IMG/VR virus record: IMGVR_UViG_3300047510_002509
Source of the DNA: a virus
Reading direction: 5' to 3' (one strand)
DNA length: 64,000 nucleotides
Both the position numbers and the translations under genes were made by a program. Below are positions 1-64,000 of the stretch, one piece after another; positions within the stretch are counted from its first letter, which is position 1, and every line of letters starts with the position of its first letter. The notes under the pieces were generated by a model. That model did no database searches. It saw nothing but the letters and a program-made list of their open reading frames with translations, and was not told the origin of the DNA.

Positions 1-2
1 TG

Positions 3-1151
3 TCTGATGTCGCTTCAGCATTCGAGAAGCGTATTCATGCTCTACGCCGTGTAAATGGCGGAGATGGAGAACAACACATCGTTGCATCTATCTCAACTTC
101 TTTCCCAGAAGAGCGCACTCTTTCAACAGATGCAGAATCTAACTGGGCAAAGATTCAGAACGTAGTTTCACCTGAAGCCATTGTGGCTGCTGGTGGACAC
201 GTTGCACCTTTCGAAGTCCGCTACGACATCTTCGGACTAGGAACTACAGCACGTCCAGTACGTGATGCACTTCCTCGTTTCCAAGCTGACCGTGGTGGTA
301 TTCGTTTTATTACCCCACCAGTTCTTTCAGACTACGCTAACGCTGTTGGTGTATGGACTGCTGCTAACGATGCAGCTACAACTCCATCACCTGCATCAAA
401 GGCTAGCTTGACTGTAACAGCTGCTGGCGAGAACACAGTTGCAACAGACGCTGTAACTCTCCAAATGCAGTTCGGTAACCTCGCAACTCGTGCATATCCA
501 GAACTAATTGCTCGCCACAATGAGCTTGGTTTGATTCAGCACGCTCGTGAGGCAGAGCAGAACCTTCTAGCGAAGATTGCTGATGGCTCAACAGCTGTTA
601 CAACTTCTTCACTAATCGGTTTCGGTCGTGACTTCCTAGTACAGGTTGGTCGCGCTGCAACTGCTTACCGTTCACGTCACCGTCTAGAAGCAGATGCTTC
701 CCTTCGCGTAATTATCCCAGCATGGGTTAAGGATGCAATGGCAGCAGATCTTGCTCTATCAATGCCTGGTGACAGCATGCTAAATGCATACGGTGAAATT
801 GATGGCTACCTTGCAGCTCGCAACGTAGTTGTTTCATTCTCACTAGACCAGAACGTCTACGGCGCTCAGGGTGCAACTGCACTTGTTGAGTTCGCAGACA
901 GCTTCACATGGTACCTATTCGCAGAAGGAACATTCTTGTTCCTAGATGGCGGAACTTTGGACCTTGGAATCATCCGCGATTCATCTCTAGTCGGTACAAA
1001 CGACTACAAGATGTTCGTAGAAACATTCGAAGGTGTTGCAAAGGTCGGTATCGAAGGTCTTGCAATTACTTCATCCATTAGCATCAACGGTGTAGCTGCT
1101 GCTCTCCGCGATACTACTGGTGGAGCAACTGCTGCTGCAGTCGAATACTAA
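3..1151 (+). CDS. Major capsid (hexamer-type) protein, 5'-truncated by window edge
   Basis: The frame is open from nt 3 (SDVASAFEKR...) through the tracked ORF at 183. Motif IVAAGGHVAPFEVRYD, RGGIRF and TLDLGIIRDSSLVGTNDYKMFVETFEG recall cluster-B/Rosebush-type actinophage capsids. It is the first gene of the structural run. Confidence 0.85.
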   Translation, partial: SDVASAFEKRIHALRRVNGGDGEQHIVASISTSFPEERTLSTDAESNWAKIQNVVSPEAIVAAGGHVAPFEVRYDIFGLGTTARPVRDALPRFQADRGGIRFITPPVLSDYANAVGVWTAANDAATTPSPASKASLTVTAAGENTVATDAVTLQMQFGNLATRAYPELIARHNELGLIQHAREAEQNLLAKIADGSTAVTTSSLIGFGRDFLVQVGRAATAYRSRHRLEADASLRVIIPAWVKDAMAADLALSMPGDSMLNAYGEIDGYLAARNVVVSFSLDQNVYGAQGATALVEFADSFTWYLFAEGTFLFLDGGTLDLGIIRDSSLVGTNDYKMFVETFEGVAKVGIEGLAITSSISINGVAAALRDTTGGATAAAVEY

Positions 1152-1201
1152 AATTCGATAAATAACACGTAGGCAACGCTTAGGAAACGAAGGAGTAAGA
1201 A

Positions 1202-2092
1202 ATGGCAACATTCAGAGGAGTATTTCCAGCGAATGGGTTAGTTCCTGCACCATGCGGTCTCCTAAGCGTTGCCCGTGTTATGAACCACACGGGCAGGGAG
1301 ACCGACGAAAGATGGGTTCGTCGTTTTTCACAAGAGTTTGACTCAATCCCATCATATCTACGTCTTTTAACAGTAAATGATGAAGTAATTGCAAATGGCG
1401 AGCTCTATGACGGAGCTGGCGAAGATAAGTACATTGATTACGTTCCATTTTATGTAGACGCTGAACTTTTTGATTCAACATTTAGCCTTCCAGGGGAAGA
1501 CCGCTTCGCACAAGTAGTTAAAGTGCTTGAGGCAGTCACACAGAAGGCAGTAGAAAGAGAATTCTGGGAGGGCGTAGCAGCTCAGGAAGAAACATCTGCC
1601 TCTGGCAATATGTATCTTCGCAAGAGTGGTGCTGCAACTATCCCAGTTTCTGGCGCTAAAAAGCCAGAGAACGCACTAATGATCCTAGAGCAAGCAATTG
1701 CTGACTCACCAACAGGTGAGAATGCAGTAATCCACATGACTCGTGATGTGGCTTCAATTCTAGGTTCTCGTCTTATTTATAAGAAGGGAAGCGATGAGAA
1801 TTCAGGAAGTGCTATGACACGTCTTGGAACTCATGTAGTTATTGGTTCGGGTTATACAGGTAACGGTCCTATTGGTGATACAAATGCTGCCGCATCTGCT
1901 ACCAACAAATGGATATATGCAACTGGCATGGTTGATGTTCATCTCGGTAAAGTCGAGATTGTAAATGAAAACTTAGCTCAGGGTGCAGATGTTACAATTA
2001 ATAACATGCGGATTAAGGCTTTTCGCCCTGCAGCTGCGTACGCAGATCCGTCGATTCATTACGCAATGCGAGTGACACTTCCTAATGACTAA
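1202..2092 (+). CDS. Second capsid protein (putative major capsid pentamer protein)
   Basis: Directly follows the capsid gene. PCGLLSVA, TRLGTHVVIGSGYTGNGP and WIYATG match my recollection of the pentamer-type partner. RBS GAAGGAG upstream. Confidence 0.6.
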   Translation: MATFRGVFPANGLVPAPCGLLSVARVMNHTGRETDERWVRRFSQEFDSIPSYLRLLTVNDEVIANGELYDGAGEDKYIDYVPFYVDAELFDSTFSLPGEDRFAQVVKVLEAVTQKAVEREFWEGVAAQEETSASGNMYLRKSGAATIPVSGAKKPENALMILEQAIADSPTGENAVIHMTRDVASILGSRLIYKKGSDENSGSAMTRLGTHVVIGSGYTGNGPIGDTNAAASATNKWIYATGMVDVHLGKVEIVNENLAQGADVTINNMRIKAFRPAAAYADPSIHYAMRVTLPND

Positions 2093-2127
2093 AAGCAACA
2101 ACAACATAGAATAAGGAGCACACTGGA

Positions 2128-3174
2128 ATGGCTACACAGGACTACGCGGCTAGCGTCCAAGGTGTGGCGATCCGAGTCACTCGACTGGACGCCGCTGGTA
2201 ACCTGCTTAATGGAGCAGGTGACTCTTACACCACCTCGGCGTTTCTTCGCGCATCATTCACCCCTGAATATGAAGAGGGTGACGAAATTGTAGAGAAGTC
2301 AGCAGACGGTACTGTATGCGTGTCATACAAAGCCCCTGACACTCTAAAGCGCATCACTATGGAGATCGCGATTTGCGAACCAGACACTGAGCTTTCAGCT
2401 CTAATGTCTGGCGGTCTACTTCTCCGCAAGAATTTTGGTTCTTATGCATCACCTGACAATAAGTCTATCGGTTGGGCCGCACCTGCCGTTGGCGATGACC
2501 CTGCAGGTAACGGAGTTTCAATTGAAGTATGGTCTTTCGCAGTAAAGGATGGCAAGCGTGACACCACACTTCCATACTTCTACTGGGTATTCCCATATTG
2601 CAAGCTTCGTCAGTCAGGCGACCGTGTTATTGAAAACGGTCTGCTTGCAAACACCTTCGAAGGCTACGGCCTTGGAAACCCTCAGTTTGAGACAGGTCTA
2701 GACGGACGCTGGGAGTTCCCAGTGGCTGCAGAGCGCCCATACTCATACTCACGCGCTTCATGGGCCCCAGAGGGTCTAAAGGGCTTCTACCGTTGGTTCG
2801 ACTTGTCAACCAAGACTGTAACTAACAAGGCTCTTACTTCAAACACTGCAACCCTTACAACTGGTTCTGCACACGGGTTTGAAGTTGGTCAGTCAGTATC
2901 AATTAGCGGTGTAGATGCTACCTTCAACGGTACTCACACTATTACCGCTGTTCCAACTGCTACAACCTTCCGCTTTGCTAAGACTGCATCAGATGTTGCA
3001 TCTGAAGCAGTAAGCCCAGCTGGTTCTGCAGTTCGTAACCGCGGGTACCTCGCAGTCACTGACTTCGACAACCAAGGTTCAGAGACTGGATTTAACGTTC
3101 CAGGTTCTGACACCTACAACCCAGATCTACCAATCGACTTCATCATTGCGTCGACTGAGGATCCAACCGCCTAG
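2128..3174 (+). CDS. Major tail (tube) protein with inserted beta-sandwich repeat
   Basis: RVTRLDAAG, EEGDEIVEKSADGTVCV and YFYWVFP are typical of actinophage tail tubes. It carries one HGF-type ~60 aa repeat near the C-terminus. Confidence 0.8.
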   Translation: MATQDYAASVQGVAIRVTRLDAAGNLLNGAGDSYTTSAFLRASFTPEYEEGDEIVEKSADGTVCVSYKAPDTLKRITMEIAICEPDTELSALMSGGLLLRKNFGSYASPDNKSIGWAAPAVGDDPAGNGVSIEVWSFAVKDGKRDTTLPYFYWVFPYCKLRQSGDRVIENGLLANTFEGYGLGNPQFETGLDGRWEFPVAAERPYSYSRASWAPEGLKGFYRWFDLSTKTVTNKALTSNTATLTTGSAHGFEVGQSVSISGVDATFNGTHTITAVPTATTFRFAKTASDVASEAVSPAGSAVRNRGYLAVTDFDNQGSETGFNVPGSDTYNPDLPIDFIIASTEDPTA

Positions 3175-3190
3175 TAGTAGTAAGAAAAAG

Positions 3191-3238
3191 GGGCGGGCAG
3201 ATGCCGTTTGTGTTTAGCACTCGGTTCCCTGCCCGCCC
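3191..3238 (+). terminator. GC-rich stem-loop after tail tube gene
   Basis: GGGCGGGCAG (3191-3200) pairs with CTGCCCGCCC (3229-3238), followed by TTATT. Confidence 0.6.
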
Positions 3239-3266
3239 TTATTCACATCTGTAAGAAAGGGACGAA

Positions 3267-4406
3267 ATGAGCAACCTCTGGGTCGATACAGAAGAGTTAG
3301 GTATCTATGCCGAATCTGACTACGCCTACGAAGCTGTCAAAACCGCTTCTTACATGCTTTGGGCAATGTCAGGCCGTAAATTTTCAGGAACAACTACAGT
3401 AACGGAACGTTATGTCTCGGTTTATGACCCGTATCTTCGTGCTGGCGCTTCTCGCTTGTCTTATTCTCCTACCCTTATTAATGGTCAGGTAGAAAACCTC
3501 CCTCAGGGTGGATTTGGAAGTAGCTCTCATCATGACTTTTTGGGAGATGGAACTTCTTCTTATCAAAGAGTTCGTCTTCGTGGACGTAAGGTAGTTCGAG
3601 TACACGCTCTCCGCACAGGTGATGGTGACATTGTTGACCCAAATACTTATTATTTAGCTGACCACTCAACTATCTATGGAACTCCTAACGCTCTATGGAC
3701 TCCTTCAAACGTAGAAGTTACATATACATATGGTTCTCCGCCTCCAGTTGCAGGTAAAGCAGCTGCTCGCATTCTTGCTACAGAGCTTGTAAAGATGTAT
3801 GAAGGTGACGACACCTGTGCCCTGCCTCAACGTGTGACTTCTGTATCTCGCCAAGGTGTTACTTACACAGTTTTAGATTCACAGGATTTTATTGATGACC
3901 TTCGTACTGGTGTCTACGCTGTTGACCTTTTCTTAAAGACTGCAAACCCAGACAAAGCCCGTGCTCGTTCCCGTGTGTTCTCCCCCGATACTCCTCGTGC
4001 TCGTCGTATTATTGGTCAGGCACCTGCTTTCGAGCTATCTGCCTTTGACTTGTACTTTAACCAAGAGGGCGGAACAAACATTTACTATCTCGATGAGTTC
4101 GGCGGCGACTTCCTAACTGCAGACAATGCTTGGACTGTGTCGGCAACTGTTTCTAATTACACAAACACCTCAAGCACTACTTTTGAGAATGCCGCGGTTC
4201 TAGACAGAACTGAAGGAACAATCCGACTAAGCCTTAACTACACAGACATTCTTCCAATCCTTGGTACTCGTGACCCAGGAACATTAGACCTCTATGCAAC
4301 AAGACCAAGCCTTGGGAACCCAGAAGTTGATGAAGTAATAAATCTTTTGACAAGTAATGTTATTTATCAACTAGGAAACCCTGTAACCCCAATAGTTCTA
4401 CCTTAG
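3267..4406 (+). CDS. Head-to-tail adaptor protein with C-terminal extension
   Basis: ASYMLWAMSGRKF, CALPQRVTSVSRQGVT and TGVYAVDLFL motifs plus gene position. Confidence 0.7.
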   Translation: MSNLWVDTEELGIYAESDYAYEAVKTASYMLWAMSGRKFSGTTTVTERYVSVYDPYLRAGASRLSYSPTLINGQVENLPQGGFGSSSHHDFLGDGTSSYQRVRLRGRKVVRVHALRTGDGDIVDPNTYYLADHSTIYGTPNALWTPSNVEVTYTYGSPPPVAGKAAARILATELVKMYEGDDTCALPQRVTSVSRQGVTYTVLDSQDFIDDLRTGVYAVDLFLKTANPDKARARSRVFSPDTPRARRIIGQAPAFELSAFDLYFNQEGGTNIYYLDEFGGDFLTADNAWTVSATVSNYTNTSSTTFENAAVLDRTEGTIRLSLNYTDILPILGTRDPGTLDLYATRPSLGNPEVDEVINLLTSNVIYQLGNPVTPIVLP

Positions 4407-4421
4407 AGACGGAGATAGACA

Positions 4422-4928
4422 ATGGCACTTCCAAACGTGACTGGTGTGTCAAATGACGCTAAGAATCTGGCTAATTTGATGCAAGATGTTTTAAATAGAG
4501 TTATTAATGTTTACCAGTCTTATGACATGCCACTTCCAGCGCGACGTTACTGGAATATTGCTACTCCAGTAGTCGACTGCGAACAACTTGTTGTGTCTAT
4601 GATTCAAATGTATGTAGGAACTCCAGGTGATGAGGCCACAGAGCCACGCCGATGCACAGACCCTCGTTCTGTGACTCTTAACATCTCGGTCTCCCGCGAG
4701 GTCCCAATTGTTCAACAAAACGGTCAACCACCTCTAGCTGACGATATTCAAACAGCCGCTGTGGTGGCAGCCTATGACGCATGGATTCTTATGGAAAGCA
4801 TTAATCAGTTTGATTCTTGGGCTACTAATGGACCATTTGGTATGGGAGTTATTGCAACTGTCGACTCCGCACCTCCTGAGGGTGGATTTCAGACAACTCG
4901 TATGACAATCACAATGGTGGTTCCATAA
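4422..4928 (+). CDS. Putative tail terminator/connector protein
   Basis: Position in the head-tail module. VVDCEQL and PEGGF motifs are seen in such connectors. Confidence 0.45.
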   Translation: MALPNVTGVSNDAKNLANLMQDVLNRVINVYQSYDMPLPARRYWNIATPVVDCEQLVVSMIQMYVGTPGDEATEPRRCTDPRSVTLNISVSREVPIVQQNGQPPLADDIQTAAVVAAYDAWILMESINQFDSWATNGPFGMGVIATVDSAPPEGGFQTTRMTITMVVP

Positions 4929-5320
4929 TGGCAGCTCGAGTTAGATTTATTGAATACAAGCCAGGAATGGAACAACTACTTCGTAGTCCACAAGGTGCTG
5001 TAGGAAAAGATTTAAGAAAACGTGGTCTTAGGGTACAAGCAGGAGCTAAGGCTCAGGTTGGTGTAAAAACTGGAGCACTTAGAGCGTCTATCCACATGAG
5101 ACATATGAATGACACCAGAGGTCAGTACGTAAGAATTGGCTCAAACCTTAGCTATGCAAAAGCTCATCATGAGGGTGCATCTCCGCACATTATTAAGCCA
5201 AATAGAAAACAAGTTCTAAGATTTGCTACAAAAGGTCAAATTATTTTTGCCCATGTAGTGAAGCATCCAGGTACAAAACCTAACCGTTATCTAACAGATA
5301 ACCTCAGGTTAGCTGGGTAA
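4928..5320 (+). CDS. HK97 gp10-like neck/tail-completion protein
   Basis: VKTGALRASI, YAKAHHEG and VKHPGTKPNRYL motifs. Confidence 0.7.
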   Translation: MAARVRFIEYKPGMEQLLRSPQGAVGKDLRKRGLRVQAGAKAQVGVKTGALRASIHMRHMNDTRGQYVRIGSNLSYAKAHHEGASPHIIKPNRKQVLRFATKGQIIFAHVVKHPGTKPNRYLTDNLRLAG

Positions 5321-5350
5321 AATAGAGGTACCTACTACACCAGTAGTAGG
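5318..5350 (+). promoter_or_regulatory. Putative -10 element (TAAAAT) followed by 5' hairpin
   Basis: TAAAAT at 5318-5323. Perfect 8-bp stem CCTACTAC/GTAGTAGG at 5331-5350 upstream of the chaperone gene. Confidence 0.4.
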
Positions 5351-5374
5351 AACGACACAAACAAAGGAAATAAG

Positions 5375-5722
5375 ATGACAAACCGATTCAAGGACTTCGG
5401 TGGCAGTCTTGCAGAAAAGACCCCACTTTCGTTCAAGATTCATGATGAAGAGTTTCACTGCCGCCCAGCAATTCAGGGCAAGGTGCTTCTCAACATTGTG
5501 GCTAATGCAGATGAGTCAGATGGTGCAGCGGTAGCAAAAACTATAAATGACTTCTTCGAAACAACCCTAATGCCAGAGAGCTTGGAGCGTTTTAACTCTT
5601 TGCTCACTGACCCAGAAAAAATCGTCACCGTTGATACTCTTGGTGAAATTACTGCATGGCTTGTAGAGGAGTATTCAAGCCGCCCTACGCAGCAGCCAGA
5701 GCCTTCATCGAGTGGGCAGTAG
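5375..5722 (+). CDS. Tail assembly chaperone (gpG-like)
   Basis: Two ORFs upstream of the tape measure. Ends in EEYSSRPT, with an overlapping -1 frame ORF. Confidence 0.75.
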   Translation: MTNRFKDFGGSLAEKTPLSFKIHDEEFHCRPAIQGKVLLNIVANADESDGAAVAKTINDFFETTLMPESLERFNSLLTDPEKIVTVDTLGEITAWLVEEYSSRPTQQPEPSSSGQ

Positions 5723-6090
5723 ATCTCTGGCCTTACGTTAATGGGAAAGCACTTGTGAGCGGGCTGAAACTAGCTGAAATGGACTCGTCAGATATGGTCG
5801 ACGTCCTTCACTACTATTTTGAAGATGACTTAAGTGTTGTCTCTCAAGAAGAAGTAGCAGCAAAGTCAGAGTCTCGTTCAGTGATCTACAGAACGTTGTA
5901 CGGCACGACTTACAAGTACAGAGTTGACACTGGAGTCAAATCGACAACAGCGTCTGGCTCGCATTCTTACGATGATCTAGTTCCATTTGATCCATCGAAT
6001 AGCGTAACAAAACCATATGTACCGCCAACTGATTTTGACGCAGATATGTCAAAACCATTTGGCACAGTTCTTGACGCACCGCTCGGCTAA
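5656..6090 (+). CDS. Tail assembly chaperone -1 frame extension (gpT-like)
   Basis: Overlaps the previous ORF in the -1 frame and lies immediately before the tape measure. Confidence 0.65.
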   Translation: MACRGVFKPPYAAARAFIEWAVDLWPYVNGKALVSGLKLAEMDSSDMVDVLHYYFEDDLSVVSQEEVAAKSESRSVIYRTLYGTTYKYRVDTGVKSTTASGSHSYDDLVPFDPSNSVTKPYVPPTDFDADMSKPFGTVLDAPLG

Positions 6091-6113
6091 GCAGATATTG
6101 GAGGTGATGGCAC

Positions 6114-9100
6114 ATGGCAGTTGTAGGTGAAGCACATGTAATTGTTCGTGCTATCACGAACAGAGTAAGGCCTGATATTGAAAAGGCTTTTACAGGTCTT
6201 ACAAGCATTGGAGAAAATGCTGGTAGAGATATTGGTGACTCTTTCAATAGAGGCTTAGCCAGCGGTGACAAGAGCAGAGGCGGGCTTTTTAGTGCTAAAT
6301 TCAGAAAAGAAGCAGATGAAGCTCGTCTTAAATTAGACAGACTTATCACTACAGGCTACATCCTTGGTCCAGCTCTTACTGGTCTTGTAGGAGCTGTTGG
6401 TGCATTAGGTGGTGGTCTTCTAACTCTTGGTGCTACCGCTACTGCTGTGGCCGCTGGAGGACTAGTTGCTATTGCTGGAACACTAACAGCTATAGGACAA
6501 GCGGCTATTACAGCTAAGTTAGCTTTTTCTGGTGTTTCTGAGGCCTTGTCTGCTGGAATTAAAAACCAAAAGGCTTCCGCAAGCAATGACAAAGCTTTAG
6601 CAGCTGCTAAGCGAAGAGTGGCAGATGCATCTTTAAGGCTAGAACGTCTTCAAACAGAAGCAAAGCCAGAACTTCTTGCACGACTTACTCAAAATCAAGT
6701 TGACGCTGAAGAAAATCTTGCAGATGCAAAAATTTCTGCATCTCGTTCTGAGCGTTCTTATAGAGATGCTCAAGAAAACACAAAGCGTACGGTTGAGCGA
6801 CTAACTAAAGCTCGCGAAGATGCTATTGAGACACTTCAACAACTTCGTTTTGAGGTTGAGGGTGGTGCTATCTCTGAAAAGAAGGCACGCCTTGAGTTTA
6901 TTAAAGCTCGTGAAGCTCTTCAACGTGTTCAAGACCTACCTCCAAACTCTCGTGCACGTCAAGAAGCAGAGCTTGCATTCGCCGAGGCTGATCTAAATCT
7001 TCGCAAGGCTATTGACCGTAACTCAGACCTTAAAAAGGCAGAAACAGATCAAGCTAAAACTGTTACAGCAAATAGACAAACTGCTATTCAAGACACTAAT
7101 GAGTATAGAGATGCGCTAGAGGCTCAAAATGATGCAGCTATTGACCTTGCAAAATCTCAGAAGGCGGTTACAGATGCTCAGAAAGCAGTTACAGATGCAA
7201 CCAACGAAGCTACAGATGATCCTAAAGTAAGTAAAGCTGTACGAGACATAAATCGTCAAATTGCCGATGCAATTCGTGATGTCGCCGATGCTGAAAAAGA
7301 TAGAGACGATGCTGCAAAGGGTCCTGGAGCAGACGCCTATGCTGATGCTCTTTCTAATCTATCTCCAGCTGCTCAGGAGTTTGTAAAATATTTAGTAAGC
7401 ATTCAGGGTGAGTTTAAAAAGCTAAAAGCAGCAGCTGGTGAAGAGCTTTTCCCTAAGCTTGAGACAGCAATTGACAATCTTGTAAAAAATCTTTTCCCAA
7501 CTCTTATCCCGCTCCTTCGTGACACTGGCGGTGTTCTGGGCGATATTGCTATTGATTTCTCGAACGCAGTCACCGAGGGTAAAAACCTAGACAATCTAAA
7601 AACTGTATGGAAAAACAATGACGAACTACTTAGAAGACTCGGTAAGGGTGCCTCTGGGTTCTACGGAGGACTTCTTGCCCTTTTAGCTGCCGCCGAGCCT
7701 TTGATTGACAAGTTTGGTTTGTGGATTCAACGTCTAGGCGAGACCTTCGATAAGACAATGAAGGCTAAACAAGCAACTGGCGAACTAACAGAATTTTTTG
7801 AAAACATCAACCGAATTGCTAGCGGATTGGGTGGAGCATTTAAAGAAGGCTTTGGCGCTATTGGTGACATTATTGCCAATGTTATTGCTCCTGGTGGCGC
7901 TGCAGATATTTTTGTTAAGTACTTTGATGACACCTTCAGCAAGTGGAGAGAGTTCACCTCTGGTGGAGCAAATAATGATGGTCTCACTACCTTCTTAAAC
8001 AACCTAACAACCAACTTCACAAAAGTTCTTGACCTTATTGGGAACATTATTGGCGAAGCCGTAAAGATTGGTGCCACTCCACAATTTGGTGAATTTGTAG
8101 ATAAGCTAAATGAAGCAGTAGATATTTTTGGAGAAGTTGGTGTAGGACTATCTGACACACTCCCTGCTTTGGGTGACTTAGTTATTGAGTTTGCAAAATT
8201 TACTAAAGCATTAACTGAAAGTGGTGCTATAAAGATATTCTTTACCACTCTTACAGGCATCTTTAAAGTAGTTAACTCTATTATTAGTAGCCCGATTGCT
8301 CAGGGGTTGCTACTTGTTGCAGGTGGTGCTTTTGCGATTGTTCGAGCTTTTAGACTTGCGTTTAAAGCCGTTTCCTTCCTAGGTAAAGCTTTGTTTGGCA
8401 ATATTGCAGCATTTAGAAAAACTATTAGTAACTTAGACACTTTAAAAATTAGAGCCTTCCGAGCAGCAGTTTCTATGGATAAAACAACCGCAGCTGGAAG
8501 ACTAAAGAGGGGAATGCTGATTGGTCTAGGAAGAGCTGCTGGTATTGCTAGCAGAGGTCTTTCCCTACTAGGAGGACCTATTGGAATCCTTCTCCTCTTG
8601 GCTCCACTCATTATTGAAAATTGGGACAAGATTGTTGCTTTCTTTAAGGACTTTGGTCCAAAGGTTCTTGGGTTCTTCCAAGAAATGGGAACAAAAATTG
8701 GAGAATTCTTTAGCAATTTAGGAACTAGTATCTCTAACTGGTTTACTAAAGATTTTATCCCCTTCCTTCAAGGACTGCCAAAGAAGTTTATTACCGCAGT
8801 GGCTGGCTTCTGGGGCTGGATAACAGACCTACTAGGTGGGCTGTTCACTAACATTGGTAAATGGTTCACCAATACTTTGGTTCCTTTCCTTCTATCTATA
8901 CCTAGAACTTATATAAAGCTTGTCGCTGGATTCTGGGGTTGGATTTTTGACTTATTAGGAACTCTCTTTACAAATATCGGTAATTGGTTTGCAAACACTC
9001 TTGTTCCATTCCTATTAGGGATCCCAAAGAGGTATATCACTTTAATGGCTGGTTTCTGGGGCTGGATACTTGACCTTCTCGGGGGAGCATTTACAGCAAT

Positions 9101-9713
9101 TAGTGATTACTTCACAAAAACTGTTGTTCCATTTATCACGGGTCTGCCAAAACGATTTGCTGACGGTGCAAAAAATATTTGGAACTTCTTTACTGGTCTT
9201 CTTCAAACTGCCTACGACGGTGTTAAAACTAAATTTGATGAGATAGTCGGCTGGGTTAAAGGCTTACCATCTCGAATCGCTACCGCAGCTAAAAACGTTT
9301 GGAATGGGTTTAGAGATGGATTTAAAGACGCACTAAATTGGATTATTAACAAGTGGAATGCTTTTAGAATTGATGCAAGATTCCCGCCTGATTTTATTGT
9401 CCCATTCCTAAGAAATAAAGGATTTACTTTAGATACACCAAACATTCCTCCTCTTGCTAAGGGTGGAATTATTCCAGCAACTCCTAATGGAACACTGGCT
9501 CTTATTGGTGAAGCTGGTCGTTCAGAGCGTGTAGAGCCATTAGATCCAGATGGACTATCTAGAAGAGACAAAGCTCTAATAAGTTTCTTAAGTGGTGGTG
9601 CAAGTACAGGCGTGACCATCAACGTTCATCCTTCCGCTGGTATGGATGAGCGTGAGCTTGCAAGTCTCGTATCACGTCAGCTTGCTTATCAAATGAGACG
9701 AGGTGTTGCATAA
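6114..9713 (+). CDS. Tape measure protein
   Basis: 1199 aa, Ala/Gly-rich and helical. N-terminal VGEAHVIVRA, three ~40 aa FWGWI repeats, and C-terminal IPPLAKGG...LIGEAG..E.V.PL. Confidence 0.93.
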   Translation: MAVVGEAHVIVRAITNRVRPDIEKAFTGLTSIGENAGRDIGDSFNRGLASGDKSRGGLFSAKFRKEADEARLKLDRLITTGYILGPALTGLVGAVGALGGGLLTLGATATAVAAGGLVAIAGTLTAIGQAAITAKLAFSGVSEALSAGIKNQKASASNDKALAAAKRRVADASLRLERLQTEAKPELLARLTQNQVDAEENLADAKISASRSERSYRDAQENTKRTVERLTKAREDAIETLQQLRFEVEGGAISEKKARLEFIKAREALQRVQDLPPNSRARQEAELAFAEADLNLRKAIDRNSDLKKAETDQAKTVTANRQTAIQDTNEYRDALEAQNDAAIDLAKSQKAVTDAQKAVTDATNEATDDPKVSKAVRDINRQIADAIRDVADAEKDRDDAAKGPGADAYADALSNLSPAAQEFVKYLVSIQGEFKKLKAAAGEELFPKLETAIDNLVKNLFPTLIPLLRDTGGVLGDIAIDFSNAVTEGKNLDNLKTVWKNNDELLRRLGKGASGFYGGLLALLAAAEPLIDKFGLWIQRLGETFDKTMKAKQATGELTEFFENINRIASGLGGAFKEGFGAIGDIIANVIAPGGAADIFVKYFDDTFSKWREFTSGGANNDGLTTFLNNLTTNFTKVLDLIGNIIGEAVKIGATPQFGEFVDKLNEAVDIFGEVGVGLSDTLPALGDLVIEFAKFTKALTESGAIKIFFTTLTGIFKVVNSIISSPIAQGLLLVAGGAFAIVRAFRLAFKAVSFLGKALFGNIAAFRKTISNLDTLKIRAFRAAVSMDKTTAAGRLKRGMLIGLGRAAGIASRGLSLLGGPIGILLLLAPLIIENWDKIVAFFKDFGPKVLGFFQEMGTKIGEFFSNLGTSISNWFTKDFIPFLQGLPKKFITAVAGFWGWITDLLGGLFTNIGKWFTNTLVPFLLSIPRTYIKLVAGFWGWIFDLLGTLFTNIGNWFANTLVPFLLGIPKRYITLMAGFWGWILDLLGGAFTAISDYFTKTVVPFITGLPKRFADGAKNIWNFFTGLLQTAYDGVKTKFDEIVGWVKGLPSRIATAAKNVWNGFRDGFKDALNWIINKWNAFRIDARFPPDFIVPFLRNKGFTLDTPNIPPLAKGGIIPATPNGTLALIGEAGRSERVEPLDPDGLSRRDKALISFLSGGASTGVTINVHPSAGMDERELASLVSRQLAYQMRRGVA

Positions 9714-9714
9714 A

Positions 9715-12048
9715 ATGTCTGCTTACAATCAAGGCCAAGAAAATTATTATGTAGACAGAGGTCTTACACCTCTACAGCCTGACATGATTGAGAAGCTTAA
9801 GCTTCAAGCCAACATTATTCTTGGTGACTTTATTTTCAACACAATCGACGAATTCGGCGTTGTCTGGGTTGTAACAGATATCGAAGGCTGGTGGGAAATG
9901 CCATCAGCAGAAATGCCTAACATCCCTAGAGGTTTTGGTGACGGCTCCTATGATGTTCAGGGTCGCTACAACGCCCGAGACCTAGTTTTAAAAGGTACTT
10001 TCCTTGTGCAGCAACCTTCTCAGGTGGAGGCCGCTCGTGACAGGTTAGTTGCCGCCTGCGACTTGGTATATAAAGGTGCTTGGCTAAAAACTGGTAATGA
10101 CCCAATCCGTGCGTCTTTTGTTCGGCTTAGTGGTGGGATTAGAGTCAACACCAGCAATCCAAGAGGTAGAACTGACTTTGAAATCGGTCTTCGTGCTGCA
10201 GACCCGATTAAGTATTCTTGGAATGATGCTAGCCCAGACGGATACACCGTATCTGAAATTCCAGCTAAAAACATATCTGTTGGATATGACGGTATAGGAA
10301 ATATTACAAATATTGGAAATTACCCTGTTCCAACCATTTTAGAAATTACTGGTCCTCTTGTATCTCCTGCAACTATCTACAACAGAACCACGGACAAGCT
10401 AATTCTTGTAACTCAGTCTCTAAAGGGAAGTATTACAAGAGCTGTAGTAAATAAACAACTTGTTTTTAACACAACAAAACTAGTAGATGTTGCAACTTTA
10501 ACTACTACAGCAAAACATGATTTTTCTGTTGGTGATAGCGTTTATGTCTCTAACGTCGGTTTTCCTTTCGATGGTCAGCACATAATCACATCTGCCCCAA
10601 CTGACACTACCTTTACATATGAACCAGAATCAGCCGTGGTAAGAGAGGTTGTTTCAAAAAGCCTTGCCAACAGTGTGGCAACAATTGAGACATCACTGCC
10701 TCACGGTTTTGGTAATGGAGACCCTGTAACAATTTCTGGTGTTGATGATTTATTTAATGGAAATTACTCAATAATTTCTGTACCGAATGAGAACAGCTTT
10801 ACTTTTTCTAAAACCCGTGTGCCACCTCAAACAGTAACTGGAAAAGTTATTGTCTCTAACATTGCAACTTTGACTACACAGAATAATCATCAGTTTATTA
10901 TTGGTGACAACGTAGCCGTATCTGGAGTAGGCGTTCCATTTGATGGATCTTATACAATCACATCTATCCCATCTTCGAACCAGTTTAGTTATGCCGCAAC
11001 TCGTACCAATGCTTTAGAGGTTGTGTCTAAATCTTTAACTGACAGACAGGCTATGCTTACTACTGCTGCTGCTCACGGTTTTGTTGTAGGTGAGAGTGTT
11101 TCAGTTTCTGGAGTAGATTCGTACTTCAATGGAAATTATGTCATTACACAAATTCCATCTTCTACCCAATTTACATATGAGAAAGTAAGTTCTAATAGAC
11201 GCTCACTGTCTGTGAAGTCTATTACTTCTAATACCGCTGTGTTGACTACTACTGCTCCACATAATTTTTTGGTTGGAGAGCAAGTTAGAGTTGTAAGCTC
11301 TGATGCAGATTTTGATGGATTTTTCACAATTACGGCTGTACCCAGCACAACTACTTTTGCCTTTGCATTAACTAAACCAAATCTTGTTCCTACTCAAATT
11401 CTAACTTCAGATTTTGTAGAACCATTCTCAAGAAAAGTTAAGTCTTTTGCAAGGACTGGAAATATTGCCACTATAACAACAACCAGCCCCCATGGATATT
11501 TTGTTGGTGCAACTTTAAATGTTCAAACTGTTAATCCTGAAGTTAACGGTGGTCAGACAGTTGCTTCTATAGTTAACGCAAACACCTTCACTTTTGTTGA
11601 TAGTGGCTCTGATATTGCTTCTTCAGAAATTCCTTCAGGGTTTGTTTCTACTTCAGGAGTTATATCTGAAACTGCAGTATCTCCTAGCGGAATTGCAACT
11701 GTTTCAGGAAGTTTACCTTTCAGCGGAGCATCTGGAACAGCCAGCGTTTCTGACACTATTCCTAAAACTCAGGCTTCTGGTAAAGCGATTAAAAAGAACG
11801 ATATTATCTTCACTCCAGGTATACAAAACGCAACAGCTGTTTTGTCTGCAGACATCCTCGAGATTGACACTAAAAATAGAGAAGTTGCTTTTAACGGAGA
11901 GGTTGAGGGTGCTCGAGGAAGAATTGATGTGCTAGCTGATTTCATAGAGCTTGCACCGGGACAAAATCAATTAGAATTCAACGATGAAGGCAACTTGGAT
12001 AGTGGAGCAAGCCTACGTATCTACTATCGCTCGGGCTGGCTAGGTTAA
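9715..12048 (+). CDS. Distal tail (Dit-like) protein with six inserted beta-repeat domains
   Basis: Follows the tape measure. N-terminal DIEGWW...AADPIKY...NIGNYP and C-terminal LAPGQNQL..YRSGW are Dit-like. ATG at 9715 preferred to the tracked start. Confidence 0.75.
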   Translation: MSAYNQGQENYYVDRGLTPLQPDMIEKLKLQANIILGDFIFNTIDEFGVVWVVTDIEGWWEMPSAEMPNIPRGFGDGSYDVQGRYNARDLVLKGTFLVQQPSQVEAARDRLVAACDLVYKGAWLKTGNDPIRASFVRLSGGIRVNTSNPRGRTDFEIGLRAADPIKYSWNDASPDGYTVSEIPAKNISVGYDGIGNITNIGNYPVPTILEITGPLVSPATIYNRTTDKLILVTQSLKGSITRAVVNKQLVFNTTKLVDVATLTTTAKHDFSVGDSVYVSNVGFPFDGQHIITSAPTDTTFTYEPESAVVREVVSKSLANSVATIETSLPHGFGNGDPVTISGVDDLFNGNYSIISVPNENSFTFSKTRVPPQTVTGKVIVSNIATLTTQNNHQFIIGDNVAVSGVGVPFDGSYTITSIPSSNQFSYAATRTNALEVVSKSLTDRQAMLTTAAAHGFVVGESVSVSGVDSYFNGNYVITQIPSSTQFTYEKVSSNRRSLSVKSITSNTAVLTTTAPHNFLVGEQVRVVSSDADFDGFFTITAVPSTTTFAFALTKPNLVPTQILTSDFVEPFSRKVKSFARTGNIATITTTSPHGYFVGATLNVQTVNPEVNGGQTVASIVNANTFTFVDSGSDIASSEIPSGFVSTSGVISETAVSPSGIATVSGSLPFSGASGTASVSDTIPKTQASGKAIKKNDIIFTPGIQNATAVLSADILEIDTKNREVAFNGEVEGARGRIDVLADFIELAPGQNQLEFNDEGNLDSGASLRIYYRSGWLG

Positions 12049-12062
12049 AGGACTAAACATCA

Positions 12063-14060
12063 ATGACACTACAGACAAACGTCGAGTACAGATACTTTTT
12101 AACAGACCTTCTGTCCAATACTATTATTTCAGAAGTCCCATTTAAAAATGTTTCATACGAAAGAACTAACAGAAAAGCGGGTGCTTTTTCTGGAACTATC
12201 CCCTTTATTGAAACTACAAAAGCTTTAGATTTATACGAATCCACTATGCCAGGAAGAACTGGTCTTTATGTTATGCGTAACGGGGTTTGCGTGTGGGGTG
12301 GGATGATTTGGGCTAGACAATATAACGTAGCTAGCCAAGAGCTAACAGTTGATGGGGCAGAATTTACTAGCTATCTCTACCACAGAAACATTTGGCAGAC
12401 TGTTATCTATGGGTCAGAATATATTGGGGTGACTAACTACAACGTATTAAACGGTGTAGCAACAGTAACTACAGAAGCTGCCCATGGGTTTTCTGTTGGT
12501 CAATTTGTAAGAATTACTACTGTAAATCCATCAGTAGACGGCACCCACCAAATAACTTCTATTCCAGCGGCAAATCAGTTTGTCTATTCAAGTGCTTCTT
12601 CTAACGTTACTGGGGTAAGTACTTCTGGTGCTTGTAGATTATTGGCTGATACATATGATGTAGCTAGAGATTTAATCTACAGAATAAATACTGATTTAGG
12701 TGGAGTTAATTTTTCTAATGAATATATCAGACCTGCAAAAGACTATGAATCTCCAATAAATCAAAAACAACGTTCTGCTAACGTTGTGACGATTACTACA
12801 GACTCTGATCACGATATTATCGTGGGCCAAGAAGTAACTCTTTATGAAGTGGGATCCGAAATGGATGGCACACACTTTGTGAGTGAAGTTCCATCAAAAA
12901 GAACTTTTAGGTTCTTTTTAAATGGTGCTGACATACCGCCAACTCCTGTTTCTCAAATTAGAACTTACAACGTAATTAGTAAGTCCATAACAAATGGAGT
13001 CGCCGAGCTAGTTCTTGATAGACCGCATGGTGCAACGGTGGGTCAAACAGCTTTTATATCTGGAGTGGATGGGTTTTTTACTGGTCTTCTAGACTCTACT
13101 TACAATGGAAGAGTAACAATTAGCGCAGTGCCTACTCCAAATTCTTTTAGGTATGTAAATAACGCTATATTAAATCAAGGTATAACTTCTGTATCTGGCG
13201 GAACCGCTGTACTTGGTGGAAAAGTTGTTTGGGGAGACTTTGGAAGTTACACATCAAACTCAGATATCGGTATAACTTTTGAAGAAGCTATTCAAAGCGG
13301 AATTTATAGAGACACTCTTATATTTAGAGGCTACCAACAAAGAACAGTTGGAGAAATTTTAGAAGAGTACTCAAATTCTGTGGACGGCCCTTTCGAGTAT
13401 CGAATCGACTGCGACTATAACTACGACACTGCATCTTTTTCTCGTACTTTTGTGTTATTCCCTAGCACAATTAGCACTCCTCCATCAAATGGAGAGTATT
13501 ACTCTGCTCAAGAGCTTGGAGCAGATAAAATTGTGTTTGAGTATCCGGGAAGTATTATGACGTTTACTATTGACGAGTCAGCTGAAGAAGCTGCAACTCG
13601 ATTCTTTGTTGTAGGTCGTATCGAGGACATGAATGATGACGCAAGTCAGCCATATGGTGGCGCAGCTGAGCGTTCATATCTTTCTAACACTAAAGGTAGA
13701 AGTTGGCCTCTGCTAGACCAAGTAGAGCAATTAGATGGCATAGAAGACGAGCAAACTTTATGGTCTTACGCAAAAGACTACCTCTATGAATCTTTACCTC
13801 CTATCGGTACATACAGCGTTCAAGTAAATGGCTCTTTATCACCGCTAATTGGTTCATATTTTCCGGGGGATTGGTGCTCTCTCATTATCGATGACGAGTT
13901 TGTAAGACAGCGGCTTGCTAATGACCAAGAGCCTAGAGACGACATTCTTATTAGAAAAATAGAGTCCTATAAAGTATCCGTTCCTGACAGTCCCACTTTC
14001 CCAGAGACGGTAGATTTAGTTCTAGTGACAGATTGGAAGGCAGACAGCAATGGCGAGTAG
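12063..14060 (+). CDS. Minor tail / baseplate hub (Tal-like) protein with three beta-repeat inserts
   Basis: YRYFLTDL, RNGVCVWGGMIW, FEYPGSI, WPLLD and YFPGD motifs plus position after Dit. Confidence 0.7.
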   Translation: MTLQTNVEYRYFLTDLLSNTIISEVPFKNVSYERTNRKAGAFSGTIPFIETTKALDLYESTMPGRTGLYVMRNGVCVWGGMIWARQYNVASQELTVDGAEFTSYLYHRNIWQTVIYGSEYIGVTNYNVLNGVATVTTEAAHGFSVGQFVRITTVNPSVDGTHQITSIPAANQFVYSSASSNVTGVSTSGACRLLADTYDVARDLIYRINTDLGGVNFSNEYIRPAKDYESPINQKQRSANVVTITTDSDHDIIVGQEVTLYEVGSEMDGTHFVSEVPSKRTFRFFLNGADIPPTPVSQIRTYNVISKSITNGVAELVLDRPHGATVGQTAFISGVDGFFTGLLDSTYNGRVTISAVPTPNSFRYVNNAILNQGITSVSGGTAVLGGKVVWGDFGSYTSNSDIGITFEEAIQSGIYRDTLIFRGYQQRTVGEILEEYSNSVDGPFEYRIDCDYNYDTASFSRTFVLFPSTISTPPSNGEYYSAQELGADKIVFEYPGSIMTFTIDESAEEAATRFFVVGRIEDMNDDASQPYGGAAERSYLSNTKGRSWPLLDQVEQLDGIEDEQTLWSYAKDYLYESLPPIGTYSVQVNGSLSPLIGSYFPGDWCSLIIDDEFVRQRLANDQEPRDDILIRKIESYKVSVPDSPTFPETVDLVLVTDWKADSNGE

Positions 14061-15594
14061 AAGACGCAGTAGAAGCAGAACCCTTACTGGTTCCATATCC
14101 GATGTTCAACGTCGGCTTAAATATCTAGAAGGTAGACCTTCTCCTTCTAGGCTTGGAAGCTACTCTGTAAAACAGAACAATCTGCAGCCTCGTTCTGTTG
14201 CTGCAGATCAACTTGCAATTGGTGCTGTAATACAGACAAGTATTGCAGATGGCGCAGTCGGGTCCCTTGCTATTGGAACAGATGCAGTAGGTTTTGATGA
14301 GTTAGATAGAGATGCAGTAGATGCAGAAAATGTTAGAGAAAATGCTATTGGAACTAGCGAGCTAAGTTTAGACGCCGTCTACAGAGAAAATATTCTTACA
14401 GATGCAGTAGGAAATAATGAGATCGCCACGGATGCGGTTGGAACATCAGAGATAGTTTTTGACTCTATCGGAACCAGCGAGCTAAATGTGGATGCTGTTT
14501 ACAGAGAGAATCTAATAACTGATGCTGTTGGTAATGATGAAATTGCTACAGATGCGGTCGGGACCTCAGAAATTGCTCAGGGGTCTGTTAGAGCAGATGA
14601 GATTGACACAGACGCCGTAGGGTCCTCGGAGATTGGTTTAGATGCAGTTGGACTGTCTGAGCTTGCAAATGACTCTGTAGATACAGCTGCTATTAGAGAT
14701 GGTGCCGTCACTAATGCCAAAATTTTTGACGTTGCTGGACCAAAAATTACTGGGACTATTAGTGCTTCAGTAGTCCCATTATTGAATTCATCTTCAATCC
14801 CAAGTTTAGATGCAGGAAAGATTACTAGTGGTGAATTCAGCATATCTAGAATTCCAAATCTTACCGCAAATAAAATTACATCAGGTACCCTTTTTACTTC
14901 TGTAATTCCTAGTTTAGATGCTTCAAAAATTACATCAGGTACTTTTGGTTCTGGAAGAATTCCAGACTTATCGGCTTCAAAAATTACATCAGGTACTTTT
15001 AGTTCTGCTCGTATACCTTCTCTAGATGCTAGTAAAATTACCTCTGGTAAATTTACAGTTGATAGACTTTATCTCGGTGGTGGTTCTCAACAGGTTGCCG
15101 CAGGTAACCATACACATACATCTGGAAGCGTTCCTGCTCACAGCCACTCATTTCTAGGCGGTAGCATTGTAACTGCTGCTGGTTCTTTATCTGGTCACAG
15201 CCACTTAGGTAGAGACGGTAGTCACCTTCACGGTCTTACAGTCACAGGTATTGTTGGTGGAGTAAGTAGTTCGAGTCGTAGATTTAAAAAAGATATTTCT
15301 GACTACGAAATTGATCCAAAAAAGATTCTTAATTTAAAACTAAAAAGATATAAATACAAAGAGCTAGTAGACCACGATCAAAAAGCTTTAAATCGAGAGT
15401 GGATGTATGGCTACATGGCAGAGGATGTTCTCGAAAGTGGTATAGAAGAAATTGTTGCGTATAATGAAAAACAAGAGCCTATTGCCCTTAATTATGGTCT
15501 TCTTTCGACACTTGTTGTCGAACTCCTAAAAACCCAGCAGGGTGAGATAGAATCTCTCAAAGAAGAGATTCAAAGACTAAAGGATGCAAAATGA
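14050..15594 (+). CDS. Tail fibre with C-terminal intramolecular chaperone (peptidase S74-like)
   Basis: Decapeptide repeats (DAVGTSEIAx) and 19-aa repeats (IPSLDASKITSGTF). SSRRFKKDI cleavage motif, YGYMAEDV and a terminal coiled coil. Confidence 0.8.
   Translation: MASRRRSRSRTLTGSISDVQRRLKYLEGRPSPSRLGSYSVKQNNLQPRSVAADQLAIGAVIQTSIADGAVGSLAIGTDAVGFDELDRDAVDAENVRENAIGTSELSLDAVYRENILTDAVGNNEIATDAVGTSEIVFDSIGTSELNVDAVYRENLITDAVGNDEIATDAVGTSEIAQGSVRADEIDTDAVGSSEIGLDAVGLSELANDSVDTAAIRDGAVTNAKIFDVAGPKITGTISASVVPLLNSSSIPSLDAGKITSGEFSISRIPNLTANKITSGTLFTSVIPSLDASKITSGTFGSGRIPDLSASKITSGTFSSARIPSLDASKITSGKFTVDRLYLGGGSQQVAAGNHTHTSGSVPAHSHSFLGGSIVTAAGSLSGHSHLGRDGSHLHGLTVTGIVGGVSSSSRRFKKDISDYEIDPKKILNLKLKRYKYKELVDHDQKALNREWMYGYMAEDVLESGIEEIVAYNEKQEPIALNYGLLSTLVVELLKTQQGEIESLKEEIQRLKDAK
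14344..14570 (+). repeat. Diverged 120-bp (40 aa) tandem duplication in tail fibre
   Basis: IGTSELSLDAVYRENILTDAVGNNEIATDAVGTSEI is repeated as IGTSELNVDAVYRENLITDAVGNDEIATDAVGTSEI. Confidence 0.8.
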
Positions 15595-16061
15595 TAGAAT
15601 ACGTTTCAAACTTTTATGAAAAAGAAAAACGTCCTGTTATCTGTAAAAAATTTGTTGCAGAAAATGGAGAAGAGTCTCATACCGTAATCAACGTAGGGAA
15701 TGAGACAGAACTTTCCTCTATATCTGCAGAAATAATTTACTCTCACATGGACAATGTTCTTAGATATCTTGATGCAAAAATAGATGACATGACTTTAGTT
15801 CAACTAAATGAGCTAGGCCATCAAGAACCTTGGCCCATCAAAGGATGGTCAGAGGTTGAATGGTGTCAAAATGAAATTGTTATGTGGTGGAACTACATCT
15901 ACTACAAAGATTTTGATGCCCGTGTGCAAGCCTATCTAACTGCTGAATATGACGCTGCTGTAGCTCATTTTCTAGAAGATCATGAAGTTCAAGACCACAC
16001 TCATGACCCTGAAACTGGAGAAGAAATCCCCAACCCACCTGCAGAGGAGACCCCCGCATAA
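15591..16061 (+). CDS. Hypothetical protein (possible fibre assembly factor)
   Basis: 156 aa acidic ORF overlapping the fibre stop codon (ATGA). Confidence 0.6.
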   Translation: MIEYVSNFYEKEKRPVICKKFVAENGEESHTVINVGNETELSSISAEIIYSHMDNVLRYLDAKIDDMTLVQLNELGHQEPWPIKGWSEVEWCQNEIVMWWNYIYYKDFDARVQAYLTAEYDAAVAHFLEDHEVQDHTHDPETGEEIPNPPAEETPA

Positions 16062-16531
16062 TGTATGAAGTAAAGGACGGTTCTCGCACCCTCCAATTTA
16101 GTGGTCGACTTCTTGGTGAATCATCTTCATGGCGTCGTGGCTCTACAAGGTGGATTGAGTTTAAGCTTTACAAAACCGAAAATGGTTCTTATATTCTTTC
16201 TAGAGTTGGAGTTTCACTAGTTTTTCACGGGGCTGCTTGCCCTCTTGTCAAAAGGTATGCACTTGTGGAAGCTTCCTCAGAAGAGTTAAAAGAAGACTCT
16301 CTACCATGCGAAGAATGCTACCCAAGTAAAAACCTTCCTGTAATTTTTCCAGAGAAGGACAGAACTTGGGCTCAAGTTTCCGAAGACCCCGAACCTGTGT
16401 TAGACGCTCTTTACAAGTATGATGCTGGTGGGGCAAGATATCTAACTCACGTGGCCCAAAGACTTCTCGAGCAAGCCTCCAGATATGATGAAAAAATAGA
16501 ATCAATCTATAGAATAGAGATGATTCCTTAG
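16061..16531 (+). CDS. Hypothetical protein with H/C..CxxC motif
   Basis: 156 aa coupled ORF containing HGAAC and PCEECYP. Confidence 0.6.
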   Translation: MYEVKDGSRTLQFSGRLLGESSSWRRGSTRWIEFKLYKTENGSYILSRVGVSLVFHGAACPLVKRYALVEASSEELKEDSLPCEECYPSKNLPVIFPEKDRTWAQVSEDPEPVLDALYKYDAGGARYLTHVAQRLLEQASRYDEKIESIYRIEMIP

Positions 16532-16545
16532 AAGAGAGACTGTAA

Positions 16546-18372
16546 GTGACTGAGAGACGAGATTTAACAGGGGTTCAACTAAAACTAGTTGATTCTGTAG
16601 AAAAAGCGCAAGAGTTTCTTGCTTGGCTGGGTGAACGACGTCCTTATAACGCCATTGCAATTGACACAGAAACTGGAGAACTTCCAGGCGGTCAACGCAA
16701 GGATGCGTTATCTCCTTGGCATGGTCAGCTTCGTTTAGTTCAAGTGGGCGACGGTATGACTGGTTGGTCTATACCGTGGGAAGAATGGAATGGCGTTTTC
16801 TACGAAGCCATGTCTAGATTTGATGGACCTATTGTTTGTCACAATATTGCATTTGAGGCCCGTTGGTTTGAGATTAAATCGAAGTGGCGTATTCCTTGGG
16901 ACCGTGCACACGACACAATGATTATGGCTCACATTGTTGATCCTCTAGGTTCAGGCGCTTTGAAAGAACTTTCTGCTCGATATATTGACCCCTACGCTGC
17001 ACATTTACAAAGCAAACTTGATGAAGAACTTGCTGCAAACGGGTGGACTTGGGGAACAGTTCCTATTTCATTTGAACCTTTTTGGTCTTATGGTGCACTA
17101 GATACAGTTCTAACTATGCGTCTTTGGGAAATGTTTTGGGAAAAATGTGGACCAAATGGTCCGTACAGTCGTGCATATGAACTAGAGATGGGTGCTAGAA
17201 AAGTAGTCACTCGAATGGAAATTAACGGGGCAACTGTTGATGTTGACTATTCGAAAAAGAAGTATGAAGAACTTCTTGATTACACAGAAAAAACAAAACT
17301 TTGGGCGTTTAACAAGTTTGGTGGTTCTATAACTAGCAATCAGCAACTAGTAAGAATGCTTGAAGATTTGGGAGCAGAGATAACAGAATTCACTGCTTCT
17401 GGTCAAAAGTCTGCTGCCAAAGACCAGCTAGATAAACTTGTAATTGATGGCAATCCTGAAGTAAAAGAATTAGCCGAAATAGTTCTTCAAGTCCGCAAGG
17501 CTGAAAAACTTGCTAGCACATACTTTTTGAACTTTATCAACATGAACATAAACGGTGTTCTGCATCCATCTATTAAAACCGTTGCGGCTAGAACATCACG
17601 TATGTCTATTACTGACCCTGCTCTGCAAACCCTGCCAAAGGGAGATGCAACTGTGCGCCGTGCATTTATTCCAAAAGACCCCGACCATGTGATTATTACT
17701 TCAGACCTTGACCAAGTTGAGTTCCGCATGTTTGCATCACTATCTGGCGATGACAATCTTATTAATTTGTTCAACATGGCAGATGCAACTGGCTCGGATC
17801 CATTCACAGAAATTGGTCGTCAGGTGTATCAAGACCCAACTATGCAAAAATCAGATAAGCGGCGTAACTTAATTAAGGGCGTTGTGTATGGTCGGTTGTA
17901 TGGTGCTGGTGTATCAAAACAAGCTCTTACTGCTGGTGTGCCAGAAGTTCAAATGAGGTCTGTTTCTGATTCTTTTGATATTAACTATCCAGGAATGGCA
18001 ATGTTTCAAAAACAAATTGACAACATAGGACAGCGTCGTTTCCGCGAGGAAGGTCAAGGCTATGTACACACATGGACTGGACGTCGAATCCCTTGCGACG
18101 ATGACCGCACCTACACACTTGTGAACTATTTGATTCAGGGTGGTGCAGCTGAAGTGTTTAAATCAAACCTTCTCAAGCTAGACCAAGCAGATTTAACGGA
18201 TTATTTAATTGTTCCAGTACACGATGAAATTGTGCTTCAAGCTCCCAAAGAAGACGCTGAAGAAATTAAAAAACTAGTGAGGGAATGTATGACAACTAGA
18301 GAAGGTTGGGCTGTACCTCTCACAGCTGATGTAGACGGACCATTAAAGAACTGGGGTCAAAAATATGAATAG
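16546..18372 (+). CDS. polA: DNA polymerase family A (3'-5' exonuclease + polymerase)
   Basis: Exonuclease motifs AIDTETG, HNIAFE, YGALD. Polymerase motifs DLDQVEFR, RRNLIKGVVYGRLYG, NYLIQG, VHDEI. Confidence 0.95.
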   Translation: MTERRDLTGVQLKLVDSVEKAQEFLAWLGERRPYNAIAIDTETGELPGGQRKDALSPWHGQLRLVQVGDGMTGWSIPWEEWNGVFYEAMSRFDGPIVCHNIAFEARWFEIKSKWRIPWDRAHDTMIMAHIVDPLGSGALKELSARYIDPYAAHLQSKLDEELAANGWTWGTVPISFEPFWSYGALDTVLTMRLWEMFWEKCGPNGPYSRAYELEMGARKVVTRMEINGATVDVDYSKKKYEELLDYTEKTKLWAFNKFGGSITSNQQLVRMLEDLGAEITEFTASGQKSAAKDQLDKLVIDGNPEVKELAEIVLQVRKAEKLASTYFLNFINMNINGVLHPSIKTVAARTSRMSITDPALQTLPKGDATVRRAFIPKDPDHVIITSDLDQVEFRMFASLSGDDNLINLFNMADATGSDPFTEIGRQVYQDPTMQKSDKRRNLIKGVVYGRLYGAGVSKQALTAGVPEVQMRSVSDSFDINYPGMAMFQKQIDNIGQRRFREEGQGYVHTWTGRRIPCDDDRTYTLVNYLIQGGAAEVFKSNLLKLDQADLTDYLIVPVHDEIVLQAPKEDAEEIKKLVRECMTTREGWAVPLTADVDGPLKNWGQKYE

Positions 18373-18850
18373 TAATTTTGCTGTTGTCTCTGTTGACCCA
18401 GGTAAAGCAAGTGGTATTGCACTTATAACTTGGAGCGGCGGGGAGCAAGACTTGCCAGTCAAAACCTACTCGATGGAATCTCAACCAGAAGATTTTGCAT
18501 CAGACGTTAGGGCTGTTCTGGCTCAGGCGAAGGTTGCACCATCCGTAAAAGTCGTCTGTGAAAGATTTATTATAAATGCAGCCACAGTTAGAAACAGTCA
18601 AGCTCCCTACTCTTTAGAGCAAATAGGGGTTTTAAAGCACATTTGCAGAGAGTCAGGCTATCCCGTTGAAGAGATTTGGATGCAAAACCCTGTAGATGCT
18701 AAAAATATGTTCCCAAACGAAGCCCTAAAAAAGATAGGAACTTGGCATGTTGGTGGAGAAGGTCATGCTAATGATGCAATACGACACGCCCTACTAGCCT
18801 TAGCAAAGCAAGGTTGGATTCCTCGTGTACTCTTAGACAAAGGAAAATAA
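18365..18850 (+). CDS. RuvC-like Holliday junction resolvase
   Basis: VSVDPGKASG, VVCERF and HANDAIRH acidic active-site motifs. Confidence 0.75.
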   Translation: MNSNFAVVSVDPGKASGIALITWSGGEQDLPVKTYSMESQPEDFASDVRAVLAQAKVAPSVKVVCERFIINAATVRNSQAPYSLEQIGVLKHICRESGYPVEEIWMQNPVDAKNMFPNEALKKIGTWHVGGEGHANDAIRHALLALAKQGWIPRVLLDKGK

Positions 18851-18918
18851 CTATTAAGATTTAAAAAGTTTTTTAGTTTTTTGTGATAGTATCTAGACAT
18901 AGCGACAGAAGGTGACAA

Positions 18919-20718
18919 ATGCCAGTAGTAGTGGAACTTGATGAAACCAAGACCCACATTGTTATTAAAGCCGAATGGCGGTTTAAAGACCTATGCAAGT
19001 CCATTCCTGGCTCTAAGTGGTCAGCCGATGACCAATTATGGAGACTCCCCCTGAGCTGGTCTAGTTGCCTTGCTCTTCGCTCCACATTCCTCCACGACCT
19101 TCAAATAGGCCCAGCTCTAACTGAATGGGCAACGAACGAATTAAACACCCGTATAACGCCTTCTATGACCCTTAGAGAGGCTTTAGAGGCCGATGGGGAT
19201 GAAGACCTTTTCCCACATCAACGAGCGGGTGTGGAGTACCTTGCAACGTCAAAAAGAGCCCTACTAGCCGATGAACCAGGCCTCGGTAAAACTGCTCAGG
19301 CTATCCGTGCCCTCAAAAAGCTTCAAGACAGAGGTGAGGTAGTTTTTCCAGCGCTTATCGTCTGCCCTAACACCTTAAAAAAGAACTGGGCCAGAGAGTT
19401 TAAGAGATGGTGGCCTGAAGTAGAGACTCAGGTAATTAAGGGGTCAGCAGTTCAGCGTAAAAAACAGTTTGATAGTGACGCTGACGTCATAATTATCAAT
19501 TGGGAAGCTTTAAGAGGGCACTCAAGGCTTGCTCCATACGGTTCGGTAGCTTTGACTAGATGCTCCGACTGTGGGGGGCATGATGAATCTGTTAGCCAGA
19601 ACCGCTGCGAAGTCCATCAGCGTGAGCTAAATGCTATTAATTTTAAGTCCGTTGTTGCTGATGAGATTCACCGCTCAAAAGAGCCAAAGAGTAAACAAAC
19701 CAGAGCACTATGGGCCGCCACTGGCGACGCGAATATTAGATTTGCTTTGACTGGTACACCTATTGCAAAAGACGTTGTGGATTTGTGGTCAATTCTTCAC
19801 TGGCTGTCTCCAAAAGATTGGCCTAGCAAAACTCGATGGATTGAGCGTATGGTTGACACAATGTTGAATGCTTTTGGTGGAATGCTTGTAATTGGCGTTA
19901 AACCACATATGCAAGCGGAGTTCGACAAATCTGTTCAACCAGTAATGCGCAGAATGTTGAAGTCTGTAGTTCTTCCTTGGCTACCAGAAGTAATTAACGA
20001 ACGTCGCGACATTGAAATGTCTCCTAAGCAGAAAAAAGCTTACGAACAAATGCGAGACACAATGATTGCAGAATTAGAAAGTGGTGGAGCTATTGCGGCA
20101 CCAAGTATTCTCACTCAAACATTAAGGTTAGTTCAGTTTGCCAGTTCTTCGGCTGTTCTTGAGACCGACGAACAAACAGGAGAGGTTCGTGTTTATTTGA
20201 CAGAGCCATCTTGTAAGGTTGATGCATTGATGGATGACATTAATAATAATGACTTTGGAGATGACTCCGTTGCTGTTTGTGCAGTGTCAAGACAGCTTAT
20301 TGAACTTCTTAGTGATGCCATGACTAAAAAGAATATTCCGCATGGTCTTATTACTGGGGCACAAAATGAGGATGAGCGACAAAAATCAATTGATGATTTC
20401 CAATCTGGGAAAACAAAATGGATTCTTTTTACAGCGCAAGCGGGAGGTGTGGGTGTCACACTTACTGCTGCTCGTCGATTGATTATGCTTCAGCGCCCAT
20501 GGTCACTAGTTGACCACAAGCAAGCACTAGACCGTGTTCACCGTATTGGGTCAGAGATTCACGACTCAATCATTATTACTGACTATGTAACAGAAGGAAC
20601 CATCGAAGAACGAGTTATTGATGTGCTCGAAAAGAAGGCTCAAAACTTTGAAGACATAGTGCAAGATCAAACACAGCTACTCAAACTACTCAAGGACGAT
20701 AAGGCAGGTTTACTATGA
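18919..20718 (+). CDS. SNF2-family helicase
   Basis: LLADEPGLGKT, VADEIH, LTGTP, GGVGVTLTAA and QALDRVHRIG. Confidence 0.92.
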   Translation: MPVVVELDETKTHIVIKAEWRFKDLCKSIPGSKWSADDQLWRLPLSWSSCLALRSTFLHDLQIGPALTEWATNELNTRITPSMTLREALEADGDEDLFPHQRAGVEYLATSKRALLADEPGLGKTAQAIRALKKLQDRGEVVFPALIVCPNTLKKNWAREFKRWWPEVETQVIKGSAVQRKKQFDSDADVIIINWEALRGHSRLAPYGSVALTRCSDCGGHDESVSQNRCEVHQRELNAINFKSVVADEIHRSKEPKSKQTRALWAATGDANIRFALTGTPIAKDVVDLWSILHWLSPKDWPSKTRWIERMVDTMLNAFGGMLVIGVKPHMQAEFDKSVQPVMRRMLKSVVLPWLPEVINERRDIEMSPKQKKAYEQMRDTMIAELESGGAIAAPSILTQTLRLVQFASSSAVLETDEQTGEVRVYLTEPSCKVDALMDDINNNDFGDDSVAVCAVSRQLIELLSDAMTKKNIPHGLITGAQNEDERQKSIDDFQSGKTKWILFTAQAGGVGVTLTAARRLIMLQRPWSLVDHKQALDRVHRIGSEIHDSIIITDYVTEGTIEERVIDVLEKKAQNFEDIVQDQTQLLKLLKDDKAGLL

Positions 20719-21644
20719 GCGAAGTAGTCAGAATCTCCAACAGCGAGATTCAAACATTCAAAGATTGCCGTCGCAAGTGGTGGCTTACTTACTATCGAAG
20801 ACTGCAACCAAAATATAGAGATGCAACAGGAGCTCTTGCTTTAGGTACACGTATCCACGCCGCATTAGACGATTACTATGCTAATGGAACCCCGTTACTC
20901 CAGTCACACACAAATCTTCTAAATGCAGAGAAAGAACTACTTCTTTCAGAATTTAAAGATGTTTCGGAACTTGAAAAAGAAGGAGAGCTCGGGCACATAA
21001 TGCTTGAGGGATATCTTCAATGGGTTGAAGAAAACGGCATTGATGCTGAACTAGAAATGATTTCTACTGAAGAAGTAATTACTGCTCCACTATTTAACGG
21101 AGAGGTAGAGCTAACAGGAAAACTGGATATGCGTGTACGTCGTAAAGGCGATGGTGTGCGTATGTTTCGCGATTTTAAAACCGTTGGAGGCTCACTAAGT
21201 GAGTTTGCCAACTTAGCTCCAATGAATGAACAGATTTTGACTTACATGCTTTTGGAATCCACCAAAGCAGACGAGTCAGAACGCTCAGATGGCGGCATCT
21301 TCACAATGTTGAAGAAGGTTCGTCGTTCTGCAGCGGCACGTCCGCCGTTCTACGACCAAATCGAAGTACGGCATAACATCTTCACCCTTCGCTCCTTCTG
21401 GGACCGTCTGCACGGCACTATTGCGGACATGATGCGTGTCAGAAAGGCGTTGGATGAAGGTGAAAACCCAGCATTCCATGCGTACCCACGACCAAGTCGT
21501 GATTGCAAGTGGAAATGCCCATTCTTCACTGTTTGCACCCTTGTTGATGACGGCAGTGCCGCAGAGCAAGCAATCAGTGATAACTTCGTAGTAGCAGATC
21601 CATATGCTTACTATGGTCAAGAAGAAACTAAAGGAAACGAGTGA
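20715..21644 (+). CDS. PD-(D/E)XK exonuclease, Cas4/RecB-like with probable Fe-S cysteines
   Basis: ISNSEIQTFKDCRRKW, LGTRIH, GKLD...DFKT and C-terminal CKWKCPFFTVC. Confidence 0.85.
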   Translation: MSEVVRISNSEIQTFKDCRRKWWLTYYRRLQPKYRDATGALALGTRIHAALDDYYANGTPLLQSHTNLLNAEKELLLSEFKDVSELEKEGELGHIMLEGYLQWVEENGIDAELEMISTEEVITAPLFNGEVELTGKLDMRVRRKGDGVRMFRDFKTVGGSLSEFANLAPMNEQILTYMLLESTKADESERSDGGIFTMLKKVRRSAAARPPFYDQIEVRHNIFTLRSFWDRLHGTIADMMRVRKALDEGENPAFHAYPRPSRDCKWKCPFFTVCTLVDDGSAAEQAISDNFVVADPYAYYGQEETKGNE

Positions 21645-21647
21645 CGC

Positions 21648-22436
21648 ATGAGTGAGATACAACGGTCATTGACCGTAATGGTTTACGGAGAATCAAAGGT
21701 TGGTAAATCAACTTTTGCCGTAACCGCACCATACCCAAGACTCATGCTTGACGTTGAAGGCGGACACAGATTCTTACCTATCACCGTCAAGTACTGGGAC
21801 CCACTAAGAGAGGAACCGCCTCTTGCAGATGGAACTTGGGACACAGTTGTAGTGCCAGTGCGGGACTACGACACAGTTATCAAGACTTATCAGTGGTTGC
21901 AGTTAGGAAAGCACCACTTTAAGAGCTTGATTATCGACTCCATCTCGGAGTTGCAGGTCAAGTGTATGGATAGCATCGCTGGAAATGAGCAGATGAAAAT
22001 GCAGCAATGGGGCGAACTACTTCGTCACATGGGCGGCCTTCTACGCGACCTCCGCGACCTAACCATGCATCCAACCAACCCACTCGAGGCTGTTGTGTTA
22101 ACAGCAATGTCTCGCGTGACTCAGGATGGGAAACACCGTCCTTATCTACAGGGACAGCTCGCTATTCAAGCACCATATTTCTACGACATTCTTGGTGCTT
22201 TGACTATTGAGCAGTTCCCAAACCCAGACCCGTTGCAACCTCCTTACAAGGTGCGTCGTATGTACGTCGAGCGTACACACGAGTATGAAGCAGGAGAACG
22301 TGTTCAGGGGCGTTTAGGAGCAATCGTTGAGCAAGACAAACTCTCGATTGATGTAATGCTCGACACCATATTCGGACCTAAGCAAGCTGCGCAGGCCGAG
22401 AAAACCACCACTAGCAAGAAAGAAGCAACCGTATGA
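21648..22436 (+). CDS. AAA_24 / Sak4-like ATPase
   Basis: Walker A YGESKVGKST, LDVEGG and IIDSISE. Lies between the nuclease and SSB. Confidence 0.8.
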   Translation: MSEIQRSLTVMVYGESKVGKSTFAVTAPYPRLMLDVEGGHRFLPITVKYWDPLREEPPLADGTWDTVVVPVRDYDTVIKTYQWLQLGKHHFKSLIIDSISELQVKCMDSIAGNEQMKMQQWGELLRHMGGLLRDLRDLTMHPTNPLEAVVLTAMSRVTQDGKHRPYLQGQLAIQAPYFYDILGALTIEQFPNPDPLQPPYKVRRMYVERTHEYEAGERVQGRLGAIVEQDKLSIDVMLDTIFGPKQAAQAEKTTTSKKEATV

Positions 22437-22960
22437 GTACCCTTAATTGGTCAGACCTCATCAAGAATGCTGGAGAATCAGCATCTTATGAACCACTACC
22501 AGACGGCGACTATGACCTAGTTGTCGTTGAAGCCGTAGCAAAAGTCGCACAGTCTGGAAAGACTATGTTTAGCCTGAAGTCTCAGGTTGAATCTGGTGCT
22601 TTCGCTAAGCGTCTAGTTTGGGATAACCTAACCGTATCCCCAGACAACTCCACCGCTCTAGGAATCTTTTTCCGCAAGATGGGAGCTCTTGGTTTGACTC
22701 GAGAGTTCTTTGACCGTCAACCAGTGCCAACTAATGCACAGATTGAAGCAGCCCTTGCGGGTCGAAAGTTTCGTGCTCAGATTGGTCAAAAGACCTATCA
22801 GGGCCAAAAGCGTAATGAAATTAAAAACTACTACCCTGCAACAACTGCATCAGCAGCCCCAGCAGCGGCAGCAGTCCCACCAGTTGCTGCAGCACCTTCT
22901 CCAGCACCTGCCCCAGCCCCAGCACCTGCCCCTGCGGCAGCACCTGCGGCACCGTTCTAA
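22433..22960 (+). CDS. DUF669-like single-stranded DNA-binding protein
   Basis: YEPLPDGDY, RLVWDNL, YQGQKRNEIK and a Pro/Ala tail ending in PF. Confidence 0.75.
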   Translation: MSTLNWSDLIKNAGESASYEPLPDGDYDLVVVEAVAKVAQSGKTMFSLKSQVESGAFAKRLVWDNLTVSPDNSTALGIFFRKMGALGLTREFFDRQPVPTNAQIEAALAGRKFRAQIGQKTYQGQKRNEIKNYYPATTASAAPAAAAVPPVAAAPSPAPAPAPAPAPAAAPAAPF

Positions 22961-22970
22961 GGTGATAGAG

Positions 22971-23011
22971 GTAGGGAGCCACCCAACGATTATTGTTGGG
23001 TGGCTTTCTAC
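22971..23011 (+). terminator. Long stem-loop after SSB gene
   Basis: 17-bp stem GTAGGGAGCCACCCAAC / GTTGGGTGGCTTTCTAC with two G-U pairs on the + strand. Confidence 0.75.
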
Positions 23012-23034
23012 TAATTCTACGGATAAGAGGAATC

Positions 23035-24048
23035 ATGAAAGTTTTAGTTACTGGTTCAACGGCTCAGCAGGCGTCTCGAATTCATGTTGAAAGAACTCCA
23101 ACTTTTTCTAATCTTTTAGTTAGAAGTTTTCAAGATGCAGGTGTGGAAGCTAAGCTGGCTAGTCCTAGATTAGATTGGGATGAAAAGTTTTTATCTGGTT
23201 TTGATTTAGTAGTTGTGGGCATAGCACCCACTACCAGCATCTCAGCCAATAAAATCTATCCTGCATTAATAACTGCAGAAAAAGCTAGAAACATAGGCAA
23301 TCTTGCACTTCTTATTGACGCTCCAGAGAGTTTTAAAATTCCTCCCTCGTTTAGAGCTTGGCAAGATATGAATAAAACTTTAAAAAGTTTTTATGACAGA
23401 AGGAAAAATTATTCTGAAGTTGTCGAAGATGAGGACCTTCAAGCTCAGCTTAAAAGTTTTATTTCATATCTGTGTGAAGACCCATGGCCTACGACTTTCT
23501 TTCCAGCGTTCCCATGGTCTACAAAAGATTATATGATAAAAAATATCTCCAACCTTGATTCTAATTCTCTGGTTGGGGTAAGCGTTGATATGTACATACT
23601 TCTTCAGCCTCCAAAAGTTAAAAACTTTTATACCAATGATGAGTACTGGACTTGTGACTCTATGAACCCTTTTGGCAAAGAGCAGCAAAAACTTCTCACC
23701 AAGCAAGTATTACCAACAAAATCTAGTATTTGGGAGTCTGAAAACGAGACTCTTATAAGGATTAGAGAGTCTATAGGCACGCTTGTAGCCACGTATAGAG
23801 GGGGAGAGTCTTGGTGGTCTCCAGCTCTTGCTCAGTCTCTTTCTCAAGGGGTTCCTGTAGTTCACGATTGGCGTGCCTCTAGACACCTAGGCAGTGAGTG
23901 GACTCATCTGGCTAGCGCTGTAGAAACTATGTCTTTATATGAAAGAGAAGATCTTGCTTATAGCCAAAAACAATCATACCTAACCAGTCTTCCTAGCCAA
24001 GAGGAGACTGGAGAAACCCTACTTAAAACTATTAAACAACTGGTTTAA
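23035..24048 (+). CDS. Hypothetical protein, possibly GT-B glycosyltransferase-like
   Basis: ATG at 23035 after GAGG. MKVLVTG start, FDLVVVG and WWSPALAQSLSQGVPVV resemble Rossmann/GT-B elements. The function call is weak. Confidence 0.4.
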   Translation: MKVLVTGSTAQQASRIHVERTPTFSNLLVRSFQDAGVEAKLASPRLDWDEKFLSGFDLVVVGIAPTTSISANKIYPALITAEKARNIGNLALLIDAPESFKIPPSFRAWQDMNKTLKSFYDRRKNYSEVVEDEDLQAQLKSFISYLCEDPWPTTFFPAFPWSTKDYMIKNISNLDSNSLVGVSVDMYILLQPPKVKNFYTNDEYWTCDSMNPFGKEQQKLLTKQVLPTKSSIWESENETLIRIRESIGTLVATYRGGESWWSPALAQSLSQGVPVVHDWRASRHLGSEWTHLASAVETMSLYEREDLAYSQKQSYLTSLPSQEETGETLLKTIKQLV

Positions 24049-24103
24049 ATGCTTTACTAAAAGACTAAAAACTAATAAACTACAAACTAGAAGGGAGGGC
24101 CTC

Positions 24104-24526
24104 ATGGGAAACCTAGATATGAACTGGGTCAAGTCTCAGCTGCAGGCTGCTAAAGTCAGAAAACCAGTAGGTGACGCTACTATGAAACTGATTGAACTAA
24201 TTGATTCTCTAGATTTAACTCCAGAATTTCGAGACAAGTCGGTAGATATGTTTGCTGCACTTGCCAAAGGACACGTTGTAGTTAAAGAGAAAAAAGATGA
24301 ATCTTGGGTACCAGTTCAAGCAGGATTTATTAAAGTCGCTGACACTGTAAGAGTTCGAGCAGATGCATTTAACGGAGAGTTGGGAACTCTACACAACGGA
24401 AGACGTGGTGTAGTAGTTGGTGTTAGATATGGCGATGTCATTATCAAAAGCACCGACGATAAAAAACCAATTCTTGACGGAGCTCACTATCCACCATCAA
24501 AACTTGAAAAGCTGGTAGTTAAGTGA
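24104..24526 (+). CDS. Hypothetical protein (C-terminal SH3-like beta region)
   Basis: RBS AAGGGAGG. DTVRVR...HNGRRGVVVGVRYGDVII. Confidence 0.6.
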   Translation: MGNLDMNWVKSQLQAAKVRKPVGDATMKLIELIDSLDLTPEFRDKSVDMFAALAKGHVVVKEKKDESWVPVQAGFIKVADTVRVRADAFNGELGTLHNGRRGVVVGVRYGDVIIKSTDDKKPILDGAHYPPSKLEKLVVK

Positions 24527-24774
24527 AAAGTATTACCTTGAATTTAAATGTTCAAGGAGATAGCTACGAAGAGCTTCGAGAAAAAGCAGACATAGCAATT
24601 TCTAAATTTTTAGGGACTGATGATGAAGAGGACGATTTTTTTGATGAAGACTCTATTCCAGAATCCTTTAAAACATTTAACTACGAACTTGTAGTTACTC
24701 AAAATAATGACCTTTCCGCCGAGTATCAGTACTCAGCCCAAGTGATTGCAAAGGTAAAAGATGGTAGAGAATAA
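24523..24774 (+). CDS. Hypothetical acidic protein
   Basis: 83 aa ORF with GTGA overlap. Confidence 0.55.
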   Translation: MKSITLNLNVQGDSYEELREKADIAISKFLGTDDEEDDFFDEDSIPESFKTFNYELVVTQNNDLSAEYQYSAQVIAKVKDGRE

Positions 24775-25075
24775 TGAAGTAAACCCACCTCGCATTGAAG
24801 CTCTTCGAGAAGCTGCTCGGATTATTTCAACAGAACGAAATATGAATTATGGAGACCCTGAAGATAACTTTGACAGAACAAGAAAAATTTGGTCTGTAAT
24901 TCTTGGAATCGATATCTCTAACGAAGATGTAGCCATGATGATGGTGGGGTTAAAAATGGCTCGCTATGCTAACAAAGGCGACTTCCAACCTGATACTTGG
25001 ATTGACATCGCTGGTTATGCTGGCTGTGGATATGAAGTGGGGTTGAAAGAAGAGCAAGCCAAGAAAGGTAACTAG
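24761..25075 (+). CDS. DUF6378-family protein
   Basis: EAARII..R...YGDPEDNF, DVAMMMVGLKMAR and DTWIDIAGYA. Confidence 0.75.
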   Translation: MVENNEVNPPRIEALREAARIISTERNMNYGDPEDNFDRTRKIWSVILGIDISNEDVAMMMVGLKMARYANKGDFQPDTWIDIAGYAGCGYEVGLKEEQAKKGN

Positions 25076-25077
25076 CG

Positions 25078-25362
25078 ATGCAAGAAATTCGTCCTCCTTG
25101 GCAATATGAAGACCCCCTCTGCGCTCAAGTTGGGGGTAATTTATTTTTTGCAGAAGACCGAGATGAACCAGCAATAGCTGGAATGTCTGAAGTAAATTAT
25201 GAAGGCGCTAAAAAAGTTTGCAAACAGTGTGACCACCTTGTCGAGTGTGCTCTGTGGGGGCTAACTAATGAAGAGTTTGGATTATGGGGCGGATTAAGTC
25301 CTGCAGACAGAAAACATATAAAGAGCAAACGTAAGCCATTCCCCTACAAAAAGACAGCGTAG
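25078..25362 (+). CDS. whiB: WhiB-family transcription factor
   Basis: Four Cys (LCAQ, CKQC, VEC) and GLWGGL turn. Confidence 0.9.
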   Translation: MQEIRPPWQYEDPLCAQVGGNLFFAEDRDEPAIAGMSEVNYEGAKKVCKQCDHLVECALWGLTNEEFGLWGGLSPADRKHIKSKRKPFPYKKTA

Positions 25363-25372
25363 AATGTTATAT

Positions 25373-25678
25373 ATGAGTGCTAAACCAGTTGTGTCTCCTC
25401 AACCTGTCTGTGAACAGTGTTGGCTAAAAGAGCACGCTCGGTGGGAGCCTCACAGTATGGATGACAACGGGAATATTAAAATGCAACTTGCTGGGATAGA
25501 TGTCCCCCAGAAGATAAACACTGGTTCTGTGGAAAGTTGCTATGTTTGCGGAAAGATAACTGTAGCTGGAATATTTGACATTCAAGAACAAAAAATAATT
25601 TTTACCACAGAGGATGGGACTTCTGGGTCAGAAGATGATGAAGTAAGTGACTATTATGGGGAAGAAACCAACGAATGA
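25373..25678 (+). CDS. Hypothetical Zn-binding protein
   Basis: CEQC and CYVC pairs. Start at 25373 chosen for its spacing from TAGAAT. Confidence 0.6.
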   Translation: MSAKPVVSPQPVCEQCWLKEHARWEPHSMDDNGNIKMQLAGIDVPQKINTGSVESCYVCGKITVAGIFDIQEQKIIFTTEDGTSGSEDDEVSDYYGEETNE

Positions 25679-26013
25679 AAGACAAACGCGTTGGAGAGTC
25701 TCTTTGGATCCATTGGGATGGCGAAGGCTACATACAGCAAACAGCTTATAGTGATTTAATTTATTATACAGTTGGTCATGTTGACATCGACAATGAGATT
25801 GTTAGACGTGCTTTAGCATCAACACTACAAAGAGATGGTGTAGCAGACTCTCTGTCTGACGGGTTTAATATGATAACCGAGGCTCATCTGGAAGCTGGCT
25901 GGGCAGGTATTATAGAAGGTGAAACTAATTATACTTTTTGCGACGAAGTTGGTGAAACAGAGTACGGGGAGTATGTTCAAGAAGTTTTAGAATTTACTTG
26001 GATAGAATTTTAA
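25675..26013 (+). CDS. Hypothetical protein
   Basis: 112 aa acidic ORF with ATGA overlap. Confidence 0.6.
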   Translation: MKDKRVGESLWIHWDGEGYIQQTAYSDLIYYTVGHVDIDNEIVRRALASTLQRDGVADSLSDGFNMITEAHLEAGWAGIIEGETNYTFCDEVGETEYGEYVQEVLEFTWIEF

Positions 26014-26075
26014 TTATTTAGTTTTATAGTGTGTTAGTTCTTGGTTTATAGCCAAATAGTTGTATAGTTTATAGT

Positions 26076-26621
26076 GTGTGGAAACCAGCTAACAATTTAG
26101 AGTGGCAATCAGAAGCCCTATGCGCAGACCCAGATAACAAGCACTATAGAGATTGGTTTTTTTCAAAAGACCCAAAAGAAAAATATAACGCAAAAAATCT
26201 TTGTTTTGAGTGCCCAGTCAGATCTCAATGCCTTCAATGGGCACTTGAGCATCGTCAAATTTGGGGAACTTGGGGAGGAAAGGACGAGGGAGAAATTCGT
26301 CGTGCTCTGTCTGTTTCATATAAAGGTGAAGAAATAAAAAGAAGGAGATACCCGCACTGTCCTTTTTGCTCAGCTAGACCTTCAAAACTTGAAACAAGCT
26401 CTCAAGAAATTCCTGGTGGTGGTCGGTGGACTGTCGCCAAGATAGTTACATGTACGATGTGTGGCTTTTCTTGGCGCAGTCGGACCAGCGTAAATGCTAT
26501 TGAAGCATATAAAACTGACAGAATCGAAAAATCTGAAAAACGTGCAAAAATTAGAGAGAAAAAAGCAAGACAGCTTGAAAGAAAAAAACAAGCAAAACTT
26601 TTAAAGAAAACCTCTAAATAA
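26076..26621 (+). CDS. whiB: WhiB-family protein fused to Zn ribbon and basic tail
   Basis: WQSEALC, CFECPVRSQC and GTWGG, then CPFC...CTMC and a Lys/Arg-rich end. Confidence 0.88.
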   Translation: MWKPANNLEWQSEALCADPDNKHYRDWFFSKDPKEKYNAKNLCFECPVRSQCLQWALEHRQIWGTWGGKDEGEIRRALSVSYKGEEIKRRRYPHCPFCSARPSKLETSSQEIPGGGRWTVAKIVTCTMCGFSWRSRTSVNAIEAYKTDRIEKSEKRAKIREKKARQLERKKQAKLLKKTSK

Positions 26622-28119
26622 TAATATCTTTTGGATAGAGTTCAAATGGTGGTCTATCGGCTAAAAGTTTTCTCATATCATTTCTAAATGCTTGATAGTG
26701 CCCTTGAGCGTACTCGAACTGCTTAAACTGGATAAGTTCATTCATAGCTTGTTCTCTTGTTACATACCCCAATCCAGCTAGAGTCCACTTCCAAAGAGCA
26801 TCTACTCCCCAAAAATCCATAAAATGCATTACAGATGGAATTCTGCTTTTAGATCGCTCTATATAATTTTCTACAGCGGGGGATGTGATTTTTTCATATT
26901 TAATGGTCTTCCAAAACTCTGAATCTTCTCTACCACCTTGATAATGAAAAACTGTAAAGTCTTTGTAGTACTCATACATTTTTGAAGTTTTTGCGTTGTA
27001 TTTTTCAATAGAGTGTGGATTCAAAGTTTTATCTTTAGTGTAGGAAAGATATTCTTGACAAAAAGTAAAAATCTGCATAATAGTGGCATGAATACTTGTT
27101 GCTTCCAAAGGCTCGATAAATGAGCTGGCAAGACCAACAACAAGAACATTACCTTTCCAAAATTGATCAACGCGACCAGACTCATATTTGATATGTTTAA
27201 TTGGTTCAATAGGATGGCCCATTACTTTTTCCGCTTCGGCTTGAGCCTCATCGTCAGAAAGAAATTGACTGCTATATACATAACCACAACCGCGTCGACC
27301 ACCTGTTGGGGTTCTCCACATCCACCCAGAAGAGAGTGCCTCAGCAACTGTAACTGGTTGAACCTTTTCTTCTTCTTTGTAGGGAACAATAAATGGCATT
27401 GCTCTATCTACGAGAAGTTGGTCTTTATAATCAATCCAACCAATATTAAGTTTATTTGCTAAAACTCTTGAAAATCCAGTGGCATCGATAAAGAAATCGC
27501 CTTCAACAATTTCCCCTGTATCTAAAGTTAGACTTTGAACAATGCCAGTGCTATCAACCACCACGTCATTTATCACTGCATCAATATGTTTGGTGTTAGT
27601 TGTTTTTGTTATATATTCTCTAAGATATTTAGCAACTTTATGTGCATCAAACTGAAAGCCGTATCCTGCACTAACTGGCATCTTATTTAAATCATAAGCT
27701 TGACCTAAAGTTGAGGACAGATAAGCTTTTTCGGGGCCAAATTCTGAGACTACATAATTAAAAAGATAGTCTGGAGAACGTTTAGATGTCTCAGAACCAT
27801 TAATTGGTGCCCAGTAGTGACCTTTCTCTTTTGCCCAGTTAATATGTTTAAGAGCGTATTTTGGTACACCATCTACTTTTGAAACAAAGTCTGAAAAATC
27901 AAAAGGCACTCTATTTGGATTTAAATAATCAATATTGTTAAAAAGAGTTGCTCCATCTAACAAATCGTACATAAAACCACTGGTAGCTTCTCCCGCTCCA
28001 ATAATTCCTATTTTCTGAGACTCTATGACAACAACCTCGTGAGAGTTTGGATTAGAAGCATGAATAGTGTAAGCAGACAACCAGCCTGCAGTTCCACCTC
28101 CGCAAACTACAAATTTCAT
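26614..28119 (-). CDS. Flavin-dependent (tryptophan-halogenase family) halogenase
   Basis: GGGTAGW FAD motif, IGAGEAT, conserved Lys in VPKYALKHINW, FIDATGF, GWMWRTP and FIEPLEATSI. Confidence 0.88.
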   Translation of the reverse strand: MKFVVCGGGTAGWLSAYTIHASNPNSHEVVVIESQKIGIIGAGEATSGFMYDLLDGATLFNNIDYLNPNRVPFDFSDFVSKVDGVPKYALKHINWAKEKGHYWAPINGSETSKRSPDYLFNYVVSEFGPEKAYLSSTLGQAYDLNKMPVSAGYGFQFDAHKVAKYLREYITKTTNTKHIDAVINDVVVDSTGIVQSLTLDTGEIVEGDFFIDATGFSRVLANKLNIGWIDYKDQLLVDRAMPFIVPYKEEEKVQPVTVAEALSSGWMWRTPTGGRRGCGYVYSSQFLSDDEAQAEAEKVMGHPIEPIKHIKYESGRVDQFWKGNVLVVGLASSFIEPLEATSIHATIMQIFTFCQEYLSYTKDKTLNPHSIEKYNAKTSKMYEYYKDFTVFHYQGGREDSEFWKTIKYEKITSPAVENYIERSKSRIPSVMHFMDFWGVDALWKWTLAGLGYVTREQAMNELIQFKQFEYAQGHYQAFRNDMRKLLADRPPFELYPKDIII

Positions 28120-29189
28120 TAAGAATCCTCTTTAATAAGAGCTTTTAGACAAAACTCTAAATTTGCTTTTAATCTTTCATTGTCTGGCTCTAAACTAAAA
28201 GCAGCTTTAGCATGTTCTACTGCCTCTTCAAATTTTCCAAGATTAAAGGCAGAGATTGCTGCAAAGTCGTGCGGGGCAGCTCCCCAAGCTTTTGCCTCAC
28301 AAAGATACTCGAGTGGTTTTTCCACAATAGCAAGAGCATCTACAGATGCTTCATAACACTTTTCCCAATCCTTGCGTTGATAGTAGAGTTCTGCAAGATC
28401 AACAAATGGCTCTCGTCTACCGGGTGCTTGCGCAATTGCTTTACGAAACCAAACCTCTGACTCTGCAGGAAGAGACTTACCAATAAATCTCATAGAAGCA
28501 GCACGTTCAGGTGCCCACCGAGCTGTAGGAAGTTCAAGATGACGCTTAAGCTCTGCCGCGGCTTGTTGATACTGACCATAAAAATAAAGTTCGCGCCCAT
28601 AATAAAAAGCATTACGGTCGTTATATGGGTCCTCTTGAACTGACATCGCAAGGAGTGGGAGATATTGGGACCTAGACTTTGTTGGGTCTGGGTGGTGGTG
28701 GGTTTCTACGCCCTCAAGCCACTCTTGAACTTCTTCGCGTCCGTATACATACAAGCACTCATGTACTGGGTGACGCCAACGATAATTTTTGCGAGTGTGG
28801 ATGTGGTCGTAAGAAAATTCAAGTCCTGGTGTTCCATCATCATTCCAAGACCAGATGTGCTTATACCGAGGACGAGTAACTCCTCGCTCCCAAGCTCGAC
28901 GTAATGGTTCTCTCCAATTTGGAGTAATTACTTCATCCATATCAAGAGATATGCACATGTCAATATCAATTGGTAACGCAGCCATAGCCGCGTTTCTTGC
29001 ATCATCGAATCTCCATGGAGAGACCCGAACATCAACTACATTGATTCCTAATTCTTTTGCACGTTCTACAGTTCCATCAGTTGAACCTGTGTCGGCTATC
29101 AGCAAGTAGTCAGCATCTTTTGCAGCTTCGTACCATGTGTCTACAAATTGACGTTCGTTTAAAGCAATTGTGTATATAGCTACCTTCAT
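28119..29189 (-). CDS. GT2 glycosyltransferase with TPR domain
   Basis: IALNE, DTGSTDGT, WRFDDARN, LDMDE (DxD) and HPVHE, then helical TPR-like repeats. Confidence 0.9.
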   Translation of the reverse strand: MKVAIYTIALNERQFVDTWYEAAKDADYLLIADTGSTDGTVERAKELGINVVDVRVSPWRFDDARNAAMAALPIDIDMCISLDMDEVITPNWREPLRRAWERGVTRPRYKHIWSWNDDGTPGLEFSYDHIHTRKNYRWRHPVHECLYVYGREEVQEWLEGVETHHHPDPTKSRSQYLPLLAMSVQEDPYNDRNAFYYGRELYFYGQYQQAAAELKRHLELPTARWAPERAASMRFIGKSLPAESEVWFRKAIAQAPGRREPFVDLAELYYQRKDWEKCYEASVDALAIVEKPLEYLCEAKAWGAAPHDFAAISAFNLGKFEEAVEHAKAAFSLEPDNERLKANLEFCLKALIKEDS

Positions 29190-29198
29190 ATGGATATC

Positions 29199-29777
29199 CT
29201 ATCTTGTTCTTCGGTACCAACGCTGGTAGCCATCAACTATTACTTCAATTTTGTCTGAGTTAACTACAGAAAAAGCATCAATAGCCAGTTTTGGCTCATT
29301 TAACACACCTAATCCAGCTGACCATCTATAATCATCAAAAGCTATAATGCCTCCAACGTTAAGGCACTCTAGAGCATTAACTGCATCTTTTAGGACCCCA
29401 TAGGCTGTATGGTCCCCATCAACGTAAATAAAATCATATTTTTCTAAATTATTTTTAAAAAACCAATCACTGCTGGATTTTACTTTTACAATTTTTCTGC
29501 TGTCTCGGGCGTCTTTTGTTTTTGAATCATACACCTGCTCTACAGTCCCCCAATTCATCTGATGATGCGAAGGCTCGTCAGATCCCTCCCACGTGTCAAC
29601 GTCAATCAAAACAGAGTTTGGATTATGCCGTAAAACGTTATTCCACAACCATAGAGATGCATCACCTGTGTAGGCACCTATTTGAAGCATTCTTGCTGGT
29701 TTATCTTTATATGCCATTAAATGAGCATTAAAATTAACTTCACCATCATTAGCAAACCAATTAGGTAGTGTTGTCAT
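29199..29777 (-). CDS. Class I SAM-dependent methyltransferase (Methyltransf_24-like)
   Basis: LQIGAYTG, VDTWEGS, YDFIYVDGDH and GGIIAFDDY. Confidence 0.88.
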   Translation of the reverse strand: MTTLPNWFANDGEVNFNAHLMAYKDKPARMLQIGAYTGDASLWLWNNVLRHNPNSVLIDVDTWEGSDEPSHHQMNWGTVEQVYDSKTKDARDSRKIVKVKSSSDWFFKNNLEKYDFIYVDGDHTAYGVLKDAVNALECLNVGGIIAFDDYRWSAGLGVLNEPKLAIDAFSVVNSDKIEVIVDGYQRWYRRTR

Positions 29778-29810
29778 TTTTGTCCTTTCGACCCTTAAGC
29801 CTATATTAAA

Positions 29811-30440
29811 TTATGAGTATTGGCTAGCACCACTTGCGCTGTCATTAGCTGTCCCAGACCAAAATCCATTATAAGAACCGTCAAAATATGTTCCTAAAGA
29901 GCTTGAATATTCAGCCATAGCGGAGTCTACATAGAAAACGTCAGTATTAAAAGATGAAGTAGTGACAACTCTCATAACAAAAAAGTTAGCGCTAGGGCTT
30001 TTTGTGAATGACCCGCTAAGTCTTACCCATCCGTCAGCAGCGGTTAAACTGGTTACTCCAATATTTCCACTAGCAATAGCAGCGCTTGAAACTTCTGTTT
30101 GATATTGAAGATGTCGTAAATAATATGTAGCATTTGAAGCAAGCGAGTCTAACTTTATATATGCGCTTAAATACCAAACATCATCCGTAGAGAAAAAAGG
30201 AATTCTGGTTACATTTTGAACTCCGCCTCCTGAAGTATTAGTTACTTTTAATGAAGCAGAGCCAGTATTAAATTCAGATGTAACCCTCTCTAGAGTTGTT
30301 CCAGCAAAAGATGTCCAATCAGAAGTTGAAACTTCAAAAGTAGGATTTTTAATATAATTAACCCTATACCCAAGTTCTTTTGGTTTGCTTACATCTTTTA
30401 GAGAACCTGCAGCACCAATGCAACCAACATTTACTGGCAT
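29811..30440 (-). CDS. Carbohydrate-binding (CBM4/9-like) domain protein
   Basis: NYIKNPTFE, GSASLKVT, WVRLSGSF, FYVDS and YFDGS. Start MPVNVG overlaps the upstream stop (TAATG). Confidence 0.6.
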   Translation of the reverse strand: MPVNVGCIGAAGSLKDVSKPKELGYRVNYIKNPTFEVSTSDWTSFAGTTLERVTSEFNTGSASLKVTNTSGGGVQNVTRIPFFSTDDVWYLSAYIKLDSLASNATYYLRHLQYQTEVSSAAIASGNIGVTSLTAADGWVRLSGSFTKSPSANFFVMRVVTTSSFNTDVFYVDSAMAEYSSSLGTYFDGSYNGFWSGTANDSASGASQYS

Positions 30441-30901
30441 TAAACTAGCGCCAAATCTCCAACCAAAATCCATTCGTTCTCTGCAATCTTTATCGCAGAT
30501 GCGACAGAGTACTGAGTGCGAAGTTTATTGGTTGGTGTAGACCTAACTGTGACTCCAGTGTCTCCTTCAACAGTTAACTGACCTGCGCCATATTGAAGAA
30601 AATCAATTTTCTGTCCTATAGAAAAAAGAACAGCGGCATCTGTTGGAATAGTAGCAACAAAAGCTGCACCGCTATCACACTTTAAAATTTTTCCAGCATC
30701 TGTTAGCGCAACGGTAAAAGAGGTACTTTGCGTAGATACCACTTGAGCCGTTGACCAATCACCTTGAGGCCCAGTTACACCTTGTGGACCAGTTGGACCT
30801 GTAGAACCGAGAACACCCTGAGGGCCCGTCGGACCAGTTGCACCAGCAGCAATTGGAGTCCATATTCCTCCATTAGAGTCATATGATTTAATTACTGGCA
30901 T
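30440..30901 (-). CDS. Short collagen-like fibre protein
   Basis: About 10 GXY triplets, then a C-terminal beta domain shared with 47241..49130. Confidence 0.75.
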   Translation of the reverse strand: MPVIKSYDSNGGIWTPIAAGATGPTGPQGVLGSTGPTGPQGVTGPQGDWSTAQVVSTQSTSFTVALTDAGKILKCDSGAAFVATIPTDAAVLFSIGQKIDFLQYGAGQLTVEGDTGVTVRSTPTNKLRTQYSVASAIKIAENEWILVGDLALV

Positions 30902-30917
30902 ATATCTTCACCTACCT

Positions 30918-32504
30918 CTATGGAATAGCGTGCGTCCAAAGAGCACGGTTAGACGTTGCAACATCAGCGGATAGTACTGATGAAGGTAAATCGGTTTGTG
31001 CAGCTACTGCCCCAGATATTCTAGGAGAAAGAGCAAGAATTGAATTTATCGCGGTTGAAGATGTGTGCGAATGACCAGCTACTGTAGGAAGAGTATTAGC
31101 AGTGGTAATTAAAAGTGCATAAGCATATGTAGTACCAGCTGTCTTAGACCAAGGTGAGGCTAAAGTAACTTCATATGAAGTGTTAGCTGCAGAAAATACA
31201 GATGTGTCACTGGCTGTAGATGCTACTAAAGTTAAATCTCCAGTGGTGTTGTCTACTGAATATACTCCCATTTTAACTAAAGTCGGTGTAGCTCCTGCTG
31301 CTGTTCCACAGGACATAGAAAGTTTTGTTATTGTTTCTGTTTTAGTTGCTTTTCTGTATGTCAAAAGCATAGTTCCAGAAGTTCCGTAAGAAAGGTTAGC
31401 TATAGCAGCTTTTCTGCTAATGCTAGCTTCTCCTAAAGTTAGAACGTCAATGTCAAATAGCTGATTATCCAAGTTTGTAATTTGAGATGTAGAAAGTGTG
31501 AGTTCATCAGCGCCTCCAACAGAGTGTGTAGAGGCGTGAGATAAAATTGCTGCATCTACAGTTGTATCTACCCAAATTAATGAAGTATTTGCTGGAGGTG
31601 TTGCACCAACTTCAATACCAGTATCACCTGTAGAACCCGTAGGACCAGTTGGACCTTCTGGTCCAGTTGGACCAGTTGGACCTTCAGGACCTGTAGGACC
31701 AGTTGGACCAGCAGCACCAGTTGGACCACCAGGTTCTCCCGGGGCACCTGTTGGACCTGTTGCGCCATCAGCACCACCAATACCTTGAGGACCTTGAACA
31801 CCTGTAGGTCCAGTAGGACCAGTAACACCGATTGGGCCAACAAGAGCCCACTCTTGGTTTAAGTCAGACCACGCGTATACAAACTCTTGACCAACAACAT
31901 AAGCATCACCAATTGCACCAATTGGGTTATCTGCTTGAAGGAGAGCTAAAGTTGAATAAGTACCAAGAATACGAACACTAGAACCTTGTGGACCAGTAGG
32001 ACCCGAAGGACCAGTAGGACCAAATGGACCTTCAGGACCAGTAGGGCCAGTAGGGGCAACAGTTGCCACTGTATTAAATCCATTACCTACATAAACTTTT
32101 ACTTCATCAGTTTCGGAGTCAATCCAAATGTCACCAATAGTTGGAAATCCAGGCTGAGTAGGGGTATATACGACATTGGCTCTACCAGCTTGGTCATACA
32201 GCAGTGTGCATGAAAAATTTGCAAGAGAGGTTGAAGATCTTACCCATACTTGATCTCCAACGTTTAAAGCAAATCTAAAAGTCTCAAAAGATTGACCAAC
32301 ACTTACAGACAAATTGTCGACAATATACGACCTAGTTGCTTCTACGCCAAGTGCTTCAGCTGGTTCAACATAAATACTTACAAGACTTTCTATATTTGCC
32401 CTATTAGCAACAATTACAGAAGCCACGCCAGCAGTGTCATTTGTGGCTAAAAGAGTGGCAACATTAGAGTTGGGGGTAGCAAGACCGAGGCGTTTTACTG
32501 GCAC
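30918..32504 (-). CDS. Collagen-like protein
   Basis: GPT/GPX tracts. N-terminal domain paralogous to 34157..36538. Confidence 0.85.
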
Positions 32505-32557
32505 AAGTCACTCCTTACTGCGTCTGCTGATGTCCTCATAATTATACCTTTAACTTC

Positions 32558-34144
32558 CTAGACTGTAGCCCTAAAGAACGAAAAGACACGCTGTGAGCCC
32601 ATGGGGACATACATAATCTTATTTTCCCCCCCGTGTAGGCTGTTCACGGAAGTATAATCGTCATCTAGCCCAGTTGTATACATAACACTTAAAGCTTTGT
32701 TTCTAATAAATGCTATCACTCTTCTGGGGTCCCAATCTGGGTGCATTTGATACACAAGGGCAGCGACCCCAGCTACCTGTGGGGCAGCCATTGATGTGCC
32801 AGATAGGAGTTGCTGTTTAAAAGAATTATTCAAAAAATAAGCAAAGTTACTGTTGTCATCATTTACTGCGCTCATGGCGCTAATAATTCTAGAGCCAGCT
32901 GCGTACATATTGACGCCAGGACCAGAATTACTAAAATTAGCTTTTCTATCTAACAAACCTTCAGTAGTGTGGTCAACAGCACCAACAGTAAATACTTTAT
33001 CTGAAACTGTTAAATTTCTGCCCGGTGTACCGCCTCGGTGGTAGTAGTAAAACCCGAAGTCAGTCAAAATGTAGTTATTATAATCAACTCCACCTTGTAC
33101 ATCAATTTTTAAAAATTCATTTCCCGCAGCATTACAAAATAAAATTCCAGCGTTGGCTCCAGAAGCAATATCAGCATCTACTGAAGAAACTCGGTATGGA
33201 TAAAAATATGTATCTGGGGCTACTAAAGAACCAGTGTGACCCTTTGCTGGGTCTAAAGTTGCACCACTCCAAGAAACACCTCTATAATTTCCACCACTTA
33301 TCCCAAATAAAGTTGCACTTTCATCTAATCCAAAAGAAAAAGCTTCTAAATCGGCACGATGAAAAACTCCATAACCCCAGCTATTGCACACTACTGTTGG
33401 TCTTCCGTTGGTTTTGTTGTTATGCCAACCAATTAAAACATCAAAAGCGGTAGCTGTGTCTAACCCCTGACCTGGGTCACGAGATGCTCTAAGACCTTCT
33501 AACTTTATAGAAAAAATTTGAGCATTTTTTGCCCAGCCAAAAGTTTTTCCAGCAACTGTTGCTGCTACGTGGGTTCCATGACCGTCATAGTCTTGATAAA
33601 ATCCATCTGGCATAGAACCAGAAACACCACTAAGAGCAAACCAATCTATAGGATTAAATCTGCTGGCATTTGAGTTTCCAACCTCAGTAAATTCTGGGTG
33701 ATTTGCTTGAATACCACTATCGATAATTACAACGTCTACGCCTGTACCATCTAAAACATAATCATATGTTCCGCTAGGATCGCCTAAGCCTGTTCCATAA
33801 ACATTAGAAGTATTTATATGTCTAAGAAGGCCCCAGTTAGCTTTTGCCCCAGTTTGGGTACTTAGCTTGTCAAAGTTTCCTTCTTGAAAAGCCAGTTTTA
33901 CTGGTTTAAACATGTTCAAATCTTGAACATCTATAACTCGAGGGTCTTCTCGTAAACGAGCAGCTTCCTCATCTGTCAACCAGTAAGAAGTGTTATTTGG
34001 ATTAGTAGGTCTTTCATTTGCAACTTCTACTGGTCTATTTGGGATGGTGTCTAAAATACTCTCAGGGGATAGCAAATCTTCCCACACAGAATCGGTAATT
34101 TCCATACTCTCTGTGGTGACTGTGTATTCCTTATATTCACTCAT
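32558..34144 (-). CDS. S8 subtilisin-like serine protease
   Basis: Triad VVIIDSG, HGTHVA, SGTSMAAP. Oxyanion AAGN and an N-terminal prodomain. Confidence 0.92.
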   Translation of the reverse strand: MSEYKEYTVTTESMEITDSVWEDLLSPESILDTIPNRPVEVANERPTNPNNTSYWLTDEEAARLREDPRVIDVQDLNMFKPVKLAFQEGNFDKLSTQTGAKANWGLLRHINTSNVYGTGLGDPSGTYDYVLDGTGVDVVIIDSGIQANHPEFTEVGNSNASRFNPIDWFALSGVSGSMPDGFYQDYDGHGTHVAATVAGKTFGWAKNAQIFSIKLEGLRASRDPGQGLDTATAFDVLIGWHNNKTNGRPTVVCNSWGYGVFHRADLEAFSFGLDESATLFGISGGNYRGVSWSGATLDPAKGHTGSLVAPDTYFYPYRVSSVDADIASGANAGILFCNAAGNEFLKIDVQGGVDYNNYILTDFGFYYYHRGGTPGRNLTVSDKVFTVGAVDHTTEGLLDRKANFSNSGPGVNMYAAGSRIISAMSAVNDDNSNFAYFLNNSFKQQLLSGTSMAAPQVAGVAALVYQMHPDWDPRRVIAFIRNKALSVMYTTGLDDDYTSVNSLHGGENKIMYVPMGSQRVFSFFRATV

Positions 34145-34156
34145 CTACCAGTCCCA

Positions 34157-36538
<2,382 letters not shown>

Positions 36539-36547
36539 GTGTCTCTC

Positions 36548-39500
36548 CTACGCCTGAGCTTCTGCCCATGACATCTTCGCTGCGGTTAGTGTTGAGTTTC
36601 CAGTCAATCGAGATACTGCAATTGTCAAGATGTCTGGACCGTCTGGGAAAATAGAGTCTCCACCAAGAATCGAGTTTGAAAGCTCGAACAGGGTTGATAC
36701 GTCTACCACGGTTGTATCTTCTGCACCACTAGCACCACCAGCGGCACGGAAGTTATAAACCTGAACTCCACCTGAAACAGTGTCTTGAGCGGTGTGCTCA
36801 ACAATCTGAGTCAAGGAAGGTGAATCTACACCAACAAAGTTTAGGTTATTTAGACGTGGATTGAGGAGAACCTTAACGTCAACCAGTTGTGTCGTAGATA
36901 CACCAATTTCTTGCAAACGTAGCTGCATTCGGTTAAGAACGTCTCGGTCTCCAAGCTTTCCAGTCAAACCTTCAGATACTGAAGGAGAGAGTCGAATTGA
37001 GAGCAATGGCTGGTAATTAGGGCCAGAGGTGTTGTTCAATGAGCCGTTTGGATACAAGAAGTAAGTGTACTGAGTGTTTCCTTGGCTAGTGAAGTTGATT
37101 ACCTCACACATAATAATGGTTGGGTCAGCACCACTTGCCACAGTTGCGGTAGGTGCTTGATAGGTAAACGCCGTGTCACTTGTTCTAGTGATGTAAAACG
37201 GACCATTTGCTACACGGGTTGAACCATATACACCAACATACATACCTGTGGTTAGGTTGTGTGGAAGTGTTGTAGTAATAGTTACTGTAGTACCAGCTTG
37301 AGCACTAGTAATGGCTTGACCACCAGAATAACTAGATCCCTTGCTAATTGTTACGTTAGGAGGAGTCAAGTGAATCAAGTTTGGAGAGTTAACCAAAACT
37401 CCATACAACGCATCATTTTGAAGTGTTGCGGTTGTATTAGAACCAACAATTTGAGTTGCTGGGTTTAAGTTATTTGTTCCAGGGAATCCATTAGTAGCAA
37501 TTGACTGGAACTGTAGAAGGTCACCTTGAGCAAAACCGTGACTTTGTACAGTGAACAAGTCAGTTGTTAGGTTGATGCCAGATGAAGCAAACGACTTAGC
37601 TGTGGTGCCTGGGATGTTCAAAGTCTGGCTTGTACCAGTGAACAAGTACGCGTTGTCATCATCGAATCGACCATCCATGATAACCGAAGTACCCCAGTGG
37701 AAGAGGTATGGGATATAAGTTGGGTTCTCGTAAGTCACAACTTCGTAGCGACCTGGCAAGTTACCAGAGCGGAAGTAAGACTCGAACAAGTTGTTGTTGT
37801 GAACAAACTCGTGGACGTATTGAACCTGACCATCTACAGTCTTGAAACCGAAACGAATTTTACCTGCACCGTACCAAGAGTAGTCAATGTAAGCCATCTG
37901 AATACGAGAGATGTCAAGATTATAACCAGTTGGACCAGATCCATCACAGATATCAACATTCCACTGGCTTTGAGGAATTCTTGTATCTACTGTCTTAGTA
38001 ATCACAATACCTGATTTAGCTGGGACAAAGGAGTGAGTTGTAGTAGTTCCAGTATTTGACAGATTTACGTTAACAGTCGAATCTGGGTCAGCAACAAGTT
38101 TAAAGCTGTTGTTATTAATTAGGTCTACATAATATGTACGACCGTTAATCATTCCACCAATAGGCTCACCGTCGATTGAGTTGTAAACAACTGGAAGACG
38201 ATTTGAGAATCCGTGACCAATAATGGTAATTACGTCAGTAGAAATATTAACTTGAGTTTGCGGATTAAACTCTTTCTCTGTTCCAGAAGATCCCTTATAC
38301 TCAGGTCTAACTGACATACGAGTGTCTGATGTAATTTCAGTGATACGGTAAGACTGACCGCGCATAACTACATAATCGCCCACATCCAACTGAGCTTGGA
38401 AGCTGGTGTTATTTCCAAAAATAATCTCTGAACCTTGAAGAGCAGAAGCTGTACCAGCTAGCTGCTGAGTGGATGAACGACGGACACAGTAGATTGCTTC
38501 TCCATCGAACTCAAAGAAGGCACCGTTCTGGAAGTCAAACATACCTTCACGTACAGCACCATTTTCCCACTCGCGGACATAGAACTGAGGGAATCCGTAA
38601 GCTCTAGACTCTACAATTGGCTCTTTTGCAGTAAAGCGGAAAGTCGTCAAATCAACAACAGTGACTTGGAATTCTCCGTTATATACAGTACTTACATCTC
38701 CAAAAGAGTCTTCAGCAGCATTAATTACAATAAACAAACCAGAGACAAGACCGTGAGGGCGTCGAGTCTTACATTCAATAGTAATCTCGCTAAATTTAGT
38801 CATGCTCTCTAGGTCAATTGAAGGCTGGAAGTTGACACCGCAAGAAGACTGAATACCCTTACCTGACTGATAACGGAAGTACTTACGAGTCTGACGAACA
38901 ATCTGACCAAATGATGTCTTAGAACCTACCGACATCTCAACGCCACCGTCGAATGGACGGTGCAGTGAGTAGCCCTGCGGACGTACATAGACGAAAGTTG
39001 GGTAAGAGTAAGAAACAGCGTCATATGCATTTGCATATGGTCGGTCTACAGTGATCTGTGTGTCACCACCAATAGCGGTAATCTTTCTAATAATAGGTCC
39101 CACTGGGGCTGTACTAGTTAGAGAGAAAGCAGTTCCAGTACCTTGAGTGCTAAAGTCTACAGCTTGAAGGTTGTTATTAGCATCATTTAATGTGGTGTGA
39201 AGAGTGATTTCAGTATTTGATATAGCTCTTACATAGTAGTAGTAACCATCAACCAAAGGAGTTGGGGCCACTCCACCGTTTGTAGCAAACTTGACTACTT
39301 CTCCAGTTTCAAAATTATGAGTCTTAACAATACGGTTGTTTGTGGTGTTTACATCAACATCTGAAAATGTTTTATTTGTTCTAGACAACTGTAAATCAGT
39401 TCCAGAGCCCACAGTGGTGATGTCAATTATGTTTGTATTGGCTGTGGCATTAGCAGCTGTAGGGTGAAGAGTGAATGTTGAGCCAGCACTTACAACTCTT

Positions 39501-42500
39501 ACGTAATAAGTTGTTCCCTCTACTAAAGGAGATGGAGCAGTTCCTGAACCAGCAGAGAACACTACTGCATCAGCTGTAGCAAAAGTATTGCTCTTTGTGA
39601 TTAAGTTTGTTCCAGTGTTAACATCAGCTGCTTCAAACACGAGGGTTCCGTGTTGTTTAGTTGTGTTTGCTGGGAATAAGCGGAATCTGTCTCCAACTTT
39701 CAAAATCTTCGAGAAAGCTGTACCAGTACCGTTAACAAGAACAGAGCCTGAAACAACAGATACTGTTCCAGAACCTGTTACGTTACCGTTAATCTGGTCT
39801 GTGATTAGTTTGTGACCTACACCAGTACCCCAGTCAGTAACACTGAGAGTAATACCTGCTGCAGCATTTTCTGCAGATGTTGCGAGCTTTAAGTAGTCTC
39901 TGTTAATAGCTACAACATAGTATTGTGTGTTATTTATTAATCCACCAATATCTGTAGCAGAATCTCCCTGTTCGTATGTAACCTCAGTACCAGTTGTGAA
40001 ACCATGAGACGGCAAGAAGAAGGTGTCGGCTTCAAGGTTTACAGTAGATCTTGGGTTAAATACTTTAGTAATAATTGGAACGTTACCAGCTGCTTCTACA
40101 GTAAATGTGGTTGCAGACGGTGTAGATGTGATGGTGTAAATTCCATCTGGAGTCTTGCTTAGTGAGCGTAGAGTATGACGACCAACGCCAAGTGGGGTAT
40201 CAGTGAGATCTACAGCAGTTCCAGCATCTGCTTCTTCTGGTGTAGTAGCAAGTTTAATGTTGTCACCATCTATGAAAATTACATAGTAAGGAGTAGCAGT
40301 AGTTAGCCCATCTACAGCTGTCTGACCCTTGCTGTCATATTCAACCAACTCTCCTTGCAGGAACCCATGGCCTGGCAAAGTTATAGTGTTAGTTGCGTAA
40401 TCAAGAGAAGTAATAAATAAGGAGTGGGTTCCAGTAGCAGGCCACGGTTCTTGACTTGTTATATTTGCAATAACAGTAAGAGCTTTATTCGTAGCAAGTC
40501 TAACAATGCTATTGTCAACCTTAACAATGTAATAAGTAGTGTTATCAGTCAAACCAGGAATAACAGTGTTGGCTTCCAAACCTTTGGAGTAGCGCACTGC
40601 CTGACCAGATACAAGACCGTGGTTAGGGATGTAGAGAGTGTCTTCCAGTGCATTAACAGTTAGGAAGATAAAGCTGTGACCCGTACCAGTTCCAGCACCT
40701 GTAAAGTTGATAAATGTTGGAGAATTAAGAGAAGACTTCAAACGAATCTGGTTAGCATTTAAAACCTCAGCGACATAGTAAGTGGCTTGGTCAATAAGAG
40801 GAGTAATTGCAGTTCCATCACCAACGCTATAACGAAGAGGCTGGTCAACCAAAAATCCATGGTTACTAATAGTCAAAGTATCTGTTGCAGTATTTACAAC
40901 AACTCGACTGATCTTAGAGGTAGTAGAAACTTCTCTAGAAGATGGTGAAATTAAATTGATGTTTGTAAAGCTAGGAGAAGGGGTTGTACTCAAACGATAG
41001 CTAAATGCATCAATAGTGTTTACATAATAAATACCATTGTTTTGAATTCCAGTTGGTGGAACCCCATTAAACGACACTTGGATTGCCTCACCATTATTTA
41101 ATGTATGTAAGGCAGCACTATGAATTGCATCGTTTTGAATATCAAGATTAATTGGTACAAATGAGTGATATGAAGAACCAGCTGGCTCTATTGCAATAGC
41201 ATTAGTTCCATTTTCAGCATCTTGAGCAGTTGGGTGCACGCTGTTACCAGTAGTAAAGCTAGAAACCAAAGTTACTGCAACTTGTCCTTCACCAGTGTGA
41301 TATGCATTTAGATTTGCAATAAGGGTTCCATTGAATGTGTTGGCACCATCAAAAAATCCTGTAGAAGTTTTAACGTTTGCGGCTGTAGCCACAACGAATG
41401 AACCACCACCACCACCAGAATGGTTAGCAGTTGTAGAGCGAGCTCCACCACCACCTGAGTAGCCACCGCCACCACCAGACTGACCAGTTACGTTTCCGTC
41501 TGACTGACCACCGCCACCAAAACCACCATAACCACCAACAAGAGTGTTAGTGCCCATTGTCAAACCATCAAGGAACGAACCACCACCAAGTGTTGTTGTG
41601 TTACCAAATCCACCGTTTTGTCCGCGAGAGAAGAAACCTCCACCAGCAGCAGAACGACCAAATGGGTTAGTAGAACGACCACCAAAACCTGCTTGACCAC
41701 CAGCTGGTTGATTATTAGTAGATGTACCGCCTAATTGAGTAAGAACAGCATCTCGTCCAGCACCAACGTTAGACTCACCAGAACCTCCACCAGCAACAAA
41801 TAAAGGCTCATTACCAGTTTTACGAACAACAAATGTTCCACCACCAGAGCCGCCCCAAGTAGTTCCAGAAGAGGGCGCAGCTCCTTGCTGACCAACGGCA
41901 ATTGTAATTACTTCACCCTTAGTTAGTGCAATTTCACCTTCAACAATTGCGCCTCTACCTATACCGCCAGAACCAGCGCCATTGTAGCCTGATGCACCTC
42001 TAACATTAAATCTGTAAATACCAGAAACTGGAACTGTCCAGTCTTGGTAACCAACAAAAGCACCTTGAACTAGATATGTCTCATCCCAAGTGGTGCTGTA
42101 TGAAGCACGCATTTCCTGTTGGGTAGGGCCAACTCTTCCTGTTTTTCCGCATGTTGTAAATGTGTGGCTGGTAAATGCATAAAGAGCCTGAGAACCCGCG
42201 AACTCAGAAATAGAGACGTTCTTTAAGAAGTATGTGTCTCCACTTGTAAGCCCTGTGATTGGGGTTCCGTTTGTGTAATACTTAACCGCTTGGTTTGTAG
42301 GAGTTGATGCGTCTATGTTTAGTTTATTAGAGAAAACAATTGGTGTATTAAATTTAATAGAGCCAGCCACGCTGTCAGTAAAATCGAGTGCAGTTCCATT
42401 AAAAGTTGTGCTAAATTTTAATTTTTTAGGTTCAGTAGTTGTAACGTAAACAAGACCATTTTCTGTAAAACCTGTTACAGAACCAACACCAGAGGTGTAT

Positions 42501-42646
42501 AAAAATGCAACTCCTGGAGCTAGAGGAGTTGGGATAACGCTCTCTCCACTGTTTTTGAAGTAAATAAAATCTTCATCAATGTTGACGTTGACTCGAGCAA
42601 AAGTGTGAGTACCCTGCGCACCTGCAGCTGTTACATCAATAGGCAT
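36548..42646 (-). CDS. Large putative virion protein with Gly-rich domain and ~9-10 beta-repeat modules
   Basis: 2032 aa. Repeated VN...D.....HGF..G..V.Y...YYV...IKLA modules, a GGGGG-rich domain, and RQTRKYFRYQSGKG / YSWYGAG core motifs. Confidence 0.7.
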   Translation of the reverse strand: MPIDVTAAGAQGTHTFARVNVNIDEDFIYFKNSGESVIPTPLAPGVAFLYTSGVGSVTGFTENGLVYVTTTEPKKLKFSTTFNGTALDFTDSVAGSIKFNTPIVFSNKLNIDASTPTNQAVKYYTNGTPITGLTSGDTYFLKNVSISEFAGSQALYAFTSHTFTTCGKTGRVGPTQQEMRASYSTTWDETYLVQGAFVGYQDWTVPVSGIYRFNVRGASGYNGAGSGGIGRGAIVEGEIALTKGEVITIAVGQQGAAPSSGTTWGGSGGGTFVVRKTGNEPLFVAGGGSGESNVGAGRDAVLTQLGGTSTNNQPAGGQAGFGGRSTNPFGRSAAGGGFFSRGQNGGFGNTTTLGGGSFLDGLTMGTNTLVGGYGGFGGGGQSDGNVTGQSGGGGGYSGGGGARSTTANHSGGGGGSFVVATAANVKTSTGFFDGANTFNGTLIANLNAYHTGEGQVAVTLVSSFTTGNSVHPTAQDAENGTNAIAIEPAGSSYHSFVPINLDIQNDAIHSAALHTLNNGEAIQVSFNGVPPTGIQNNGIYYVNTIDAFSYRLSTTPSPSFTNINLISPSSREVSTTSKISRVVVNTATDTLTISNHGFLVDQPLRYSVGDGTAITPLIDQATYYVAEVLNANQIRLKSSLNSPTFINFTGAGTGTGHSFIFLTVNALEDTLYIPNHGLVSGQAVRYSKGLEANTVIPGLTDNTTYYIVKVDNSIVRLATNKALTVIANITSQEPWPATGTHSLFITSLDYATNTITLPGHGFLQGELVEYDSKGQTAVDGLTTATPYYVIFIDGDNIKLATTPEEADAGTAVDLTDTPLGVGRHTLRSLSKTPDGIYTITSTPSATTFTVEAAGNVPIITKVFNPRSTVNLEADTFFLPSHGFTTGTEVTYEQGDSATDIGGLINNTQYYVVAINRDYLKLATSAENAAAGITLSVTDWGTGVGHKLITDQINGNVTGSGTVSVVSGSVLVNGTGTAFSKILKVGDRFRLFPANTTKQHGTLVFEAADVNTGTNLITKSNTFATADAVVFSAGSGTAPSPLVEGTTYYVRVVSAGSTFTLHPTAANATANTNIIDITTVGSGTDLQLSRTNKTFSDVDVNTTNNRIVKTHNFETGEVVKFATNGGVAPTPLVDGYYYYVRAISNTEITLHTTLNDANNNLQAVDFSTQGTGTAFSLTSTAPVGPIIRKITAIGGDTQITVDRPYANAYDAVSYSYPTFVYVRPQGYSLHRPFDGGVEMSVGSKTSFGQIVRQTRKYFRYQSGKGIQSSCGVNFQPSIDLESMTKFSEITIECKTRRPHGLVSGLFIVINAAEDSFGDVSTVYNGEFQVTVVDLTTFRFTAKEPIVESRAYGFPQFYVREWENGAVREGMFDFQNGAFFEFDGEAIYCVRRSSTQQLAGTASALQGSEIIFGNNTSFQAQLDVGDYVVMRGQSYRITEITSDTRMSVRPEYKGSSGTEKEFNPQTQVNISTDVITIIGHGFSNRLPVVYNSIDGEPIGGMINGRTYYVDLINNNSFKLVADPDSTVNVNLSNTGTTTTHSFVPAKSGIVITKTVDTRIPQSQWNVDICDGSGPTGYNLDISRIQMAYIDYSWYGAGKIRFGFKTVDGQVQYVHEFVHNNNLFESYFRSGNLPGRYEVVTYENPTYIPYLFHWGTSVIMDGRFDDDNAYLFTGTSQTLNIPGTTAKSFASSGINLTTDLFTVQSHGFAQGDLLQFQSIATNGFPGTNNLNPATQIVGSNTTATLQNDALYGVLVNSPNLIHLTPPNVTISKGSSYSGGQAITSAQAGTTVTITTTLPHNLTTGMYVGVYGSTRVANGPFYITRTSDTAFTYQAPTATVASGADPTIIMCEVINFTSQGNTQYTYFLYPNGSLNNTSGPNYQPLLSIRLSPSVSEGLTGKLGDRDVLNRMQLRLQEIGVSTTQLVDVKVLLNPRLNNLNFVGVDSPSLTQIVEHTAQDTVSGGVQVYNFRAAGGASGAEDTTVVDVSTLFELSNSILGGDSIFPDGPDILTIAVSRLTGNSTLTAAKMSWAEAQA

Positions 42647-42660
42647 TTATACTCTCCTTC

Positions 42661-45348
42661 TTATAGTTTCTGAATGCTGATTTGACCATTGCCACTACTA
42701 GCAACTTCAGAATTGCTTTGATTAGTTCCAACGTTGTAAGAACCAGCACCAGCACCGTTTGCTGACCAATATGCACCAGGACCACCTGAGTAGCCACCGC
42801 CACCACCAGCACCGCCAGCCCAACCGCGAGCGGCTCCACCGCCACCAAACCCACCGTGGGTTGAGTAGTTACCGCCGTAAGCACCGTTTACGAATGAAGT
42901 ACCAGGTCCTGCCCAGCCTCCACCATTTCCGTAGAAACCAGCACCTCCACCCATGGATTCACCGTTTCCACCATTTCCATTGCTAGAACCGCCCCATGAG
43001 CTAGAGCCTCGAGAGCTGGTACCAGTGGTTGCGTCCGCATTTCCATACCAACCTGGAGATGCACCACCGCCGCCACCAGCAACTAGATATGGAAGATTGT
43101 CAGAGCGTCGAGCAACGTAGCTACCTCCGCCGCCACCACCGTTGTCACCCATACCACCGCCAGCTTGACCAACAACAAGTTTAATTTCGTCACCAAGCTG
43201 CCATGCAAAATCGCCACGCATACGAGTACCGTAACCACCACGGTTACCCCAGTTAGAGGCCCAACCGCCAGCTGCTCCGTATGCTTCAACTCGATAAGTT
43301 GCTGCTTCGGGAACTGTCCAAACAATTGTTCCAGTATTGCCTGGCATAGTGATATATGTATTTCCCCAAGATGGGTTTCCTGCACCAGAACGAGCTTGAG
43401 TCAGGTTTGGACCACCAGCACCACCAGCACCACCTGGAGTGAAGGTTACGCTCGAGAATGTATACAAAGCAGGTGGCTGATCGAACTGATAGAGATGAGT
43501 TTGAAAAGCCGAAATACCATCAACGTCAGTACCAGTAATAATTACTGTACGTCCTGGAGGTGCAATATTCTCTGTAGGAGTTCCTGACACAACACCAGTA
43601 CTTGTATTTAAAGTAAGACCTGAAGGAAGAGTTCCACTTGTGACTGCATATGTAATAGGAGCGGTCATACCAATAGCAGTTACAGTAGTTGGTGTAATTG
43701 CGTATCTAGAAAAACCTGTTCTAGTGATAGTTTGAGGACTTAGCTCTCCAACTGTCTGATTTAAAGTAAAATTGTGTTGGTCTAATACTTGCGCGACAAA
43801 GTAAAAATTCTTAACTTGAGAAGCATCTACTACAGAAAAAGCACCATTTTCTGGAGCTGTATATCTAACCATGTCAAAACGGGTGTATCCATGGTCTTTT
43901 AAGTGAAAAATGTTTTTATCTGGAGAAATACCAATTTGTTTAAAAGTTTGAGTACCAGTTCCACCAGAAATTGAAGTAATAGTTGTACCCGTTGGGGTCG
44001 GCTTTAAGGTAAACGCATAATTTAGTCCACCAGTACTAAAGAAAGAATCAATAAAATATGTGGTGTTGTTTGTAAGACCGTTTGCCGCTGTTCCAGTGGT
44101 GGTGTAGTACACCATAGTTCCAAAGTACCAATTTAAAGGTACTTCTTGATCAGAAGCTACGTTAACCAAAGAACCGCTGTACGATGTAACTCTTCCAACT
44201 TCAATTGATAGATTAGCACCATCAAATTCTTTTGGCGCATCTTTAATAATTACCACTTCAACTTCAGTTGCAGCATTTTGATTATTTCCAGCAAAAGTAC
44301 GAGCTTGGTTAGCAAGCTGGAAGGTTCCAGTCATTGTCGTTGGTATTGCAATTGCATCGCCATCTGGAAGTTCAGAGACTTGGAAAGTAGAACTTGAAGT
44401 TCCAAGAGTGGTATTAGTTTTTAAAAATACAACGCCTCTTGGATTTGTAGAAAAGAACCCTCCACCAGCAACAACGTCGTAATAAAGAGGGGTTCCAATT
44501 ACCTTACCAACAAAATTTTCTGTTCCATGAGCAACAGTAATTGTATTGTCTACAAGATTCTGAGCACTCATATTGATAGAGCTAGTTACACCCGCCACGG
44601 TGGCTGAGTTTGACCAATCAATGTTAATTTGAGAAAGAGTATTAGAACCGTCAAAAGTCTGAGCGGTAGCTGAGTTTGAAGCATCAAAAGATTTTGCCTC
44701 ATTGTTATTGGCAGGGAACTCTTGAGAAATAGTAGAGTTTAGATTCAAGAAGTAGAAAGGTGTATCTACATAAAAACCGTGGGTAGAGCCTGTAGTAACA
44801 GTTAGAGTTGAAATAGACTCACCGTCGGTAGTAATACCTGCCTCGTCTGAAAGGCGAAGCTGGGAGCCTTGGAAGAACTCTCCAGTGATAACAGATGAAT
44901 ACAAATCTTCAATAGAGTTGTTACCCTGCTGAATGTCGCGGCACAAGTAGGTAAATGTGCTGCCATTTGGAATAGAGTTGATGATGTATGCACCATCAGC
45001 GGTAATTGATTTTGTTCCAGTTACGTTAATAGGAATACCGACCGCCAGCCCGTGTGGGAGGCCAGTGGATACGGTAATTTCTCGAGTTCCATCATTTGTT
45101 GTAATCGCAATGATGTTAGGAATTGTGGTGTCACCAGACTTCGAAAAGAATGAAGGAGTGTTGTTGATAAGCTCAACAGTCTCCCACTTGGTAGGTTGAA
45201 GTCCGTACTCAAAGTCCGTATCGATGAGGTTTTGTGGCTCGGATACGCGAAACTTAGTTACTGGGTCAATAAACTCTTTCGGAAAACCAGTAATTTCTCC
45301 ACCAGCGCCACCGCTGCCACCAGAACTACCGCCTAGAAAACCGGGCAT
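42661..45348 (-). CDS. Putative virion protein with Ig-like (He_PIG) and Gly-rich domains
   Basis: SGTLPSGLTLNTSTGVVSGTP Ig motif and a C-terminal Gly-rich domain paralogous to that in 36548..42646. Confidence 0.7.
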   Translation of the reverse strand: MPGFLGGSSGGSGGAGGEITGFPKEFIDPVTKFRVSEPQNLIDTDFEYGLQPTKWETVELINNTPSFFSKSGDTTIPNIIAITTNDGTREITVSTGLPHGLAVGIPINVTGTKSITADGAYIINSIPNGSTFTYLCRDIQQGNNSIEDLYSSVITGEFFQGSQLRLSDEAGITTDGESISTLTVTTGSTHGFYVDTPFYFLNLNSTISQEFPANNNEAKSFDASNSATAQTFDGSNTLSQINIDWSNSATVAGVTSSINMSAQNLVDNTITVAHGTENFVGKVIGTPLYYDVVAGGGFFSTNPRGVVFLKTNTTLGTSSSTFQVSELPDGDAIAIPTTMTGTFQLANQARTFAGNNQNAATEVEVVIIKDAPKEFDGANLSIEVGRVTSYSGSLVNVASDQEVPLNWYFGTMVYYTTTGTAANGLTNNTTYFIDSFFSTGGLNYAFTLKPTPTGTTITSISGGTGTQTFKQIGISPDKNIFHLKDHGYTRFDMVRYTAPENGAFSVVDASQVKNFYFVAQVLDQHNFTLNQTVGELSPQTITRTGFSRYAITPTTVTAIGMTAPITYAVTSGTLPSGLTLNTSTGVVSGTPTENIAPPGRTVIITGTDVDGISAFQTHLYQFDQPPALYTFSSVTFTPGGAGGAGGPNLTQARSGAGNPSWGNTYITMPGNTGTIVWTVPEAATYRVEAYGAAGGWASNWGNRGGYGTRMRGDFAWQLGDEIKLVVGQAGGGMGDNGGGGGGSYVARRSDNLPYLVAGGGGGASPGWYGNADATTGTSSRGSSSWGGSSNGNGGNGESMGGGAGFYGNGGGWAGPGTSFVNGAYGGNYSTHGGFGGGGAARGWAGGAGGGGGYSGGPGAYWSANGAGAGSYNVGTNQSNSEVASSGNGQISIQKL

Positions 45349-45375
45349 TAGTCAATACCTCTCTCACCACACACG

Positions 45376-45409
45376 AGATTTGTTAGTAGAATACCACTGC
45401 TACAAATCT
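45376..45409. promoter_or_regulatory. Inverted repeat over putative -10 of the 895-aa gene
   Basis: AGATTTGT (45376-83) / ACAAATCT (45402-09) enclose minus-strand TATTCT. Confidence 0.35.
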
Positions 45410-45441
45410 TTGATTTTAAAAAAGTGCTTGTGTTTTGCATT

Positions 45442-46092
45442 TTATGTACCTAACCACCAGCTGTAACTAGCTGCAAATGACCCCTGAGCCCCTGTTGGAC
45501 CGACAGGTCCAGTGGAACCACCCTGAGTTTGAATAAAAACACCATTATAAAAAACGTAAGTAATTGCTGTATTAGTGTCAAACCAAGCATCACCATTTAC
45601 AGCAGTTAGTAGATCAGGTGCAGTTGGACTAGCTGTGAATTTACCAACAGGACCAGTTGGACCAGTTGGACCTGGAACCTCGGATTGAGCTCCAGTTGGA
45701 CCAGTTGGACCAGTAACACCGCGAGGACCTGTAGGACCTTGTGGACCAGTTACATTTGAATCTGCACCAGTAGGTCCAGTAAATCCACGCTCACCACGCT
45801 CACCTTGCAAACCTTGCGGACCAGTAGGACCTTGCGGACCAGTAGAACCTACAGGACCTTGAGGACCAGCAACATCAGATACGGGACCCGTCGGACCAGC
45901 AATACCTTGAGTACCAGTTGGTCCTTGTGGACCTGTCGCACCTGTCGGGCCTTGAATACCTTGAGGTCCAGTTGGGCCAGTAGGAGTTACACGCTTAGCT
46001 TCCCAGACAGCGCCAGTCCAAATCCAAGTCTGCCCACCTGCGGTGAACTCTTCGCCAACCACTACGGGTGTTGGAAAATCAATTGCTGCCAC
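45442..46092 (-). CDS. Collagen-like protein
   Basis: AIDFP N-terminal motif and a long GPT tract. Confidence 0.85.
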
Positions 46093-46141
46093 TTAGCTTG
46101 TCTCCTTTCTGCTCCAAATGTCTATTCTACTTTGATAATTC

Positions 46142-46318
46142 TTAGCCAACTTGTGGTTCTGATTGATTAGCATTCTTCATACTTACATAAGCCTCTGCCC
46201 ATGTAGTTGCAGACTCCAAAGACTCCCATGGTCCGCTTTCATCAATAATGTTGCTTCCATACAGAATCTGCACAATGGGGCCTCTAGGGTTGCTATTTAT
46301 AATCACGTAAGAAAACAT
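46142..46318 (-). CDS. Small hypothetical protein (58 aa, not in ORF track)
   Basis: Manual translation MFSYVIINSNPRGP...WAEAYVSMKNANQSEPQVG. Abuts the upstream stop, with GGAGG RBS. Confidence 0.6.
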   Translation of the reverse strand: MFSYVIINSNPRGPIVQILYGSNIIDESGPWESLESATTWAEAYVSMKNANQSEPQVG

Positions 46319-47239
46319 TTAACCTCCCGAATACGCAATCTTGCCACTATTACCTACTGCAATAGCTACCGAATCGTCAAGATATACATCATTTATATTT
46401 GATGTACTAAAACCAGAGTTTCTCTGGACCCAAGAAATTGAATCTGTAGAGGTTGCTAGCTTACCCGCGGTTCCACCAGCTAAATAATAATTTTCTAGAT
46501 TTGACGTGACAGACCTAATCTGGGACGAACCAAAAGTGCTAGCTGGAAATGTTTGTACCCAAGTAAGGCCATTGTTTGAAGTTGCTATTTTTCCAGAGTC
46601 TCCTACAGCAACATACCTGTTTTCTGAAGGGTTACTAGTGACTGAAAAAATAGTGCTTGTAATAAAAGAAGAACCTCTTTGAGTCCAACTAATTCCATTG
46701 GATGATGTTGCCAATTTTCCATCATATCCAACAGCGACCACAAGAGTTGAGTTGGCAAAAAGACCATTTATAAAAGTAGTTCCAAAGGAAGACAAACGCT
46801 GAGTCCACTCAATTCCATCAATTGATGTAGCTAATTTTCCAGAACCACCAACAGCAATCCACAATCCAGCGGATGGAGCATAAGTAATTCCCAAAATTGC
46901 ACTTGCACCAAAAGATGAGGCTCGCAGTGTCCAAGTAATTCCATCTGGAGAGGTAGCCATTTTTCCAGAGCTGCCACCAATAATGTACTGATCGTCACCA
47001 TATGCAATAGCATAAATGTTGCTACCAGCAAAACCTGAAGACCTCTGGGTCCATGAAGTTATATCTCCAGAGGTCGCGACTTTTCCAGAACTCCCAACTG
47101 CAACAAATTGCCCAGTTCCATTAGTAGCAATTCCATTTATGTTTGTAGTACCAAAAGAACTATTTGATACAAGATTCCAAACAGCTGGAAGAAACGCTAC
47201 TGGTAGTGTCGCATGCATTGCATGAGTTGCTATTAACAT
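46319..47239 (-). CDS. Beta-propeller (BNR/Asp-box-like repeat) protein
   Basis: About 7 repeats of VAVGxSGK(L/V)ATSxDGIxWTQRxSSFG. Confidence 0.8.
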   Translation of the reverse strand: MLIATHAMHATLPVAFLPAVWNLVSNSSFGTTNINGIATNGTGQFVAVGSSGKVATSGDITSWTQRSSGFAGSNIYAIAYGDDQYIIGGSSGKMATSPDGITWTLRASSFGASAILGITYAPSAGLWIAVGGSGKLATSIDGIEWTQRLSSFGTTFINGLFANSTLVVAVGYDGKLATSSNGISWTQRGSSFITSTIFSVTSNPSENRYVAVGDSGKIATSNNGLTWVQTFPASTFGSSQIRSVTSNLENYYLAGGTAGKLATSTDSISWVQRNSGFSTSNINDVYLDDSVAIAVGNSGKIAYSGG

Positions 47240-47240
47240 T

Positions 47241-49130
47241 TTATGCCTGCAAGTTTCCGCTAAGTAACCATGAATTAGCACCAAGCTTTATTAATGAGGC
47301 CACGGCATATCTTTGTTTGCTGGTGTATCTGCTTCCTTCACTGAGAACATTTACCCCAGCGGCTCCAGTAACACTAAATACAGCACTTCCAAGCTGTACA
47401 AGAACCAATTGAGCGCCTGTGTCAAACGTATATCCATTTGTTCCATCAGCTGGAATAGTTACAACGGAAGGAATTGAACTATTTAATTTAACTAAAGAAG
47501 CTGCATCGTTCGCTGTCAAAGTAACAGATGATAAATATTGAGGACCAGTTAAATTAAAGAAAGCTGGGCCAGTAGGACCAGTATCTCCTACAGGACCTTG
47601 AATGCCTTGAATACCTTGCTCACCCTGCGGGCCAGGAACGGTTGATGGGTCTCCTTGGTCACCTTTAGATCCAGTAGGACCCGCTGGGCCTACTGCTCCA
47701 TCTGGACCAGTTGGTCCTTGGATACGACCAACGTTTTGCCAAACTGTTCCATTCCAAACCCAGAGATCGCCTGTTGCTTGAACTACATATGCATCATTAA
47801 TTTGATTGTTAGTTGCAGGCAAATCAACATCGTTAACAACTGTGCCTTTAAACTTAATTGATGCACCTTGTGGACCAGTTGGACCTATAGGACCAACCTC
47901 ACCAGCACCGAGAACTAAATTCCAACTTGAATAAGTATTTCCCTCGCCATTTATTTTGTCTACAAACATCGTTATTGATGTTCCAACAATTCCTGTAATG
48001 ACACCTTCCATATAATCCTGAGGGAAAGTAGCACTAGCTAATCTTGCTCTAGTTCCTACTGCAAAAGCACTAACTTTATTTACAAGGAAGTTTTCCGAAC
48101 CAAGATTTACAGATAAAGTAGCAGAAGATGTTACGCCAGAAAAGCTATCTCCGGGATCACCCTTATCACCTTTAGGACCAGTTACTGCAGGACCAGTTGG
48201 TCCTATTGGGCCTGGAACCGTTGAGTCAGCACCAGTAGGACCAGTTACTGCGGGACCAGTTGGACCAGTTGGACCGGGAATAGTAGAAGCTGCACCTGTT
48301 GCACCAGTAGCACCTGTTGCACCACGAAGACCTGCCGCACCTTCTGGACCTGTTGGACCAGTTGCACCAGTAGCTCCAGTCGGACCAGTTGGACCACCAG
48401 ATGGACCAGTTGGACCTGCATCTCCTGTTGCCCCTGTTGGGCCCGTGACTGAAGGTCCTGTTGCACCAACTGGGCCAGTAGGACCTACGAATCCGCGAGG
48501 ACCTGTAATACCACGCTCACCTTGCAAACCTTGCGGACCAGTTGGGCCAGTCTCTCCTTCTGGGCCTTGTGGGCCAGTAGCACCAATTGGACCTGTTGAA
48601 CCAACAGGACCACGCTCACCTTCGGGGCCAACTTCACCCGTAGGACCAGTAGGGCCTTGTGGACCAGTAGGACCAGTAACGTCTAAACCATTTGCACCTG
48701 TAGGACCAGTATTTCCTTGCGGGCCAGTAGCACCAGTTGGTCCTTGCGGACCAGTCGGACCTAACTCTGTAGATATTGGACCCGTCGCACCTGTAGGACC
48801 AGTGGGTCCTTCACTACCAGAAAGACTGGAAGCAGACTCTACCCAGTAGTCATCAAAATAAACATAAATTTTTCCTGTGGCAGTGTTTAACCATGCATCT
48901 CCAGCAGAAGCTCCAACTGGAGGCGTATCAGCGGCAAGTAGAACTGTTCCTGTCGCACCTGTAGGACCCGTTACGTTACTTGCTGCACCCTGAGGACCTG
49001 TCGCACCCGTGGGTCCAACAACTTGAGAAATTACAAGATTCCACGCGGTGCCATCCCATTGCCAAGTTTGTACACCAGATGTAAATAAATCTCCTATTGT
49101 TGGGGAGTTAGGGAAATCAATGGCTGCCAT
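47241..49130 (-). CDS. Collagen-like protein
   Basis: AIDFP N-terminus, long GXY tracts and a C-terminal domain shared with 30440..30901. Confidence 0.85.
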
Positions 49131-49141
49131 AAATTATCTCC

Positions 49142-49843
49142 TTATACCGCCGACTCATAGGTAAATTGAACAAGTATCTTGTCATTAGCACTTATCAAAA
49201 ATGGAGTACTTTCCGTAACGGCAACGCCTTCGTCAAAAGTTGCAGACTGAGAGTGCATAAATAGCTCTATACGGTTTGTGAAGTTGTTATTAAAAATTGC
49301 TGTACCAAAATATGTAATACCTGGTCCTTCATCTCGCATAACAACTTGACCAACTGGCTGATAATTTTCCACAATTCCACTAGAAGGCAGACTCAAAGAA
49401 TAAGTACCACTGCCTCGGTTAAATCCAATGGTTCCTGCTTGAATTCTTATTTCACCAAAAATTGTTGCTCCAACATAGGTATATCTACCTTGAAGAGTTC
49501 CATTTCCAATCTGAGGATTTGTAGAGCTTCCATACCAAATTGGTGTATACAAAGTCCAAGGAGCGATTGCAAATTCTCCAGTTGCTCCCGTAGGCCCTGT
49601 AGGACCAGGAACAAGTGATGCCGCACCTTCTGGACCTATTGGACCAGTTGGACCAATCTCACCCTGTGGACCAGTAGCACCGATAGCAGTTGAATCAAGA
49701 CCCGCTGGGCCTGTAGGACCAGTTGGACCTTGAGCACTTGTGCGAACTAAACGCCAAGCAGTGCCGTCCCAGTAGTAAGTGTTAACACCGTTTGTGTACT
49801 CTTGATTTAGAGTTGGATTAGTTGGAAAGTCTATAGCTGTCAT
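49142..49843 (-). CDS. Short collagen-like protein with C-terminal beta (fibre-head-like) domain
   Basis: AIDFP N-terminus, a GXY tract and WTLYTP...GRYTYVG head domain. Confidence 0.8.
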
Positions 49844-49857
49844 CTATTTATCCTCTT

Positions 49858-52800
49858 CTAACTCGGTACCGAAACAAAAGCACCAGTTATATACAAAGCT
49901 GTGCCTGTGCTTAGTGTAGTAGGAGCAGTGCCAGTTACAGGGGTAAGCAACCCATTGGTTCCTTCAAAATAAAGTTTCATTGTTGCAGAACCTTCTGATT
50001 GGCTAATAGCCTTTACTGAATATAAACTTCCAGCTTGCGAACCGTCTATATCCAAAAATCCAACCGCGGTGATAGTTTCAACTGAATTCGGTAGGAATGG
50101 AAGAGTTACTGTCAACTGCGCAGAGCTAAAAGCAGAGTTGGAATAAATAATTCTCACACCAAAAGTGACATCTTGACCGTACCTCGTATACTCACCAAAA
50201 ACAGTAGGAGTTCCTGTTATACCTCCAGCAATTGGTACATACTGATTTGATACAGGTTCTCCTGTAGGTCCTGTTGGACCCGAAGGACCAGTTGGACCAA
50301 TCTTGTCAACAATCTCGATGATGCCACCGATACTTGGCTCAGTAACGTCAACATAAACTAGTTGTGTTGGAGCATCAAGTGGTACATCATAAATAATGGT
50401 TGTGTCTGCGCTAGCTCCAGTACGACCCTGAGTAGGAGAGTTATTGATTGTTCCTGGAACAGTAGAAGCAGAGAATTGACTTAAACGAAGCGCAAATGGG
50501 TTTGAAGTTAAAACTTGACTTACGTCAATATAAACACGTTCGCCTCGAACTGCAGTTAGGGTTGGGTTTCCTCCAAGCAATGATTGAACTTGGTAAGAGC
50601 CACCATCTCCAGTAGAAGTTACTATATAAGTAACTCCACCCTTAGCTCCCGTAGGACCAAATGGACCTGTAGGACCAGTTGGACCTGGTTGGGTAGATGC
50701 TGGACCAGTAGGACCAGTAACTCCTGGACCAGTAGGACCAGTAGGACCAACAATTTGTCCTACATTATTCCAACTATCTCCATCCCAAACATACAAATCG
50801 CCATCAGCATCTACAGCGCGACCATCATTAAGAGTGTTGCCAGTAGAAGGAAGTTCTCCAACTGTCGCAACGCTTGCTTTCATTGTGATTGAAGTACCTT
50901 GTGGTCCTGTTGGACCAGTCGGTCCTAAATCACCCTGAGGACCAGTTGGACCTTCAACCGTTGAGTCAGCACCAGTAGGACCAGTAGGACCAATCAAAGC
51001 ACCAGCTTCAATCCATCCATCTTCAGAGGTATAGATATAGATAGTGTCTTCTTCGTAGATAACGTAGAAATCGCCTACCTCGGCTGAAGTTGCTCCAGCT
51101 CCAGCAATAAAGTCTGCGTAAGTGTTGTAGTAACCCTTAGCTTGAGAACCGACACCCTGAGGACCAGTAGGACCAGTAACAATTGGGCCTGTGGCTCCTG
51201 TTGCTCCCGTTGGACCTACTAATCTGCCTTGGTCTTCCCAAGCTGAACCATTCCACACCCAAAGATTGCCTGTATCTAAAACAATGTATGCATCATTTGT
51301 TGTGTTACCAGAAGTAGGCAACTCTGATGATGAAGCCAAGTTTCCTAGTAGATTTAAAGAAAATCCTTGAGGACCCTGAGGGCCCGTTGGGCCTGTATCA
51401 CCTTGAGCACCAGTTGGGCCTGTTGCTCCACCAAACTCTGTCGTACCTACTTCGACCCAGAAGTCGTCGTAGTAAACAAATACAGCACCATTTACAGTGT
51501 CGAACCAAACTTGACCAGCAACTGGGTTTTCTGGTGGAGTAGCAGATTTAGGTATGAACTGTCCGTCTGGACCTGTTGGTCCAACAAACTGTCCAGCATC
51601 TACCCAACCAGAACCATCCCAAACATAAAGATTTCCATCTGCAGCAACAACATAAGCATCATTTAAATTATTGTCAGATGCTGGGAGTAAGCTAGTTGTG
51701 GCTATCTCTCCAATAACATTTAGAGCAACTCCTTGCGGACCAGTGGGTCCTGTTGGACCAGTTGGACCTGTAACCTGAGAGTCTGCACCTGTAGGACCAG
51801 TTACACCCTGAATACCTTGCTCACCCTGAATACCCTGAATACCTTGAGGACCAGTAGGTCCTGTTGGACCTGTCACTTCTGGTCCAGTTGGGCCAGTAAT
51901 TCCTCGATAACCAGTAGGACCCGTCGCACCTGTAGGTCCAGTAGGTCCTTCGACAGTGCTGTCTAAACCTGCAGGACCTGTAGGACCAGTAGGTCCGACT
52001 GGAGCTGCACCAGTTTCAATCCAATAACCGTCGTAGTAAACATAAGTTTTTCCATTGTTGCTGTTAAACCAAGCATCACCATTGTCAGGAGAGGCAGGAG
52101 GAGTTGAATCAGCAATTGCAAAAGCACCCAGCTCGCCTTGGGTACCTGTTGGACCAGTTGCACCAGTAGCACCTGTTGGTCCAAGAGGACCAGTTGGGCC
52201 TTGGATATTTCCAACGTTGTCCCACTCAAGACCGATTGCGTCCCAAACGTACAGGTCACCATTTACTAAGTATCCGTCGCCTTCATTACCTGTTGGTTGT
52301 GCGGCTTGTAGTGAAGCAAGGTCTGGGTATGAACCAAGAATTGTTACACCTACACCTGGATCACCTTGAGAACCAGTAGCACCAGTAGGACCAGTTACAC
52401 CTTGAATACCTTGTGAACCTGTAGGACCAGTAGCACCTGTTGGCCCCACTTCACCTTGTGGACCAGTTACACCTTGCTCACCTTGTGGACCAGTTACACC
52501 TTGCTCACCTTGTGGACCAGTAGCACCTGTTGGCCCCACTTCACCTTGTGGACCAGTTACACCTTGCTCACCTTGTGGACCAGTAGCACCAACTTCACCT
52601 GTTGCACCAGTTGGACCTACTTCACCCTGAGGACCAGTTGGACCTTCAACCGTTGAGTCAGCACCAGTAGGACCAGTAGGACCAGTTACACCTTGCTCAC
52701 CCTGAGGACCAGTAGGACCCTCGACTGTGCTATCTGCACCTGTAGCACCTGTAGGACCAATCTCACCCTGTGGGCCAGTTGGACCTGTAGCACCTGTTGG

Positions 52801-55557
52801 ACCAACCTCACCTTGAATACCTTGCTCACCCTGTGGGCCAGTAGCACCTGTTGGACCAACCTCACCTTGAGCACCAGTTGGACCTGGAACTGTGCTATCA
52901 GCACCAGTAGGACCCGTGGCACCAGTTGGACCAGTAGCACCTGTAGGACCTTCAACGGTGCTGTCAGCACCAGTTGGACCTTGCGGACCAGTGATTGCTG
53001 GGCCAGTGGCACCAGTGGCACCTGTAGGACCTATAGGCCCTTGAGGACCCATATCTCCAGTACGTGCAAAAGTAATAATGATGTCTTCATCATTTGAGAA
53101 TGCTGTTGCTAAACCACTTACATAAGAAACTGGAACTGTGAAATATCCAGAATTCTCGGCAATGTTTCCAGTAATAGCAAACAAAGCAAAGTCAGCAGAG
53201 TTTGTTTTATTGCTGATTCGGAAGTGACCCTTAATTGGGCTGGTTGAATCATCAATTGTTCTAAGGAATGCTTGAATGTCGATGGCCCCATCGGACTCAT
53301 CGTCAATAAACATGTATGTGGAAAGTTGAAGGTCTGCAGTATTAAATCGCAGTTTGCCAACACCTGGGTCTGCTTCTGCAGTTGTTGATGAGAATGTGAA
53401 GTCGAAAGATGCTCCACCAAAATTACCAGCTGGTCCTGTCGCACCTGTAGCACCAGTAGCACCAGATACACCTTGCTCGCCTGTCGCACCTGTCGCACCA
53501 GTTGCGCCTACTGCTCCATCGGCTCCTGCGGCACCAGTAGGTCCAGTTGCGCCCACATTTCCTTGAGCTCCAGTAGGTCCAGTTGCTCCCGCTGCTCCTG
53601 TGCTTCCTGCAGCACCTGTAGGTCCAGTCGCACCTGCTTCTCCTTGAATTCCTTGTGCACCTGTTGCTCCTGTTGCTCCCGTTGCGCCTGTCGCACCTGT
53701 GGCACCAGTGTCACCTTTGTCACCAGTACGAGCAAATGTGAGAATTACATCTGCTCCATTTGAATAAGAAGTTGCAAGACCACTTACATATGCAACTGGA
53801 ACTTTAAAATAACCAGAGGCCTCAGTGCTTGCGCCCGTAATTGCAAAAAACGCGTAGTTGTTTGAATCTGTCTTTACCGCAATGCGGATGTGACCCTTGA
53901 TTGTGCTGGTTGAGTCATCGATTGTTCGAAGGTAGTTTTGAATATCAACTGCACCATCAGACTCGTCATCGATGTACATAAATGTTGCAGCACTTAAATC
54001 TGCATTATTAAAACGAACTCCACCAGTACCTGGGTCTGAATCAGTAATTAGTGAGCTAAATGTGTAATCAAGTGTTACTCCACCAAACGAACCTTGTGGA
54101 CCAGTAGGACCTGTTACACCCTCGGGACCTTGTGGGCCAGTAGCACCTGTTACTGATTGACCTGTCGCACCTGTTGCACCTGTAGCACCAGTTGGACCAG
54201 CAACGCCTGTTGCACCCGTTGGACCCTGAATACCTTGCTCACCTGTAGCACCTGCAGGACCAGTTACACCCTGAATACCTTGTTCACCTTGTGGACCTGT
54301 TGCTCCTGTAGCACCAGTCTCTCCCGCTGGGCCTACAGCACCTGTAGCACCTGTAGGACCTGTATCCCCAGTTGCACCTGTTGCACCAACTGAACCTTGA
54401 GCACCTGTTGCACCAGTTGGTCCAACTGGTCCAACCTCACCTGTGGCACCTGTAGGACCTGGCACTGTGCTAGCGGAACCTTGAGCACCTGTTGCACCAG
54501 TAGCACCTGTTGCACCAGTAGCACCAGTTGGTCCTCTATCACCGATATCGCCTGTTCGAGCAAAAGTAACTAAAACATCATCATCAGTATTAAAAGATGC
54601 GGCTAGACCACTGAGATATGCAACCTCAACTTTGAAATAACCACTATCTTCTACATAATTTTCAATTGCAAAAATTGCTGAGTAGTTCGAATCACTCTTG
54701 CGTGAAATTCTAAAGTGACCTTTAAGTTGGCTGGTCGAAGCCATAATTGTGCGCAGAAGATTTTGAACATCAATGCCGCCATCTTGCTCATCGTCAATAA
54801 ACATGTAACTAGCAGAAGCAAGGTCAGCATTATTAAATTTAATTCGTCCAGAACCTGGGTCTGAATCGGTTGTGTTTGTGCTGAACGTCATGTCCAGCGT
54901 TACTCCACCAAACTGACCTGCAGGACCAGTGGCACCTGTAGGACCAGTTACATTAGATGCTGCACCTGTTGGTCCTTGCTCACCTTGAGCACCTGTAGGA
55001 CCAGTAGGTCCTTCGACAGTTGAGGCTGCTCCCGTAGCACCTGTAGCACCAGTTGGACCGACGCTACCTGTTGCACCAGTAGCTCCAGTTGGTCCTGTCG
55101 AACCCGTGCTTCCTGTTGGTCCACCAGCGGGACCCGCTGGGCCTGTAGGACCTTGAGGACCTGCTGGACCGACTTGACCGCGAAGAACGTCGATACCTGC
55201 AGGAGATGTGGTGATACGGTCAACCGTGTCAAGTTTGGTTATATCAATGTCACTGTTATCGCCCTGAGGCAAATAAAATCTAAATTCTGTTGAACGTCTG
55301 CCAGAAATTCTTACTTTTGCAGTCCAATACCAACCGCGGGGGCTGAGGTCTAGGTCATCGGTGCAAGGAAGTTCTACTGAAAAAGAGCCTGTACTGTTAA
55401 GAGTAGCCGTAATTGGGCTAGATACAATAATTGCATCATTTGTGTCTTCAATTCGACTTGATGCTGTAAAGGTGATTGTGCCAGACGCAGGGGAGCCAGA
55501 ACTCTTTAAGTACTGACCAACAACACTTCTTGTGTTTACGTCAGGAGAAAAACTCAT
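49858..55557 (-). CDS. Giant collagen-like protein (1899 aa)
   Basis: Many GPT/GAT tracts, three ~115 aa FGG...TFARTGD domains and several Trp-containing interrupt modules. Confidence 0.88.
52424..52590. repeat. Exact 27-nt-unit tandem repeats in collagen gene
   Basis: GGACCAGTTACACCTTGCTCACCTTGT and GGACCAGTAGCACCTGTTGGCCCCACTTCACCTTGT units recur exactly. Confidence 0.8.
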
Positions 55558-55662
55558 TCGCGGTGCTCCAGGTCTCGACGGTCTCTACAGGAGACTGCAC
55601 AGGCAAACAGGCTCCTCGACTGTTTTATATTGTACGCTGTCGCGGACATGGCTATCTTTAAA

Positions 55663-56880
55663 TTATGCGCTTCTTGTAGCACATAAAACACTTATATCCC
55701 TTCTTGGGTTATGGTCTCCACCAATAACCAAAGTTAGGACACCGGGGGGTGATTCCAACCCGTGCCTGTCTCTAAACCACGCACTTCCTGGGTCAGTGGT
55801 TGGAGCTTGCAGCCACAAGCGACTTCCCACATCCATGCTTTTGAAAGAATGATAATGCCCAGAAATCCAAACATCACAGGCCCCTAAGGGGGTTTGACCT
55901 GCTGATTGCTCAGATAAATATTTTAAGACATCTCTACCAGTTTGATGTCCGTGAAAAAGACCAAGCATGGTCCCACAAACATTTACAGCTAATGTTTGAT
56001 GCTGCTTTTCAGGGAATCTAAACTCCACATGAGACAAATTATCGTTTTCTGCGCAGGCATCTTGCACAGCGCTTGCGATCTCAACGTTCCAACCATCTGA
56101 TGGGTCTGTTATAACTTGACGACCTGCTTCGTCATGGTTTCCATTTACTACAGGTACAACTATTTTTTCAGCGTAAGGAGCAAAAGCTTTTACCTGAGCC
56201 AACAAAAGACGACGAGCAAGCCTAGTTTGCTCTGTTATACCTAAATCTGATACAGCTTGACCTTGAACTCTTCCTCCTTGAGAAACGGTTCCTTCTACAT
56301 GGTCTCCTGGAAGTGGGATTACAACAGTTCCTATAGGTCTTCCAATTTTTCTCAGCTCTAGAAGTCTCTGTACTCCAGCTTCAGTTAGGTCAAGCAAGCG
56401 TTTTACAGTTGTGTCAGTTCCAACATCTCCTTGCTTTTTTCCAATCTGCTGATCACTTGGAGCAAAAACATATGCAAGCTCTCCAGTAATTTTTTGAGAT
56501 ACTTTTGAAGGTCTCCATTTAGAAACTTCGCTTATTAATTTTTCTAAATCAAAGTCCATCTCCACAGAGGAAGCAGAAGAGGTTGGTGTGAGACTGGCTC
56601 GGTATGCTTCTAGCCATTCACCTCTATGGTTTTGCCACCTTGACCTTCTTAGAGAGCTAATTGACCAATCTTTTGGGTCTAAGTCAAACTCTTTTAAAAG
56701 TTCAACTGCATCTGCGCTATTACCCGCTGGTCTTGGTGTTGATATAAAAAATCCCTCGCCTTTAGACGGGTCTACCTCGAGGCGGGGTCTCCACGATTCG
56801 GGGGTGTTGGAGTCTCTATAATCAGAACCGCTTGGCCCCGGTGAAATTAGCTCAGCGAGTCTGTCTGTTAGAGACGACAT
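55663..56880 (-). CDS. Calcineurin-like metallophosphoesterase
   Basis: SDQQIGK, GDHVEG, GNHDE, HGHQ and GHYH motifs. Confidence 0.85.
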   Translation of the reverse strand: MSSLTDRLAELISPGPSGSDYRDSNTPESWRPRLEVDPSKGEGFFISTPRPAGNSADAVELLKEFDLDPKDWSISSLRRSRWQNHRGEWLEAYRASLTPTSSASSVEMDFDLEKLISEVSKWRPSKVSQKITGELAYVFAPSDQQIGKKQGDVGTDTTVKRLLDLTEAGVQRLLELRKIGRPIGTVVIPLPGDHVEGTVSQGGRVQGQAVSDLGITEQTRLARRLLLAQVKAFAPYAEKIVVPVVNGNHDEAGRQVITDPSDGWNVEIASAVQDACAENDNLSHVEFRFPEKQHQTLAVNVCGTMLGLFHGHQTGRDVLKYLSEQSAGQTPLGACDVWISGHYHSFKSMDVGSRLWLQAPTTDPGSAWFRDRHGLESPPGVLTLVIGGDHNPRRDISVLCATRSA

Positions 56881-57158
56881 CAGTTCTCCTTAATCGCTTT
56901 ATCTCTGCCAGTAAAGCAGCGGCACTGCTGACGTCTATGTAGTGTTATAGATGCAAATGCCACTTCATATCCTTCATCAAGAAGAATTCGGTGAACTTGT
57001 CGATTTGACACTGTCCCTGACTTAGAACGAGTAGAGAAAATTAACTCTAAAGCTTCCTTGTCTTCACCCTCTAGCTCGGTTAGAAGCTTTCCAATGCCGC
57101 AGGGGAGCCCTGGTTCAGAACGTTTAATATCGCGTAGTTTTTCGGCTAAACTCATCAC
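56880..57158 (-). CDS. Small HTH-like protein with C..H..C.C
   Basis: PCGIG...HRRQQCRC. Translationally coupled to the phosphoesterase. Confidence 0.55.
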   Translation of the reverse strand: MMSLAEKLRDIKRSEPGLPCGIGKLLTELEGEDKEALELIFSTRSKSGTVSNRQVHRILLDEGYEVAFASITLHRRQQCRCFTGRDKAIKEN

Positions 57159-57271
57159 AATCCTCCAGTTAAGGTCACCGTAAACTTAACGGTTACTCTA
57201 TACAAAAGGATAACACTAAAAATATAAAATTAATAGTGTTTAGTGTATGGGCGTGTTATAAAAAAGTGTTT

Positions 57272-57670
57272 CTAGGAATTAGGAGATTTCCTGTTTCTTC
57301 GCTTCATAGGTGGTTCAGCCATAGGTACAGTGTCTGGGATTACCACCGCTTGGGCTAGAACTTTAATTATTAAATCTTTGGTTTCGCTAGTTTCCTTGTG
57401 GAGGTCAGATATTTGGGTCTCAAGGGAGCTGGTCTTTCTGGCTACATCTGCTAGGCTAAGCCCCCCATTCGCGTTAGGGTGAATTGGCTCTGTGGCTACT
57501 TCAATTTCTTCGCGTATAATTCGACGGAGTAGCTTTAACCAAAATCTGGTTACTCCAAAGAATGCCCCTGTAAGAGCAATTAGGAACATCAAAATCGCTG
57601 AGACATCGCCGATGTCTAGAGAATTTGGAGTCCCTGGCTCCCACCAAGAGGCAGCCAAGGCTGAAATCAT
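57272..57670 (-). CDS. Membrane protein (holin-like candidate)
   Basis: One N-terminal hydrophobic helix, PNANGGLSLAD motif and a coiled coil. Confidence 0.5.
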   Translation of the reverse strand: MISALAASWWEPGTPNSLDIGDVSAILMFLIALTGAFFGVTRFWLKLLRRIIREEIEVATEPIHPNANGGLSLADVARKTSSLETQISDLHKETSETKDLIIKVLAQAVVIPDTVPMAEPPMKRRNRKSPNS

Positions 57671-57800
57671 TTTTTGGTCCTAACTGTATGGTCTAGTAGC
57701 GAAGACTATGGATATAGTTTATATTAAGTTTTGGCGGACTAGGTTGGTCTAGCGAAAGCCAAAGATGTATATTTGCTACACGCCCAAAATTTTTTGTTGC

Positions 57801-57835
57801 TTGTCTTGACTCTTGTTTTAGAGTTAGGATACTTT
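57801..57835 (+). promoter_or_regulatory. Putative sigma-70-type promoter for primase
   Basis: TTGTCT/TTGACT at 57801-57811, TAGGAT at 57825-57830, and GGAGG RBS before ATG 57860. Confidence 0.4.
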
Positions 57836-57859
57836 TAGTTCTATGACGACGGAGGTTAA

Positions 57860-60463
57860 ATGACGGACAACACCTCCGAACGCCTTGTTAAGGGTTCCTC
57901 ATACTATTCAGAGCTGGGCTGGAGCATTCTTCCTTGCCATGGAATTGTTGGTGGACGGTGTACTTGTAACAAGGGCCATGGAGAACCAAAAGAGGTTGGA
58001 AAACATCCAGCTATAAATGAGTGGAATTTAAATTCAACCAGCAATGCTGAAGTAGTTCAAAAATGGTGGACCGACAACCCTAATTACAACATCGGTGTCC
58101 ACTGCTCAAAGAGCGGGTTTCTTGTAATTGATATTGATCCACGTTCTGGTGGTCCAGACTCATTTATTAAATTTGAAGAACTTGTTGAAGGCGCTCTTCC
58201 ACCGACAGTAGAAGCTTTAACTGGTGTCTACACTGACGACAGAGGTCGTCATGTCCGTGGTCGACACATCTACTACAAGTGCAGTCCATCCGAAGGTCTA
58301 ATCGGTAATTTAAACAAATTAGATTTAAAGGGCATTGACATAAAGCACAACGGTTATGTTTTGATTGCTCCAAGTAGACACGGTTCTGGTCTTAACTATG
58401 AGTGGGCTGAGGGCAAGGCACCTTGGGAAATTGAAATGGCAGAAGCTCCAGAAGAGCTCTTGCAAGCTCTTCGTAAGCAAACCAGAAGAACAAATTTCAC
58501 TCTTGAAAGTGGCAACTGGGATGACATCGAATATGAAAAAGTCGATGTATCAGCCATGCTCGAGCAGGGAATTGATGAAGGTTCTAGAGCTGTAGATGTT
58601 TACAAACTTGTCTGCGCTTTAGCAAATAAATTTGGAACAGATGCAAGTTCAAGACGAATGATTGAATCTGACATGATTAGGTTTAATCACGAAAAAATTC
58701 GTCCACCTTTAGATATAGAAGGAACCAACGGACTTCTACATCACGTACACCGTGCAATTGATTTTGTAGCAGCTAATCCAAAGCTTGCGTACTTAAGTCC
58801 AGAAACTGCAGAGTGGCAAAAACAGCAAGCATTAAGAATTTCTAGCGAGCCTAAAGAAGTTAAAGCATTAACTGGTGTAGTTACTCCTTTACCTAAAGAA
58901 CCAACTATGTTCCCCATGGGGACTGGTCCTATCTCAAGTACGGTGTTGGCTGGTATTGAAGATGGTGATTCTATTGAGCAAGCAACATCACTAACTAACA
59001 TCAACGTACCTAAAGATCCTGATGCACTTAGACTTGAAGATGGTGGAAATGAGAGTAAGCGTTCACTATCTGATACAGGTAATGGTCGTCGTTTAGTAGA
59101 CGTTTTTGGTACTGGCATTCGCTATACGAGCGGCTTAGGTTGGTTTGTATGGAAAGAGGGCTACTGGAAACCAGACAGAGAAGATTTAGAGGTTCACGAG
59201 TTAGCCAAGCGAATCCCACCAATCATTTCTGCTGAAGTTAATCAATATCAAGAATCTCAGCAGGCATCTGTAATTCAGTGGGCTCATCAATCTCGTTCTA
59301 ACTCAAGAATGAAGGGCGCAATCGAGTCAGCTAAATCTGACCCTCGTATCGAAGTACCAGTTAGCCGCTGGGACAATGATGAAAATCTTTTGGGTGTACT
59401 TAATGGCGTAATTGATTTGCGCACAGGTGAGTTGCTCAAGGGTCGCCCAGATTTAAATATCACCAGAAGAGCTCCAGTAACTTATACACGGGGACATACA
59501 AATGTGCGGTGGCAACAATTTTTAGATTTTGCAACTGGTGGTGATAAGGAGTATCAAGACTGGATACAAAAAGCTGCTGGTTACTCAATTACTGGTTCTA
59601 ACAAATATGACATTATGTTTTTAGCTTATGGACCTGCTGGTTCTGGTAAAAACACTCTTGTTGAAGCAATTGTTAAATGTCTTGGTACAGAAGAATATGC
59701 ATGGCCTCTTGATTCTCATATCCTTGCCGCAAATGAAATGAGTAACGGCAATACAGATGCTTATCATTGGGCTCAGTTGCGTGGTAAGCGTATGGTGTGG
59801 GTTGATGAGCTTCCTGACAATGAACGAATCAAAGAAAATGCGGTTAAGCGTTTAACTGGTTCGTCTGTAATATCGGCTCGTTCTCCAGGAGAACAGCCTT
59901 TCACGTTCGAATCCAGAGCAAAACTTTGGGTTACGACAAACCACCGCCCAATCATCACGGATGATGCCATGTGGCGTCGTATCCGTCCGATGCCAATGAC
60001 CCGTGTGCCAGAAAATCCTGATCCTGATTTGAAGGCATACATATTTGACCCTGAAGGTGCACTTCCAGCAGTTTTGTCATGGGCTGTTGATGGCGCTACC
60101 AAACTTCTCGGTTCTTCATCTCGTGATGCATTGGGTTGGTGTACTCAGGTTGCAGAGGCAGCAGAGATGTATCGCAAAAACGAAGACCGAATCGGTATTT
60201 TTCTTTCAGAAGAGACTGTTGAAAACGCTGGTGCTCAGATTCCTATCAAAACCTTATACGGTGTATACCGTCAGTGGAGCGAAGAGCGTGGAGAGCGTCC
60301 AATGACTCAAATTGGATTCCAAAGAAAACTTGCTGAAAGAAACATTGAAAGCTCTGGAACTGGTTCAAGGGCAATAATTAAAGGTAGAAACTTAGTTCCA
60401 AGAGTTGTTCAAACTGCAGAAATTGATTGGCAAGCAGCTAACATTTTTAATAGAAGCTTTTAG
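57860..60463 (+). CDS. Bifunctional primase-polymerase / P4-D5 family helicase
   Basis: Prim-Pol motifs GKHP, VIDIDPR, HIYY, GYVLIAPS. D5_N SDTGNGRRL, Walker A GPAGSGKNT, and WRRI. Confidence 0.92.
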   Translation: MTDNTSERLVKGSSYYSELGWSILPCHGIVGGRCTCNKGHGEPKEVGKHPAINEWNLNSTSNAEVVQKWWTDNPNYNIGVHCSKSGFLVIDIDPRSGGPDSFIKFEELVEGALPPTVEALTGVYTDDRGRHVRGRHIYYKCSPSEGLIGNLNKLDLKGIDIKHNGYVLIAPSRHGSGLNYEWAEGKAPWEIEMAEAPEELLQALRKQTRRTNFTLESGNWDDIEYEKVDVSAMLEQGIDEGSRAVDVYKLVCALANKFGTDASSRRMIESDMIRFNHEKIRPPLDIEGTNGLLHHVHRAIDFVAANPKLAYLSPETAEWQKQQALRISSEPKEVKALTGVVTPLPKEPTMFPMGTGPISSTVLAGIEDGDSIEQATSLTNINVPKDPDALRLEDGGNESKRSLSDTGNGRRLVDVFGTGIRYTSGLGWFVWKEGYWKPDREDLEVHELAKRIPPIISAEVNQYQESQQASVIQWAHQSRSNSRMKGAIESAKSDPRIEVPVSRWDNDENLLGVLNGVIDLRTGELLKGRPDLNITRRAPVTYTRGHTNVRWQQFLDFATGGDKEYQDWIQKAAGYSITGSNKYDIMFLAYGPAGSGKNTLVEAIVKCLGTEEYAWPLDSHILAANEMSNGNTDAYHWAQLRGKRMVWVDELPDNERIKENAVKRLTGSSVISARSPGEQPFTFESRAKLWVTTNHRPIITDDAMWRRIRPMPMTRVPENPDPDLKAYIFDPEGALPAVLSWAVDGATKLLGSSSRDALGWCTQVAEAAEMYRKNEDRIGIFLSEETVENAGAQIPIKTLYGVYRQWSEERGERPMTQIGFQRKLAERNIESSGTGSRAIIKGRNLVPRVVQTAEIDWQAANIFNRSF

Positions 60464-61881
60464 TTTTTAGGACTAAAAACTCGGCCTCCGCCACCTGCTC
60501 TAAAATTAGGCAACCTCCGTGAGGAAAAAGACTTGGCTACCAAGTTACCTCCAACAAATCCTGGTGGAGGTTTAATAAGGAGAGCAGTCATTGCGTGAAC
60601 TAAAGCATCCACTCTGTCTGGAGACTTTTTGGACTCTCCTGGAACCCAAGTTGTCATCTGAGATTCAAGATCAGGAAGATACCCAATATGATGAACACGT
60701 TGTTGTTCATATGCTAGAACGATGGGCTCGGCACGAAGGGCTTTACCGTGTTTTGAGTGCACTTCCAAAACTTTAACATTCGGGTCAATTGCATTAATTG
60801 CATTACGAACTAGTGCTCCACCTTGGTTTACTTCAGCAACAACTGGTGCTCCCCAACGGCGAGCCATCTCAACAACTTTATTTGCCCAGACTTCTGGTGA
60901 ACCAAGAACTGAAGCATCTTCTAATACCCAAGCGTGGCGCTTATATAAATCTCTATCTGCGGTAGAAGCACAAACAACAATCCCACATTCGTCACGAGGG
61001 TTTTCTGCAACAGATGGGTCTACCCCAATACAACGAAGCGGAGCTTGAGGGGGAAGAATTCCTTGTCTAGAACTTTCTATCATCTCCATTGTCCACAATG
61101 TTCCTTCAAGATCTTCAAGCATCTCTCCATAAAGCTCTTGTCGTGCAAGAGAGGTTCCTTCATAAACTCCCATAATGGTGTCTAGATATGTGCCAGATAA
61201 ATTTCCAGCGTTATCCATTGTTGAACCTCTAGTTACAATAACTTTTGAAAGGCTCTTTAAATTTTTTGATTCTTCAATTAATTTATAAAGAAGCGGAACT
61301 CTTTTAGGTGTAGTGGTGCAAACAATTTTTGGTTTTGCACCGAGACGTGTACCAACGCGCAAGTTATCAAAAGCTGTCATACCTGCAGCATCTGGAGTTT
61401 GACGCCATGCGGCAATCTCGTCACCCCATGCGTGTGTGAACTGCGGACCACGAAGAGAGTCTGGCTCATCTGCAGTAAACAATGTTGCAGTGTTTCCATT
61501 AGGCCAAGTTAGACGACGCTTTGATGGTTCATAGTGGGGGCGCTCGGATGGCGGGGAAACATTAATAATTCCCGACTCTCCTTCAACAATAACGTCACGA
61601 ACATCGGCAGCAGTACGAGCTACTAAAGCAAAGCGACGCTGGCCTTCATTTGTGTATTTAGCTTGCTCTCTTACCCACTCAGCTGCAAGTCTTGTTTTAC
61701 CAAAACCACGACCCGCAAGTACAAGCCAGATATTCCAGTCATCGCCTTCGGGAGGAAGTTGTTCAGGTCTTCCCCAAGAACGCCAATCCCATTGCAAAAT
61801 TTCTGGGTCTATATTGGAAAGAACTAATGCTTGCTCTTCTTTAGGTAAAAGGGCAAGCTGCTCCATAAAGCTCTTTCCCAT
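60460..61881 (-). CDS. terL: Terminase large subunit
   Basis: AGRGFGKTR, LRGPQF..AWGDE, RQELYGE, IGVDP and SPDRVDA. Confidence 0.93.
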   Translation of the reverse strand: MGKSFMEQLALLPKEEQALVLSNIDPEILQWDWRSWGRPEQLPPEGDDWNIWLVLAGRGFGKTRLAAEWVREQAKYTNEGQRRFALVARTAADVRDVIVEGESGIINVSPPSERPHYEPSKRRLTWPNGNTATLFTADEPDSLRGPQFTHAWGDEIAAWRQTPDAAGMTAFDNLRVGTRLGAKPKIVCTTTPKRVPLLYKLIEESKNLKSLSKVIVTRGSTMDNAGNLSGTYLDTIMGVYEGTSLARQELYGEMLEDLEGTLWTMEMIESSRQGILPPQAPLRCIGVDPSVAENPRDECGIVVCASTADRDLYKRHAWVLEDASVLGSPEVWANKVVEMARRWGAPVVAEVNQGGALVRNAINAIDPNVKVLEVHSKHGKALRAEPIVLAYEQQRVHHIGYLPDLESQMTTWVPGESKKSPDRVDALVHAMTALLIKPPPGFVGGNLVAKSFSSRRLPNFRAGGGGRVFSPKN

Positions 61882-61891
61882 AAATGACTAC

Positions 61892-62350
61892 CTATCTATT
61901 TCGCTGAAGACTTCTTTGAACTCCATAGTACAGCGGTGCAGCAGAACTTAGACCCAGTTGTTTGGCAAGATTAGAAAGAGAAATTCCAGCTTTGTATTCT
62001 TCTGCTAGCTGGTCGTGATACTTGTCAGTACCTTGTTCTTTTGCAGAACGTACTCTTTGAGCAGCTTGTAATACAACTTCGCCTTTAACACGCTTAGATG
62101 GTTTAATATTGGACACACTGATTTCATTCATAACTACACGACGGCGAACACCTGCATATGCAACATTTAGACGTTTAGCTAGAAGTGGCAAACTTCCCCC
62201 ACGGCCCCTAAATTCAACTAGTAAACGTGTGTACTCTCGGCTTGCATCGTGTGCTGGGCTATTTTGATTTCTTGCCCCATAAGCTTTCTTTGCATCATTA
62301 AGAATTGGTTGAATAAGCTGGGCGTACTGCTCAATAAGCTCGTTGCTCAT
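61892..62350 (-). CDS. Duplicated-HTH DNA-binding protein
   Basis: Two similar units: GGSLPLLAKRLNVAY and GISLSNLAKQLGLSS. Lies directly upstream of terL. Confidence 0.55.
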   Translation of the reverse strand: MSNELIEQYAQLIQPILNDAKKAYGARNQNSPAHDASREYTRLLVEFRGRGGSLPLLAKRLNVAYAGVRRRVVMNEISVSNIKPSKRVKGEVVLQAAQRVRSAKEQGTDKYHDQLAEEYKAGISLSNLAKQLGLSSAAPLYYGVQRSLQRNR

Positions 62351-62423
62351 TTTTATGTCTCCATCTGTGTCTTTGTGTTCAGCGCGTCCTTCGTAAATCT
62401 ATCATAGACACAAGGATAAAGCA

Positions 62424-62471
62424 AGGAGTAGTCAGAAAGTATCTAAATAAACCTTCCTGACTTTTACTCCT
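62424..62471 (-). terminator. Imperfect stem-loop after small membrane gene
   Basis: GGAGTAGTCAG ... CTGACTTTTACTCC inverted repeat. Confidence 0.4.
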
Positions 62472-62643
62472 CGTCTTCTTCCTTTGGATTTCTTAGTCTG
62501 TATGTAATAATCCATATAGCAGCAGACCATACGATGGCGTATCCAACGACGGTTTTAGCTGAGCCATCTAGAACAATCCAAGCAACAAACATGCCCAGAA
62601 GTGTCCAAAGCTGGTCTAGTACATCTCTAAAAAAGTTTTTCAT
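62464..62643 (-). CDS. Small two-helix membrane protein (59 aa, not in ORF track)
   Basis: Manual translation MKNFFRDVLDQLWTLLGMFVAWIVLDGSAKTVVGYAIVWSAAIWIITYRLRNPKEEDEE. Abuts the upstream stop. Confidence 0.7.
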   Translation of the reverse strand: MKNFFRDVLDQLWTLLGMFVAWIVLDGSAKTVVGYAIVWSAAIWIITYRLRNPKEEDEE

Positions 62644-63999
62644 TTATTTCACCTTCCTAACTTTTCCACTAGTAGTTCTTCTACGAGTTCCATCCATTTT
62701 TCCTGTTGCTCCACCGCCAGCGTTTCCACCGCTTCCACCGCTTCCACCGCTAGAGGACCCAGCGGCTCCTGCGGCGGCTGCAGCTGCATTGATAGCAGCT
62801 CCTGCAGCAACAACTGTTGCTACAACCATTTTTTCTGCTTCTTCACGTTCTTCTTCAGACATATCAGCTCCAATGCTTCCTAGAGCTAGAAGCACTTGCC
62901 CTGGGTCAGAAAAAATCTCACTCAGTAGTTCGGCAGGATCTTCTAGAAGAGTTAGTGCTGCAGCAACCTCGGCTGTTATGATAACTGGATTTCCATCCTC
63001 GTCAGTTCTAGTTTCGACTGGGGTCTCTGGTGGCAAATCTTCGTAAGTAAGTCCAGCTTCTAAAAGTTGTTCGGAAGATACAGATTCACCTGGAGCTAAA
63101 TCATCCAAAATAGCTTCAACAACTGCTTCTTTTTCTTCCTGTGTCAAAACACCATCAGATAGAGCATCTTCTATAATTGTTTCTGGTTCAGGTTCAATTT
63201 CAGGTTCTGGAGTTGGCTCTGGTTCAGGTTCAATTTCAGGTTCAATTTCAGGTTCTGGAGTTGGCTCTGGTTCAGGTTCAATTTCAGGTTCAATTTCAGG
63301 TTCAACTTCAGGTTCTGGTTCTATAGGAGGTTCAGGTGTCGTCTCAGGTTCAGGTTCAATTTCAGGGGTTGATGGATTTTCTTCTTCAGGCGTGGTGGGT
63401 TCTGGCTCTGGTTGTGGTTGTGGGTCTTGCGGGCTCTCTGGCTCTGGCTCTGGCTGCGGTTCTGTGGGAACAGGTTCGGGCTCTGGCTGAGGCTGAGGAA
63501 GAGGCTCTGGCTCAGGAGATGGCTCGGGAAGAGTTGGTTGAGGCTGAGGCTCTGGCTGAGGTGCTGGAGTCTGGTTCACCTGTTCTTGTGAGACGACGAT
63601 TTGGGCCGCTGAGACTGCGACGATAGCTTCAACAGTCTCATCAATAGCAACTTGTGCAGAAGCAATAGCGACATCCATCGCAGTTACTGCTGTTTGAGCA
63701 TCTACTAAGTCTTGTTGAGCATTTGTAAGATTTTGCTGAGCAAGTGTTTCTTGAGTTGTTAAGTTTTGTAAGGTTTCAGTTTGTGTTGTTAGGTTTTGCT
63801 CAGCTGTAGCAAGAGTTTGAAGTTGCTCTGGTGTAGCGGTTGAAGTTGTGAATTCAGTGCTAGGAGCTATAACCCAGCCAGTTGAATTGTTGTGACGATA
63901 AAACCAAACACCAGCACCACCACCATTTTCGTAGTAATGTAACTCAAATTCTTTAGTAGTTCCAGCAGATATTACTTGTTCAACAACACTTCCTCCGCC
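62644..63999 (-). CDS. Membrane-anchored PA14-like / coiled-coil / Pro-Glu stalk protein, 5'-truncated
   Basis: Frame open from 63999. [14 protein letters not shown] (PA14-like), a Q/T heptad region, a PE tract, an Ala/Val hydrophobic segment and a basic tail. Confidence 0.75.
63183..63365. repeat. Tandem 6/12-nt repeats encoding (PE)/(IEPE) tract
   Basis: TCAGGT and TCAATTTCAGGT units, with a duplicated [12 protein letters not shown] block. Confidence 0.85.
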
Positions 64000-64000
64000 A

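Follow-up and report, generated by a model that had tools for sequence, protein, structure and literature searches.

A phage block of Thr-rich collagen-like fibre genes that ends in a candidate collagen glycosyltransferase

What might a phage do with a long row of collagen-like proteins whose genes end in a glycosyltransferase, a methyltransferase and a halogenase? The question is raised by a viral DNA stretch of 64,000 nucleotides (IMG/VR record IMGVR_UViG_3300047510_002509, hereafter the window), which would derive from a large phage from fresh water whose hosts are low-GC (acI-type) actinobacteria. In the ORF list of the window, fifteen ORFs, all on the minus strand, run from 55557 down to 26614, and are mostly separated by gaps of 9–53 bp or overlap; the widest intergenic gaps are of 226 bp (46093–46318) and then 93 bp. 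Gly-X-Y runs are present in seven of these ORFs (1899, 233, 629, 216, 793, 528, and 153 aa), which together contain 476 triplets with Thr at Y in 240 (50%), GPT and GAT being the commonest. Five of the seven pass the Pfam Collagen cut-off, while the 233- and 153-aa proteins, both with runs of 7–10 triplets, score just below it (23.0 and 21.4 bits). The ORF, Pfam and triplet counts thus confirm the 29-kb co-oriented block with seven Thr-rich collagen-like proteins recognized in a preliminary description of the window. The other block genes encode a glycine-rich giant, an Ig-domain protein, a putative beta-propeller, an S8 protease, a CBM4/9-like protein, a methyltransferase, a GT2-TPR glycosyltransferase (GT) and a flavin halogenase. 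Eleven of the fifteen products would be fibre or adhesin proteins, seven of them with Thr-rich (GPT/GAT) collagen triple-helix stalks, and a tailoring cassette would close the block.

The block opens with a giant collagen-like fibre protein of 1899 aa (49858..55557; Collagen 244 bits), in which 242 triplets, chiefly GPT, GAT and GPQ, are distributed over 21 runs with 52% Thr at Y. It is followed by a short 233-aa fibre (49142..49843; phrog_3449, phrog_13144), in which a short collagen stalk joins an N-terminal "IDFP...W.WDGTAW" module to a C-terminal globular domain; its residues 2–73 match phrog_3449, "tail collar". The same N-terminal module is shared by a 629-aa fibre with 77 triplets (47241..49130; Collagen 97.7 bits; tail-fibre PHROGs) and by a 216-aa fibre with 35 triplets (45442..46092; Collagen 51 bits; PHROG tail fibre). 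Between these two lies a 321-aa protein (46319..47284, start codon uncertain), which, judging by its Asp-box/BNR-like SxDGxxW repeats, is probably a beta-propeller; it has weak DUF6242 and NF045728 matches, and its homologue in phage DSL-LC01 (40%) is annotated as Ycf48-like. Next come an 895-aa virion-structural-type protein with a He_PIG Ig-like domain (42661..45348; He_PIG 37.8 bits; phrog_5838, phrog_22713) and a 2032-aa giant with an ALK/LTK-type glycine-rich domain (36548..42646; PF12810, 32.6 bits). The latter is the block's conserved core and occurs in all 31 relatives whose flank is long enough. The 793-aa collagen-like fibre (34157..36538; 72 triplets, Collagen 63 bits) consists of an N-terminal jelly-roll module of ~105 aa (predicted model, pLDDT 81), collagen triplets and a C-terminal globular domain. 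In alignment, a 528-aa collagen-like fibre (30918..32504; 33 triplets, Collagen 42.9 bits) is its paralogue in the N-terminal module, and a 153-aa protein with a short stalk of 10 triplets (30440..30901) has a C-terminal domain of minor-tail type (C-terminal matches to phrog_21510, phrog_8780 and phrog_18179).

These proteins would most naturally sit on the virion. The collagen proteins have PHROG matches of tail-fibre and virion type, in their non-collagen ends as well, and in BFVD the jelly-roll module recurs in virion structural and cyanophage "tail fiber-like" proteins. Display on the infected cell, the other location suggested previously, is unlikely because signal peptides and membrane segments are absent from all 15 block proteins; for the same reason, enzymes and fibres are expected to meet in the cytoplasm. 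Where on the virion the fibres would attach is a separate matter. They could form a capsid or neck coat (a "nap") anchored by the jelly roll as a trimeric, cement-like capsid-binding module, an arrangement compatible with glycosylation that we regard as possible, if somewhat doubtful. In the PDB, the jelly roll is indeed closest to a trimeric cement protein, that of phage KHP40 (Z 9.2), with cyanophage Pam1 capsid chains also among the matches, and its stand-alone ~105-aa homologues are annotated solely as "virion structural protein". The block, with ~8,000 residues of encoded fibre protein, moreover lies apart from a complete tail module on the plus strand; this module, noted previously, is real, comprising a major tail protein, a tape measure, Dit-like and Tal-like proteins and a fibre of its own that lacks a collagen run. 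However, Z values of 7–9 belong to the stated noise band of the tool, and comparable scores are obtained for lambda gpJ and for baseplate domains. In addition, three collagens carry the N-terminal module that matches "tail collar", several collagen-protein ends match minor-tail or tail-fibre PHROGs, and the BFVD matches include the cyanophage proteins mentioned above.

The 3′ end of the block is occupied by a 220-aa CBM4/9-like beta-sandwich protein (29811..30473), a 192-aa class I SAM methyltransferase (29199..29777; Methyltransf_24 55.4 bits), a 356-aa GT-A (GT2) + TPR glycosyltransferase (28119..29189; Pfam Glycos_transf_2 and TPR) and a 501-aa flavin-dependent halogenase (26614..28119; Trp_halogenase 285 bits). 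A convergent WhiB-family regulator (26076..26621, plus strand; Whib 62.4 bits) marks the conserved 3′ boundary and is found in 58 of 59 relatives. The terminal run had been described as starting with a subtilisin. The end itself is as described, but the 528-aa subtilisin-family (S8) serine protease (32558..34144; Peptidase_S8 118.6 bits) is not contiguous with it, two more collagen genes coming between.

The GT has the invariant DTGS and D83xD85 (DxD) motifs, and its predicted model has a pLDDT of 96.8. Its best PDB sequence match (E 0.002) is GmaR, the Listeria flagellin O-GlcNAc transferase. The top fold match is SunS/ThuS (PDB 7msn, 7msk, 7msp; Foldseek E 1.6e-15, next unrelated entries ~1e-7), with VIA-align Z of 21–22 across the GT-A as well as the TPR half, compared with 17.9 for others. 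SunS and ThuS are, like the window GT is predicted to be, soluble polypeptide glycosyltransferases; however, they are glycocin S-glycosyltransferases acting on small Cys-containing bacteriocin precursors, none of which is encoded beside the window GT, and sequence identity is 11–15%. The window enzyme would thus resemble them in action while standing outside their family. A closer precedent is C. difficile SgtA, a 358-aa enzyme with GT-A residues 1–260 and four TPRs, whose gene lies beside bclA3 and which in vitro adds beta-O-GlcNAc to Thr of the GPT repeats in the exosporium protein BclA3 (PMC7157674). Compared by published size and layout, the window enzyme is likewise a soluble ~357-aa GT-A protein with C-terminal TPRs encoded beside GPT-rich collagen-like genes, and is predicted to act on the Thr of Gly-X-Thr repeats. 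The differences are that it is phage-encoded and would serve virion fibres, whereas SgtA serves spores, and that it is accompanied by a methyltransferase, an S8 protease and a halogenase.

The second line of evidence is the linkage of the GT to collagen genes across 69 GT lineages (≤70% identical) of phages and bacteria, drawn from IMG/VR and genomes of many phyla. A collagen ORF lies within 150 bp of the GT in 26 of the 69, against 3.7 expected from control ORFs of the same loci, a count reached in 0 of 200,000 simulations; within ≤3 kb, one is present in 42. Of the 26 adjacent ORFs, 24 share the strand of the GT, and 68% of the triplets in the adjoining collagens carry Thr at Y. The adjacency is scattered throughout the whole GT tree, cellular loci included: homologues with 40–48% identity to the window GT are neighbours of (GPT)n collagens in genomes of Bacilli and Clostridia. 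In four relatives that are 70–90% complete, all collagen matches fall in one block just upstream of the sole GT2 gene. Against a link between the two, 1.25 kb separates the GT from the nearest collagen gene in the window, with the methyltransferase and CBM genes intervening, and 27 of the 69 lineages have no collagen gene in the available flanks. Among relatives, the methyltransferase occurs in 44 of 45, the halogenase in 21 of 35 and the S8 protease in 21 of 31. Taken with the fold and the layout of SgtA, the enrichment of adjacent collagen genes makes the block's Thr-rich collagens the most likely substrate of the GT, as the preliminary description proposed. We found no publication on phage GT-collagen pairing in the literature.

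On another interpretation, the three enzyme genes (GT, methyltransferase and halogenase) would be auxiliary "morons" that terminate a hypervariable fibre region and act on the host envelope (superinfection exclusion), on DNA or on a metabolite, with the collagens nearby incidentally. GTs in phage tail-fibre islands have usually been read in this way in the literature (PMC7029224; PMC10202952), and PHROG files the GT family under "moron/AMG" (phrog_13126). Homologues in jumbo phages (27–35% identity) lie between DNA ligase and head protease with no collagen annotated, and in two relatives (L052 and L053) the methyltransferase-GT pair is flipped into the whiB orientation; co-transcription with the fibres is therefore not obligatory. 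We nevertheless consider this interpretation unlikely, since collagen adjacency exceeds the within-locus expectation seven-fold over the entire tree, the fold belongs with peptide/protein GT2-TPR enzymes rather than with transferases acting on wall polymers or DNA, the GT lacks a membrane segment, and SgtA is a direct biochemical precedent (PMC7157674).

The neighbouring enzymes are informative to different degrees. GT homologues are often fused to Methyltransf_24/RMNT_CmcI domains, including the rhamnosyl-O-methyltransferase type; the 192-aa enzyme is, on these sequence grounds, probably a sugar O-methyltransferase, and together with its near-constant presence in relatives the fusions make the proposed sugar methylation plausible. 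The halogenase contains GxGxxG, the Lys in PKYALKHINW, WMWRTP and EPLEAT, matches PDB halogenases at E 1e-53, and its start overlaps the GT stop. It is optional among relatives; where present, it adjoins the GT in 29 of 29 loci, directly in 28, and the GT-adjoining halogenases fall into at least two distant sequence classes. Halogenation of the fibres, suggested earlier, found no support beyond this gene order. The S8 protease has an intact Asp142/His189/Ser451 triad and no signal peptide, and in Bacillaceae loci, too, GT homologues are followed by S8 genes. The 220-aa protein, found in 21 of 45 relatives, has no Pfam match even at E ≤ 1 and falls in a viral CBM_4_9 cluster of the ESM Atlas (score 0.98, TM 0.88). 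That the 3′ cassette (SunS-like GT, LanP-like S8, MibH-like halogenase, methyltransferase) is instead independent of the big fibres and produces a halogenated and glycosylated peptide or metabolite is very improbable: all four are classic natural-product or RiPP tailoring types, the top fold matches are SunS/ThuS, halogenase and GT are constant neighbours, and S8 is present in each of the 17 halogenase-bearing loci whose flank is long enough, but the latter association comprises 3 independent contrasts only (p 0.5), gaps of 9–53 bp leave no space for a small precursor gene, core biosynthetic enzymes are absent, and what is conserved beside the GT family is a collagen gene rather than a Cys-rich peptide.

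Parts of the block have viral parallels. According to Freeman et al. 2023, as cited in PMC12619734, some mycobacteriophages O-glycosylate virion proteins in the cytoplasm with their own GTs; these too are actinobacteriophages, but the targets given there are capsid and tail-tube subunit C-termini rather than, as predicted here, collagen repeats. Mimivirus has ~seven collagen-like proteins and its own collagen-glycosylating enzyme, L230, of GLT25D1/PLOD type, which hydroxylates Lys and glucosylates the hydroxylysine (PMC9614988); the inventory is similar to that of the window with its candidate enzyme, whereas the L230 chemistry is eukaryote-style and the enzyme family unrelated. The halogenase shares Pfam family, ~33% identity and the catalytic Lys and Glu motifs with viral flavin halogenases (VirX1, PDB 6qgm; cyanophage and pelagiphage "tryptophan halogenases"), but those of cyanophage Syn1 and pelagiphage HTVC008M lie among 2OG-oxygenase or packaging genes, while that of the window is translationally coupled to the GT. 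The closest deposited genome, Actinomycetia phage DSL-LC01 (OQ999401; GT 61% identical), matches the synteny of the window (collagens, glycine-rich giant, collagens, halogenase-GT, convergent whiB), except that its halogenase precedes the GT and is 21–23% identical to that of the window. The paper on this phage discusses the halogenase as an AMG, in line with the auxiliary-gene interpretation, and never mentions the collagen genes (PMC10611076).

In our opinion, the block is probably, if not securely, an accessory virion-fibre module with a closing tailoring cassette, in which the GT glycosylates Thr of the collagen repeats and the methyltransferase methylates the sugar. Late in infection, the TPR half of the soluble enzyme would hold unfolded collagen-like chains, and the GT would glycosylate Thr at Y, as SgtA does on BclA3, with a nucleotide-sugar of the host as donor (genes for nucleotide-sugars were not seen in the window); the adjacent methyltransferase would then O-methylate the Thr-linked sugar. 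The chains would trimerise afterwards and attach to the virion via their N-terminal modules. A fibre component may be processed by the S8 protease, and the halogenase may be an optional add-on coupled to the GT. Thus, from a block that ends with a spore-collagen-type GT together with a methyltransferase, a protease and a halogenase, it is predicted that this phage sugar-coats its own fibres.

Fifteen tightly spaced minus-strand genes, running from 55557 down to 26614, form the co-oriented block of collagen and enzyme genes claimed in the preliminary description, and seven of their products contain Gly-X-Y runs. The block also encodes an S8 protease, a Methyltransf_24 methyltransferase, a GT2-TPR glycosyltransferase (GT) and a flavin halogenase. 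The window belongs to a large tailed phage: its plus strand carries genes for a major head protein, a head-tail adaptor, a major tail protein, a tape measure, Dit-like and Tal-like proteins and a fibre, followed by those for a DNA polymerase, a helicase, a PD-(D/E)XK nuclease and other replication proteins. A WhiB regulator gene (26076-26621) and a G+C content of ~43% point to an actinobacterium of low GC as the host; among deposited genomes, that of Actinomycetia phage DSL-LC01 from Dishui Lake is the closest. In our opinion, the best reading of the block is that of an accessory module of virion fibres, in which a GT2-TPR enzyme of the SgtA/SunS type would O-glycosylate the Thr-rich collagen stalks in the cytoplasm, the sugar then probably being methylated.

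The GT (28119-29189, minus strand; 356 aa) has a Glycos_transf_2 domain at residues 7-121, TPR matches at 210-341 and no hydrophobic segment. Its AlphaFold model (pLDDT 96.8) comprises a GT-A sheet (residues 1-165) followed by helical repeats (176-355). D83-M-D85, which is the DxD motif of metal-dependent GT-A enzymes, and the nucleotide-binding DTGS are invariant in 45 diverse homologues. The best structural matches of the model are SunS and ThuS, GT2-TPR enzymes that glycosylate peptides, both by Foldseek (E 1.6e-15, TMq 0.64; next unrelated entries ~1e-7) and by VIA-align (Z 20.9-22.3 with 258-306 residues aligned; next unrelated 17.9). The best PDB sequence match is GmaR (E 0.002), a flagellin O-GlcNAc transferase. 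The GT-A and TPR fold is common to the window GT and the glycocin S-glycosyltransferases SunS and ThuS, but the setting differs. Genes for the latter are accompanied by an adjacent small Cys-containing bacteriocin precursor and by export and immunity genes, whereas the neighbours of the window GT are the methyltransferase, the halogenase and fibre genes, and gaps of 9-53 bp leave no room for a small precursor gene. Another counterpart is C. difficile SgtA, a 358-aa protein with a GT-A domain at 1-260 and four TPRs, which is encoded beside bclA3 and puts beta-O-GlcNAc on Thr of GPT repeats in vitro (PMC7157674). Set against this published description of SgtA, which is the sole basis of the comparison, the window GT is alike in length (356 vs 358 aa) and domain layout and carries a DxD motif.

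Genomic linkage is one line of evidence for a collagen substrate. The GT family comprises 4274 clusters (50% identity) with E<=1e-3; scans with distant members added 142 new viral loci, and a 9-sequence GT alignment added 80 genome loci from Actinomycetota, Bacillota, Bacteroidota, Pseudomonadota, Planctomycetota, Verrucomicrobiota and Saccharimonadota. A GPT/GAT collagen ORF is found 0-40 bp from the GT gene, on the same strand, in many unrelated gene contexts. Once the loci are dereplicated at 70% GT identity, a collagen ORF lies within 150 bp of the GT in 26 of 69 lineages, compared with 3.7 expected from control ORFs within the same loci, and none of 200,000 simulations reached 26. The two genes share a strand in 24 of these 26 adjacent cases, and within 3 kb a collagen ORF is present in 42 lineages. 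In the window itself, 1.25 kb separate the GT from the nearest collagen gene, which lies upstream in the same gene string. Collagen adjacency is scattered over all clades of the GT tree, where viral and bacterial rows are mixed, and some bacterial loci are clearly cellular (for example, a tRNA synthetase, a (GAT/GPT)99 collagen, the GT and an LtaS-like sulfatase). For the enzyme-substrate pair, the likeness to BclA and the exosporium that the preliminary description had drawn is apt.

No collagen was present in the available flanks of 27 of the 69 lineages. GT homologues of jumbo phages with Gram-negative hosts (Pseudomonas phages PaBG and Lu11 and Erwinia phage Alexandra; loci L062, L063 and L064; 27-35% identical) lie in a string of DNA ligase, hypothetical, GT, two hypotheticals and head maturation protease with no collagen annotated, so another virion protein may be the target there. 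Published readings assign such glycosyltransferases to modification of the host surface (PMC7029224; PMC10202952), and our literature search found no paper describing a GT-collagen pairing in phages.

Several individual loci deserve mention. One Bacillus locus, likewise clearly cellular, combines a 121-triplet collagen, a DegT aminotransferase, further glycosyltransferases, a GT2-TPR gene and an S8 protease. Loci of Bacillus sp. 1P02SD (L267:2-10612) and Shouchella tritolerans (L245:1891-13241) hold BclA-like (GPT/GAT)n collagens, several GT2-TPR paralogues and a DegT sugar aminotransferase, with an S8 protease directly after the GT in L267; both look like exosporium glycosylation loci employing the same GT family. 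On the complete acI-type chromosome of actinobacterium SCGC AAA044-D11 (L212:2498-9062), the gene for a 935-aa GAT/GPT collagen with 146 triplets precedes two tandem GT2-TPR genes, one of whose products shares 52% identity with the phage GT; the lineage of the likely host would thus have either its own collagen and GT cassette or an integrated element. A phage of another type, with a portal gene nearby (L055:2512-15728), carries a GT4, a UDP-galactopyranose mutase, an Mtd_N collagen, a Fringe-like glycosyltransferase, a GT2-TPR enzyme 68% identical to that of the window, a second collagen of 738 aa and two Gly_rich_2 proteins, and is a richer glycosylation set around collagens.

The presumed substrates contain 476 Gly-X-Y triplets, distributed over proteins of 1899, 233, 629, 216, 793, 528 and 153 aa; GPT, GAT and GPQ dominate, and Thr occupies the Y position in 240. 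Five of the seven pass the Pfam PF01391 cut-off of 27.2 (42.9-244 bits), while two score 21-23 bits, below the cut-off, yet have runs of 7-10 triplets. From their sequence matches, the collagen proteins are predicted to be virion proteins: they match PHROG tail-fibre and virion families, also outside their collagen parts; three of them have in common an N-terminal module matching the "tail collar" family phrog_3449, and the C-terminus of the 153-aa protein matches minor-tail families. The 793- and 528-aa collagen proteins have in common a jelly-roll N-terminal module of ~105 aa (alignment A2), which in BFVD recurs as stand-alone "virion structural proteins" and at the N-terminus of cyanophage "tail fiber-like" proteins (E 3e-9 to 1e-5). 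Its PDB matches are generic, including the KHP40 cement protein (Z 9.2), YomS and lambda gpJ domains, and stay at noise level (Foldseek E>=1.5e-3; VIA-align Z 7-9, inside the stated noise band); therefore, the module gives no guide to the position of the fibres, which may sit on tail, neck or head. BclA exosporium glycoproteins are marked by a C1q/TNF-like trimerisation domain at the C-terminus and an exosporium-targeting motif at the N-terminus. Comparison with BclA and ExsFA, which involves only the folded N-terminal module of the 793-aa protein, gave TM 0.21-0.31 and E ~3e-3. Across ten terminal domains of the fibre proteins, Pfam at E<=1 returned nothing usable, the C-terminal domains being without a match. 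The C-terminal domain of the 793-aa collagen (34160-34576, minus strand) contains GHPF ... [10 protein letters not shown]; a cupredoxin reading of it was rejected, with no Pfam match and a sub-threshold ESM Atlas lead (0.79) to a viral plastocyanin/azurin cluster.

Four further block proteins are fibre- or adhesin-like: one of 2032 aa with an ALK/LTK glycine-rich domain, one of 895 aa with a He_PIG Ig domain, one of 321 aa with Asp-box-like repeats (46319-47284, minus strand) and one of 220 aa. The last, CBM4/9-like, has no Pfam match at E<=1, to PF02018 (CBM_4_9) or otherwise, and belongs to an ESM Atlas viral cluster in which 93% of members have CBM_4_9 (score 0.98; TM 0.88-0.91). With its listed TTG start, the gene for the 321-aa repeat protein would share 44 nt with the gene before it, and the product would begin with an unusual leader ([15 protein letters not shown]); translation probably starts instead at the Met in position 16. 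The largest gap in the block, 226 bp, follows this gene. When the block was scanned for promoters and terminators, the counts did not exceed shuffle expectation, a result that says nothing on operon structure. None of the fifteen block proteins has a signal peptide or membrane segment, and display on the infected cell, which had been offered as an alternative to the virion, is unlikely on this ground.

Relatives of the GT at 68-95% identity occur in sixty IMG/VR loci, 59 of which have the architecture of the window's phage. Their common order is glycine-rich giant, collagen, (S8), collagen, (small collagen), (CBM), methyltransferase, (halogenase), GT, (halogenase) and a convergent whiB. Four records that are 70-90% complete have all collagen matches in one block just upstream of the sole GT2 gene. 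Counted over loci with enough flank, the giant (31/31), the methyltransferase (44/45) and WhiB (58/59) are near-constant companions, and S8 (21/31), the CBM protein (21/45) and the halogenase (21/35) are partial ones. One sub-lineage (L052:8924-21050 and L053) has the methyltransferase-GT pair in inverted orientation, after whiB and on the strand of the replication genes, with the fibre block converging on the pair; co-transcription with the fibres is thus not obligatory. Some relatives, including DSL-LC01, have a YHYH-domain protein of ~457 aa inserted in the fibre block (L033:4844-6217; L061:17004-18374).

The 192-aa methyltransferase (29199-29777, minus strand) matches PF13578 (55.4 bits) and PF01596 (24.1 bits), of the class I SAM fold family. 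Fusions to Methyltransf_24 or RMNT_CmcI domains, and to extra glycosyltransferase domains, occur in GT homologues of 49-52% identity, RMNT_CmcI being a rhamnosyl O-methyltransferase. Given these fusions and the near-universal methyltransferase-GT pairing, methylation of the sugar added by the GT would be the most economical reading. Metagenome proteins of this fused kind (P0126, P0127, P0130, P0131, P0134 and P0139) include Gly_transf_sug and Glyco_transf_7C domains, and tandem triplications among them reach 1040 aa.

The S8 protease (528 aa; Pfam 118.6 bits) retains its triad, D142, H189 and S451, in DSG, HGTH and SGTSMA motifs, and its gene lies between the two paralogous collagen genes. In three Bacillaceae loci, too, S8 genes come after GT homologues, which makes a role in fibre maturation plausible, if unsupported. 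S8 is present in all 17 halogenase-bearing relatives with enough flank and absent from 8 of 12 halogenase-less ones; correction for relatedness leaves only 3 independent contrasts (p 0.5), and the association was discarded.

The halogenase (PF04820) retains the FAD-binding GGGTAG (GxGxxG) at residues 7-12, Lys87 at the catalytic position in PKYALKHINW, and EPLEAT for the conserved Glu; its WxWxIP reads WMWRTP, an Ile-to-Thr variant, and its N-terminal part, residues 48-148, gives a poor alignment with Trp halogenases. Its start overlaps the GT stop in the window. Among relatives it is optional, and it adjoins the GT in all 29 loci having one, directly before or after it in 28 (gaps of -3 to 16 bp) and with one ORF between in L036. 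The window class and the "before-GT" class are 27-34% identical, the latter being nearer to a pelagiphage halogenase (38-39%) and the DSL-LC01 enzyme more distant still, which suggests, under thin taxon sampling, that halogenases may have been recruited repeatedly to the same position. The other viral and bacterial loci have no halogenase beside the GT, and homologues in cyanophage Syn1 and pelagiphage HTVC008M lie in unrelated gene contexts. A search of three relatives that are 50-83% complete revealed no flavin reductase, which is uninformative because host reductases can serve. To our knowledge, the natural targets of viral flavin halogenases have remained unknown since VirX1. It seems rather improbable that the halogenase acts on the same product as the GT and methyltransferase, giving methyl-glycosylated, halogenated collagen fibres; if it did, a halogenated component would be known from virions for the first time, and such enzymes would gain their first natural macromolecular substrate. 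The coupling of halogenase and GT is a concrete place to seek the natural substrate of viral halogenases. In the paper on DSL-LC01, the halogenase is discussed as an auxiliary metabolic gene, and collagen is nowhere mentioned (PMC10611076).

If Thr-rich collagen stalks are indeed O-glycosylated by phages, phage fibres of a very common class would be chemically unlike what their sequence suggests: their hydroxyproline-free triple helices would gain stability, protection from proteases and new adhesive surfaces. This would bear on host recognition, virion persistence in lakes and phage engineering, and would re-read the glycosyltransferases of aquatic phage "tail-fibre islands", so far assigned to modification of host O-antigen. 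With the GT-collagen pair in actinobacteria, Bacillota, Proteobacteria, Planctomycetota and others, the SgtA/BclA3 paradigm would reach far beyond spores.
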